A stretch of 64,000 nt of DNA from Mobula hypostoma (GCF_963921235.1 NC_086097.1:145268001-145332000); one strand, 5' to 3'. Counted from the first letter of the stretch, positions 1 to 64,000 are shown. Made by a program: numbers and translations. Notes: a model not told the origin generated them from the sequence alone.

Positions 1-619
1 CTACGGTGATACAGTAAGAAACTGAGGCAGACGAGACCATGTTTACTTTCTGACCCAGAAATATTTGATGCTTATGGAATATATGTATATATGACAAAAA
101 GTTCCCTCCAGCAGCACTGACAACCTGAGTTCATTTAGTTCTTTCAGAGCATAATTCAAACATATCTAACACGTAAAGTTAAATGGGGAGGGGGTGGAAA
201 CAGAAAACTGTACATTAAACTTTTTACAGCTTGTGGAGATCCTTAAGCTCTTTATAGTAAATTAAATAATTGTTCAAGTCTAGATGCTGTTACAATGTTA
301 ACATCTTAACAGCCATTTTATACAACAAATTCTAGTGCAATATGACTCACTAATCTTATTCTTTAGAGGTGTTCATTGATTGATAAATGTTGACCGAGAC
401 ATTGGAAATATTTTCCATTGCTCTACTTTGAATAAAGATGCAGGACTTTTAATGCTTCTCTCAAAAGGGAAAGGATAAGGGATTTGTACCAATTATAATA
501 TAAATATGCTGCTGGCACCTTGTTGCATGACTAGGACATCACCTTGAGGAAGAATAATATGGAGAATCAACAGACAGAGAAAAGATTTCCTTGTGTTTTT
601 AAGAGTGAAACTTGTTCTT

Positions 620-2086
620 TCTTTCTTTTTAAATCTTTTTATTAATTTTTCAAAATTATAAACTCAATTACAAAGTTGGTACAAAGAGATTGGAAAAATG
701 TTCATCAGCATATATAAAATGAATTTTAAGTAACATAGATATAAAAGACTTCCAAACTCATAATGAGATTAATCATTAGAAAAAGAAATAAAAAGAAAAA
801 ATATATATAAACAAACAAAAACCCCAAAAGAAAAAGAGAAAAAAAAACCCAAAAAAAGCAAAACAGGGCTAGACCAACAGCTTGTATCAGACATGTTCAA
901 TAATGTCGTTAACTCTGTTCCTCTCATCATATAATTTAAGTTTAGAAAAAAGATTCGGAAAGGTCAGATTACATCATATGAAAATGTTGCATAGAAGGTT
1001 TCCAAGTTTCTTCAAATTTAACCAAAGGGTCAAAAATATCACTTCTAATTTTTTCTAAATTTAAACTTAATATGGTTTGAGAAAACCATTAGAATGTTCA
1101 ACAAAATAGATCTTCTCACCATTAAAGTAACAAAAGCTATCATTCGACAGGCTGAAGAAGACAAAGATCTATGTTCTATCACTGGCAATCCGAAGATTCC
1201 CGTAATAGGACGGGGTTTTAAATCGAAGCATAGAACTGTTGAAATAATATCAAAAATGTCTTTCCAATATTCTTCCAAAAGAGGACAGGACCAAACCATA
1301 TGAGTTAAAGAAGCCACTTCAGAGTGACATCTATCACAAGTAGGGTTTATATGGGAATAAAAATGAGCTAGTTTATCTTTGGACATATGAGCTCTGTATA
1401 CTACTTTAAATTGTATTAATGTATGTTTAGCACATATAGAAGAAGTACTAACTAATTGAAAAATTTTTTTCCATTTCTCTATAGGTAGGGAAAGTTGAAG
1501 TTCCCTTTCCCATTCATTTTTGATTTTATCAGATATATCTGGCTGTAATTTCATAATTATATCATAAATTATTGCTATTAATCTCTTCTGCAAAGGATTA
1601 AAACCTAAAATTTTATCAAAAATGCCAGAAGGATTTGAAGTCGGAAAGGTAGGCAACGTAGTATTTAAAAAATTTCTTATTTGTAGGTATCTAAAAAAAT
1701 GGGATCTAGGCAAATCAAATTTCTTGGATGACTGCTCAAAAGACATAAAGCAGTTATCCAGAAATAGATCACGAAAACATACCTTTCATTTTCCATTTCA
1801 AAAATGTTTGGTCCATTACCGAGGGGTGGAAAAAGAAATTAGATATAATAGGGCTTGAGAACATAAATTCATTCAGGCCAAAAAATTTACGAAATTGAAA
1901 CCATATTCGCAATGTGTATTTAACTATAGGGTTGAAAATTTGTTTATTCAATTTGAATAGTGCAAAAGGAAGTGAAGTTCCTAAAATGGAAGCTAAAGAA
2001 AACCCTTGTACAGAATGGCCTTCAAGGTTTACCCAATATGGGCTTGGAGTTATATGCCAATCTTGTGTCCAAAATATTAAGTATCG
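620..2086 (-). mobile_element. 5'-truncated L1/Tx1-like LINE, ORF2 C-terminus (zf-RVT-like) and 3' UTR
   Basis: ORF 1045-1746 has the CDRC...SLTHMVWSCP zinc-knuckle motif typical of L1-clade ORF2; upstream ORF 1769-1951 continues it (frameshifted); minus-strand AATAAA and A-rich tail near 620-645; aacttgt on both flanks may be a TSD remnant. Confidence 0.8.
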
Positions 2087-2311
2087 GGAACTTGTACTGC
2101 CTTAGTTGAAGCTTAGTCATGAAATGCAATTAAATCACACAGTGAGTATTAAACCTATCAGTACAATTGGTAAGTGATTTTCACTGTGATAAAGTAAACA
2201 AGGAGATAGGAAACCTGAGAACTAAGTTTAGAGTTTCTGCAGAAGTAAGGCTGGGGTTGACTTGATATGTGTTTTACATTGTTGTATTAATCTTGATACT
2301 GTGCCTTCCAG

Positions 2312-2437
2312 GGACTTCCCCAATCATGGAGTGTACAATACACCCGACTTCTTCCAATCTGACTGGCTGAATGAATACTGGGATACTATCAAACTGGATG
2401 ATTATCGTTTCACTTACATGGGTCCCAAAGGATCATG
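2312..2437 (+). CDS. JMJD4: JMJD4 (JmjC 2-oxoglutarate/Fe(II) oxygenase) internal exon; upstream exons lie outside the window
   Basis: ttccag|...|gtaggt; encodes DFPNHGVYNTPDFFQSDWLNEYWDTIKLDDYRFTYMGPKGSW, matching the recalled JMJD4 motif SDWLNE.WD...DDYRF.Y.GP.GSW. Confidence 0.93.
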
Positions 2438-4131
2438 GTAGGTATATCTTGTGTTAAAGTTCAAAGTAATTTTTGTTATCAAGTAACTCTAACAGGATCA
2501 ATGCAAGATCAACTAGAGTGCAGAGACAACAAACTGTGCAAATACAATATAAAGAAATAGCAATAAATAACGAGAATATGAGATTGTGAGATAAAGAGTT
2601 CTGAAAGTGAGATCATTGGTTGTGGGAACATTTCAATGATGGGATAAATGAATATAGTTATCCCCTTTTATTCAAGAGCCTGATAGCTGAGGGGTAGTAA
2701 CTGTTCCTGATCTTGGTGGTGCCAGTCCCAAATCTCTTGTACCTTCTACCTGATGGAAGCAGTGAGAAGAGAGCATGAGGTATTTTCTACACTAATAAGG
2801 GCAACACTAAATTATATCAAAGGATCTTAGAGTTGCATGGAGTCGTATCCTCAGCCAACAGACCAAACTACTTGATCCAACTGCTTTGTGCCAGAATTTA
2901 TGCTGCATGAGACTCCTCTCGGCTTACCTGCAAATTTTGTAGCATATCTTTATATTCTTTCGCCCTCAAATGTATCTAATTTATATGCCTCAGCTGGGCA
3001 CCAAAGTTGTTTTCTCCTGAATTCCTGTTACATTTAGTTTTAGACTTAAGTTTCGACAAACAGTGAAACATTTTCTGTATGTTCAACCTTTCATCTTATA
3101 AACTTAACTTAGGTTACATCTCATCTATACAGTTTTTTGTAAAAGGTTTCAGTTAACCAGAAGCTAACTGATAATCAGAAATCTGGTAATAATCTGTTGA
3201 AAATAAATTTCCCCATCAATTGATTAAAATCTAATCCGTGTTCTAGAGCAGTGGTTAATTACTATTGATAACTAGTAGCCATGTTCAAGTATTATTTAGT
3301 CTACCTTCTAACATGTATTGCCAATTCCAGTTGCAGTGGTACATTTTAAAGGAGCAGAAGAGAACAAATTACTGTATCAAACAGAGTCCAAGGTTGAACA
3401 ACGTACTTTTTCACTTTCCTCACAAATGTCTTAGCTGAATAAGTTTCCTGTTCAATTGTTATTTGAAGCTAATATGTGCTGCTACCATCTCCTTGGACTG
3501 GTTTATCACTGTATTAGCCTCTGACAATTAGCTAGACTATGACAACTCTCACTCATTCCTCAATCACATTTCATTTACTTATTCCCAAGAAGAACAGAAT
3601 GGCCACTGTTACAAAATTGTTCAAGAGATTGACAAAGAAATGCCATTTTTCTACAGAAATTGACTAATTGGAAACAGATATTGACCAATTGGTAACCTTG
3701 TGTATGTTCAAATTCCTTACTTGCATTATCAATCCCCAATCACAGTATGATAATTCATACGTTAATAGCCAATAGTATCTTTGCGTTAAAGGCCATTAAT
3801 ATTTCTGAATTGGTAAAATAACTGTCCAATAGTAAATAGAATTGTTCGTTAGCATGTTTACCTTCTCTTAGTATGCCAAATAGCTCTGGTTCTGTGCTGT
3901 GCAAAGGGAGTTATGTTCTTCAAAGGCATTTCTTGCCAGCGTTCATTACACACTATCTGCAAATTATCCCCTCCTGAACGTATCTTAACCCCCACCGCAA
4001 TTTATACACTTCTGGAAATTGTTTTGGATGAAAAGAGAAATTGATGGAATGAAAAGAAAGTAGAAAATCTTATAGGTGCTGGCTGAGTTCATAGTGATGT
4101 AATACACATCCCTTTCCCCCTGCCTCTGTAG

Positions 4132-4399
4132 GACACCATTCCATGCTGATGTATTCCGATCCTACAGCTGGTCAGCCAACATCTGCGGGAGGAAGAAATG
4201 GCTATTATTTTCTCCTGGACAGGAGGAACATCTGCGAGACTGCAGTGGTAATCTTGTTTATGATGCTGAGTCTCCAATCCTGCAGGACAAGAATTTATAT
4301 CCAAACTACAGCCAGTGCTGTCAACCCATTGAGGTGGTGCAAGAAGCTGGAGAGGTCATCTTTATCCCTAGTGGTTGGCACCATCAAGTATACAACCTG
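4132..4399 (+). CDS. JMJD4: JMJD4 exon with the JmjC Fe(II) ligands
   Basis: ctgtag|...|gtacaa; TPFHADVFRSYSWSANICGRKKW...FIPSGWHHQVYNL (HxD...H triad); phase continues from previous exon. Confidence 0.95.
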
Positions 4400-4758
4400 G
4401 TACAAAAAAAAATCTTGTTTTTTTTTAATTCCCTTTGACGTTGGGGCTGGCATTGGTTTCATTAGCCACATATTGTCAGTGATTTGTTGAACTTAATTAT
4501 TGGGGCACTTAAAGCAAAACAACATTTATTTTACTATATCATTATAATTTAACAAATTTTATTAAAGAGGGAATTTATCATAAAAGTAAAAGGGATGGTG
4601 GACTAGTCGCTTATCAGATAAGTGATATATATAATCTAATCTAATCTAATATATTTATATACGGTGTACCTGAGTCATCATTTTTTGAATCTGAAAACCA
4701 TTGCCTCAAGTATACGCATATAATTTTTTGTCTTAAACTTTCCATGGATTAATTAGAA

Positions 4759-5986
4759 CCGCAGTCCCCAACCACCGGGCCGCGGACCGGTACCCGGCCG
4801 CAGAGCATGCGCTACCGGGCCGCGAGGAAACGATATGATTTGGCGATATGAGTCAGCTGCACCTTTCCTCATTCCCTGTCACGCCCACTGTTGAGCTTGA
4901 ACGCACGCGAGGTCATTATCCACGCATCATCCACGTCAGCGCGGGAAGGAGATCAACTCCTCGAGCTTGTAAATGACGGCGGGCTGAAAAGCACGTTTGA
5001 CATAACATCTCTGCCGGCATTCTGGATCAAAGTCAAGGCTGAATATCCTGAGATAGCCACGAAAGCACTGAAAACGTTGCTTCCATTTCCAACCTATCTC
5101 TGCAATAAATGCAACGAAAACTAAATTGCAGAATAGACTGGAAATAAGGAAACCCCTTCGAGTATCGCTGTCTCCCATCACTCCTCGATAGGACCGTCTT
5201 GTTGCAGGAAAACAAGCCACGGCTCCCACTGATTCAGCGATATTGGTGCGTTGCGATGATTTTATATGTTCATACGGGGAAAATATGCGCTGTGTGTTTA
5301 ATATTCAGACGTTACTTAAAATGTTATGATGCTATGACTTATATAACCATATAATAATTACAACAGGGAAACAGGCCATCTCTGCTCTTCCAATCCGTGC
5401 CGAACGCTACTCTCACCTCGTCCCACCGACCTGCACTCAGCCCATAACCCTTCATTCCTTTCCTGTCCATATACTATCCAATTTAACTTTAAATGATAAT
5501 ACCAAACCTGCTTCTGCCACTTCTACTGGAAGTTTGTTCAACACTTAGTTCAAGCTCCCCTGTCCTCCCCTGATAATTGACTTATCGCTATATTCATGCG
5601 AGGAAAATATGCGCTGGGTGTTTAATATTAAATTCGTTAGATTATCCCCTTTAGAAACAAAATTCAGTGTATTAGCCTCTTATCACCGATATTCCGGTCG
5701 TGATTAACACCGCCCACCGCCCACCCCCACCGAACAGAATCACCAAAAACGATTTGTAGAAAATAATCAGCAGGTGCACGCATGCGCAAGTCACACATGT
5801 GCACTGGTGCCCGCGCAAGGCTTCATGGTCATTGTAGTCATCTGGGTAAACAACGTATTTGACTGCTATTCTTGTCTGTTGGCAACCATCTCGCCCCGCG
5901 CCCCCCCCCCCCACCGGTCGGCCGGTCCGCAAGAATATTGTCAATATGAAACCAGTCCGCAGTGCGAAAAAGGTTGGGGACCCCTG
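4759..5986 (+). mobile_element. hAT/Charlie-type DNA transposon, internally deleted
   Basis: Imperfect TIRs ccgcagtccccaacc / ggttggggacccctg; 8-bp TSD aattagaa (4751-4758) / aattagta (5987-5994); transposase C-terminal dimerisation remnant FWIKVKAEYPEIATKALKTLLPFPTYLC (4891-5124). Confidence 0.85.
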
Positions 5987-6084
5987 AATTAGTATGGCTG
6001 ATATTTTTGGTCTGGTCTTTATGCCCTGAATGGGAACATCTCTTTTCTTTTGAAGAGGTGTAATGTGTAATAAATCTCCTTCAG

Positions 6085-6231
6085 GAGGACACCATCTCAA
6101 TCAACCACAACTGGCTCAATGGCTGCAACATAGACATTATGTGGAGTTTTCTACAGGGGGAACTAACATCTGTCCAGGGCGAGATTGAGGAGTGGAAGGA
6201 CCATATGGAGGATTGGCACCAACACTGTCAG
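6085..6231 (+). CDS. JMJD4: JMJD4 exon
   Basis: ttcag|...|gtagga; EDTISINHNWLNGCNIDIMWSFLQ...DWHQHCQ. Confidence 0.95.
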
Positions 6232-7149
6232 GTAGGATTATTATTATTATTATTCTCCTTCTCCTTCTCCTCATTCCAAGTTTTTATTTAAAAATGAAAC
6301 TTAATATACCATTACCAGACTTCTTAATTCTCAGGGTCTGGGTACAGCTGATAGTTTCAACTACTCTGAAAATATATTTTTTTAAACTGCTTATATTTTT
6401 ACAGCACTTTTAATGTGGCAATATGTAACAGTGTTATCAATTAAAGTTTGACATCCAGCTACATAGAAGAGGTGGATGGGAAAAATAAATATAAGATGGG
6501 AAATTTCATAGCTTAAAATTGTGACAGTTGATGGCATAACCACCAATAATGGGGTTATTGTGACCCCAAAATTGGAAATATGTAGACATTCAGAAGGGTT
6601 AAAGGTCTGTTAAAGACAGTAGAGATAGAAGGAGAAAACATATAGATAGATTTCAAAATAATCTTTTCAATCTTAAATCATTGTTTAATCGGGAGCCAAA
6701 TTTGGACAGGAAGCATTAGAGTAAATAGAAGCTGGTGTACTTAGATATTGGATTATCTCAATTCTACCTATGCAAGACAAACTGGGGAAAACCAAGATTG
6801 TATTGGAAATGTCATGTCTACCAGTAACAGTCAGATGGATACCCCTTTTAAATGTGAAGTGGAAAATGGCAGTAGTGCTGGTGACACAGATATGTCATCT
6901 ATTCTTGGGAACTCGTATGTTTCAGAGATTGATAATGATCTGAGTCACTTTTCAAGAATTTATTCATGTGTGGGTGTGGGATTGGAATTACTATCTAAGG
7001 TAAAGAGTTTGCAATTTTGGTCCTCTGGATAATGGGATGAATTCTGCATGTCATTCAACTTGTCTGGAAATTTGGAAATCACAAGGACTGAGAGATTATG
7101 GTGATATTATCCAGAAATATTGCAGAAATGCGGAATATACATTCAAATT

Positions 7150-7459
7150 AGGGATGGCATCCGTTAGTCTTGCGAGACCATGGATCTGCACCTGGAAAGT
7201 CTTCACTCTCCAGGGCGCAGGCCTGGGCAAGGTTGTATGGAAGACCAGCAGTTGCCCATGCTGCAAGTCTCCCCTCTCCACGACACCAATGTTGTCCAAG
7301 GGAAGGGCATTAGGACCCATACAGCTTGGCACCAGTGTCGTCACAGAGCAATGTGTGATTAAGTGCCTTATTCAAGGACACAACACGTTCCCTCGGCAGG
7401 GGCTCGAACTCACGACCTTCAGGTAGCTAGTCCAATGCCTTAACCACTTGGCCACGTGC
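7150..7459 (-). mobile_element. tRNA-derived SINE with probable RTE-like 3' end
   Basis: Minus strand starts gcacgTGGCCAAGTGGttaagg (A box) ... GAGTTCGAGCC (B box), then a ~240 nt GC-rich body. Confidence 0.7.
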
Positions 7460-7779
7460 TCACATGAAAGAGAGCTAATTAACAAACTTTGCACAAAAAG
7501 GGATTATCATGCAGTGTGCCCCTCTGAGGATGGATTGAAATCTGATGGCTGAGCAAATTGCAGTCTTGATGCTAACTCTTGCTGACGTCTGGTTTGATGG
7601 TAGAGGGAAAATTAGATGGTCACCAATCCATTCTCTACCTGGCCAGGCTACGTTTAGTGGGACACAATGGCAGAATTTTTACTATTTGGCCACAACTAAT
7701 ATGCTAGTTGATGAGTGTATTAAAATTTGTGAAACAATAACTATAGGCAGTGACTGTTCTTTATTCCCATTTGGCACAG

Positions 7780-8091
7780 GTACTATTGAAATCATGCACT
7801 GGAATCAACTACTGTGAATTCTACACCTTTCTGAAAATAATTTCTAAAAATAGGATGGCCATACTAGATACTTCTGCAGAAGGCAGCGCTCCTCTCAAAA
7901 ATGCATTTCCCTTAGAACTGTCTGCACTTGGGCCGTATCACGCAGTGTTTGATTTATACCGAAGTGAAAGTGTGCTAACTTCATTGCTTGCCAATGAGAC
8001 CTTTAATAGACTAGATACAGACTTGCTAGATCCTCGGCCTGAGGACATGTTACGCGAAATTCGAGAAGTATTGGATGCTACCTCATTGTAA
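7780..8091 (+). CDS. JMJD4: JMJD4 last coding exon
   Basis: gcacag|GTA; VLLKSCTGINYCEFYTFLKII...EVLDATSL, TAA at 8089-8091. Confidence 0.93.
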   Translation, partial: VLLKSCTGINYCEFYTFLKIISKNRMAILDTSAEGSAPLKNAFPLELSALGPYHAVFDLYRSESVLTSLLANETFNRLDTDLLDPRPEDMLREIREVLDATSL

Positions 8092-11000
8092 TGTTCTGCT
8101 TTTGTGTGGTCATTTCATGTAAACTAAGTTATGTTCTAACCTCTCTTATGAAGTGAAGGGAAATCATAAAACAGGCTTAATGCTAAGAAGATCAGAGTGA
8201 GAAGAAAATGGTCAGTGTAATACTCACTGTGTACCTGTTGCAAGCTGGTACATGGATTTGGGTGCAATGCACAAGCACTAGGATAGTAGGTAATTATGTC
8301 ATTTTCCTGGCAATCCAGAAAATAAAATTTCAAATCCCATTGATGTTGAAACATTGGATTGTGTGGGGAAAACAAATCTGGAAATGAAAGGCTTGAGCTA
8401 TTAAAACAGCGGCCATGAAACTGGAAGAGAAACCAAGCTGCCTTACTGTGCTTCCTTTAGCAGAAAATATGTAACATGGCCAGCTTATGATTCTGCAATG
8501 CACCTCTAATTGATCTGGTGAAACGCTCAGATACAAAACAAAATTGTTGGAGCCATTAATTTTTCAGATTGCAGCTACTTAAATGAAAAGTGGACTCTGT
8601 TACAATCCAAAACACAAGGCTGTAACAGATATTCCTGCATGGATAAAGCACTGGAGGAAGACAAGCCAGTGACTTTATTATAGTGCAGCAGCCTCTGAGA
8701 AGTTGGGTTCTTAATCACAGGAACGGGACTTCAAACATATAGAAAGCACACAGAGGCACCATTGAAATCAAAATGATGTGTTGAAGAGTAACTAAACGTG
8801 TATTTCAAAACAATTGTTGAACAGCAAAGTATTTTATTTTTATACTTTCACTGCTAATTTTAAATGTTTTTTTTTGGCATCCTCACCGTGAAAGCTGTGC
8901 TGAGGTAACCGGAGCTGGAACCTGACCAGGGTTCTGATCCAAGTGGAATTAAGAGACTTCATTCTTTGCCCAGAGTCTAGTGGAGTAACTTCTGTTAAAA
9001 AGTGCAAAGGGCTGGTCAATATTTGAAAAATGTCAGGAAGTAAAATGTTCAAAGGCCAGCGGCAGGAGCTGATTGGAGTTCAAAGCCTAGTTTTCGGAGT
9101 CCCATCATCACTGCTTTGAGGTCTGGAGCTTGAGCCCTCATCCAGGGTCCTCAGTTGTCAGCATCTGTGACTCCTGGGTTGATATCAAAGATTAAAGCAT
9201 AAAGGTCAATTGAAGCAGTTGTTGCCTTATTGCTTGGCATGTTCTGTTTTATTGTGTTCTTGGGTCTGCTGAGCATTGTGGGCATGCTATGTTGCCACCA
9301 CGTTGTTGGGCAACAGTTGTGGGCTGCCCCCAGCACATCCTTGGATGTATTGGTTCTTAATGCCAATAACACATTTCACTGTATGTATGTTTCGATATAT
9401 ATTTGATAAATAAATCTGAATTTGATCTAGACCTATTCCTTGGATTGTAGATGATAACTCATAAGCAACACTTTCAAAACCAAGTTATTGCTGAAATAAG
9501 AAATGTAGACAAACATATCAGCAGATTTTCAGACATGCCACACAGCTGCTTACTAATTGTTCAAACGATATAAAATATAAAATTAAGGTGAAAGCCAACA
9601 GAACAATGTCATGGTTTATTCAATAAGTGCACCAAGTAGTGTGAACCTGACACTGACAGACCATGGGAAGTTCAGTTACTCTTGTAGTTGAAAATGAAAC
9701 TTGAAATTTCTCAAGTTTAATAACCTTAGCTGAAATAAGTGTTGAGTTAAGCTTTATAAGTCATTCCAATGTCAAGGGGTGGAGAAGGGAAGAGAGAATC
9801 AACCAGAATTTCTGCTGCTGGTAACATTGTCAATGGAATTCAGATGTAGGTAAGTGAGCTTGATTCAGATTCTAATCAGCATTGGAGTGCAAAAAATAAT
9901 TTCAGGATTCATAGTTGGTAATACAAATGTTATAATATTTATTTACAAAAGCAAAAATATATACATTCATTAATTCCCTTATCTAATTATATACTAATGA
10001 ACATTCCTCACAAATGTGATGGAGTCAATGCTAATGGCCTATAAAATTAAATGGCTTTTGAATTTGAAGTGGAATTGTAGGAACAGGAAATGTAAATTAA
10101 CAGTTCTTACAGTTTTACCACACTAAAAACATTGATTACGTTACCCCACAAGTTATTTACAGATTTAATGCCATAATAGTTGTAAGGTGGAAAACAGTTT
10201 ATACAAAGTTCTCAGTATATACTTTTAGCCACCAGTACCATAATGATATACTGTATATATACATTTCAATTTCAATAACTAGATGGTGGTCCCTATGAAC
10301 ATCACATGAGAAGAAGTATTTGAAACATTCAATCTGTACTCTATTTTGTGTCCTGTATGTCAGCCAAGAAGTCCAGCCTCAAACATTGAGTTGCAACTTC
10401 CTCCAAGATAAATTTTACAGAAACTTAAAGCATTTTCTTTCAGCTTATATGCTTTAACCAGTTCTGTTAATCAACCAATATGTCCAATACACTCTGTATT
10501 TGCTATAAAATGGACCTTAATGAGTTATCCTTTTAATAATTGTTCTCTATTTAAATTTCTCTGTTGCATGCCTGTTTAAACTAAACAGTAACACCAATTT
10601 TCTTTCCAGGGCTTCCAAACTAAGTTTCTTAATCTCCTTTCAATCCTATATTCTACAGCTTTTCGAAGCCCAATATTAATTATTTGATTTACGTCACCGA
10701 GATTTAAGTTTGTCTACCCAGTATCATTAGCTTTGAACAATTATTAAGGACTTCCATGAATAAAGAGGACCTGGATAGGTAGCCTAGAGAGCTGTCAGTC
10801 TGAAGAAAATGGAAAATGACAGTCACTTACTATTTGTCCAGACTAATAGTTACAACTCCGAGAATATAAATTGCGGCATTTCTTTATTTACTAGGTTAGA
10901 TTAGGAAATGAGGCTGAAAATTCTTTACAGGAACAGAAGCTCCTTGGATTCTGTTACATATCTAAAATAAAACTCCTAGGAGAAAAAACTTGGTATGTGT

Positions 11001-11382
11001 GGTTGAATTCTGAAAATGCAGCAAGTCACATTCCTCAAAAGATAAAATAAAAGACTTTAATGTTGAAATCAATTGTTGCTTTGTTTTTAAACTATGATGG
11101 GGTTCAACAGGAAAGTACTACCCTATCCTTTAATTATAGTTGCTGAAAGTGTTTTAAAGTGACGCCTTTATCACCTCCTAATTAGTTGAATCTGTTTGAA
11201 GTGAAGTTTGAAGGCTCTTCCAGACTTGGGTCAAATTCTGCCTGATACTATTTCCACACCAAATGACGTGCTGGCAGATGACCTGTTCTGCAGCTCCACT
11301 TTTCAACAATATTACACGTTTTTCAGGGTCAGGATTCCTGTAGTGCTTTCTTTGCCTTCCGTTCTTTCTCGTAGCTGGCCCA

Positions 11383-11439
11383 TCATTCAGGCAAAATACT
11401 GGTTCGGATTTCCTCTTTCTGAATATGTTGGTAGCAAGA
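11383..11439 (-). CDS. ALS2CL: ALS2CL last coding exon
   Basis: ttacag|TCT; SCYQHIQKEEIRTSILPE-stop, matching the recalled ALS2CL end SCYEHIQKE. Confidence 0.9.
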   Translation of the reverse strand, partial: SCYQHIQKEEIRTSILPE

Positions 11440-12639
11440 CTGTAATGAAACAAGATGTAACCAGAAGGTTACCTATGCCATTCTAGAATATTAGCTAGAA
11501 TTTTAAATAAAAAGGCCTTATTACAATGCTTTGATTGATTATGGAGCTGAGACATTGTTGCTGTCTCCACAGATTTTGCCTGACCTATCTATGTCCAGCA
11601 TTTCATTTCATTAAGGGATAGAAATGCATACATCCAATCAACTCATGATGATATCATAGTATATCTCATTACAATTTGCTTATGAAATTTACTTACATTG
11701 CCTTCAATTGAACTAGATTTCTGAAAAAAGAGTTCAACAAGCACTTACACTTTTCAAAATACAACAAACTTGTGCTGTTTAGCACATGTAACTAAAGATG
11801 AATTTCTACACCTGAGAGTTGTAAATACTATTTAAGATAGATAGATGTGGTCTAGAATGCTTTCATCTTTCAGCAATAAATAACTTAAATTGCATTGATG
11901 CTTGTGAGACAATATGTATATAAAATGACTTACATATTGCCTTTATAAAAATAAGTGCCTTTCAAAATGATGGGATCACTATTGTTTGAAAGGCAAGGCA
12001 TACGAGTGAAAATTTCCATGTTTTAAATTGCTGCTTACTTTCTGAACAAAATCATATTCTCATTAGGAAGGGTCCAGTTTATTAAACTAGTTATTAACAG
12101 TATGCTACAATAGAAAATTTTGAGTGAAATTAACTTCATTGTTGAAGTTCTGATGGCCAGCAACATTTATCTGTAAAGATGAGGTTCTATTACATGAGCT
12201 CGATTTGTGTTTTGTTGAAAGATGAAAACAGATGTTTATCTTTCTTAAAAGACATTGATGATTTATATGTATTTTGACCAAAATCCTGACAGCTTCATTG
12301 TAAATACCGCTTCTTAACAAGGTATTCAGATTTATAAACTGTCTTAAGGTAAAAGAGAAAGTACTGGAAATACTCAGCGGTAGATAACCTTTTATCAACC
12401 GTAAGTGTTACCTTCCTCCCTCAGATGCTGCCTGACCTATTAATTATTTCATGCACTTTATTTCAGATTATTAACATTTGCAATATTTTGCATTTACTGA
12501 TATTCTTATCATTAGATGTTTAAAATATTTACTAAAGATAGCTTATCTCTTCAAAGAATTCTTCAACAAGAAAGCTGTCTAATTCTACATAGCTTTGAGC
12601 CCTGAGATGGCAGGTGTTCCACAGGCTATAGCAACTCAC

Positions 12640-12736
12640 ATCAAGAGCAGTAAGCAGGAAGTCATTCATCCCACCCACGGTGGAAGGATCCATCATGTCT
12701 CGAATTAGATGGAGTTCTGCACCCAAATGCTGGATT
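12640..12736 (-). CDS. ALS2CL: ALS2CL exon (VPS9 domain)
   Basis: caatag|...|gtgagt; IQHLGAELHLIRDMMDPSTVGGMNDFLLTALD. Confidence 0.95.
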
Positions 12737-13778
12737 CTATTGTGTGGAGAAAAAGTCAGATCTGAATTAGTTCTGCTTTATAGTAACAATGAATTAAAGT
12801 ATCCAAATTAAACACCATCTACCCAACTTCCTCATTGGACAAAGCATGGACTAGATACCGATAAGTCGTTACACTATTGATACTCTCGTGTATCAAGGAG
12901 TGCCATGTCTCACTCCCCAGTGACCCAGGTTCAAGCCCAAACTCCAATGCTGTTTTTGCGAAGTTTGCACGTTCTTCCTGTACAGAGTATACTTCCCTCA
13001 GTTGTTCCAGTTTTCTTGCACATTTCAGAGACTTGCTGTTGGCCGGTTAATTGCTATTATATATTACCCCTAGTGCAGGTGGACAGCATGAGAATTAAGG
13101 TGTATTTGTACAGTCATATAGCACAGAAACAGGCACTTTGTCCCCTGACTAGTCACCACTCACTTACACTAATTATGTGATATTGATGGACATGAAAGAA
13201 AAAATGCATAAAAGACAATTAAGGGGAATGGGATTGAACAAAGTGCTCTGAGAGCTGACTTAGACTTTAAGGGCCAAATGGCCTTACATGTTTGTGAGCA
13301 GAAATGGAACAGACGGAATCTGAATATGCTGCAAAGCTCCTCCTACAGAGCCTGATCAAACATTGAGTATAATGGAAGAGACAATCACAAAGTAGCAAAC
13401 ATAGCAAAGCAAATTCTAGATCATTATTTTGAATGAAATTGTGAAAATTTAAAAAATCAGATTGGTAAAAGGAAAATTCCAAAATCATAGCAGCAGCAAT
13501 CAACAAAATAGGCTTCTCTGTAAAACACTGGAGGGAAATGTTAAGAAAGTGTTTTACAAGTAGTTGGATACTAAGAGCAATTCATCTGAGCAGAGGCAAC
13601 AAAATTCCCCGTCTTGCCATCAACTCATTACTGATCATGTTTTCTCAAAGGACGGTATCTAAATTTCCAAAGAAACTTTATGGTCATTTGTCATTAATTT
13701 TCCAAGCTCTGATTCTTTTTTAAAGACGCCCCCTCCTACATGTTCAGCCATCATAGTAACATGCAACCTGGCACTTAC

Positions 13779-13928
13779 TTTGCCCTGGACACCACATAAA
13801 CCAGCAGTGGCAGCAAGTCATCCATGGGAAGTTTGTACTCCCTGTTCAGCACTCGAGTTATGGTTTTCTCAATCTCTTGATAGGTTTTCATGATGGTGTC
13901 CAGCTTATCCTGAGGATCTGCTGTAGAA
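13779..13928 (-). CDS. ALS2CL: ALS2CL exon (VPS9 domain)
   Basis: ctgcag|...|gtaagt; STADPQDKLDTIMKTYQEIEKTITRVLNREYKLPMDDLLPLLVYVVSRA (VPS9 MDDLLP motif). Confidence 0.95.
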
Positions 13929-14029
13929 CTGCAGAGATAGTTTTAGATTTGCCACATCAAATTCAAAGGACCATAAAGCAGCTCATCCACTTTTGTATAT
14001 TTTAATGATGTTATGAAGTTTTAGAGAGT

Positions 14030-15040
14030 TATAAAGTTGTACAGGACAAAAAAGGGCCCTTCCAGTTAATGTCCATGTCAAACTTTTTGCCCATCTACAC
14101 AAACCTATTTGCCCACATTGGATCTCTATCCTTCACGCCTTGCCTTTTTAAGTGTCACTTAAATGTAGTAATTGCATTTGACTCCAGCCCCTCCTCTGGC
14201 AGCACTTTCCAAATATCAACCACTTCCTGTATGAAAGATTTTCACCTCAAATCTCCTTAGCACTCCTTCCTCACACCTTAAACGAGTACCTTCTTATTTT
14301 TCAGAATCCTACCATGGAAAAAAAATTCTGACTATCTACCCTACTTATGCCTCTAAAAAAAATGTTGTCGCTCTATCAGATCATCCCTCAGTGTGTAAGT
14401 CAAGATGCAGGGTCTCAACCCAAAACATCAACTATTCCTTTGCCCCCAGAGTTGTTGCTTGGCCCATTGAGTTCCTTCAGCAGTTTGGTTTTAGTTCACA
14501 TTCCAAAATCTAGAGTGTCTTTCATCTCTACCCATTAGTCTCCTTCATTCTGGGGAAAAACAAACAAAGCCTATCACAAATTTTCCCCTAACTAAAAACC
14601 TCCATATCCTGAATCTCTTCTGCACTCTCTATAGTACAATAAAATCGACCAAAACTACGTATAACAATCTCTGCAGTCTAAGCATTTTTACCTGAGGTTC
14701 TGGCATAACATCCTAATTTTTATATTCTAAGCCTCTACCAATGAGGGCAAGTATGTCACATGCCTTCTTCACCACCTCATCTTCCTGTGTTGTGACTTTC
14801 AGGAACTGTGAACATGAATCCCAAAATCTCTCTTTTCATCAATGTTGCTTAGAGCCCTACGACTGACTACCCCATTTGACTTCCGAAAAAGTATCAGCTC
14901 GCACTGTCATAATTAAATTGAACCTGTTGTGCTCTATCCCACTTTCCATCTGATGTATATTTTACACTTCAGACACTGTCTACACCATCAACTTTCATGT
15001 CATCCACAAATGTATTAAGGATACCTCTTTTATTCATATT
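14030..15040 (-). mobile_element. Degenerate CR1-like LINE 3' fragment
   Basis: Resembles the reverse complement of CR1 3' ends elsewhere in the window; carries a short Penelope relic at ~14400-14520. Confidence 0.5.
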
Positions 15041-15541
15041 CATGTCAAAAATTCTTGGGTGACGGCTGATAAAGGGGTAGTGACTCCAGGAATTTAATAC
15101 AGTGTGAATTAAAGGAGATGAAAATTCTCCCAGGTTAGACCTTGGATATTGAAGGGAACACTATTAAGCAATTGACCCCTGTTCAATTAGGTGATAGCTT
15201 CAAAGGGATATTATAATGTAAAACATTTGATAAGCTTTTTAAATGCTGTTTTTCTGAACGAATTGGTGCTCCACATCATAATGTCAATACTACCGTTTAA
15301 ATAGCTTATACATTTGATAAAACCAATTAGTCCTCATCTCAAAGGTGCACAATCTATCTGGCATCTTATTGTCTGACTGCATTGCACTCTCTCTGTAAAC
15401 TATATTCTGCATTCCACATTGCTTTTTCCTTAAGCAAGAATTGTTCTGATGTGGTGAAATGATCTGTATGGATGGCATACAAAACAAAGTTTCTAATGTA
15501 CTTTCATACATGAGACTGTAATAAATTACCTCACTGCTCAC

Positions 15542-15603
15542 CTTATTTTTTGGAAACACAAGATGGCAGAAGTGAAGCACACATCTTTCACAATGGAAAT
15601 CCT
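15542..15603 (-). CDS. ALS2CL: ALS2CL exon
   Basis: gtgcag|...|gtgagc; RISIVKDVCFTSAILCFQKI. Confidence 0.9.
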
Positions 15604-17024
15604 CTGCACCAAAGAACAATATTTCAAGACTTAGTATTATACAAATCTGCAATATTGATTCTCTGTGATATTTTTTCTCTAATTCATTCCCAGCTGCTTT
15701 CAATACAAAATTGTCTGTGATGGAATTTCAATGATGGGTTAAGAATACCTCCCAGTTTAATTACTGCACACAAGCATAGGCAGTTCAATTCAAGTCTAAA
15801 GGTTACCTCCAATATTTTACTCTCTTCTAGGATAAAAATGTAATCTTAGATGTCACATCATTGCTGAACATAAAGCTGTAGGGTCATAGGGCACAGAAGG
15901 AGGCTCTTCAACCCATTACGTCCATGCAGATTTTTTTTGCCAATCTATATTAATCCTATTTATCTCCATTACATCTGTATCCTTCTATGCCTGGCCTATT
16001 TAGGTATCTGTTTAAGTACCTCTTAAATATTTTTGCCAAAATATTCTTCAGTGAAATAAGTGGCATAGCAGCTTGAATTGGTTTCTAAATTCCAGTGACC
16101 CATACTCAATCCTGACCGGATTTTGTCTATGTGGCGTTAACATATTCTCCCTGTGATTGCAGAGGTTTTCTCTGGAATATTCAATTTTCACTTAAAAGGC
16201 ATATATTGCAAAGGAATAAATGCAAACAAGGAATTTTTTGCACTCCTGTCTATATGGTAATAAACTAATGTGAATCTGCGAGAATAGGACTGATAGAACG
16301 GCTCTGAGAACTGAGAGATTCAAATGGACATAGTTGTTTACTTACTCTTTAAAGGCAACCCCTATCAGGATTTAGGCTGGTTGTATTTCAATACAATTGT
16401 TACATTTCTCATGGCAGAATGCAGTCAAACTGTGCATTAAAGGTGAATATTTATTTATTTATTTTTCCCTTTTTTTTTTTATTACAGGGTTTTGGCAAAA
16501 CTATCCTGAAAGTGTAGTTTTGGTATCTGTTCCTGAAGTAGGGTTAGCTTACAGGCAATACTCGATTGATTCATTAGAGTAATTCCAGGAATGTCGAGCT
16601 TTGTCTCATAAAGCAAAATTAAATTAATGGTTTACATTGATTGGAGCTGAGAATAGAGGTGTTTAATTGTATTTAACAAGGTGGGTACTGGGTAGGTATA
16701 TTTTTGGAATTACCTAGAAATAGGGAGCATAGTTTCAGATATAGTAGTACAACAGGTACATTCATTGATTAAGTTTCTCAGCTAGCATTCAAATGCCCAG
16801 ACCATTGATCCAGGCGCACAAGTTTGAATTCTATCATGGGCGCCAGTAAACTTAGAGTGAAATAGTTCAGTTTATCTGGAATGATAAGCTAGTGTTAATA
16901 ATGGTGATCACAAAATTACTGAATTCTCAATAAAAAACAACTTGAGACAAAGATTTCCTTCAGGGATGATAACTTTCCATCTTTACCTAATCTGGTGTAC
17001 ATGTGACTCCAGAACAACCAAAGC

Positions 17025-17310
17025 AGATAATCTAAAAAGCTACAGATGTGTGAAATCTGAATACAAACAGAAGATAAAGAAAAGTTGAAGCAGGTCAGGC
17101 AGCATCTGTGTGGAAATGAAACAATTAACATTTCAGATCAAAGAGCCTTCATCAGACCTTAGAAATAAAAACTTCTATTTCATTTCTGATGAAGGGTTTA
17201 GACTTGAAGCCTTAGCTCTGTTTCTCTTCCGACAGATGCAGCCTGACCCGAAGAGTATTTCCAGCATTTTCTATTTTTATTTTATATTTCTTAAATGTGC
17301 AGTTTTGTTT
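17025..17310. mobile_element. Old, degenerate Penelope-like fold-back
   Basis: gtcaggcagcatctgt...ccttcatcaga is mirrored by tctgatgaagg...acagatgcagcctgac. Confidence 0.65.
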
Positions 17311-17559
17311 TTGATTTTCAGAATATCTGAGTGTTGCTCACATCATGCTCAGTGTCAAACAATGGTCAGCAATGGTCACCAGTGACATTTCCACTTCAAT
17401 CGCTAATGAAATTACCTGAGGACTTGTGAGCTGCCGATCTGCTGTCAACAGTACAAACCTGTGATCACTAAGCTTGTTTAGGTTGCATCCAGTCCTCTCT
17501 CAAGCTCAGGTCTCAGGTCTCAGAAATAAAAAGGAAAATATTGCAATCTTCCTGTGGTT

Positions 17560-17932
17560 CTCTCAGCCGTTCTTTTCCCCCTCCCTTGCCCTCACGACCT
17601 GCCCATCACCTCACTCTGGTTCTGCACCTCCTTCTCTCTATTCCATGGTCTACTGTCCTTCCCTGTCAGATTCCTTCCTTTTTGGCCTTTTACCTCTTTC
17701 ACAATTCACCTGCTATCTTCTTATAAAATTTCATTCCCCTCCCCTACACACCTACCTCCCACTCACTTGAATTCACCTCTTCCTCTGTAGGCTTGTGTGC
17801 CTCCCCTCCTCCCAACCTTTTTATTCTGGCTTCTGCCCTCTCCCTTTTTGGTGCTGATAAAGGCATCAACTGTTCATTTCCTTCTGTAGATGCTGCCTAT
17901 CCTGCTGAGTTTCTCCAGTACTTTTTGTGTGT
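17560..17932 (+). mobile_element. Old Penelope-like 3' fragment
   Basis: Pyrimidine-rich body ending ctgataaag...tagatgctgcctatcctgctgagtt, similar to the family 3' end; shorter relics near 11560, 12420, 14410, 31620, 37560, 40070, 48720. Confidence 0.6.
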
Positions 17933-17945
17933 AGCTTGGGCTTAC

Positions 17946-17988
17946 CTGATTGTTTGTCAGATGTAGATCTTGAAGAGGCCACAAGTTC
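17946..17988 (-). CDS. ALS2CL: ALS2CL exon
   Basis: ttacag|...|gtaagc; NLWPLQDLHLTNNQ. Confidence 0.9.
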
Positions 17989-18364
17989 CTGTAAAACAAA
18001 CGAGAGTACATTCATTAAAGTACACCAGGTGCTTTTTCACAGTATTATTCATGATTGAATTCTGAGTGTTGCCAGCAAGGCCAACAATTATTCACATAGA
18101 TGAATGTTCCTATTCAAATACAATCTATGTGGGGTTGTTGAACTGAGAAAGGGTTAGGGAAAGAAGGGGTGTTTCCCTTGTTAATACCCCCCAAACACAG
18201 CTCAAGCAGGTCTTCTGGTCATTTTTCTAATGCTGTTTTGTGGGGGGCTCACTTAAACAAAATGGTTGATTGACACTCGTGACCAAACAATGTTCTTGGC
18301 TCGGAATTACTTTTGGGGTGTTCTGAACTCATGACAAGTGGCCTTTCTAAATGCAACTTCTTCC

Positions 18365-18591
18365 TGTAGTAACTTCTACTTTGAAAAAGGCACACACGAC
18401 AACTTCATGCCCAAGAAACAACTTTAGCTCGAACTTCAAAACCGTTATGTATATACAGAGGCTTTCACAACCCGTACAGCATGGCAGGGACACTATATAC
18501 AGAGACCACCTGAAGTAAAAAGAATGGAAGTAAAACCCCCCATTATCCTAATTAGTATTAACTTACTTCTAATAATGATCACATTACAACA
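18365..18591 (-). repeat. 3' LTR of the Gypsy element
   Basis: Direct repeat of 25393-25619, about 15 mismatches counted by eye. Confidence 0.93.
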
Positions 18592-18650
18592 CTTCTCCCC
18601 CTTTAAAATCCAACATCCCCAAATGTAAAAAACTAGGAAATAAAAACAGT

Positions 18651-18864
18651 AAACAACAGGAATTCTGCAGATGCTGGAAATTCAAGCAACATACATCAAA
18701 GTTGCTGGTGAACGCAGCAGGCCAAGCAGCATCTATAGGAAGAGGCGCAGTCGACGTTTCAGGCCGAGACCCTTCGTCAGGACTACGAAGGGTCTCGGCC
18801 TGAAACGTCGACTGCGCCTCTTCCTATAGATGCTGCTTGGCCTGCTGCGTTCACCTGCAACTTT
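18651..18864. mobile_element. Penelope-like mini fold-back insertion (A)
   Basis: ~80-bp inverted arms around 18778-18785; TSD gaaataaaaacagt at 18637-18650 and 18865-18878. Confidence 0.9.
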
Positions 18865-21800
18865 GAAATAAAAACAGTGGTGGTATTAACTTGCGTACCC
18901 CTGAAAACTTATACTAGTACCTCAGCAACTGTTTATCAATACAAAACATCTGGAAAACATGACAGATTCAACATTCAATCTAACAACAACAAAAAACTGT
19001 CCCGTCAAAGATTCAGTCTGTCAGGAGGTTTACGAGTGAGCTGTGATCTGCGCACTACCCCCCATGACCCAGCAGGCACCGCTGGTGAGGGTGTTTTGAG
19101 TGGATCTGGTTTTGGGGGCAGGAGAGGGGTCTGTGTGTCTGCGTGAGAATGTCCGTCCTCCTCAGCGGACTTCGACCCCTCTGCCAGCGTCTCGCCCTCT
19201 GGACATGCTTCCACTGTAGTCTGTCTCACAAATGGAAACTCCATGGAACTGTCTGCCTCTGAGTCGGTATCATGACGCAGGCGCACATGGTCCTGATGTC
19301 TGTGGAAAACACTCCCATCAGTCAGCTTAACAACATAGGAGACAGGACCACTCTGCTTAAGAATAACCCCAGGCAGCCATTGCTGATTGTTTCTCACATA
19401 AACATTGTCATCCGGTTTTAACTGTTACTCTCACGCATGTTGATCATGTCCCTCCTTCTGCTTTTCCTGCTTTCTCTCCACTTTTGCTTTCATATCCGGG
19501 CACAGCAGGTCCAATCTTGACTTGGGCCTACACCCTATCAGCATCTCTGCTGGAGTGCGGGCAGTCGTAGTCTGCGGCATGAGGCAGTATTTAAACAAGA
19601 AACGTGAAAGCCGAATGCTAAGAGAGTCCCCTGTCATCCGCTTCAGGCCTTCCTTCACTATCCGAACAGCCCCCTCAGCCAAACCATTGGAGGCTGGGTG
19701 GAAAGGGGCCGTCCGAATGTGATGAATGCCATTCTGCTGCATGAACTCACTGAACAGCTCACTGGTGAACATCGGGCCATTATCAGTGACCAAAGTGTCA
19801 GGCAACCCGTGGACTACAAATACTTGCCTGACTTTGTCTATAGTTGAGGGGGCTGTGATGTTGCTCATGATGTGAGCTTCGATCCATTTAGAATGCGCAT
19901 CTACCATTACAAGAAATATCTGCCCCATAAAAGGACCAGCAAAGTCCAAATGTAGCCTAGACCAGGGGTGGTCTGGCCACTCCCATGGATGCAAAGGAGC
20001 TGGTGGTGGCATATTCTGATTAGTCTGACATTGCGTACATGATTTTACCTTGTTCTCCAGATCCTGATCCATTCCTGGCCACCAAACATAGGATCTTGCA
20101 AGACTTTTCATTTGAAACACTCCTGGGTGAGTCTCATGAATTTCCTCCACAATCTTAATTGGCCAGGGGGAGGCACAACAACCCTCGCCCCCCAGAAAAT
20201 GCAGCCATCCTGCGGACTGACTTCAGTCTTGCATTTGGCATAAGGCCTCATTTCCTCTCCTTCCACGGCTCTGGGCCAACCTTGTAAAAGAAAAGTCTTG
20301 ACTTGGGACAGGATTGGGTCCCTCTCTGTCTGCTGCCTGATCTGGGTCACCTTTACAGTCTCTGGAGGCACATATGTAGTAACAGGTGTCTCAGGTAAAG
20401 GTAGTCGACCCAGTGCATCAGTATTTGCATTATTCCCACCCACTCTGTACAGTACACTATAGTGTACCAGTAGGCTGACAATGCAAGAGCCCAACACTGT
20501 ATCCTGGTTGACGCTAGCGGTGCAATGCATCTAGTCCCACTGAACAGGCTCATCGGTGGTTTATAGTCCGTATAAATTGTAAATGCGCGTCCATAAAGGT
20601 ACTGATGAAAGCGTGTGACCACAAAAACAATGGTCACACCTTCTTTGTCTAGCTGTGAATATCCCTTCTCAGCAGCTGTCAAGGTACGTGAAGCAAAACC
20701 AATAGGCTTCTCTGAACGGTCCTCCATTACATGTGAAAGAACTGGCTCGACTCCATAGGGCGCAGCATCGCATGCAAGGGTGACCTCCTTCTCTGGGTCA
20801 TAGTGAACAAGCAGCTTCGCTGAGTGGAAGAGTTCTTTCACTTCCTTGAAAGCTTCCTCCTGCTCTTCACCCCACTGCCACTTAGTGTTATTGTGAAGCA
20901 GCTTATACAGTGGGGTCAAAACCCTTGAGAGGTCGGGAAGAAACTTGCCATAATAATTCACCATGCCCAAAAATGATCTGAGTTCTGTGACGGTCTTAGG
21001 GCTTGGGGCCTCCTTAATAGCTCTTACTTTATTCTCCACAGGGCAAAGCCCCTCAGCTGTGATCTTGTGTCCCAGGTAAGTCACACTTGATGCCAGGAAC
21101 ACACATTTTCCGCTTTGTGAACAGCTTACCCCCTGACAGGGTCGCAAACAGGTCATCCACCAATGGCAATGGGTACTCCTCCAGCCTAGAGACCTGATTC
21201 ACCGTAAATTTATAATCCCCACAAATCCTCACTATTTTGTCTGCCTTAAAAACTGTAACAATGGGAGCCGCCCACCTTGAAAACTGGATGGACTCAATAA
21301 TGCCCAGCCTCTGTAAACATTCCAGCTCCTCCTCGACTTTGCCTTTTATGGCATAGGGCACCGACCTGGGCTTAACAAAACGTGATGTAGCCTCAGGGTC
21401 GACATGGAGTTTCACTGTCACACCCTTCAGTGTTCCTAGCTCGTCCCTGAAAACGTCACTGTACTGCTGCAGAATGTCCTCCATCGTGTGTGCAGACTTA
21501 ATTTCATGCCAGTTTAGCCGCAATTTGCGAAGCCAATTGTGACCCAAAAGACTGGACCCCCTGCCCTTAGCTATCACTAGCCTGGCTTCATCCTTCTGAC
21601 TCCCGGCTGAAATGTCCACATATAACACCCCTAAATGAGGTATGGGCTGCCCTGTATATATCCTAAGTTTGAGCTTTGACGGTCTAATGGGAGGCAGGTT
21701 GGACCCCCATGTCCTCCTGTAGGTCTCCTCACTAATGACCGATGCAGTAGCCCCTGAATCAATCTCAAACTTAATGCCCTTTCCCCTGACAGTGACTGTG

Positions 21801-22832
21801 GCATAATATGGTTCAGGTGGTTCCTCACCTGTTTCCACTGCAAACACGTTGTAGGCACACGCTGCCTCTTCATCTGCTTCTTCTAGATGGTGTGTGGCTG
21901 CCTGAGCCTGTTGAGCATTCCCCTGCCCAGGCTTAATCTTACCCTATCAACTTCTGCACTTTTTAGCTAGATGTCCCTTTTTGCTGCAAGATGGCAGACA
22001 GTGTCCTTGAATTTGCAATCATTTGCATAGTGCGTCCCTCCACACCGGAAACATTCCACCCACTTTGCCTGTTTACCAGTCTCCCTCCTGACTTTATTAC
22101 TTTATTACTTTATTGCCGCCTAACAGTTGATACTAAAGCATACAATCATCACAGCGATATTTGATTCCATGCTTCGCGCTCCCTGGAGTACAAATCGATA
22201 GTATATATCATAAAAATTTAAATTATAAATCATAAATAGAAAATAGAAAAGGGAAAGTAAGGTAGTGCAAAATAAACTGAGAGGCGGGTCCAGATATTTG
22301 GAGGATATGGCCCAGATCCGGGTCAGGATCCGTTCAGCAGTCTTATCACAGCTGGAAGGAAGCTGTTCCCAAATCTGGCCGTACAAGTCTTCAAGCTCCT
22401 GAGCCTTCTCCCGGAGGGAATAGGGACGAAAAGTGTATTGGCTGGGTGGGTCGTGTCCTTGATTATCCTGGCAGCACTGCTCCGACAGCATGCGGTGTAA
22501 AGTGAGTCCAAGGACGGAAGATTGGTTTGTGTGATGTGCTGGGCTGTGTTTACGATCTTCTGAAGCTTCTTCTGGTCTTGGACAGGACAACTTCCATACC
22601 AGATTGTGATGCACCCTAGAAGAATGCTTTCTACGGTGCATCTTTAAAAGTTAGTGAGGGTTTTAGGGGACAGGCCAAATTTCTTTAGTTTTCTCAGGAA
22701 GTAAAGGCATTGGTGGGCCTTCTTGGCAGTGGACTCTGCTTGGCTGGACCAAGTCAGGTCATTTGTGATATTGACCCCGAGGAACTTAAAGCTTTTGACC
22801 TGCTCCACTTGTGCACCACCAATGTAAATGCT

Positions 22833-24312
22833 TGAAAGTTGCTGGTGAACGCAGCAGGCCAAGCAGCATCTATAGGAAGAGGTGCAGTCGACGTTTCAGG
22901 CCGAGACCCTTCGTCAGGACTAACTGAAGGAAGAGTGAGTAAGGGATTTGAAAGTTGAAGGGGGAGGGGGAGATCCAAAATGATAGGAGAAGACAGGAGG
23001 GGGAGGGATAGAGCCGAGAGCTGGACAGGTGATAGGCAAAAGGGGATACGAGAGGATCATGGGACAGGAGGTCCGGGAAGAAAGACGGGGGGGGGGGGAT
23101 GACCCAGAGGATAGGCAAGAGGTATATTCCGAGGGACAGAGGGAGAAAAAGGAGAGTGAGAGAAAGAATGTGTGCGTAAAAATGAGTAACAGATGGGGTA
23201 CGAGGGGGAGGTGGGGCCTTAGCGGAAGTTAGAGAAGTCGATGTTCATGCCATCAGGTTGGAGGCTACCCAGACGGAATATAAGGTGTTGTTCCTCCAAC
23301 CTGAGTGTGGCTTCATCTTTACAGTAGAGGAGGCCATGGATAGACATGTCAGAATGGGAATGGGATGTGGAATTAAAATGTGTGGCCACTGGGAGATCCT
23401 GCTTTCTCTGGCGGACAGAGCGTAGATGTTCAGCAAAGCGGTCTCCCAGTCTGCGTCGGGTCTCACCAATATATAAAAGGCCACATCGGGAGCACCGGAC
23501 GCAGTATATCACCCCAGTCGACTCACAGGTGAAGTGATGCCTCACCTGGAAGGACTGTTTGGGGCCCTGAATGGTGGTAAGGGAGGAAGTGTAAGGGCAT
23601 GTGTAGCACTTGTTCCACTTACATGGATAAGTGCCAGGAGGGAGATCAGTGGGGAGGGATGGGGGGGACGAATGGACAAGGGAGTTGTGTAGGGAGCGAT
23701 CCCTGCGGAATGCAGAGAGAGTGGGGGAGGGAAAGATGTGCTTAGTGGTGGGATCCTGTTGGAGGTGGCGGAAGTTACGGAGAATAATATGTTGGACCCG
23801 GAGGCTGGTGGGGTGGTAGGTGAGGACCAGGGTAGCCTCCAACCTGATGGCATGAACATCGACTTCTCTAACTTCCGCTAAGGCCCCACCTCCCCCTCGT
23901 ACCCCATCTGTTACTCATTTTTATGCACACATTCTTTCTCTCACTCTCCTTTTTCTCCCTCTGTCCCTCGGAATATACCTCTTGCCCATCCTCTGGGTCA
24001 CCCGCTCCCCTTGTCTTTCTTCCCGGACCTCCTGTCCCATGATCCTCTCGTATCCCCTTTTGCCTATCACCTGTCCAGCTCTCGGCTCTATCCCTCCCCC
24101 TCCTGTCTTCTCTTATCATTTTGGATCTCCCCCTCCCCCTCCAACTTCCAAATTCCTTACTCACTCTTCCTTCAGTTAGTCCTGACGAAGGGTCTCGGCC
24201 TGAAACGTCGACTGCACCTCTTCCTATAGATGCTGCTTGGCCTGCTGCGTTCACCAGCAACTTTGATGTATGTTGCTTGAATTTCCAGCATCTGCAGAAT
24301 TCCTGTTGTTTG
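22833..24312. mobile_element. Penelope-like fold-back insertion (B) with GIY-YIG endonuclease 3' fragment
   Basis: Minus arm 22833-~23832 encodes YPCKWNKCYTC...GVIYCVRCSRCGLLYIGET...RFAEH (ORF 23219-23842); plus arm ~23830-24311; TSD caatgtaaatgct at 22820-22832 and 24313-24325. Confidence 0.93.
24178..24213 (+). ncRNA. Minimal type I hammerhead ribozyme motif (representative copy)
   Basis: AGTC-CTGACGA-AGG(gtctcgg)CCT-GAAAC-GTC^-GACT; also at 33301-33336 (+), 35308-35343 (+), 18749-18784 (-), 22886-22921 (-), 33531-33566 (-); variant copies 32841-32876 (-), 49971-50006 (-), 50082-50117 (+). Confidence 0.82.
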
Positions 24313-25392
24313 CAATGTAAATGCTACTCGTTCTGAAGTCAACAACCAATTCCTTCGTCTTGCTGACATTGAGGGATAGGTTATTGTCTTCACACCATGC
24401 CACCAGGTTCTTAATTTCCTCTCTGTACTCAAACTCATCATTACCCGAGATACGACCTACAATTGTTGTGTCATCAGCAAATTTATATATAGAGTTCAAT
24501 GGAAACTTGGCTACACAATCATGGGTGGACAGTGAGTACAGCAAGGGGCTGAGTACACAGCCTTGTGGGGCACCAGTGCTCAGAGTGATTGTAGAGGAGA
24601 GCTTGTCCCCTATTTTTACAGCCTTGGTCCTGTCTGTGAGGAAGTTGAAGATGCAGCTACAGATCTGAGTGCTAAGACCCAGGTTCCGGAGCTTAGGAAT
24701 CAGTTTATCTGGAATGATGGTATTAAAGGCAATGCTGTAATCAATGAAAAAGGAGACTTGGGGCAATGCTGCTGACTGCGATCCCCATGTCCTTTCTGGA
24801 TATTTTTGACATTATTAGCAGCCATCTCCATGCCTTGGGCAATCTCTAAAGCTTTCCTGAAAGTCAATGGTGGGGTGTCCCCACAGGAGGTGTTGTGTTC
24901 CGTCATTATTAATGCCGCATACCAATCGATCACGGAGCATGTCTTCCAACACCGCTCCGAAATCACAATGCTCCGACAGTTGCCAAAGCTCGGCCACAAA
25001 ATTAGCCACAGACTGACCTGGCTTCCTGAAACGGCTGTGAAATTTACACTGTTGGACTATCACAGAAGGTTTCGGATTGTAATGTTTCCCCATGAGCTTG
25101 ACCAATTCGTCATATGGAATGTCCCCCGGTTTCCACGGTGCGGCTAAATTCCTTATTAGCTTGTAAGTCTTCGCCCCACACACACTCAGGTGAATAGAGC
25201 ATTTCTTAGCCTCCTCAGTAATTCCATTAGCACAGAAAAAGTGTCCCAACCTTTCCTCATACTCTAGCCAGTCCTCGTTTCCGTCCCAAAATTCCCTGAT
25301 AGTTCCAAACATAGCCATCTGAAATGCAAAGCTCCCATTCGAAAAACGTGCCAATACGTTCACAAAACCAGTTCACCTCATCGCCAAAAATA

Positions 25393-25619
25393 TGTAGTAA
25401 CTTCTACTTTGAAAAAGGCACACTCAACAACTTCATGCCCAAGAAACAACTTTATCTCGAACTTCAAAACTCTTATGTATTTACAGATGCTTTCACAACC
25501 CGTACGGTATGGCAGGGACACTATATACAGGGACCACCAGAATTAAAAAGAACGGAAGTAAAACCCCCCATTATCCTAATTAGTATTAACTTACTTTTAA
25601 TAATGCTCACATTACAACA
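25393..25619 (-). repeat. 5' LTR of the Gypsy element
   Basis: Direct repeat of 18365-18591, followed on minus strand by the PBS-like motif. Confidence 0.93.
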
Positions 25620-25681
25620 CTTACCATCAATAATTTCATTCAGTGTCTCCACTCAAGATCCATAAAGTAATCTACACTTAC

Positions 25682-25858
25682 TTTTGTACTTCTAGGAACT
25701 CCAGGAGCTTAGTGTCAGAGAGGTACTCCAAATATAATATTCCCTTCCAGTATCTTGAGTCCTCATCTTCATGATACAGCATATAGAGCATGAAGAGATC
25801 AGGATAGAACCGTGGCAAGATTAGGGGAAGAACCACTGTGTAAGCATTTAGCTCTTCA
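25682..25858 (-). CDS. ALS2CL: ALS2CL exon
   Basis: ctgtag|...|gtaagt; EELNAYTVVLPLILPRFYPDLFMLY...DTKLLEFLEVQK. Confidence 0.95.
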
Positions 25859-26794
25859 CTACAGACACAAAAAATAGACAAGTATAAAGAGAATGTCTTC
25901 TCTATTTGGGTATAACATCCATTAAACTATTAATGAAAGGGATTTACCTTCCATGGTACATTATAAAACATCTGCATTAGTATAACAATCGTTTCAAGAA
26001 TTACTACTTATTTGGACATTCATAATTTATTTCAAGCTCATGTGAAGTTAATGCTGCATTTAAATATTACTTTTCTGATGGTTTCTTGCAGGAATAGATT
26101 TTGCTAGGTTTGCAAGAGAAATAGAATTTACATTACAGTTGCTGTTTTTGGATTTAATTAATGATAGAATATCTATCATCATCCATCATCAAAGATCCCT
26201 ACTACCTTCTTGCAGCTACCATTACACATGAACAGAACCCTAAAGTCTCATACCACCATTTTCAAAAACAGCTACTTCCCTTCAACCATTTGTTTCTTGA
26301 ATGAACCAACACAATCCGAATCACTGTCTCGGCATAGCAATACTGTGACCATTTTGAGCACTTTGCACTAAAACATGTCCTGCTCTAATGTTCATCCTCC
26401 CCGTCTAGTGGTTGAATATTTTCCACAAGTAATGATTCTTTGTTTAACTCCATCCTTATCGCTGGTCTCCGCTGCACCTGGTTCCACCTGGTCTAAGCCT
26501 CTCCTGGTAGTTCACTGGTTGAAGATACAGAACTTCACCTAACAACCACGGATCAAACCCAGCCTGGCAACCACCCCTGTTAAAAATATGGACTTTGATA
26601 TGTTGTTCTTTCTTGTATAATTTTTATATATCTTTATAGAATTTATGTTCTTCTGGTAAATGTTCTGTCTAATGCTATGTGCCTGTGATACTGCTACAAG
26701 AAAGTTTTTCATTACACCCGTGCATACATGAACTTGTGCCTATGACAACTATGTCAACTTTGATTTTGATAACATTATCAAAGTCTGGTTTTAC

Positions 26795-26851
26795 CTGATT
26801 TTACCTTCTGCGGAATAACATTCTTCCTCTATTGCCTTGGGCAAGAAATAC
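26795..26851 (-). CDS. ALS2CL: ALS2CL exon
   Basis: tttcag|...|gtaaaa; YFLPKAIEEECYSAEGKI; low sequence conservation but phase 2/2 fits both neighbours. Confidence 0.75.
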
Positions 26852-28688
26852 CTGAAAAACAAATTAATTGAAAGGCACACTGTTCACCTTTGACTCTTCC
26901 AGAAGTCAGAGTTATCAAGATTGTCACTGAGTATGCAGTAAGTTAAAAGCACAGAAGTGGGCTATTCAGCCTATTAATTTGCATCAGCATTTGTGCTCCA
27001 AATAAGATTCCTTCTTCTACCATACTGCACCTAAACCTATGAAGCACATCCTTTTTTCTTTATGTTTTCATCAATTTTCTCCAGAAATGCAACTATGCAA
27101 TAGGCCTCAACTACTCCTTGGCATGGCTACACTACATTTAGACAACTCAGTGGCTAAAAACAAAATTCTCCAGAAATACCAAAGTAGTAAAAATTACTAG
27201 GAATGACTATGATGAACTAAAACTTACAATGCTATATTAATATTAATCTCAGGGATCACCTTTATCAAGAAATGCAGATATGATGTGACACTTAATTAAA
27301 AATATTAAAGTTCTAATGACTGACCATTGATCTAGTACATTTAAGTCTGTTTCTTTATTCATCTGACAATCTGACTTATTCTAGCATTTACACTATTTCA
27401 ATTTTCTATCATCCGCAGTATCCAAGATAAGCAATTTAATTTTATTATTTATAAGTAATGGTCACGTGTCAATTTTTCTCAAGAAGGTGCAGTGTCTACA
27501 ACCTTTCATAACAAACACCTTCTCAGTCTGCTTTCCATGTGAATACTTTTTGCAGCTTCTTTTTCCAGAGTGACCAGACCAAGGACATTAATTTAAATAT
27601 GGTTTCAATAAGTTTCTAAGCACACTGATACAATCAATTTTCCTGAACTGTTGCATGAACTCATCCTTCACACCATTACTGTAAATTTGTTTCTCTTTGG
27701 CTGTATGATTACTATAAAATCCTGCTTAGATCCACCTACAATTATCTGATTTATGCTCTGCTTAGCAGTACAGCTAATGATTGGAGAGACTTCAACCATT
27801 CCCACCAATGTGTTCTGTCCTTTAACAGTACTCAGTTTTAGTCAAATTGATTGTAATCCTTAAATTTCTGAGCTGTGGTTCTTTATGTTGTTGGCAACCC
27901 GTTCTTATTACCAGAGTGGCTTCTGAACATTTTCTTTCTCCTCCCCCGCTTTTTCCAGTTTGTTTACCATTTCCAAAATAGTTAGTTCTTTGAACACGCT
28001 CCAACTACTTTAATATTAATAAATTAAATTTATTAACATTAGTAGGTGTTTTAAAGATCCAATCTGCTTGTTTCATTTATTCTATTTTGTTGCACAATCC
28101 TACCAATACCGACGGTAGAATCAATGAAAAAAAATTTCTTAATTAATTGGCTAAAGTCAAAGCAGACCTGAAATTAAACTCAAAACATTAATCAGTGATC
28201 TACTTTTTCTGAACGGAAATGATGATCCCTTTTTTCCGCGCTCAGTGGTTAGCTGAGAATTTGAAGCTCAGTAGATCTGTTGTCTAACCATTCTGCAGTT
28301 TTAAACTTTGGCAATGTTTCCCAGTGATGAAATATTAGACATTTGATTCCTGCTGCATAAACATCAGAGTTATTGCTGTTTTTTTTTCATTATGCCCTCA
28401 TTCCATACATATTCTTCCTTCCCAGGCTCTCCTCTAATGTTAACAAGTTTGCCAAGAGCATTTACCTAAAGCAATTCCAAGCATCAATCCTTACCCTAAT
28501 TTAAGTAAATTACATATCTACGCATTTAATTTTATCTGCCTTTGAAATGCTATGACAGATTAAACAGAAATTTGGCCGGTTGAGGGATATGCCATCAAGA
28601 AAATTTGTACAGAATATGCAAGTCAGTAGAGTTAGTGAAGAAAACAAGTACATTAATCCAAAGATGGAGCAGAAAATGTAACACTGAC

Positions 28689-28846
28689 CTGGCCAGCTCA
28701 AAGAGCTTGTTGGCATGGGACACCACTTCCTGCTGTGCCATTGAGAGCAACCGTTTACACATACAAATGCCAGAAAATGTGTCCTGGAAAACCAGGATCA
28801 GTGTCTGAAGCAGTTTCCCTAGAGGATGACGGTAAGACTGAAAAGC
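28689..28846 (-). CDS. ALS2CL: ALS2CL exon
   Basis: ttctag|...|gtcagt; AFQSYRHPLGKLLQTLILVFQDTFSG...ELAR. Confidence 0.93.
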
Positions 28847-29605
28847 CTAGAACAAAAATTAGAGACGTTGATCATCTTTTCTTAAATTGTATTTTCCTTA
28901 TTTTTGTTTTGTCCGTTCAAGGCAGTTTATGAAGATGATAGGGTACAATGAGTAGACAATATTAAAGCACACAGTAACCTAGCTTTATTTTCATCACATT
29001 CTGAAATACAAGAGTAAAGTTATGGTAAATCTTTATAAATAATAGATAAGGCCTTATCTGGAGTTGTGTCCCATTTTGTGCGTGGCTGCAGAAAAAATCC
29101 ACTAGAAATATATACGCAAGGACTGATGAGCTGTATGTATATGGAGACTATCAAAACTGAGATCTTTCTCCTTGATAATATGGGCTAACTTTTCCTTCAA
29201 TAGACCAAATGACTTCCTGCTGGTTATATTATTCATTGTGATATTATAGCATGGCTGAGGCAACTGGTTCCTAATAATATTAATTAACATTTCCCACTCC
29301 AGATATGTGACCAGCTAATCTTGGAATGGGTGGGGGAGATGATGTTGAAGGTAACACCTTTTGAAGGACAGGATAAGTAATTATTCAGCTCCTTCAGGTA
29401 GAGCACTATTTTAAATAGCAGCATTCATGTTGTTTCATCTAATGACCAGTAATTGAGCCAACATGATGAGATCAATTTAAATTGTCAAAAGTAAATAGTT
29501 TGTGTGGATGCCATTTGCAAATGAGCTGATGCATTTTGTCCACAATATTTCAAGGAAGTGCTTAATTGGAAAAAAGAAGTTTGTCCTTTAAATCAAACGC
29601 CTTAC

Positions 29606-29693
29606 CTTCTTCAAGTACTCCTTCAATTGGTTTAGCTTAGCCAAGTTACCCTGATTTTGCATGATTTTCTCAGAAGAGGAGGCATCATTTGGC
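29606..29693 (-). CDS. ALS2CL: ALS2CL exon
   Basis: ttctag|...|gtaagg; PNDASSSEKIMQNQGNLAKLNQLKEYLKK; phase 2/0 fits. Confidence 0.85.
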
Positions 29694-31241
29694 CTAGAAA
29701 ATGGAAAAATAATTGACTTAAAGAATAGTCTTTTATATTGTAGGGAGAAACAATGTGCTGTGTTTGGACCAAGGACTACTCAGCCATGTCATAATCCAAT
29801 GCAGATTGATAGGATTAAACCTTCTTGCCATAAATTCACCCCCAGTTGGTACAATAAATTGGCAATGTAGTGGTAATGTATGGTCTAATCTATTTCTGAA
29901 ATTTGGTTCCACTGATCTCAATTTCCAAAACTTGGAAGAATGCACAGCATTGTAGCACCTGTAACACAACTAACAGCAGTGAATTTCCAAATAGCATTGC
30001 TGGATGCAAGCTTTGTTATTTATTGTGTGCTGTTTTCACTAGCATGCAGCTTCATGTAAACCTGGGAACACAAGCATATGTGTGATCCTCTTGTGTCCAT
30101 GGGTTTCCTAAAGGTCTGTGCACACAAAGCGTGGCAACAAAATTCCGTTCCCTTTAATTTCAAAACCAGAAAATTAATAGCCACAGATTCCAAGAGCCTT
30201 CTTTCAGAGAGTAATTGTACTTCTTGGAAGTATTGTTGGGAGAATAATTCCTGGGGCTTTTGATTCACAGTACAGAATATATTTTAAAATTCAAATTATA
30301 CTAGAGTGGTACCATAGCTCACTGATTATATAAATATGATTATTTGATTACACAGATAATGGATTCATTACCTGTAATTTAAAGTAGTGCCAGCTTATCC
30401 AGTTTAGCTCATGGTTGCCCAGTATGTCTGCTAGCCAGCTAACACATAGTATGCTGAACAATATCCCTGAGAATGTGAGTTGAGAATTTGAATAAAATAA
30501 ATGGTAATAGAATGCTTGTAACAGCAAAGGGGTTGAGGATACTCTCTCATTTAAACTAGCGTTCTTCAAGAAAAGCAGCCGGCATTTTATTTCCCTCTCA
30601 CTCAAGCCTATACGTGACCCTGGTCCCTCAAATGTAGTTGGCCCCTATACTCTGAAATGACCTAGCGGAATGCTCTGCAAAATGCAGGATGGACAGTAAA
30701 CGCCAGCTTTATCAGTGAAGTTCACATTCACATTATTTTCCAAACAAGGAAAGAATCAAGCCTGACTGATGTCTTTCATCATAAAATAAGTTGCAGAAAT
30801 TTACACTGCTCTCTGCTTATTAATGTGGTTGGGGCGGTGGTGAGCTGTTGGGTGTGGAGCCATACAAAATCATTTCCATGAAAGGAAGAGAGAAAGAGGA
30901 AGTATCATGGAGCAAAATGTAGAGTTTGCTGCTTCAGTTTCAGGGATCTGGATTCTTGGCCTCCAGTGCTACCTGAGTCGAGTCTGTACATTCTCCCTGC
31001 ACGTTCACCCAGATTCCTTCCACATCCCAAAAAAAACATGCAGGTTTGTCAATTAATTGGCTAACGTAAGTGTACAGGTGAGTGATAGAATCTGGGGTAA
31101 ATTGATAGAAGTAGGAAGAATAAAATAGGTTTGGTGTAAATGTGTTAATGGGCTCTGTGGGCAATGGGCCTGTTCTGTGCTTATGACTCTATGACTTTTG
31201 TGTGAGCAATGTACCAACAGGAAAGGAGAAACAAGTCTTAC

Positions 31242-31469
31242 CTGTCATAAGGCAGAAATTTTTCAGGACTTTTAAAGAAAGTTGTATCCACTTCTGTAAC
31301 CATTACCCTGTTCTTTGGATTTCTACGGTATTCCTTGCCATTCTCTGAATAAAACCCAAGGAAGGACTCCATTGAACTCTCATCAGAGCCAGATTTGATG
31401 AATTCCCAGAACTGATCATAAATCCCCTGCCATCGATCGTTAGCTGGTATGAGGTGGCTGCCTAGTTGC
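31242..31469 (-). CDS. ALS2CL: ALS2CL exon
   Basis: ttctag|...|gtaaga; QLGSHLIPANDRWQGIYDQFWEF...; open over 75 codons. Confidence 0.88.
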
Positions 31470-31861
31470 CTAGAATGAGAATGAATTTCCTCACAAATTG
31501 GCTAAGTTGCATCTCTTAATCACCTTTCTGTCTGTAAACCAGAAAAGTTTATCAATTTTCTGGTTCATTTACAGTATATTAATCTTTGTACATTTAAATA
31601 CATGGACTTCAAAGCCAAAAACGTCCAGTTAATATCTAAAACATCAACTATACTCTTTTCCATAGATGCTGCCTGGCCTGCTGAGTTCCTCCCCATTTTG
31701 TGTGTGTTGCTCGGATTTCCAGCATCTACTGACTTCCTTTGTTTTCAGTTAATATCTGACACCTTATTGAGCATTCAGTGAAAACACGTACTGTATATAT
31801 CAACTACTGTCAGGGCTTTTCTCATAATTATTTTTAAAAAAGCACAAATAACTGTTTTTAA

Positions 31862-32722
31862 TGTGACGAGAATACACATAAAAATTAAGATGTTTGCTGG
31901 CCTGGGCTAGCATCAGTGGCATCAGCAGTTGGTCTGCCACCTGCCCTCAGGGGAAGGAGAGATAAGGAACAATGGAGCAGCGTCTGGAGATGTGTAATGA
32001 AGGGACATGGGAGAGAGAGCTGTCTGGAGCGGCTCCCCCCTTTGAACCTTGAACTGTTTGAAGTGATGGACAGGCAATACCCCAGCAGGGGGATAAAAAG
32101 GGACCAGTTCGCTAAGGCAGGACACACACAACACCCGAGGTAACGAGACCCTGGAAGCGGTGCGCCTCTCACGAGTGGGTGAGAAGTACCAGACAACGAC
32201 CAGGGTGGAAAGGTACGATCAGCGGGAACCCGGTGTGTGTCCGCCCTTGCCTGGGTGCCGGGTTCACTGCAGAGGATCGACCGCATCTGGAGGAGGGGTC
32301 ACAGTCGGTGATCTCAGGTGACATCACCAAGGACCCGCCCAAAAGTTGCTTGTGAGCAATCTCGCCGGTCTGTGAGTGAAGCCGTTCTGTATGATCAGTT
32401 GTTCCTGTTCTATCTCTCTCTTCCCCCACGTTGTCCATCGCCATGGCAACGATTACTGCGAACTGAACTACTAACCGGACTGAACTTTGAGTCACTTTAA
32501 ATTTGGTCATTTACCCCTAGACAACGATAGAGCTTGATTGATGCTGTTATCTTAATTCTGTGCACATGAGTGGTTATCATTGCTGAACTGTTGCATTTAT
32601 TATCCTTTCGATTACTGTGTTGCTAATTTCTTTAATAAAACTTTCTTAGTTCTAGTACTCCAGACTCCAACTGAGTGATCCATTTCTGCTGGTTTGGCAA
32701 CCCAGTTACGGGGTACGTAACA
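31862..32722 (+). mobile_element. Solo LTR (~860 bp)
   Basis: TGTGACG...CGTAACA terminal inverted ends; GC-rich interior; AATAAA near 32634; TSD not clean. Confidence 0.72.
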
Positions 32723-32742
32723 TAAAACACTAATAAATCTGT

Positions 32743-33398
32743 AAACAACAGGAATTCTGCAGATGCTGGAAATTCAAGCAACACACATCAAAGTTACTGG
32801 TGAACGCAGCAGTCCAGGCAGCATCTCTAGAAAGAGGTACAGTTGACATTTCAGGCCGAGATCCTTCGTCAGGACTAACTGAAGGAAGAGTTAGTAAGGG
32901 ATTTGAAAGTGGGAGGGGGAGGGGGAGATCCAAAATGATAGGAGAATACAGGAGGGGGAGGGATGGAGCCAAGAGCTGGACAGGTGATTGGCAAAGGGGA
33001 TATGAGAGGATCATGGGACAGGAGGCCCGGGGAGAAAGACGGGGGGGGTGGAACCCAGAGGATGGGCAAGGGGTATAGTCAGAGGGACAGAGGGAGAGGG
33101 AGAAAAAGGAGGGTGAGAGAAAGAATGTGCCCCATCCGTTATTTATTTTTATACACACATTCCATCCCATGATCCTCTCATATCCCCTTTGCCAATCACC
33201 TGTCCAGCTCTTGGCTCCATCCCTCCCCCTCCTGTCTTCTCCTATCATTTTGGATCTCCCCTTCCCACTTTCAAATTTCTTACTAACTCTTCCTTCAGTT
33301 AGTCCTGACGAAGGGTCTCGGCCTGAAACGTCGACTGTACCTCTTCCTAGAGATGCTGCCTGGCCTGCTGCATTCACCAGCAACTTTGATGTGTGTTG
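32743..33398. mobile_element. Penelope-like fold-back insertion (C), non-coding
   Basis: Inverted arms with a complex centre near 33125-33165; 15-bp TSD cactaataaatctgt at 32728-32742 and 33399-33413. Confidence 0.9.
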
Positions 33399-33432
33399 CA
33401 CTAATAAATCTGTGCTGGCTTTCATTAATGAC

Positions 33433-35406
33433 AAACAACACGAATTCTGCAGATGCTGGAAATTCAAGCAACACACATCAAAGTTGCTGGTGAACGCAGC
33501 AGGCCAGGCAGCATCTATAGGAAGAGGCGCAGTCGACGTTTCAGGCCGAGACCCTTCGTCAGGACTAACTGAAGGAAGAGTGAGTAAGGGATTTGAAAGC
33601 TGGAGGGGGAGGGGGAGGTGCAAAATGATAGGAGAAGACAGGAGGGGGAGGGATAGAGTCGAGAGCTGGACAGGTGATAGGCAAAAGGGGATACGAGAGG
33701 ATCATGGGACAGGAGGTCCGGGAAGAAAGACGGGGGGGTGGGGGGTGACCCAGAGGATGGGCAAGAGGTATATTCAGAGGGACAGAGGGAGAAAAAGGAG
33801 AGTGAGAGGAAGAATGTGTGCATAAAAATGAGTAACAGATGGGGTACGAGGGGGAGGTGGGGCCTAGCGGAAGTTAGAGAAGTCAATGTTCATGCCATCA
33901 GGTTGGAGGCTACCCAGACGGAATATAAGGTGTTGTTCCTCCAACCTGAGTGTGGCTTCATCTTTACAGTAGAGGAGGCCGTGGATAGACATGTCAGAAT
34001 GGGAATGGGATGTGGAATTAAAATGTGTGGCCACTGGGAGATCCTGCTTTTTCTGGCGGACAGAGCGTAGATGTTCAGCAAAGTGGTTTCCCAGTCTGCG
34101 TCGGGTCTCACCAATATATAAAAGGCCACATCGGGAGCACCGGACGCAGTATATCACCCTAGTCAACTCACAGGTGAAGTGATGCCCCACCTGGAAGGAC
34201 TGTTTGGGGCCCTGAATGGTGGTAAGGGAGGAAGTGTAAGGGCATGTGTAGCACTTGTTCCGCTTACACGGATAAGTGCAGGAGGGAGATCAGTGGGGAG
34301 GGATGGGGGGGACGAATGGACAAGGGAGTTGTGTAGGGAGCGATCCCTGCGGAATGCAGAGAGAGGGGGGGAGGGAAAGATGTGCTTAGTGGTGGGATCC
34401 CGTTGGAGGTGGCGGAAGTTACGGAGAATAATGTTGTCCAACATATTATTCTCCGTAACTTCCGCCACCTCCAACGGGATCCCACCACTAAGCACATCTT
34501 TCCCTCCCCCCTCTCTCTGCATTCCGCAGGGATCGCTCCCTACACAACTCCCTTGTCCATTCGTCCCCCCCATCCCTCCCCACTGATCTCCCTCCTGCAC
34601 TTATCCGTGTAAGCGGAACAAGTGCTACACATGCCCTTACACTTCCTCCCTTACCACCATTCAGGGCCCCAAACAGTCCTTCCAGGTGAGGCATCACTTC
34701 ACCTGTGAGTCGACTGGGGTGATATACTGCGTCCGGTGCTCCCGATGTGGCCTTTTATATATTGGTGAGACCCGACGCAGACTGGGAGACCACTTTGCTG
34801 AACATCTACGCTCTGTCCGCCAGAGAAAGCAGGATCTCCCAGTGGCCACACATTTTAATTCCACATCCCATTCCCATTCTGACATGTCTATCCACGGCCT
34901 CCTCTACTGTAAAGATGAAGCCACACTCAGGTTGGAGGAACAACACCTTATATTCCGTCTGGGTAGCCTCCAACCTGATGGCATGAACATTGACTTCTCT
35001 AACTTCCGCTAGGCCCCACCTCCCCCTCGTACCCCATCTGTTACTCATTTTTATGCACACATTCTTTCTCTCACTCTCCTTTTTCTCCCTCTGTCCCTCT
35101 GAATATACCTCTTGCCCATCCTCTGGGTCACCCCCCCCCCCCATCTTTCTTCCCGGACCTCCTGTCCCATGATCCTCTCGTATCCCCTTTTGCCTATCAC
35201 CTGTCCAGCTCTCGGCTCTATGCCTCCCCCTCCTGTCTTCTGCTATCATTTTGCATCTCCCCCTCCCCCTCCAGCTTTCAAATCCCTTACTCACTCTTCC
35301 TTCAGTTAGTCCTGACGAAGGGTCTCGGCCTGAAACGTCGACTGCGCCTCTTCCTATAGATGCTGCTTGGCCTGCTGCGTTCACCAGCAACTTCGATGTG
35401 TGTTGC
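33433..35406. mobile_element. Penelope-like ~2-kb palindromic insertion (D) with two inverted GIY-YIG fragments
   Basis: Mirror ORFs 33864-34190 (-) and 34686-35012 (+); centre near 34437; TSD ttcattaatgac at 33421-33432 and 35407-35418. Confidence 0.93.
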
Positions 35407-36750
35407 TTCATTAATGACGGTAGCTTTCTAATTAAGGGGGAAAGATGAAGCCAACATGAAAAGCCACTATTGACATAAGATTATCCATCAGATATATATC
35501 ACTTTAGGCCAGCAAAATCCTTTAACTGTAAAGAGAAAATGCATACAATATAACCTCAGAGATTAAGGCCAGGCAGAGTTTTGCAAACTAAAATATTACA
35601 AACCAAGCAAGTATTCTGTGTATGATAAACACAGATCATTGAAAACACAAAGAGGCTGACATAACGTGAAACTAGTGAGTGACCTGAAGGGTAGCTTGAA
35701 AGATACATATCCTGCCTGCAGCAATAATGGAAAAGTATAGTAATTTTGAAACCAAAGTGAAAGTTAAGGATCAGTAAGGTGATATGAACGTTGCTACACC
35801 TTTTGCATGCTTGATTGTAGACATTAGTAAGCTAGTAAAAGACATGCTGAAAATGCAAGACATATTTAGGTGAGTCTCTGAAGCACTCTGTCAGATGAGC
35901 TGCATGATTTGCCATGATTGCTAAAGTGAAGTTATAATTCAAGTAGCCAATTACATGGACCAACACGATCATGGAAATACTGGCTCTAAGAATTAAAAGC
36001 CGTTTGCCAGAATGTCAACAGTGGGACCACTTTGTCATCATATCCACATATGCTTCCAGCGCAGTATACAGCTCTGTTGAAGGGTTTGCACGTCGACATT
36101 AAAGGGCACAAAGACACATACATATTTAGCTTACAATCAAGCTAATTTACTACAAAAGTGCATTAAAACATGAACAAATAGAGAAGTTGGAAAAAAACAA
36201 AAGATATTGCTTGTCAAAAGCTGTCACAGAGTTATTAAGTGGCACACATTGTCATGTTCCCAAAGCAGATGAGATTGTTTGATGCTGCAGAGATCAAGTG
36301 TATTGTCTTTGCACGTGTATGTTGTGGTACAGGTACACTGAAAACAATGCTTGCAGCAGCATCACCCACTTCTCAATCTACTCTCATATATACAGTCTAC
36401 TCCAATATGTACTTTCCTTGGATTTCTACAAAATCATAAAAGCATCCTTTTCCTGGAAGCTCTGGCTTTTAATAACCTTCTTTTCTTCCTTGTTGGAAAT
36501 ATCTAATTTGTATTTAACTTTTCTTTTAAGAATCCATGAGCTAATTTTCTATTTTATCAGCTGACGGCTTCATTTAAGCTTCCTGCATAAGGGGATTATT
36601 CAGTCTGTTGAATTTGACATTTCTTCATGCATTTACTGTACATTTCCATTTTAGATTTAATGCTGTCAATGTTAAATGTTGCAATGTAATGGGAATTTCA
36701 TTGTTAACTCTGTGTCTTACAGTCTTTGGATATGGATGATTCATACTTAC

Positions 36751-36881
36751 AGCTTGCTGGTGATCGAAGGTTCTAACTCATTGGGAGGTTTGGAGAATAC
36801 TCCATTGGTCTTCAAGCCACTTCCCCACTTGCTACTGAACAATCCCTCAATGAAGTATCCATTGCTAAAAGTAAGCTTTCC
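36751..36881 (-). CDS. ALS2CL: ALS2CL exon (MORN repeat)
   Basis: ctccag|...|gtaagt; GKLTFSNGYFIEGLFSSKWGSGLKTNGVF. Confidence 0.93.
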
Positions 36882-37820
36882 CTGGAGCATAAAATCATAA
36901 GTTAGTGCATTTACAAATAAACTGGGAAATGCTACAAGGTGTGTCATTGAATCTCCTGCTCTTCCTTCAGGACCAGACTAATGGAGAATCCCAGAGGAAA
37001 CAGTCACCATGAGACGATCATGATTTTTTTTCTAAAAGTAGTGCATTAATTCATTAAGTCATGGAGGTTTATGTTATTCAAACCATGAAACATTTATGCA
37101 GCGTTCATCTTTCCCTTAAAGATCGGGAGACAAAAGGCCTATTCAATTATTATCCTTCTGCCAAAAATCAGTGATCTAATCCAATGATCTATTAGGCCTC
37201 TTGATGATAGTAATTTATGTTTTCAGTGAGAAAAGTCCATTTAAGTCCATTTAACATACCTTTGACTGGTCTCCAATTTAGCAAAAACTCATTGCAGTTT
37301 TTAAATAGAGTATTTGTTCTTTATTTGTATCCACTTTATCTCCTCTGATTCAAACAACGATCTTCAAAATCAGAGTCAATTAATCTCCATTGACTTTAGC
37401 AAAAATCAGTGCTCATCTTTCTATTTCTGTTTCCACCACCACACTACCCACATCTCAATGAAACAAAAATCATTTGCCCTTTTTCTTTCACAAACAGGAA
37501 AAAAATTCTGCAGATGCTAGAAATCCAAGCAACACACATGTTTTTTTTTTCTCCAGCCTGATGAAGGATCTGGGCCCCAAACGTCAACTGTACTCTTTTC
37601 CATAGATGCTACCTGGTCTGCTGAGTTCCTCCAGCATTTTATGTGCGTTGTCATTTTTCTTTCTTCCCTCCATCCACCTCTGGCTATGCTTATCTGGTCT
37701 AACTCACATGTGCTTCCTTATCCTACGTCGACACAGGTCAATGACTTGCTTTCTCTCACCCTACTTTTAAGCCAGATTGTTGATATCACCTGAATTTTAA
37801 AGGCAAAAATAGAAACACTC

Positions 37821-39664
37821 TGTTGTGCATTTAATATTTCAGTAATATTTGAGTAATATTGTAAATATATTAATTGATTAAGCATTTTTTGTTTGTTTAA
37901 ATAATTCATTACAGGTCATATGTAAAAGTACTTGGAAGGCCTCCAAACCCAAGACAACTACCTGCCTATTGAAGTGTAGCGGGATGTTCAAAAAAAAACA
38001 GTGAAACATTCCAGCTAAAAAAAGTGCAACATGTGGATTCTTTGGAAAAGAAGACAGTAAAGTTTTTAAGAAAAGGCAGAAAATGGATGAATTCATGGGA
38101 TCATAAACTGTGAGTACTGGGAGATAATAATATATTTAAAACAAAACAGAAATGACAAGTTCCATCAGAAAAATACACTAAACACGTTCGATTGCATAAG
38201 AGGAAACTGGATGTTACATACTGAGTGATTTGAGCAGTATTTTGAAGCAAATTAGATAGCCAATGAGAAACAAGTGCCAATTTTGCTGATCCAATTAGTG
38301 GAAGAGCAATAAGTTTATTTAGATGTTCTCCAACAAACTAACCAAAATTAGCTTTGCTGATATTGTGAAAGTAGTGCAGGAACATTCAGAACAGAAACCA
38401 TGGTGGATTGCAAAATGCTTTAGGTTTCATAAGCAGAATCAAAAGGAAAGGGAGGCCATTTCAGCGTACATGGCTGAATTGAAGAGATTGTCTGATCATT
38501 CTCAGTTCAATGATGGACTTAGTGATGCACTGAGAGATCGTTTGGTTTGTGTGTTACAAGAAGCCATTCAAAAATGGCTCGTAATAGAAGCACAGCTCAT
38601 TTAAGAGAGTAGTTGAAATCACTGTATCAATGGAAATAGAAACCAGCGATGCAATCAGCTACAAATGGTTTGGCGGAAAGGTTTGTCCATAGTCTAAAGA
38701 ATGCACTGTGAGCAACGTCAGCAAAACACACTGCACTGACGCGGGTTCAGAAGCTCGCCAATTTCTTCCTTGCATATCACACGGCAGCACACTCCACCAC
38801 CAACGACGCACCAGCAGTGCTGTTCTTGGGTTGTCCCTTGCCCTCACACTTCAATGTCCTCTAACCCAGTCTCAGAAGGAGTATGCAGGATAAACAGCTG
38901 AGGGGTTCTCAAGCAAGGAGGTTCAATGCTCACTCCTGGACAAGCAGTCCTGGTGAGGGACTACAGAGGTGATCAGAAGTGGCCACTTGGAAAGATTAAA
39001 GACAGAACAGGTCCACTCTCCTACACAATGGAGTTGGTGTCTGATGTCATCATGAGCTGAGACATTGATCAATTGAGGAGAGCAGAGTCAATTCTTAGAG
39101 AAGAAAGGTGTCCAGAGCTGTCAGAACCACTTCCTGCAGTCCCAGAGTCCTACAACCACCACCACAGGGGAGGCCCCAGAACCTGAGATTGTTTCACAGC
39201 CACAAGTCTCACCTGCCAAGCAGAGTGACATCCCCGGTCGGGAAATACATCAGCCCACGAGAGCAAGAAATCTTCCACCGTAATTAAATCTAAAGGCCTG
39301 AATGGGCCATTTACAATGCTGTGGATGTCTATAGACTGTAGTGGTTATATTATACAGTTCACTGTTGAGATGCATTCTATATTGAGTTGGAGTCTATAGC
39401 TAAGCGTGGAGGAGTGTTGTGTATTTAATATTTCAGTAATATTTGTATGATATTGTAAATATATTGCTTGATTAAGCATTCTTTGTTGTTTAAATAATTC
39501 ATTATGGGCTGTATCTAAAAATACAGAAATAGCATACATTATTCTATCACCACATCATAAGTGTGCTCCTCAGTAAAAGCAGAAACGAAATTTACACACA
39601 TCGCTCAGGCTCCCTTGTTTCTCTTTCAATTAGTTTTATGTTTTGGAGTTACAAAGCATAAAAC
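37821..39664 (+). mobile_element. Degenerate, internally deleted Gypsy element
   Basis: LTR-start repeat tgttgtg.atttaatatttcagtaatattt at 37821 and 39415; gag remnant (ORF 38323-38604, ALRDRLVC); integrase-tail remnant ~38700-39300; purine tract before 39415; ends approximate. Confidence 0.75.
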
Positions 39665-40799
39665 ACTCTGCAAATAGAGTAGTGATTTATTCTGCTTGAT
39701 TTGGACTTGATAATGTAGAAAAAGAAATTTCAATCTAATGCCATGTGTTCCTGTATTTTGCTAAATATAGTTATGACATAAAATGCAATTCCTTCTCTTA
39801 ATCTTCCTACTACTCCCAATCATTTTAACTGAAGTTTGAAGTCAGATAATCATGAATGTGGCCCTTGTTTTTCAAAGCTGGAAGCCTGCAATGTTATAGA
39901 TCCTTCTTTCTTGGGTAGTTCATAAAAATACAAATACTGTACTTAGTTCTAGAAAGAGTTGCAGATAGTCACTGTAAATAGCGACAGTTTTACTTCAGCA
40001 AACATGTTAACCTTTATTTACTGCTCATGCTGCCACATTGCCTGTTAGCAACACGGAGTGATAGAGAAACTCAGCGGGTCAGGCAGCAAGTATAGAGGGA
40101 AGTGAACAGATGATGTTTTAGACCATGACAGGAGGGCAGAAATGAGAATTTAAAAGATGCATTTTTGAAAACTTAAATCATACCAAGACCTTTGTGTCCA
40201 TGAACTATGCTTGCTACCCTATGTTGACTCCTGGAATACCTAGTCTTTCCAAGCTTCATTTATCTTCTCATACCTTTAATTTCCCAAACACCCACTATGC
40301 TCAGATCTGAGTAATTTTTGTTTTTGATACAAGTGTTTCACACATTTTACTAACTTAATAATGCAATATGAATCTATTGTTACCATATTGTATGCTTAAA
40401 TATTCTAAACCCCTCAATTAGCTCTCAACCTATATGTAATAGCCAGACATCCTTTCTTTTATAATGAAACCTCCTGAATTCCTGTTCCATCTGGTGTATG
40501 TATTTTACTAATTAATATTCTATGCACTGCTTTGTTTGGCGGGAGGGATAGCTGCCTCATGTGTACAGCATTGCTGGCACACGCTTTAGTTAATTAATTA
40601 AATTGTGCAGAGCTCAGTGACATTTGCACCCAAGTTCCCAGTGGTTGTTTCTTGCACATGGGTGAACACCAGTAATAGTAATTTATTGAACACGATTTCC
40701 ATCAGTCATTTAAAATTTGTAATAATTTGCCAACTGGGACATCTTTACAGAACACACAAATAAACATCCTGTTTATAACATGCAGGTTAAAATTTATAC

Positions 40800-40877
40800 C
40801 TTTCCAGTTAGAACTAGGTCTTCTGTAAACTCTCCCTCATAGACAGAATCATCCTCTGACAAAATTGTCCCAGGACC
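40800..40877 (-). CDS. ALS2CL: ALS2CL exon (MORN repeat)
   Basis: catcag|...|gtataa; GPGTILSEDDSVYEGEFTEDLVLTGK. Confidence 0.95.
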
Positions 40878-41159
40878 CTGATGAAATAGTGAATATGTCA
40901 TTAGATGCTGAGAAGTTTTAAAAAGAACAGTTAATTTGACAAAATTGTGGAAAGTGAATTAGTATTCATTGTGAGGGTCATTATATCATTTGAGTAGAGT
41001 AGAAGACCAAGGGAAAAAGACATGACGTCGAACAGAAAGTCATGAAGAACTATTATAAAACACGGACTTCACCATGACAGCAGTACTTCATCCAGTCTGA
41101 AACCCAGCCTTAGCAAAGATGTAATAGCTGTACGAATGAAGCAAAAAAAAAATCCTATG

Positions 41160-43815
41160 GATAGACTGGAGAAGTTGAGACCGTGTCTTTTGAACAGAGG
41201 GAGTTGTCTATGCCTAGATTTGCAAGAGATAGGTGGGATTTTTAATCAATATATCTCATCATTGTTTACTGAGGAACATGGCATGATTGTTGAAGGTTTA
41301 AGGGAAACAAATGGAGATGTTTTGAAGGGCATTCATATTAATAGGGACGAGGAACTTTCAGCATTATAGTGCATTAAGAATAAAGACAAGAACTTTACAG
41401 TACAGTACAATCTCTTCAGACCGTGATGTTGTGTCAACCATTTAAAATATCTAAGATTAAACTGAACAATCCCCAAGACCTGATCAAGTGCACCCTCAGA
41501 TTTTGTAGGAGGCTAGAGGAGAAACTGTGGAGGTCTTCTCAGAGATACTTGCTTCATTATTATCCGTTGATGAGATTTCTGGAGATTGGAAACTGGCTAA
41601 TGTTGCTCCATTGTTTAAAAAGGGTAGCAAGGACAAGCCGGGGCTGGTCAGTCTGACATCAGAAATGGGAAAGGTACTGGAAGGAATTCTCAATGACAGG
41701 ATCTACCGGCATTTGGATTGAATCTGATTAGATGGAGTCTGCATGGCTTTGTGTTTCGAAGATCATATTTGATCATTTTTGATCATTTTTAAAGAGCTTT
41801 TTGAAGAGGTAATCAAAAAAGTAATTGAGCGTAGGGCAGTGAATGTTGTCTATTTGGAATTTAGCAAGGCTTACGACAAGTTTTTGTATGCTAGGCTCGT
41901 CTGGAAGGTTTGACCCCATGGAATCTAGGGAGAGCAATTAAGTGAATTCAAACTTAGTTGAGAGGTTGATGGTTTCTCAGAATGGAGGCAGATGACTAGT
42001 GGTGTGCTGCAGGGATTGCTGTTTCGTTCATTGTTATTCACTACTTATATTAATGATTTGGATGAGAATGCAACAGACTTGATCAGTAAGTTTGCAGACG
42101 ACACAAATTTGGACTCTTGTTGATAGTGAAGAAGGATATCATAGGTAACAAAGGGCTCTTAATCTGTATTGAAAGTAAGCCAAGGAAGGGCAAATGGATT
42201 TCAGTTCAGATAAGAGTAGGGTAATGCATTTTGAAAAGCTAAACCAGCATAGGACTTGTACTATGAATGATAGAGCATTAGAGAGTTTAATGGAACAGAG
42301 GGACTTAGGAGCACGTGTATAATTCATTGAAAGTGGCCTCACAGCATATTCAGTATTTAGGCCTTGGTTCAATGGCTGTGGGGAAAGACGAGATGACTGA
42401 ATCTATTAACAACTAATCTTTCAATAATCACTAGATTCTAGAATGCTTCCAGAAGACTGGATAATTGCAAATGTCTCTCCACTCTTCAAGAGAGTTAGTC
42501 TGACCTCAGTGGCTGGGAGCCACATGATAAAATAGTCCTTAGTCAGTATGGTTTCCTCAAGGGAAAGTCTTGCTTGACAATCTGCTGAAATTCTTTGAAG
42601 AAATAACAAGCAGGATAAACAAAGGAGAATTAGTTGATGTTGTGCACTTGGATTTTCAGAAGGCCTTTGGCAAGGTGCCACACAAGAGGCTGCTTATCAA
42701 GCTATGAGCCCATGGTATAACAGGAAAGATTCGAGCATGGATAAAGCAGTGGCTGATTGGCAGGAGGCAAAGAGTGGGAATAAAGGGAGCCTTTTCTGCT
42801 TGACTGCCAGTGACTAGTAGTGTTCCACAGAGGTCTGTGTTGGGACCGATTCTTTTTATATTATAATATGTCAGTGATTTGGATGATGGAATTGATGGCT
42901 TTATTGTGAAGTTTGCAGTTGAAATAAAGATATGTGGAGAGGCAGGTAGCTTTGAGGAAATAGACAGGCTACAGAAGGACTTAGACTGATTAGCAGAATG
43001 GGCAAAGAAATGGCAGATGGAATGGAGTGTCGGGATGTGTTTGATTATGCACTTCGGTAGAAGAAATGAAAGGGTTGACTAATTTCTAAATAGAGAGAAA
43101 ATACAAAAAACTGAGGTGCAAAGAGACTTGGGCAGGATTCCCTAAAGATTAATTTGCAATTTGAGTCTGTGGTGAGGAAGGCAAATGAAATGTTAGATTT
43201 CATTTCAAGACGACCAATATATAAAAGCTAGGATGTAATGTTGAGACTTTATAAATCACTGGTGAGACTTCAATTGGAGTATTGTGAACAGTTTTGGGCC
43301 CTTCATCTTAGAAAGGATGAGCTGAAACTGAAGAGGGTTCAAAGGAGGTTCACGAAAATGATTCCAGGATTGAATGGCTTGTCGTATGAGGAGCGATTAA
43401 TGGTTCTGTGCCTGTGTTCCCTGGAATTCAGAAGGACGAGGGGTGACCTCATTGATTCCCATCAAATGATGAAAGACCTTGATAGAGTGGATGTGGAGAA
43501 TATGTTTCTTATTTTGGGAGAGTCTAAAACCAGAGGACGCGGCCTCAGAATAGAGGGATGTCCTTTTAGGATGGAGATGAAGAGAGTGGTGAATCTGTGG
43601 AATTCTTTGCCACAGGCAGCTGTGGAGGCCAGGTCTTTATGTATATTTAAGGCAGAGGTTGATAGCTCTTGATTGGTCAGGGCATCAAGGGATACAGGAA
43701 GAAGACAGAAGATAAGGCCTGAGAGGAAAAATGAATCAGCTATGATGAAATGGCGGAGCAGACTCGATGGGTCAACTGGCCTAATTTTGCTCCTATATCT
43801 TATGGTCTTATAATA
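41160..43815 (+). mobile_element. Two adjacent CR1-type LINE RT fragments (~41160-42350 and ~42400-43815)
   Basis: DWKLANVAPLFKKG; MLRLYKSLVRLQLEYCEQFW...VVNLWNSLP; tail cctatatcttatggtctta; many stops; boundaries approximate. Confidence 0.85.
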
Positions 43816-44098
43816 AAGTTATTAATGCCTTAATTTTTTAAACAAACTCAATAATCAATTTGCAAACAGAATCCTACTTGTGTTGAAATTATATTTTTAT
43901 TTACATTGCCTGAGGAATAAATTTTGGCCAAAGCTACAGAGAACACCGTCCATTCCTCTCAAAAAAAAGGCACAGATAGATAAATCACATCAGCAGAGGC
44001 AACAGACTGGGTCTCAGTTTAATATACTGAAGGCAGGACAAGAGAAGGCTGATGATCCAATCTATATTGGGTCAGTGGATAGACTAATTGCTACTCAC

Positions 44099-44210
44099 GA
44101 TGATCTTGTTGTTTTGGAAATTGCCCTCATAGCTCACTCCTGACTGTGTGATAACAATGCCACTTCCATGTCTGCAGTCCTCCAGCCACGAGCCAATGTA
44201 CCTCTCCCCT
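44099..44210 (-). CDS. ALS2CL: ALS2CL exon (MORN repeat)
   Basis: atgcag|...|gtgagt; GERYIGSWLEDCRHGSGIVITQSGVSYEGNFQNNKII. Confidence 0.95.
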
Positions 44211-46628
44211 CTGCATAGAATCAGAGGTTCAGTTTATTTTTGGCTAATGATTGAAAAGCAGAACAATTTCAAAAATAATGATAGGCAAATACACTACTTG
44301 AGAAAATAGTATTTCAAGCATCTTCTCTTCTGTCCCAAATTTCTACACCTTCTGAACAACAGCATAGGTTCAAGTATATGTCCGAAGTGTAAAAATCTCC
44401 TTGCATGCCCAAAGAAGCTTCTTTATTAGAATAAAGTATGGTAGGCAAGGTTAGACCTCACTTCACATTTAATTTTTTAAAAACTTGCTGAGGAAAATAA
44501 TTCTGGTTGAGCTGTCATGCACCTTGATAGAAAGAATAAAGGTGTAGACCATTTCCTAAATGGGGAGATAATTCAAAACTCAGAGTTTCAAAGGGTCTTG
44601 GGAGTCCTTGTGCAGGATTCCCTAAAAATTAACTTGCAGGTTGAGTCCGAGGTGAGGAGGGCAAATGCAATGTTAACATTCATTTCAGAGGACTAGAATA
44701 TAAAAGAAAGGATGTGATGCTGAGGGTTTATAAGGCATTAGTCAGACAACACGGAGTATTCTGAGTAGCTTTGGGCCACTTATCAAAGAAAAGATGTGCT
44801 GGCATTAAAGAGGGTCACTTCTTGCTGCCTTACTAAAACAACCAGCATAATCAAAGACCCCACGTACCCTGGACATTTCTCACTTCTCCCCCCTCTTTGA
44901 GCGGAAGATACACATACAAGGCTCATGGAGAGCCTCTATCCTGTCATTATAAGATCATTGAAATGTCCCTGAGTACAACAAGCTAGACTCGTGACCTCAA
45001 TCTGTCGCATTATAGTATTGAACCTTATTGCCTGTCTGCATTTTTCCTGTAACACATCATTCTGCTATTGCTTCCCTTGTTCTACCTCAATATACTGTTG
45101 TAATGAAATTATCTGTAGTAATATCATGCAAAAAGAAACCCTTTTCACTTTGCCTCAGCACATGTGTCAAGAATATACCAGTTTATCAATTAACCAATTT
45201 TAAAATGTTCCTTCAGTGTAGCACTAAAGTTCTAAACATGGACAAATCAATTAGACTTGGGGTGGGATCCACAAATAACTAACTCAATACAGTGGACAAC
45301 AATTGAACCATGATGATATTTTATTTTGAAGGCATTTTTATGGAAGATGTCAATGAATGTCGTTGTCTTTCTGCAGAAATACTAGAAAATACTCTAAGTC
45401 ATTGGTACGTAAACAGCAGCATACTTCAAGTTATCAGTCATAGGCACTTCCAGAAATGATGTGGTTTCATCCAACATTATTATTTACAAGTCATCAAAAC
45501 ATATAAAGTTGGAGGCAATCTTGTAATTAGTAGTGACTAGTTTCTCCATATAGAAAATTCTTTTTGCTGACATCAAAGACACAGGAATAAAAAACGAGTA
45601 AGATGTAGATTTTGTTGTAACCCATCAAAAGTGGAGAACATCTGGAACATGCTCATGAAAAGTCTGTTGATGCAGGTTAATTATACACTCAACACTAAGA
45701 TCGACTGTTTATTGCCAGTTTCAGGTTGCAGTGAACTATGCAGAGATGCAGGTCAATGTGATTCAGATACAGAGAAGTCAAGACCTAATTAAATACTAGG
45801 AGTCTGAATGTCCAATCTTCTACCCTGAAATATAACTCAAATATCAGATGGAGGAGTGCATACTAATGTCCATGCAAAACTAAACATAGAAAATACAAAA
45901 TCAGCTGTCAGTTGTTAATAGTCTTATTAAAATATTTTCAACCATTATCGCTGATTAAGGACAGAGACCAGCCTTGATTTCACCAGCTGAGGCAAGTGGA
46001 TAATCTTGAAGATTATTGTTCCAAATCAAACTTTCAATGAAACAGTCGATACAATGGGAGTGTCTGTTGTGACTATAAATGTGAACATGGCGTGAAGGGA
46101 AGTTAATTTTGTAAAGAGACATCTGACTGTCAACTCTACCGAACAATGCATCAACTCACTCCTGGAATATGTTCTACTGACATCACTTTCGCCATTTGGT
46201 TTATTGTAACAGTTATTCTTGTGGATTCTTGATAGTCATGTGGCTAGCATCGTGTGAATCATAAAGGAGAGCAGTGTCCTCCACCAAAATCAACTCACAC
46301 ACATTTCTAAGATCTATGGTTGAATAACAATATGCAATAGGCCCCAGTTCCACCTAGAGCCCATCTATCACTATCCCAACTGGGTTAACCGTGGTGCATG
46401 AAGTTGAAGAGCTATCTCAGCAAAGGTAAATGACAATTAGATGTCTCTTTCTGGGTGCTAGAAAACTTCTGGAAAACATGCACCTCCAGAAAATTATTCT
46501 CAAAATTTACCCAAGCTGACTTTGAGGCCATCTCCACACACAAGTATATACATTAGTTTTGAGGGGAAGAGTCTTTTCTCCTCTTTGACTGTTGATTCAA
46601 TATTACAATCTACTTGACAGCCTCCTAC

Positions 46629-46790
46629 CTTTCAGGGTCATCAAGCACTCCGTATCCTGTTTTTTTATCATTCTCCCAGTGCCCCATATACTTAAAGGCT
46701 TGCTTTTTCAAACAAGAGTTGTGTAGAATTCCAAATCCATGCCTTTGGTTGTCTTGGAAGTAACCTTTATAGACCATGCCATTTCCATAC
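46629..46790 (-). CDS. ALS2CL: ALS2CL exon (MORN repeats)
   Basis: tcttag|...|gtagga; YGNGMVYKGYFQDNQRHGFG...YMGHWENDKKTGYGVLDDPER. Confidence 0.95.
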
Positions 46791-48018
46791 CTAAGAAGAG
46801 AGTGACTTTTGAGTATTGTTTTCACATTGGGGTGTATATTATATTAAAATTTGGCCATGTTGTTCCAAATTCAATCCACAGTCTTCAATGAAACAGCAAA
46901 ATGGGGGACGGGGTGGTTTGAAATCTCAACAAAAGTTATTATTCTTATTCCTTATCTAGTGAGTCCTGTTGAAATCATGAGAAATCAGGAAATACCAGAC
47001 GTATATCTGTGGCAAGTTACCCCTATGATCACATCACAGACCACTGGCAAACAAACTGGATTGATACTGAACGATACTTGCTTATGTAAGGCATCAGAGT
47101 TTACAAGCATTTGCACAAGTGGAAACTGTCTGCTGAGAGAAGTAGAGTCAACCAAAGGTGGGGTTAGGGAAAACTTAGCACCATTGTTGCCTTAGACACT
47201 GGAGCTAAATATCTCATTTGGCACATTTTCTCACCACCCTAAACAAATATTAGAAATTCAAATGCACAAATAGGCCTGAACCTGTCTATGCAATTTTCTG
47301 TGCTAACAGATTGAATTCCATAATGAAGGTGCAGGTGGCAATTGTACTACAATTTCTCACTGAAAAAAAGCATGGAATGTTCTTGGAAATAGTCCAAAGG
47401 TGATTCACTAAGATGAAACTTTGGATACAAGAACTGGTTTCTCCAAGTCTCAGCCATAAATGTGAATATAAAAGGATGTTTTCAAATGGACAGAAGGCCA
47501 AACACTGGACTGTGTCAGTTGTGAATACAAACTAAGAAATGTATTTCCTTGAACATAAAATTAGAACTAAGCTAATTAAAGCATTACAGATGATATTTCT
47601 TCATAAAACTAAAAAGGAAGTACAATAGAAGAGCATTCAGAGATGGCTGTGAAGAATGCACTAGATCAGCACAAAATGAGCAGAATCCAGGATAGCCAGT
47701 ATAGAAAATAGTTCAGGCATAATTGATCAATCTTCCTGTTTAATGTCAATGGATTCAAGAAATGTATATGCCAGATCCCTGTTTAAGAAGAAGGGGCAGA
47801 GGGAATGGAAACAAGGCAAATATGGAGCAGATAATCTAGTTTAGTTGAGGGAAATACTTCTAGCATTTGGGCATAAATTTAGTACTCAATTTGAAATAAG
47901 TGAGTTAGTTTAACACAGATCATAAAAGTTGCTGGAGTTTAACTCATCCAAGCTGATCATCTTATACTATAGCCTGAGAGCTGACCATTTTGACGAATCG
48001 AAAACTAGTTGTACTTAC

Positions 48019-48114
48019 TCACAGATGCCATAACCATGCATCTTTCCCATTTTCCAGTGACACTTGTAACAGTCAAAGCTCTCTGGCCCTCCAGGAGTGA
48101 CATATACACCAAAC
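48019..48114 (-). CDS. ALS2CL: ALS2CL exon (MORN repeat)
   Basis: ttccag|...|gtaagt; FGVYVTPGGPESFDCYKCHWKMGKMHGYGICE (FDCYKCHW recalled from ALS2CL). Confidence 0.95.
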
Positions 48115-48954
48115 CTGGAACAAAGCACCAATGGTTATTTCAGTCATATCATTGAAACATTGCATCAGTGTAACAGTAGCATTCATATGGTCATGCAAGA
48201 GCTGGTTTTGTTCCCACTCAAAGCTCTGCAAAGCTAATTAAGCCGGAGTTCAATAATGTTCTCTCCCCCTTTCTTACTGTGCAGCCGTAACAATACTTTA
48301 AAGAGAATCAGCCAACCCATCTTGCCACTCAGCTGGTCAGGAAGGACCACACAAAATGGTAACATAAATATGGACCACTTACATTTATTCTGCAGATTCC
48401 CACTTCTTCCCACCCCCCTCCATCAAATTGTTAGAGCTGTTTCCAAGAGATTTTTCATTGTTCAGTTTGGAAGCTACTCATCTAAAATTTGGCGTTTCCA
48501 TTTATACAGAAAAGAGCAGTTTGCACCATTAATACAACAATAATCTTCAAGGTATTCTAGGTAATCAAAGGACCTTGACAATAAGCCACAGAGCGAGTTT
48601 TGGATGGGTGATTAAAAGCTTCGTCAATTAGGTAGGTTTTTACAATATTTTAAAAGGAGAAGTGCACAAAATGGAGGAGGAACTCTGCAAGTCAGGAAGC
48701 ATGGAGGGAAGCAGGCAATCAACATTTCAGATTGAGACCCTTCATCTAGACTTCAAAGGAGAATGTCCTCGTAGGCAGGAATCCCAGAAATAGTATATAT
48801 AGCACATTCTATGTACCACACTGATCATATTTTTGTGCCACTGTCATCTTTTCCCACTAATTGCAACCTTAGCTAAATAAAGCAAATCTCCTTTTCATTT
48901 ATCAAAGCAAAATGTTTGCCTCACTCAGGAGTAAACTGAATGTCTCATTTAATT

Positions 48955-49645
48955 AGTGAGCAATTCCAAGTTCCTGGGTGTCAATATCTCTGCGGTTCTA
49001 TCCTGGGCTCAAACATATCAATGAAGGCATGACGGTGGCTATATTTCATTAGGAGTTTGAGGAGACTTGGTACATCACCAGAGACACTTGCAAATTTCTA
49101 CAGCTGTACGGTGGAGAGCTTTCTAACTGACTGCATCACCGCCTGGTATGGGGGAAGGGGCACTGCACAGGATCAAAATAAGCTGCAGAAAGTTGTAAAC
49201 TCAGTCAGCTCCATCGTGGACATGAGCCTCCCCAGCACCCAGACCTAAAAAGTGATGACTCAGAAAGGCAGCATCCATCATTAAGGACCCCCATCACCCA
49301 GGACATACCCTCTTCTCATTGCTACCATCAGGGAGGAGGTACAGGAGTCTGAAGGCACACATTCAATGATTCAGGAATAGCTTTTTCCCACTGAAATCAG
49401 ATTTCTGAAAAGACATTGAACCCATGAACACTACCTCGCTACTTGTTTTTTTTTCTCTTTTTGCATTACCTTTTATGTATTATATATTTATATACATTAT
49501 ATATAATTACTTACTGTATTTGCCATTTTTATTATGTATGGCAATGTACTGCTGCCGAATAACAATTGTAATTTAACAGTTTAACAGGTAAAGCTCTGTA
49601 AGTATGGAAATATGCCAGTGGAATTAAAACTGATTCTGATTTTGA
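48955..49645 (+). mobile_element. Rex1-like LINE 3' fragment
   Basis: LANFYSCTVESFLTDCITAWYG...LQKVVNS; ends ctgattctgattttga; related pieces at ~26170-26770, 50400-50890, 51940-52310. Confidence 0.75.
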
Positions 49646-49871
49646 TTAGCTCAACAAGCCTTCAAGCCACAATTGAAAATAAATGCTTGGGCAAAGTTTC
49701 TGACCGTGACAGCAGAACTTAGATTTATGCAACATAAAAATTGTAAAATATCCAGTGTTCTAGACAGGAGAATTCACAAATAAAAGAATTATTTGGACAG
49801 ATGCTAAGATTTGCTCAAAATGGCTCACATTAGGGGATATGTTCAAGGAAAAAACATGGTGGTAGAAAAAG

Positions 49872-50175
49872 CAAACACGAGGAAATCTGCAAATGCTAGA
49901 ATTTCAAGTGTCACACATAAAAATTGCTGGTGAACGCAGCAGGCCAGGCAGCATTTATAGGAAGAGGTACAGTCAACGTTTCGGTCCGAGACCCTTTGTC
50001 AGGACTAACTGAAAGAAGGGATAGTAAGAGTGGGAAGCGCCCCTCTCACTTTCAAATCTCTTACTATCTCTTCTTTCAGTTAGTCCTGACGAAGGGTCTC
50101 AGCCCGAAACGTTGACTGTACCTCTTCCTATAGATGCTGCCTGGCCTGCTGTGTTCACCAGCAATTTTTGTGTGT
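49872..50175. mobile_element. Penelope-like fold-back insertion (E), slightly diverged subfamily
   Basis: Inverted arms around ~50030-50055; TSD gtggtagaaaaag at 49859-49871 and 50176-50188. Confidence 0.88.
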
Positions 50176-51555
50176 GTGGTAGAAAAAGAATAGCATTACC
50201 AGGATTGTAATAACCTAAAGACACTGTCAGAAATAAAATCACTTATAAGCCGGGTGTTTTCAGTGCCTTGCAGAGAGGAATGCATGCAAAATAAACATGT
50301 TTCCATACATATCGAACTCCTCCTGTTAAACTGTTGAATCACAAATGTTGTTTTTAAGTGGCAACTAAGAGGAACAAGACTAGACAAGAATAAGTGCTAA
50401 TGTGAGTATGTGTCTTTAGGCTTTTTACAACTTACTGCAGCTTTTTCTGATCTTGTGCAGTAAACACTCCATACCAGATGGAGATGCAAACAGTTAAAAT
50501 GCTTTCCATGAAACATCTGTAGAAATTCATTTTTCTTCAGTGATATACTAAGTCTCTTCAAGCTCTGAATGAAATATAGCCGCTGCTTTGCCTTCTTTGT
50601 AATTGCATCAATATGTTGGGCCCAGGATAGATCTTCAGAGATGTTGACACCCAGAACCATGGTTTCAGGAACAGCTTCTTCCCCTCCATCAGATTTCTGA
50701 ATAGGTAATGAACCCATGTACACTATCTTGCTTGTTTTTGCTCTCTTTTTGCTCTGTACATTTAATTTAATTATTTATATACATTTCTTATTGTAATTTA
50801 GTTTTTTATTATTATGATTGCAATGTACTGCTGCAGCAAAACAACAAATTTCACGACATATGCCAGTGATAACAAACCTGATTCTGATCACTTTTTAATG
50901 TTTTGGAGTTATTTTTCTGGAGCGGAGGTTCAAGTTAATTTCACTGATGTTGTGATTTGTGTTTTCACCATTTGTGTTGGGTCAGATGTAGAAAATCACA
51001 AATGGTTATTTAGACTCTTAATAGATTGAAGAAGTAAATATACAGAAAGATGGAATGGTTTTTAATCACAATTTACATAGCAGAAGGAAAGAAATCCATT
51101 CTGTTTGCATCCGTGGGTGCTAAATCATGCTAGTTAATGAAAGTCCTGCTGGGCCCACCCAAACACAAAGGTAGGGCAATTAAGGAACTAGTCCAGCTAG
51201 TCAAACAGTATGAGTGACTCACCTTCACCCAAAACTAAACAGAATATCAACTGCACTGGGCTTTATTGCACAATTAAGACAAATTGCTGAATATTTCTAG
51301 CGAGATATACGTTTGGATGCTACATGATTAGAGTTTGTGGAACCTTGATAATTATTGTCAAAGGAGAATGCTCAGTGAGCAGAAAACAGAAACGGCAAAG
51401 ATTTGGATCATTTTAGGTGAGGTTGAAAGACTGAAGACATACAGAAGAAAGGAGAATAGTCAAGCTGAACAATACCAATGATTCTTATTACAATAAAAGC
51501 AAGTCAAGGGAAAAGCCATTTGATAATAAGTCAGTGGAGATCAGGCATTACTTAC

Positions 51556-51621
51556 CCTTGTTCCAGACCACCTTCATATTGTCCAGCATAGTTTCGCCCA
51601 CATGGCCATTTCATGATTCCA
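51556..51621 (-). CDS. ALS2CL: ALS2CL exon (MORN repeat)
   Basis: cttcag|...|gtaagt; GIMKWPCGRNYAGQYEGGLEQG. Confidence 0.93.
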
Positions 51622-52903
51622 CTGAAGCAATGAAAATATTAGTTAATAACCATTGCACTGACATGCTGAACTTGTTCTGGAAAATGCAAGGTTATAGCAA
51701 AGATGGAATGAAGGTGCTTAATCCACATCTGCCTTATTCAAGTTTGCATCGATCAGAAAATTGAGAATCCACAGCCTGCACCTCTGGAATTGACAACCCC
51801 TCTATGAAGGATCCAAAAATAGAATGAAGTCTTTACTCCAGCATTGAAACCATTGTTTACTTTCACTATCTGAGTACAATCTTAGAAAGAACTATCACCT
51901 TCTGTTACCACCATTGGTGGTATCTACAGGAGGCACTGCCTCACACCTAACATCAAAGGTCACCATGATCTGAGCCACACCAGCCTTTTGCAGCTCTCAA
52001 TGGGCAAGAGGTACAGAAGTCTCAAGTCCCACACCACCAGGTTCAAGAACGGCTTCTTCCCTTCAACCATTTGATTACTGAACCGACAGGCAAAACCCTA
52101 ATCACTACAGTTTAGCAACACTTTGCACTGAGGTGGACTTCTCTTGTATTACAATTCTGTTTTTGTTTTCGGAAAAATCCTGTATAATTTATCTTCTGTT
52201 GTGAATGATGCTTATATGATGCTGTGTGTCTGTGATACTGCTGCAATAAGTTTTTCATTGCACCAAATAATACACGTACTTGTGCATATAATGGTAAACT
52301 CAACTTAGACTTTGACCCATAGAACAGGATAACACAACGACGGGTCTTTGAGCCCACAATGCTGACGTATTAAACTAATCCTATCCCTTCTGCCTGCACA
52401 TGACCCACACCCTTCCATTATCTGCGTATTCATGTGCCTATCTAAAAGCTCAGGAACAGCACAGGTATCTGCTTGCTTCAGCGTATGCCAGCCACCTACA
52501 AATCTTTGTGTAAAAAACTTGCCCTGGACATTCCATTTAAACTCCCTCCTCTCACCTTTTAGCCAGACTCTCAGTAACCCCTGCAATTTATCATTGTTCA
52601 ACTCTTTCAGTGTTGTATTGTCTAATCAATACTCCTCTCTCTCTCTCCCTACTCCTTAGAGTGAATTGTATTTAATGGATACCTGCATATTTTTGCTCAA
52701 TACAAACACAGTTTAAATAACCATGTACAAAGAAGGTTTCATTCTACATAGCACAGATCAGTAAAGATACAATAGGTAGCTTAATTTAATTTTACTCAGA
52801 ACATATATTTTCATGGCAAACATCCCACTTCTGAGTATTTTTCCCAATCAGTATTTTACTGGTAGACTTCCTATAAAAATGTTAAACTCCAAACAACGTA
52901 TAC

Positions 52904-53106
52904 CTGCCCTGGGGTTTTCCATTGTACCAATCTCCCTCATAGATGCCTTCCTTAAATCGAGGATTGTTGACAAAAGTGTAGGCAGCAAAACGACAAGCAG
53001 GAACATTGCACGAGTTCTCAGTTCTGCTCTCACCCCACAAGGGGAAATCTAGTTTGCCGTCCAAGAACTGTCGAATGGCTTGGCTCAGCTTCCAGACCCA
53101 CAGCAT
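52904..53106 (-). CDS. ALS2CL: ALS2CL exon (end of PH-like region, first MORN)
   Basis: gcacag|...|gtatac; MLWVWKLSQAIRQFLDGKLDFPLWG...YEGDWYNGKPQG. Confidence 0.93.
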
Positions 53107-53954
53107 CTGTGCATCAAAAGAGCAAAATAAGAGAGCATAAATATTTGTGTTCATATTGCTTCTTTCATCATTTCACAAACGCTACATATTACTGCTGTAA
53201 AATCAGTAATGTTTTAAATACAAGTACAAAAGCTGCTGATTTTTTTCCTGTTTTGTTGCACTAATACTTTAATTGCCTTACTCTTTGGACAGAGCAGTTG
53301 AATCTTTGATATTACCTCAGTGGGGAGACAAAAACTCATTTTCAGGTCTGATCTTGGAGACAGCAGGCTTTGACAATGCAGCTTGTTTTCAGCCCTTTAT
53401 CAAGAAACTAACTCGGATTTTATCAACTCTGTTCCTAGAATGGGGCTTCACTCTGGAATCCTAATACAAGAGAAGCAAGGGTTCTGCTAGTGAATCGAAG
53501 ATTACCCAGGCCTATATTAGACATGTGCGTGGACAGAAAGCCTCTGCCATCATTTTTGCACCAGTTTCAATTAAACAAATGCATTATCGACACGCATAAA
53601 TGAACTGAGGGATATTTGAGCAGTCTGAAGGATATTTATAGTGAATATCGAGCAGCACTTTCAATTCAGAGGCTGCATAGGATTCAAGATGAAAATAGAT
53701 CACTTCACTAAATTGAGCAGATGAGGGCTGATCCTGATCAATCTAGAAATATCTGATCTTTCCTCAGGCTCTTTCTAATGAACATCTTGCTAGTTATTAA
53801 TTGCTCCAAATGGATATCTCTGCTCTAGTTCATCAACTCCGGTTGACAGTATGTCGTTGCCTGAAAAAAGTTCACAAGTGGCAGCGAGTACCAGAGGTTA
53901 CTCTGGTTTCGCAGGGTGAACTAAAATAAATTTTTACTTTCACTTTTTTTTATT

Positions 53955-54362
53955 GCTCATTACACCACTGGTGTTTAGGTCAGCAGTTAAGTTCCTCCAT
54001 CTCTGTATGTACTTGGCCTTCTTCTCCGTTGTGCCCCAGATCTGGTTCAGGGTCTTCATTTCTGCCTTTATGGGACAGCGCCAAGTTGTTTTTTTTGTCT
54101 CCCACAATTCCTCTGCCCTTCAGAGGTCCAGTGAACTTCTGTCTAGGTGAAGACTCAGGAATACCGTTGCACGCAAATGGAGAAGGATTCTTTATTGCTG
54201 TTTCCACAAGTTTTACCTAACCAGTCAGCGTTGTTAGTCTTGCCCAGGCATTGTCTGGCATTTACCCTTTGACCTTTTTGGCATGGGTGACCCTACCAAG
54301 AGCCAAAGCACAATGCCCTGATTCCAGCCAGCATAGCTCTCCAGGTCATTGATACACGCAAA
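53955..54362 (-). mobile_element. Probable RTE-related short element
   Basis: gggtgaccctacc...ccagccagcatagctctc motif recalled from RTE-like elements; poly-T at left end. Confidence 0.4.
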
Positions 54363-54942
54363 GAGGGTGTGGTCCTCTTGGAAGTATTTTCCTTTCAAAT
54401 TCTTTTTATTCTTCACCCCATGGTTACATTTGGTTGAGCAGGTCTATTTTTGATACCCGCTTCCCCATGTTGGACAGGTAGATTGAAATCAAAGTGTGGA
54501 TCCCTCCTTTCTGATCATACTCTAGAAAGAGTTCCATGGTTTAAAATATGTTCATAGATGAAGTTTGCAAAGCCGGCGATTATTGTCCATCCTTAATTGT
54601 ACCAGAACTAAGAACACTTGAAAATGATCTGCACTGCTTGCTCTAGAAACACACGTAGACCAAACTAACAGTAGCATAGAGCTTAGTGTATCGCTTTACA
54701 GCACCAGCAACCACCAATCAGGGTTCAATTCTCCCTGCTGTCTGGAAGGAGTTTCTAAGTTCTGCCCATGGGTTTCCTCCAGGTGCTCCAGTTTCCTCCC
54801 ACATTCCAAAATCGTATGGATAGAGTGAATGAGTTGTGGGCATACAACGTTGGTGCTGGAAATACTGCAACACTCATGAGCTCCCCAGCATAATCCTCGC
54901 TGATCTGATTTGAAACAAAAGACGCATTTTGCTGTACGCTAG

Positions 54943-55569
54943 TGTAAGGAGTTTCTTCTTTTCTGTTACTGCTAAGGCTAATAATATACCTTCTTTGTTA
55001 TGTTATAATAAAAATGGCTTTTCTGTAATAATAACTGCGATGTAAGGAGTTCTCTCTCTCTGTTTGTTTGGGTTATATTATTGATAAGAGAAGGGACGAA
55101 CCAATGAGTGTCCATGTTATTCTTTTTGTCGGTGATATTCTGTCTCATATGGCTGGGAACCGTGTGGTTTGGCGGGCTTTTGGGAGGAGACCCGAAGAGG
55201 AAGGACGTGCTGGAAGTGCTCTGGTTGACCACCGTGGTTAGTCCCGAGCAGCGAGTCGAGGGGGTCGGAGAAGATCGAATGGTGGAAAGAAGACCCCGTT
55301 AATTGAGCTCCAACTGTTGTGCACGAAGTGGTTGAACTCTGATAATTCTGGCGCCTTTTACTTTCCCTTTTATATTGTATCTAATACTAATTACATAGTT
55401 CCAGTAAGATTTATATCATGTAATCTGTAAATCGTACATTGTCTGATACTTGATGTGTGAGTTTGTACCAGGTGGCATTGCACAGCAACTTTGCAACCGT
55501 GAGACACGGTTTGGCGGGCGGACGGGGTTTCTCCTAGGTAAACACAAGTCGATAGACCTGAGCGTTACA
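54943..55569. mobile_element. Solo LTR inserted into a SINE (~54668-55625)
   Basis: TGTAA...TTACA ends; tRNA-like head with gggttcaatt B box upstream, SINE tail gtgacaaataaagc resumes downstream. Confidence 0.65.
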
Positions 55570-56550
55570 CTTCAATATTTCGATGTACAAACGTTTGTAT
55601 ATGTGACAAATAAAGCTAAAGCTAATCTTTCTTCCTGAATACTAGATGTGCTTTTATACCAACCCATCATTTTCCTGGCTCCATATACATTCTTGCACAT
55701 CTTTAAATTAATTCTGCTAGATTCAAATGTTCCAAAAAAATCAATTTTGAATGTCGTTAGGAATACCAAGCAAAGAGAAAATCTGACTGTCATTCATCTA
55801 CAAAGTATCTTCATGTTTTTCACAGCTGAAGGATAACTTGAGCTGTGGTCAATGTTTATAGGGATCCTATTAAAGCAACAGGAGATAAGTAAGTAGTTAT
55901 CTGTTCTTGATTTGGAAAGAAGCAGTAGCCAGGTATTTTTAGAGCACCCACTAAACTAGCAAAGAGATTAGGTTGACATTTGACATAAAGTACCCCTGAG
56001 GAACATCTGAATAAATGTGTTAGTGTTTATCACAGAGTCAAATTCCTGAACAGAGCACGAACCTTTAGGCCTGTTTCGGATTCATTGCCTGAACTGAAAA
56101 GCTCTGTGGATTAGGGTGTGGAATTGTTATTTTTCTTTCATTTTCCTTGTAGCTGAACTTTTGTACGCTTGCTAGTAATCTTCATATGATCACCTGTAAG
56201 TGTGTGATCGTTCAGTGAATTTCCAGTAAGTAAGGTGTAGTTGATTCTGTATTTTTCTATGTTTCTCTGCAATCTATGTCACACCACTGAACCTGCCTAT
56301 TACATAGGCTATTTCTTATCACTAAAATAAGTTGACATCTCTTCAGTCTGATTTAGTTTTTAGTATAGGATGACCACGACTTCTTGTTGCTTTGTCTTTC
56401 TTTGCTCTTGTAACACTTAATAAACAGCTGTGATCATCAAAGTTTTGTGCCTCATTCTTGATTTCTGAAGAACCTTTGGATCACAAAATCATCAGATCCA
56501 ACAACTCTCATAACTTCCTGATATGATTCAGGATATAAGTCTATTCTTAC

Positions 56551-56617
56551 CATACTCTTGGAATCCTGCATGTTGAATACAAATTCTTCCTCTGGAACAA
56601 TGATCTTCAAAAGATTC
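56551..56617 (-). CDS. ALS2CL: ALS2CL exon (PH-like)
   Basis: ttccag|...|gtaaga; NLLKIIVPEEEFVFNMQDSKSM. Confidence 0.9.
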
Positions 56618-57019
56618 CTGGAAAAAATAGAAATACATTTTATTTCTAGAGATACTTACTCTCAATCAGCAAAGTAGCTGTCACCAGACAGCCATTGTGA
56701 TCGGCATACAATTCCTCTGCAGTTTTCTGTTTTTTTAAATGACCTTGCGCTGTGTTTGCCCCCTCTCTACACACAACAGTATCCCCTCTCGAATATGTTC
56801 AGGGAAGACAGTGGGAGGTGTAGGGTGTGAGGTGGAGTGGTGCAACATAAACTCTGTTCAAGGGATAACTGAAGAAAGTACTGTTATTCCAAGCAAACTT
56901 ATCATCAGTTTCTGGAGCCTGCTTCCCTCTGCTCTGTCAGCCAGAAAGTCAATCAGTAAAGATAGGCAGCAGCACCTACACCACAATTATTCTAAACGCT
57001 CATGCTCCACAAGGTTGCA

Positions 57020-57690
57020 TCCTTAGTACCCTACCCTACTCACTGTACACTCATGGCCAGATTCTGCTCAAACTCCAGCTACAAGTTTGCAGATGATACC
57101 ACTACCGTGGGCCTCACCTCAGCAATTAATAGGAGTACAAGAAGGAGACAGAGAGCTTAGTGACGTGGTGTCATGTCAACACCCTTTCCCTTGATGTCAA
57201 CGAATTAAGAAGCTGGTCATTGACCTCAGAGAGGGAAGTGGTGCACATGCTCCTGCCTAGATCAACAGTGTTAAGTTTCAGTGTTGACAACTTCAAGCTC
57301 CTAGTGTGAACTTCACCAATAGTCTGCCCTGGTGCAACCCTGTTGATGTCACAGGCAAGGAAGCTCACCAATGCCTTCCTCAGGAAACTAAAGAAATTTA
57401 GCCTGTCCCCCTCAACTCTTACCAATGTTTATCAATGGACCGTAGAAAGCATTCTGTCTGGCTACATTGCAGCTTGGTATGGCAACTGCTCTGCACGCGA
57501 CTGCAAGAAATTGCAGAGCTGTAGACTCAGATCAGCACATCACAGGAACCAGTCTCCCCTCAATGGACTCTGTCTATACTTCTCACTGCCTCAGTACAGC
57601 AGCCAGCATAGTCACCCACCCAACACAATCCCTCCTCTTCCCTCTCCCATCGGGCAGAAGATGCAAAACTCTGATTCAGGCTCAAGGACA
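57020..57690 (+). mobile_element. Rex1-like LINE fragment
   Basis: KFADDTT remnant; FLRKLKKFSLSPSTLTNVYQWTVESILSGYIAAWYGNCS. Confidence 0.78.
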
Positions 57691-57916
57691 GTGCATGTAA
57701 TTGAGTCTGCCATGACCAATTGTCCACACAATTATCCATAAAGCCTGCATATGCAAGGCCCATAAATATATGGGAAGGAATACTGTACATGTCAATAATG
57801 CTGCAGCACACCAGCACGGATGCCGCCTGTAAATTGCCCCTGCTGACCTCACATTCCTTCCCTGTGCATGCTTTGAGCTGATTCCATTTACAATCTGCTT
57901 ATCCCTGCCTGCTCAC

Positions 57917-57987
57917 CTTTCAGAGGTAGTGTCAGCCAGTCTTTCCATCCAGACTGTGTTGAGCTTGTAGCTGCTGGCTTCTGAGCC
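57917..57987 (-). CDS. ALS2CL: ALS2CL exon (PH-like)
   Basis: ttgctag|...|gtgagc; GSEASSYKLNTVWMERLADTTSE; phase 0/2 fits both neighbours. Confidence 0.82.
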
Positions 57988-58224
57988 CTAGCAAGAGAGA
58001 AGAGAGTCATCGGAAAACAAATCTATAAACCACAGGTAGCTGAGAAACTACCAGAGCACGTCAAAGTCAGTGCCCATGTACCAAGAGAGAGTCATCAACT
58101 GGGCAGCTCTCCTGGGCCAATCTTGCCTCAGTTGATCTACTGCTGAAGCTCCTGTCTGCTCTTGAGAGAACCCATGCCCAGCTGTACTCCCATTTCCCAA
58201 CACCCATAAGTGTAAGGTCATCAA

Positions 58225-59990
58225 GTTCAAGTCCTGCTTATTGTCATTCAACTATGCACATGTACATCACCAAACGAAACAATACTCCTCCGGACCAAGA
58301 TACACAACTCAGTACATATAACTAACAAACATACGCATACGAAGTAATATAACCATGAGTAAATCAACAAATAAAAGATGCACTTACTACACAAGTTAAA
58401 AAGTAAACTGAATAACTCCTGGTGTTTTCATATGCAATGAGACCTGGGTGGTGGCAGAGAGTTCAGTAGTCTTACAACCTGGGGGACGAAGTTGTTTCCC
58501 ATCCCAGCAGCTGTCGCCCTAATGCTACAATACCCCCTGCCTGACGGTAGGGAGTCAAAGAGATTGTTGGATGAATAGAGGGGATCATTGACAATACTGA
58601 GGGTGCTGCACATGCAGCGCTCCTAATAAATATCTCTGATAGGTGGAAGAGAGACCCCAGTGACCATCTCAGTGGTCTTCACAATCCTTTGTAGGGACTT
58701 GTGGTCAGATGCCTTGCAACTCCCATACCAGAAGGTGACGCAGCTTGTCAGGGCACTCTCAAGGGTGCTCTTGTAAAAGTTGATTAGAATGGGAGCGTGG
58801 GTTGTAGGAGCAACCTCAGTCTCCTCAGGAAGTGCTGTGTTTTCTTAACCAAAGAGGTGGTGTTGAGGGACTTAACACCTGAGATTGTCTGCTAAGTGCA
58901 CTCCCAGAAATTTGGACTCTCTGCATGGAGGAGCCATGTACGTGCAGTGAGGAGTTGTCAGTTTGCACCTAAAGTCCACAATCATTTTATCCACGTTGAG
59001 ACTCATGTTGTTGTGCCTGCACCATTCTACCAGCTGCTCTGCTTTCTCTCTCTATGCCGCCTCATCATCGCTTTGAAGCCTAAAGGTACAGTGGACTGTT
59101 CCAGAGAGATGTTGAAGATGTCTGTAAGAACTTCAGTTAACTGGGCTGCACGGTCCCTCAGCACGTGACCAGGTACATTATCAGGCCCCACAAATTTACA
59201 TGTGCTGACCCTGGCTGGGGTCTTCCTCATATCCACTGTAACCAGACAGAGTGCATGTTCCTTGAGGGGAGGGGGGAGCAGGGTCTTTCTCACTGGCACA
59301 TTGCTCCATGTATCAAGCTGAGTGCAAAATACAATCACCCTATTAGAAAGAGAAGCATCACTATGGTTGATGTGCAGTGTGGACTCGTAGTCCATGATGG
59401 ACTGAAAGCCCTGCCATGTGCGCCTCATGTCTCTGGCGTCACAGAAATGGCAGTACATTGATGACCTGAGAGCTGTCTTATTCCCCGATCTGAAGGCAGC
59501 AACCCGATCTCTCAGCCACGTCCAGACCTCTGCTATCAGCCATGGCTTCTGATTTACCCTCACCCAGATATGTTTAATAATGGTGACGTCCTCAGTGCAC
59601 CTCTCATAGCTAGTCACAGACCTCACATATTCATCGATGACCTCCTAGCACTTGCCCCAGTCCGTGTTTTCAAAACTGTCCCATAATGCGGAGGATACTC
59701 CTTCTGTCCCAGTCTTTATCTCCCTTTGAACTGTTTTAACTCATTTAATCAGTGCAGGAATTAACATAACAGAAAGTGGTCAGAGAAACCAAGGTGAGGT
59801 CAAGGAGCACTCTTATATGCAGCAGGGATGTTGGTATAAACCTGGTCTAATGTATTTTTACCTCTGGCAGCAAAATCATCATCAGGCAGAACTATTTTTA
59901 AGTCATCTTGGTTGAAGTTGCTAGCACCAATAAAGAAATGTCGCTAATGGCAGCACAGTGCCCTCTCAGCACTTCCCCTGGGGCAGACAG
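58225..59990 (-). mobile_element. Rex1-like LINE, internally deleted
   Basis: GPDNVPGHVLRDRAAQLTEVLTDIFNISLEQSTVP (59027-59626); 3' region NNFVPQVVRLLN (58428-58613). Confidence 0.8.
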
Positions 59991-61236
59991 AGGTGGGTGT
60001 GGACAGCCACAATCACAATAGCAGTTATTAAATAGAAGGGCCTGCAGTTCACCCTACCAAAGGCAAACAGTGGGTCATCACTATTGAAGGTGATCAAAAA
60101 ATCAGCTTCTGATGTTTTAGCTTGCACTTTTCCAATCCTTATGACCCTTTAGTTCTTGACTCAGCCAGTTATTTGAACAATGAAATGCTCGTCCATTTCA
60201 AATCCTTGCATTACACCTTCCCTTCCTTTCATTAATCTCCTCCAGAATAACAACATGACAAGATACGTCTGCTCTTCCAATTCTGATCATTTGGGATCTC
60301 CATTTTTAAACAGAAGGAAGGACTCCAATCATTGGTATTTACCACCAAAATTCTTCTCTTTGAAAACTGCCTTCTAAATGTTTTCTTCCCACAAAGCTTT
60401 TGTTGAAGTGAATATTTTCTGATGTGCCACAGTGTCAAATTGCTTGATGCTGCTGCTGAAGCAGTAAGAGGCATGCTATTAAACAAAAGGTGCTTGGTAA
60501 ACTCAAGGGCTTAGAATTGCTATCATGGGTCTCAATCTTATGTGCACCACACAACAGTATTGTAATGGAAAATTGATTGGTGAAAGCTTAAATATTAGCT
60601 AGTTTGCAAAATTGTTTCTGGGTTTTCATTACATGATATCAACTTTCATCCATACACTCCATTCCCTACATGATGAACTTAGTCCCTGACTGTATCACAG
60701 ACTGAACTAAATATTCTTAATGAAGCTTAAGAATATTTAATGAAGCTTAAGAAGCTTAAGAAGCTTCTTCTGAGCTGAGCTTTCAACCACACTCCTTTTC
60801 AAGGACTGTTATACACTTTTAACTCTATGATACTGTCCATATTTTCCTGTCTCTGTTCTTGTGTTGCTGAATGACTAAAGCATGATTTTGAAACCTCCAG
60901 GATCTGCAGTCACAATGCTCTTCAGTATGAAACTATCTTCTAAACTCATTAAACTTCTGCTCACCCAAAGTCTGTAGACAATTTCCATTATCTTGTACTT
61001 ATTACTATGTCCTGGCCCATGAATGCCACAAATTTTGAAGTTGTCTGTTATTTTCAAACCTCCTTCACTCATTCCAGACTCCAGGAACAATGTTGTTCCT
61101 GGCCTTCCTCATGCATCCAATTTCTAATAAATATTTGAAACTTTGTGTTAACTTGCAGCCTACAATACACTTAGGTATTCAATGCTCCTTGTGCATGCGA
61201 GTCAAAGATTCATTTACTGAATGCAGAGATCTTTAC

Positions 61237-61347
61237 CTGAATAACCACAAGACTGTCATCAAAAAGCAAGAGCCTGACTTCGCAACCTGATGCTGGGATG
61301 TCGTTGCTATCTTCCCGCAACCGGCGTTCTGGGCGAAATAAGAGGTC
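61237..61347 (-). CDS. ALS2CL: ALS2CL exon (PH-like); more 5' exons not identified in the window
   Basis: ttttag|...|gtaaag; DLLFRPERRLREDSNDIPASGCEVRLLLFDDSLVVIQ; the 20 exons total 2214 nt = 738 codons in one frame. Confidence 0.92.
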
Positions 61348-61489
61348 CTAAAAAGAGAAGAGTTAGGCTTAAAACAGCAATAGTAATACAGTTATAGAGA
61401 TGCAAAAGAAGATCATGTGGGTCATGCTGGTTTCCAGGGATGTGTTTCCACTCTCCTGAGATTATTTTCTCTCACAAATTTCCATCATC

Positions 61490-61845
61490 ATTGAGGTTTA
61501 GTAGAATAAAGAGGAATTGCATTGAAACCAACTGAATATCAAAAGGCCTAGATAGAGTGGACACACAGAGAAAGTTCCCAACGGTGGGAAAGATTAGCAC
61601 CAAAGGGCACAACCTCAGAATAGAAGGACATTCCTTTAGAACAGAAATGAGGAACTTCTTTAGCAGAAGGGTGGTAATTCTCTGGAATTCATTGCCACAG
61701 AAGACTGTAGAGACAAGTCATTGGGTATATTTGAAGCCAAGGTTGACACACTTAATGATCAAGAACCCAAAGGTAATGGGGAGAAGGCAGGAGAATGGGG
61801 TTGAGAGGGAAAATAAACCTGCCCTGATCAAATAGCAGAACAAAC
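61490..61845 (+). mobile_element. CR1 LINE 3' fragment
   Basis: TKGHNLRIEGHSFRTEMRNFFSRRVVILWNSLP. Confidence 0.8.
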
Positions 61846-62652
61846 TTGTTGGCCAGAAAGAACTACAATCTACAGATCAGTGAATTCAGATGAATCAAGA
61901 ACAGTGGAAGCAGATAGGCCAATTGCCTTTGTTTTTGCCATGGAGAAGGAAATGGAGGCTGCCATTTTATGAAGAGACTCTGTGTCTTCCATTTTGTGAG
62001 ATGAAATTGCTTGGCTTGATCTGTGTTTTAAAGTAGACACAATAATACCTTGGGTAATCTGCTGGACTAGGGATAACTTCCAAATAATGTTATTTATGAG
62101 GTGTTCTTTGGTTGGACATTACATGCAGGTTTGAGAGTGTTGGGGTCTGTGCTTGTCCTGCATGATTCAAGCTGGTTACTGAAGAGAACAAAGAGCCACA
62201 AATGACAGCACAATAAATGGATGCTGGCTAGGAGCAGAGCCATTAAAAAGCTGTTAAATGTCAGATACATGACCAATAGTCAGTGACACGAATGAAATAT
62301 TTGAATTGGTGAGAAATGAGTATAAAAGCGGAGGTGTTCATGTACAAGACAGGGATGACTCTGCCAGAGATTCACCATTGTGGATGGGAGGTGGCACGGT
62401 TACACAAGGAACACAAGGCCAACTGCAGAAACTGGTAATAATCCGTGAGCCGGTAGGGTTGGTCGGTACCATCTGAGGGGAATAATGCTCATTGTGATTT
62501 TTGGTAAGGTATACATCTCTAGAGTTAGAAAATATGTGATAGCATTGCACCAGTGGTAGTTTTATGTGTGCTATCATGCATTTTATAACACTATCCTAAC
62601 ATAAGCATTTCTGAAAAGTGGCCAATATAAAGTACAGCATATATATTCAACC

Positions 62653-64000
62653 TAGTGGCATTTTGTCATCAGTGATCCCGCAGCATTGAAATTTGTCACA
62701 ATGATAGCTGAGTTCAAGCACTTTTCATCAAATGTTGTTATAAAATTCTACATTGAAAACTATGTCATTGGTGGCACTCACAGTACAGTGCCCAATTTCA
62801 GTGTAGAGTGAATCATCTCATTTTTAGAAAAAATATCTGTCTGTTGTTTATTTTGAAAAAGGCAATAAAAACCCTAGGAGACATATAATCACATGGATTT
62901 GTAGAGAATTTATTCAGAAATTCAAATATGTAATCACTTTTTGTATATATTCCATATTAACATCAGTACAGCAGAAAACGTTACCACCCCCCCCCACCCC
63001 AAAGGTAAAAAAAAACCTCAATTGAAGAGATTTCTGGAGTTTTATCAATGTCATATTTTCCATATTGTTGTATCAAATCAAAACAACCTTAAGCTTTTGT
63101 CATAGCATATATAATTCAAATGTGGGGTTCCAGACAGCCGTAACCTAGGCCCCATTTGTTGTAAGATGAATATATTTAATCAAAGACTGCTTTCCATACT
63201 TTGTTTTCCATACTTTCATAACTTATTAATGATCATAATAATTTTCCAAGTCTTCCACATCTTCATCTGAACTTTCCATACTCTCTGAGGTGGATGCCTG
63301 GTTCTCAGTCTGCCAGTCTACACATGTCAGTACACCTGAGGCCATTTGCAACACACATACATCTTGGGAGTGAACATTTTTTTGGACAGTTACAGGCCAG
63401 TAGATCCAGGACGGCATCGGGTGCTGGCTGGCCTTCCATCCAGTGCACCACCAACTGTTCAGCTTCCTCTTCTCTCTCCATCTTCCATCCTCTGCCAACA
63501 GGGCTTGCACTTGTGGATCCTTCTCCAAACATCTTCTCCACATACCAGCCTGGTGGTTGGCTTGCTGTGCATGTTTTATTAAGCAGTTCTTGTGTGGTGG
63601 GAGTTGACGACTTTCAATTTCACCTTTTTTGGCACAGAAAAAGTGATACCTGAGCTCATTGACCTTGGTGGTCGATGCTTTTGGGGCATACAGCAGATAT
63701 GTAAATGCCTCCAGTTTGTCCATCAGTTCTGGGGAGAGGTCTTATTCCTGACCCAACTCTAAGAGTGTGTCCCGAGTTTCCCTGTTGCTGGTCAGAAGTT
63801 TTAGGGCACTTGTCTTCCCTCTGCCTGCAAAAGCGCTTACAGTGTCACATCCTGTATATGTGTGCAATCCGATGAGAGCCCTACAAACCTCTATGCCAAC
63901 AGTGGCAGCAACCTTCCTGGTGTCTACACGCCTTGTACGGGTTCTAGTGCCACACTTCTGGAACAATGGGGCCTCAATCTTGTCACAAAATGCTAAAGAC
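62653..64000 (-). mobile_element. Probable Academ (AcademX) DNA transposon, 3' part; frameshifted; runs off the window
   Basis: XPG/FEN1-like H3TH motif LHTYTGCDTVSAFAGRGKTSALKLL (63742-63966); VNELRY...QLPP...HAQQANHQAGMW; Cys-rich CNCPKKCSLPRCMCVANGLRCTDMC; candidate terminus TAGTGGCA at 62653 (unconfirmed). Confidence 0.68.

What the first reader, a model, noticed from the sequence alone, without database searches (positions are those of the whole stretch)
18637..50188. Penelope-like family whose young insertions are all ribozyme-bearing fold-back hairpins
Seen: five independent insertions (18651-18864, 22833-24312, 32743-33398, 33433-35406, 49872-50175) share one architecture. Two 5'-truncated copies are joined at the centre with 3' ends outward, there is a 12-15 bp A/T-rich TSD, one arm ends at the family terminus (...GAATTCCTGTTGTTT or a close variant) and the other stops ~33-47 nt short. 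Established: Penelope-like elements encode RT + GIY-YIG, carry hammerheads, and often show inverted pseudo-LTRs with a short 3' tail. Inference: 5 of 5 suggests fold-back is the normal integration route here, for example a truncated cDNA snapping back or switching template, or twin priming at two sites on the RNA. The family would then seed introns with dsRNA-forming palindromes.
Basis: partly seen in the sequence, partly recalled or inferred. Interest (0 to 1): 0.78.

Follow-up and report, generated by a model that had tools for sequence, protein, structure and literature searches.

The report
Two-ended Penelope insertions in ray introns
These five mirror-image insertions in the introns of a ray gene are real copies of a Penelope-type jumping gene in a layout long known for that class, and their ends suggest each was likely written by two copying starts, one from each cut DNA strand, on one RNA.

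Summary
The five insertions are real. Each has an exact 12-15 nt target duplication, two head-to-head 5'-truncated arms and a tail on one arm only. All lie in introns of ALS2CL. The family is a very high-copy GIY-YIG Penelope-like element with the Neptune/Nematis-type linker; its nearest named proteins are from rays.

The layout is the published hallmark of such elements (PMC8557442, PMC3846280, PMC2377424). "All young hairpins" is overstated:
- Arms differ by 1.3-6%.
- A related single-armed copy has a perfect 12-nt duplication.
- A sixth copy is an inversion, not a hairpin.
- n=5 bounds the rate only above about 55%.

Plain snap-back fits poorly, because in E2-E4 and the sixth copy each arm holds sequence the other lacks. 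Two primings on one RNA, at the terminus and 33-47 nt inside, fit best (about 55%, inferred). The minimal hammerhead is intact in 7 of 10 arms but predicted to be sequestered by the partner arm.

No genome or long reads were available, so the genome-wide fraction is untested. The scan reported this layout before on other DNA (497 notes, at least 44 genomes).

The parts
18637..18878 (.). E1 with 14-nt TSDs (18637-18650, 18865-18878), inserted in a Gypsy-type LTR element inside an ALS2CL intron
18651..18785 (-). E1 tailed arm, family offsets -1 to -135; inner end at the 5' strand of hammerhead helix I
18785..18864 (+). E1 short-ended arm, -127 to -48; starts inside the hammerhead core; 1-nt overlap at the junction
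22820..24325 (.). E2 with 13-nt TSDs, inserted in a LINE RT fragment that lies inside the Gypsy element
22833..23832 (-). E2 short-ended arm, about 1000 nt; carries the CX4CxxC linker position and GIY-YIG/CCHH endonuclease end (open frame 23222-23830); reaches about 565 nt further 5' than its partner
23830..24312 (+). E2 tailed arm, -483 to terminus; about 3-nt microhomology at the junction (upstream frame read from homologues)
32728..33413 (.). E3 with 15-nt TSDs; tailed arm 32743-33129 (-), short-ended arm 33130-33398 (+), which starts 26 nt further 5' and has an internal deletion of about 100 nt
   Evidence: right end also present in organism B
33421..35418 (.). E4 with 12-nt TSDs, 7 nt from E3's TSD; near-perfect 2-kb palindrome; tailed arm 33433-about 34435 (-), short-ended arm 34436-35406 (+); apparently absent from organism B
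49859..50188 (.). E5 with 13-nt TSDs; older subfamily; tailed arm 49872-about 50037 (-), short-ended arm about 50038-50175 (+)
24178..24213 (+). Example minimal type-I hammerhead (helix I, CUGANGA core at 24182, bulged A, helix II, GAAA, loopless palindromic helix III); intact cores also at 18755-18780(-), 22892-22917(-), 33305-33330(+), 33537-33562(-), 35312-35337(+), 50086-50111(+)
   Evidence: descriptor from PMC4209133
37478..37663 (.). Sixth two-armed copy, older: tail-only inverted arm (37491-37539, -1 to -47), short T-rich filler, sense arm from the hammerhead to -36 (about 37550-37651); TSD 10 nt exact or 12 nt with one mismatch. An inversion, not a hairpin
31626..31757 (+). Single-armed related copy (31638-31746, -110 to terminus, about 78-81% identical to the young arms) with a perfect 12-nt TSD and no inverted partner
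17026..17319 (.). Old decayed head-to-head pair of a related family (66% arm identity), no TSD found
11386..61347 (-). Host gene ALS2CL: 20 collinear exon hits to residues 263-999 of a ray ALS2CL; all five elements fall between exon hits

Best explanation
These are real two-armed insertions of a high-copy GIY-YIG Penelope-like retrotransposon, each likely made when both cut target strands primed copying of one element RNA, one at its terminus and one 33-47 nt inside. Shown: TSDs, head-to-head arms, one-sided tail, shared arm variants, GIY-YIG end, intronic position. Inferred steps: (1) the endonuclease cuts both strands 12-15 nt apart in A/T-rich DNA; (2) each 3' end primes a cDNA, giving the tailed and the short-ended arm; (3) the inner primer runs ahead, and the terminal cDNA either stops early (tail-only inversion as at 37.5 kb, or E2) or follows to about the same end of the RNA (near-perfect hairpins E1, E3, E4, E5); (4) the two cDNA 3' ends join with 0-3 nt of microhomology or a short filler, and fill-in makes the TSD. 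When only one strand primes, a single-armed copy results (31.7 kb). In ALS2CL pre-mRNA each hairpin is predicted to form long dsRNA that sequesters the hammerhead, so the ribozyme motif is likely a passenger there.
For: Exactly one tailed arm in 5 of 5 (P=0.03 if each arm chose freely at 50:50), and also in the 37.5-kb copy. In E2, E3, E4 and the 37.5-kb copy each arm holds sequence its partner lacks, so neither is a plain copy of the other. The short-ended arm reaches as far or further 5' in 5 of 6 cases (E2 about +565, E3 +26, E4 +4 to 9, E5 about 0, 37.5 kb about +85). Arms share one template: 15 of 19 two-arm-only variants are within one element; between E2 and E4, 6 of 7 two-versus-two columns pair by element and the seventh is a poly-C gap. 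Inner ends lie within 30 nt of each other in 4 of 5 elements versus 1 of 40 cross-element pairs (lengths entered by hand). In public contigs, 14 of the 15 best-supported joints shown (of 371) go from an antisense arm to a sense arm; 4 have the antisense match ending within the tail while the sense arm starts at the hammerhead. In vitro, an anole Poseidon protein cleaves and extends both strands, starts RT at two sites that bound the tail, prefers A/T-rich DNA and is predicted to be a dimer (PMC11167929). Forcing the hammerhead fold costs 55-67 kcal/mol in E1, E3 and E5.
Against: E1 breaks the order: its tailed arm reaches 8 nt further 5'. Asymmetric central deletions are known to stabilise palindromes (PMC8701086) and could have removed inner sequence after a snap-back. 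Arm similarity could reflect one master active at a time or conversion between arms; the six E2/E4 sites reflect a single lineage split, and 4 of 19 doubletons cross elements. The joints have sides of only 20-26 nt, 14 of 15 are marked 'between: not known', detection depends on E3's own variants, and one listed filler shows an antisense arm running on past its apparent end. Inner ends cluster near the hammerhead, which inflates their coincidence. The in vitro data come from a different clade (Poseidon) and no inverted product was reported in the parts read. Only 5-6 loci were examined in full.
Confidence: 0.55

Rival explanations
1. Snap-back: one cDNA primed at the terminus is truncated, folds on itself, is copied back and joins the second target end 33-47 nt short; later central deletions make the arms unequal.
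For: Near-perfect turns in E1, E4 and E5, with inner ends within about 10 nt. Shared arm variants. E1 fits fully. Asymmetric central deletions are known (PMC8701086), and self-annealing of 3' ends is proposed for L1 inverted duplications (10.1101/2024.12.14.628481, passages).
Against: It needs a secondary deletion biased to the tailed arm in E2, E3, E4 and the 37.5-kb copy. E4's 2-kb palindrome has survived with almost no spacer while gaining 13 differences. It gives no reason for the short ends, which match the published second RT start bounding the tail.
Confidence: 0.2
2. Dual priming: each cut strand primes on a separate RNA molecule, or on two repeats of a tandem transcript, held by a dimer.
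For: It removes the need to copy one RNA stretch twice. PLE transcripts are tandem and the protein is a predicted dimer. Dual priming is proposed for L1 (PMC2837659). One master could supply both RNAs and explain shared variants.
Against: It does not predict one tail per element (5 of 5) or coincident inner ends at 380-1000 nt in E3 and E4.
Confidence: 0.13
3. Self-priming on an antisense transcript, as proposed for rotifer Penelope, creates the inverted structure before integration.
For: Proposed in PMC3846280 for head-to-head copies with junction palindromes (Discussion). Some joints recur at multi-copy depth in two organisms, as expected if pre-formed structures were mobilised.
Against: The five junctions in the window are all different, and E2, E3 and the 37.5-kb copy lack a junction palindrome. 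The in vitro reaction uses sense RNA.
Confidence: 0.08
4. The palindromes are assembly or library artefacts (fold-back chimeric reads).
For: No spanning long read was available; no listed contig spans a whole element.
Against: Exact TSDs at all five; arms differ by 1.3-6%, mostly transitions (36 of 43); each junction is distinct. An organism-B contig shares E3's right end and TSD and leaves at the end of E4's TSD.
Confidence: 0.02

Closest known systems
Complex insertions of endonuclease-positive Penelope-like elements: inverted 5'-truncated copy plus a 30-40 bp tail at one end (PMC8557442 passages; Pen2a_Av of Adineta vaga, PMC3846280 passages; Drosophila virilis Penelope, PMC2377424 passages)
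   Same: Head-to-head inverted copy, one-sided tail, TSD, 5' truncation, C-terminal GIY-YIG, hammerhead in the terminal repeat.
   Different: Here both arms are truncated 3' ends with no full ORF or partial tandem; TSDs are 12-15 nt (8-10 in the rotifer examples read); the short end falls at two or three offsets (33-47 nt).
Neptune/Nematis clades of EN+ PLEs (PMC8557442)
   Same: CX2-5CxxC motif upstream of GIY-YIG, CCHH motif, RT upstream of EN in homologues.
   Different: No RT tree with named references was built, so Neptune versus Nematis is not separated; targets are A/T-rich but not microsatellites.
Poseidon of Anolis carolinensis (PAc), PMC11167929 (parts 1-3 of 4 read)
   Same: Two RT start sites bounding the tail, both strands cut and extended, A/T-rich targets, hammerhead near the tail.
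   Different: Different clade (no linker finger); the parts read do not model or report inverted two-armed products.
L1 twin priming and proposed dual priming (PMC2837659 passages)
   Same: TSD-bounded inverted fragments from priming on both target strands; short internal microhomology.
   Different: L1 gives inversion with internal deletion and a poly(A) tail; here the arms usually overlap almost fully and the second primer sits at a nearly fixed offset.
Minimal hammerheads of metazoan PLEs (PMC4209133, parts 1-2 of 4)
   Same: Conserved core, bulged base before helix II, loopless palindromic helix III; opposite-strand pairs 100-700 bp apart were already noted in Schistosoma.
   Different: G10.1-C11.1 is G-U in the young subfamily (G-C in E5); no cleavage test exists for this motif.

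Membership tests
EN+ Penelope-like elements | C-terminal GIY-YIG endonuclease with CCHH motif | tested here: met
   Pfam GIY-YIG E=9.1e-5, above cut-off, for E2's frame; two Cys between the GIY and YIG words and downstream His residues
EN+ Penelope-like elements | Telomerase-like RT in the same ORF upstream of EN | tested here: inconclusive
   No window copy reaches the RT. Homologues at 46-67% identity carry weak RVT_1 plus GIY-YIG hits, below cut-off for RT (3 of 6 scanned); homologues at 83-93% show the YIDD/YIDK RT motif upstream
EN+ Penelope-like elements | Inverted 5'-truncated copy with a 30-40 bp one-sided tail | tested here: met
   5 of 5, missing 33-47 nt
EN+ Penelope-like elements | Pseudo-LTR from partial tandem copies | not testable with these tools
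   No full-length or tandem copy in the window; no genome held
EN+ Penelope-like elements | Hammerhead motif in the terminal repeat | tested here: met
   7 of 10 arms match the core pattern, 0.06 expected; no Rfam hit
Neptune/Nematis clades | CX2-5CxxC linker finger upstream of GIY-YIG | tested here: met
   CKRNKCYTC in E4, CKWNKCYTC in E2; criterion from PMC8557442
Neptune/Nematis clades | RT phylogeny groups with named Neptune or Nematis elements | not tested
   No named reference sequences were on hand and the window has no RT
Penelope/Poseidon clade | Absence of the linker finger | tested here: not met
   The finger is present
Active hammerhead ribozyme | Covarying helices I and II | tested here: inconclusive
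   89.7% of cells paired but no excess over shuffles (80/500); sequences too similar, and one row (F37) is misaligned
Active hammerhead ribozyme | Self-cleavage | not testable with these tools
   Minimal motifs need a same-sense partner (PMC4209133); predicted penalty 55-67 kcal/mol inside the hairpins
Non-LTR retrozymes | Tandem direct repeats of a short non-coding hammerhead unit | tested here: not met
   Copies are inverted, dispersed, and two carry endonuclease-coding sequence; definition from the search listing and passages of 10.64898/2026.07.22.740005

The most novel reading that the evidence does not exclude
In this ray family the default integration is a two-ended reaction: a dimeric enzyme primes both target strands on one RNA at two fixed sites, and the terminal copy displaces the inner one to the RNA's end. 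Hairpins, tail-only inversions and single arms are outcomes of one race, and the pile-up of inner ends at hammerhead helix I marks the element's RNA start. This would explain the long-known inverted-arm-plus-tail shape of Penelope-like elements and make the family a steady source of intronic dsRNA.
Probability: 0.4. Interest if true: 0.6.

Novelty: new member of a known kind. Interest (0 to 1): 0.28.

Why it matters
The shape is textbook for Penelope-like elements, so the finding itself is ordinary. What is open is how the shape arises: the one in vitro study read leaves the steps after priming unvalidated (PMC11167929). A very high-copy family with clean TSDs offers thousands of natural products against which one-RNA, two-RNA and snap-back models make different countable predictions. 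The hairpins are also predicted long dsRNA in a host pre-mRNA, which could draw A-to-I editing or small-RNA silencing; nothing here tests that.

Tried and rejected

Searches that found nothing useful:
- Exact hammerhead-pattern scans of metagenome, viral and prokaryotic collections: 0 loci each.
- Protein scan of metagenome contigs: 5 distant loci (37-46% identity). Two of the five have an inverted repeat at 95% or more (L001 53 nt, L002 73 nt), but the contigs are too short to test TSDs; not used.
- Rfam at gathering threshold: 0 matches.
- Free folding of 7 short stretches: no z-score beyond -0.9.
- Covariation: no excess over shuffles.
- Earlier scan notes by sequence: none.

Sequencing runs:
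- No RNA holder listed on record; expression and editing are untested.
- Summed contig depth over the tail was lower than over the body, but it is no copy number and has edge effects; not used.
- E4's left junction was not covered in run X1; a hole proves nothing.
- The loose end at 33566 (-134) fits a truncation hot spot but equally fits subfamilies with different 3' UTRs.

Ideas rejected:
- That inner ends mark the ribozyme cut. The cut would follow -103; E1 and 13 of the 14 arm-to-arm joints shown lie at -120 to -144.

Literature:
- A search for 'Penelope-like' + 'twin priming' + 'inverted' listed 2 papers, neither on PLE mechanism by title and abstract start. Other searches.
- The library lacks most subscription papers. 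Arkhipova 2006 and Pyatkov 2004 were not read and may hold such a model.
- Three PMC11167929 supplements held as text had none of four terms (figures not seen). PMC12602865 had none of five terms. bioRxiv supplements were not seen.
Full report
OBSERVATION. The five elements are present as described. Exact target duplications of 14, 13, 15, 12 and 13 nt flank E1-E5; 1 of 5000 random boundary pairs gave 12 or more. The GIY-YIG frame fixes the sense strand: the left arm is antisense and the right arm sense, so 5' ends meet in the middle. One arm reaches the terminus (left in E1, E3, E4, E5; right in E2) and the other lacks 33-47 nt. Arms within an element differ at 1/80, 11/435, 11/234, 13/962 and 7/117 columns, 36 of 43 differences being transitions. 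That pattern fits ageing in the genome and not chimeric reads. It also shows different ages: E3 and E5 are older. One 1749-nt contig of organism B matches 33371-33432, across E3's right end and both TSDs, then leaves where E4 begins. I read this as E3 present and E4 absent in B; the departing letters were not shown, so this is inference.

IDENTITY. E2's frame hits Pfam GIY-YIG above cut-off. The best of 23 homologues is a Mobula hypostoma protein at 93%, followed by Hypanus sabinus proteins, so the host is likely a ray. Three of six homologues scanned carry weak RT hits beside GIY-YIG. The alignment shows the CX4CxxC linker and CCHH motif, which PMC8557442 assigns to Neptune/Nematis and not Penelope/Poseidon (passages). 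No RT tree was built. The family is very abundant: 287,022 contigs of one run lay on a 1-kb arm at 85% likeness. A minimal hammerhead core occurs 7 times against 0.06 expected, in 7 of 10 arms; E1's short arm starts inside the core and one arm each of E3 and E5 is mutated. It fits the minimal motif of PMC4209133 (parts 1-2 of 4). Rfam gave no hit and covariation was not above shuffles.

CONTEXT. A MORN hit among 198 frames scanned led to ALS2CL. Twenty collinear exon hits run from 61347 to 11386 on the minus strand, and all five elements lie between them. E1 and E2 are nested in a Gypsy-type element (LTR-like repeats 93.5% alike; protease and integrase hits); E2 is also inside a LINE RT fragment. 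As minus-strand RNA, E1, E2, E3 and E5 fold at -0.72 to -0.82 kcal/mol per base, against about -0.2 for the non-hairpin copies; E4 was not folded. Forcing the hammerhead costs 55-67 kcal/mol in E1, E3 and E5. The dsRNA claim is therefore a sound prediction and the ribozyme is likely sequestered; neither was observed.

IS IT ALWAYS A HAIRPIN? A sensitive search found seven more related remnants. Two are two-armed: an old pair at 17026-17319 and a copy at 37491-37651, whose inverted arm is only the tail (-1 to -47) and whose sense arm runs from the hammerhead to -36. Five have no partner found within about 1 kb; one of them, 31638-31746, keeps a perfect 12-nt TSD. So 7 of 12 related loci are two-armed, and 5 of 5 among those at 85% or more identity to the youngest arms; the 95% lower bound for the latter is 0.55. 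The older remnants are 63-81% alike and may be other families. No genome was held, so the true fraction is unknown. In public contigs laid on E3, 14 of the 15 best-supported joints shown (371 in all) go from antisense arm to sense arm. This shows the junction type recurs elsewhere but gives no rate.

MECHANISM. Three features bear on it. First, one template: 15 of 19 variants seen in just two arms are shared within an element, and 6 of 7 informative columns pair E2's arms against E4's. This is weakened by subfamily structure and possible conversion. Second, one tail per element in 5 of 5 (P=0.03 under free choice). Third, mutual exclusivity: in E2 the short-ended arm has about 565 nt of 5' sequence that the tailed arm lacks, while the tailed arm has about 47 nt that it lacks. 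E3 (+26), E4 (+4 to 9) and the 37.5-kb copy show the same; E5 is about level and E1 is the exception (-8). A copy made by snap-back cannot exceed its template, so snap-back needs later deletions biased to one arm; such deletions are known (PMC8701086 passages). Two primings, at the terminus and 33-47 nt inside, explain all six with E1 as a small overrun. They match PAc, which cleaves and extends both strands and starts RT at two sites bounding the tail (PMC11167929, parts 1-3 of 4). Inner ends coincide within 30 nt in 4 of 5 elements versus 1 of 40 cross pairs (lengths entered by hand), which favours one RNA over two. I put this at 0.55, snap-back with later deletion at 0.2, two RNAs at 0.13, antisense self-priming (PMC3846280 Discussion) at 0.08 and artefact at 0.02. 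Every step after 'two arms inside a TSD' is inferred. Inner ends cluster at -120 to -144, around hammerhead helix I and not at the cut site (-103), in E1 and in 13 of 14 joints shown. Detection bias applies; reading this as the RNA start is taken from earlier scan notes and was not tested.

COMPARISON AND NOVELTY. [quoted passage not shown] PMC3846280 describes inverted pLTRs with tail and TSD and calls head-to-head the most frequent arrangement. PMC2377424 says the most frequent D. virilis structure is flanked by inverted terminal repeats. Twin and dual priming are described for L1 (PMC2837659 passages). My searches showed no paper applying twin priming to PLEs, but key subscription papers were not readable. 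The scan's own notes hold 497 similar findings in at least 44 genomes, several with the same reading; they are unchecked and not independent support. My two-priming reading was recorded before I saw them.

VERDICT. Real, correctly described, and a new member of a known kind. The residual value is as a natural test set for an unsolved integration step. Interest 0.28.

Noticed in passing
window 32728-35418: E3 and E4 are independent insertions whose TSDs lie 7 nt apart, a few bases beyond what looks like an LTR end near 32722-32725 (loose ends); possible local targeting preference.
   Followed up: partly
window 18365-25622: Broken Gypsy-type LTR element on the minus strand (LTR-like repeats 18365-18594 and 25393-25622, 93.5% alike; protease and integrase hits) filling most of one ALS2CL intron and hosting E1, a LINE fragment and E2.
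   Followed up: partly
window 4103-4435 (+): JmjC-domain exon (Pfam JmjC E=9e-16) of a gene on the strand opposite to ALS2CL; gene not identified.
   Followed up: no
window 17560-17945: Old Penelope-like 3' end stops about 10 nt from the ALS2CL exon hit at 17946-17990; no partner or TSD found.
   Followed up: partly
window 14389-14513, 40057-40147, 48666-48753: Decayed single terminal remnants of related families (63-72% alike), each beginning near the hammerhead.
   Followed up: partly
P0003, P0007, P0009: Named ray protein isoforms (DIPK1C, mucin-2, chitinase domain-containing 1) contain this element's endonuclease sequence; may be exonisation or annotation error.
   Followed up: no
window 24240-24275 (+): The short-arm end points (-47 and about -35) fall in a predicted small stem-loop just before the tail (fold not better than shuffles), recalling the stem-loop where PAc starts RT.
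   Followed up: partly
window 63229-63741 (-) and 1048-1785 (-): A 171-aa frame resembling a DNA-transposon-associated protein by recall (no Pfam hit) and a LINE C-terminal zf-RVT frame.
   Followed up: no
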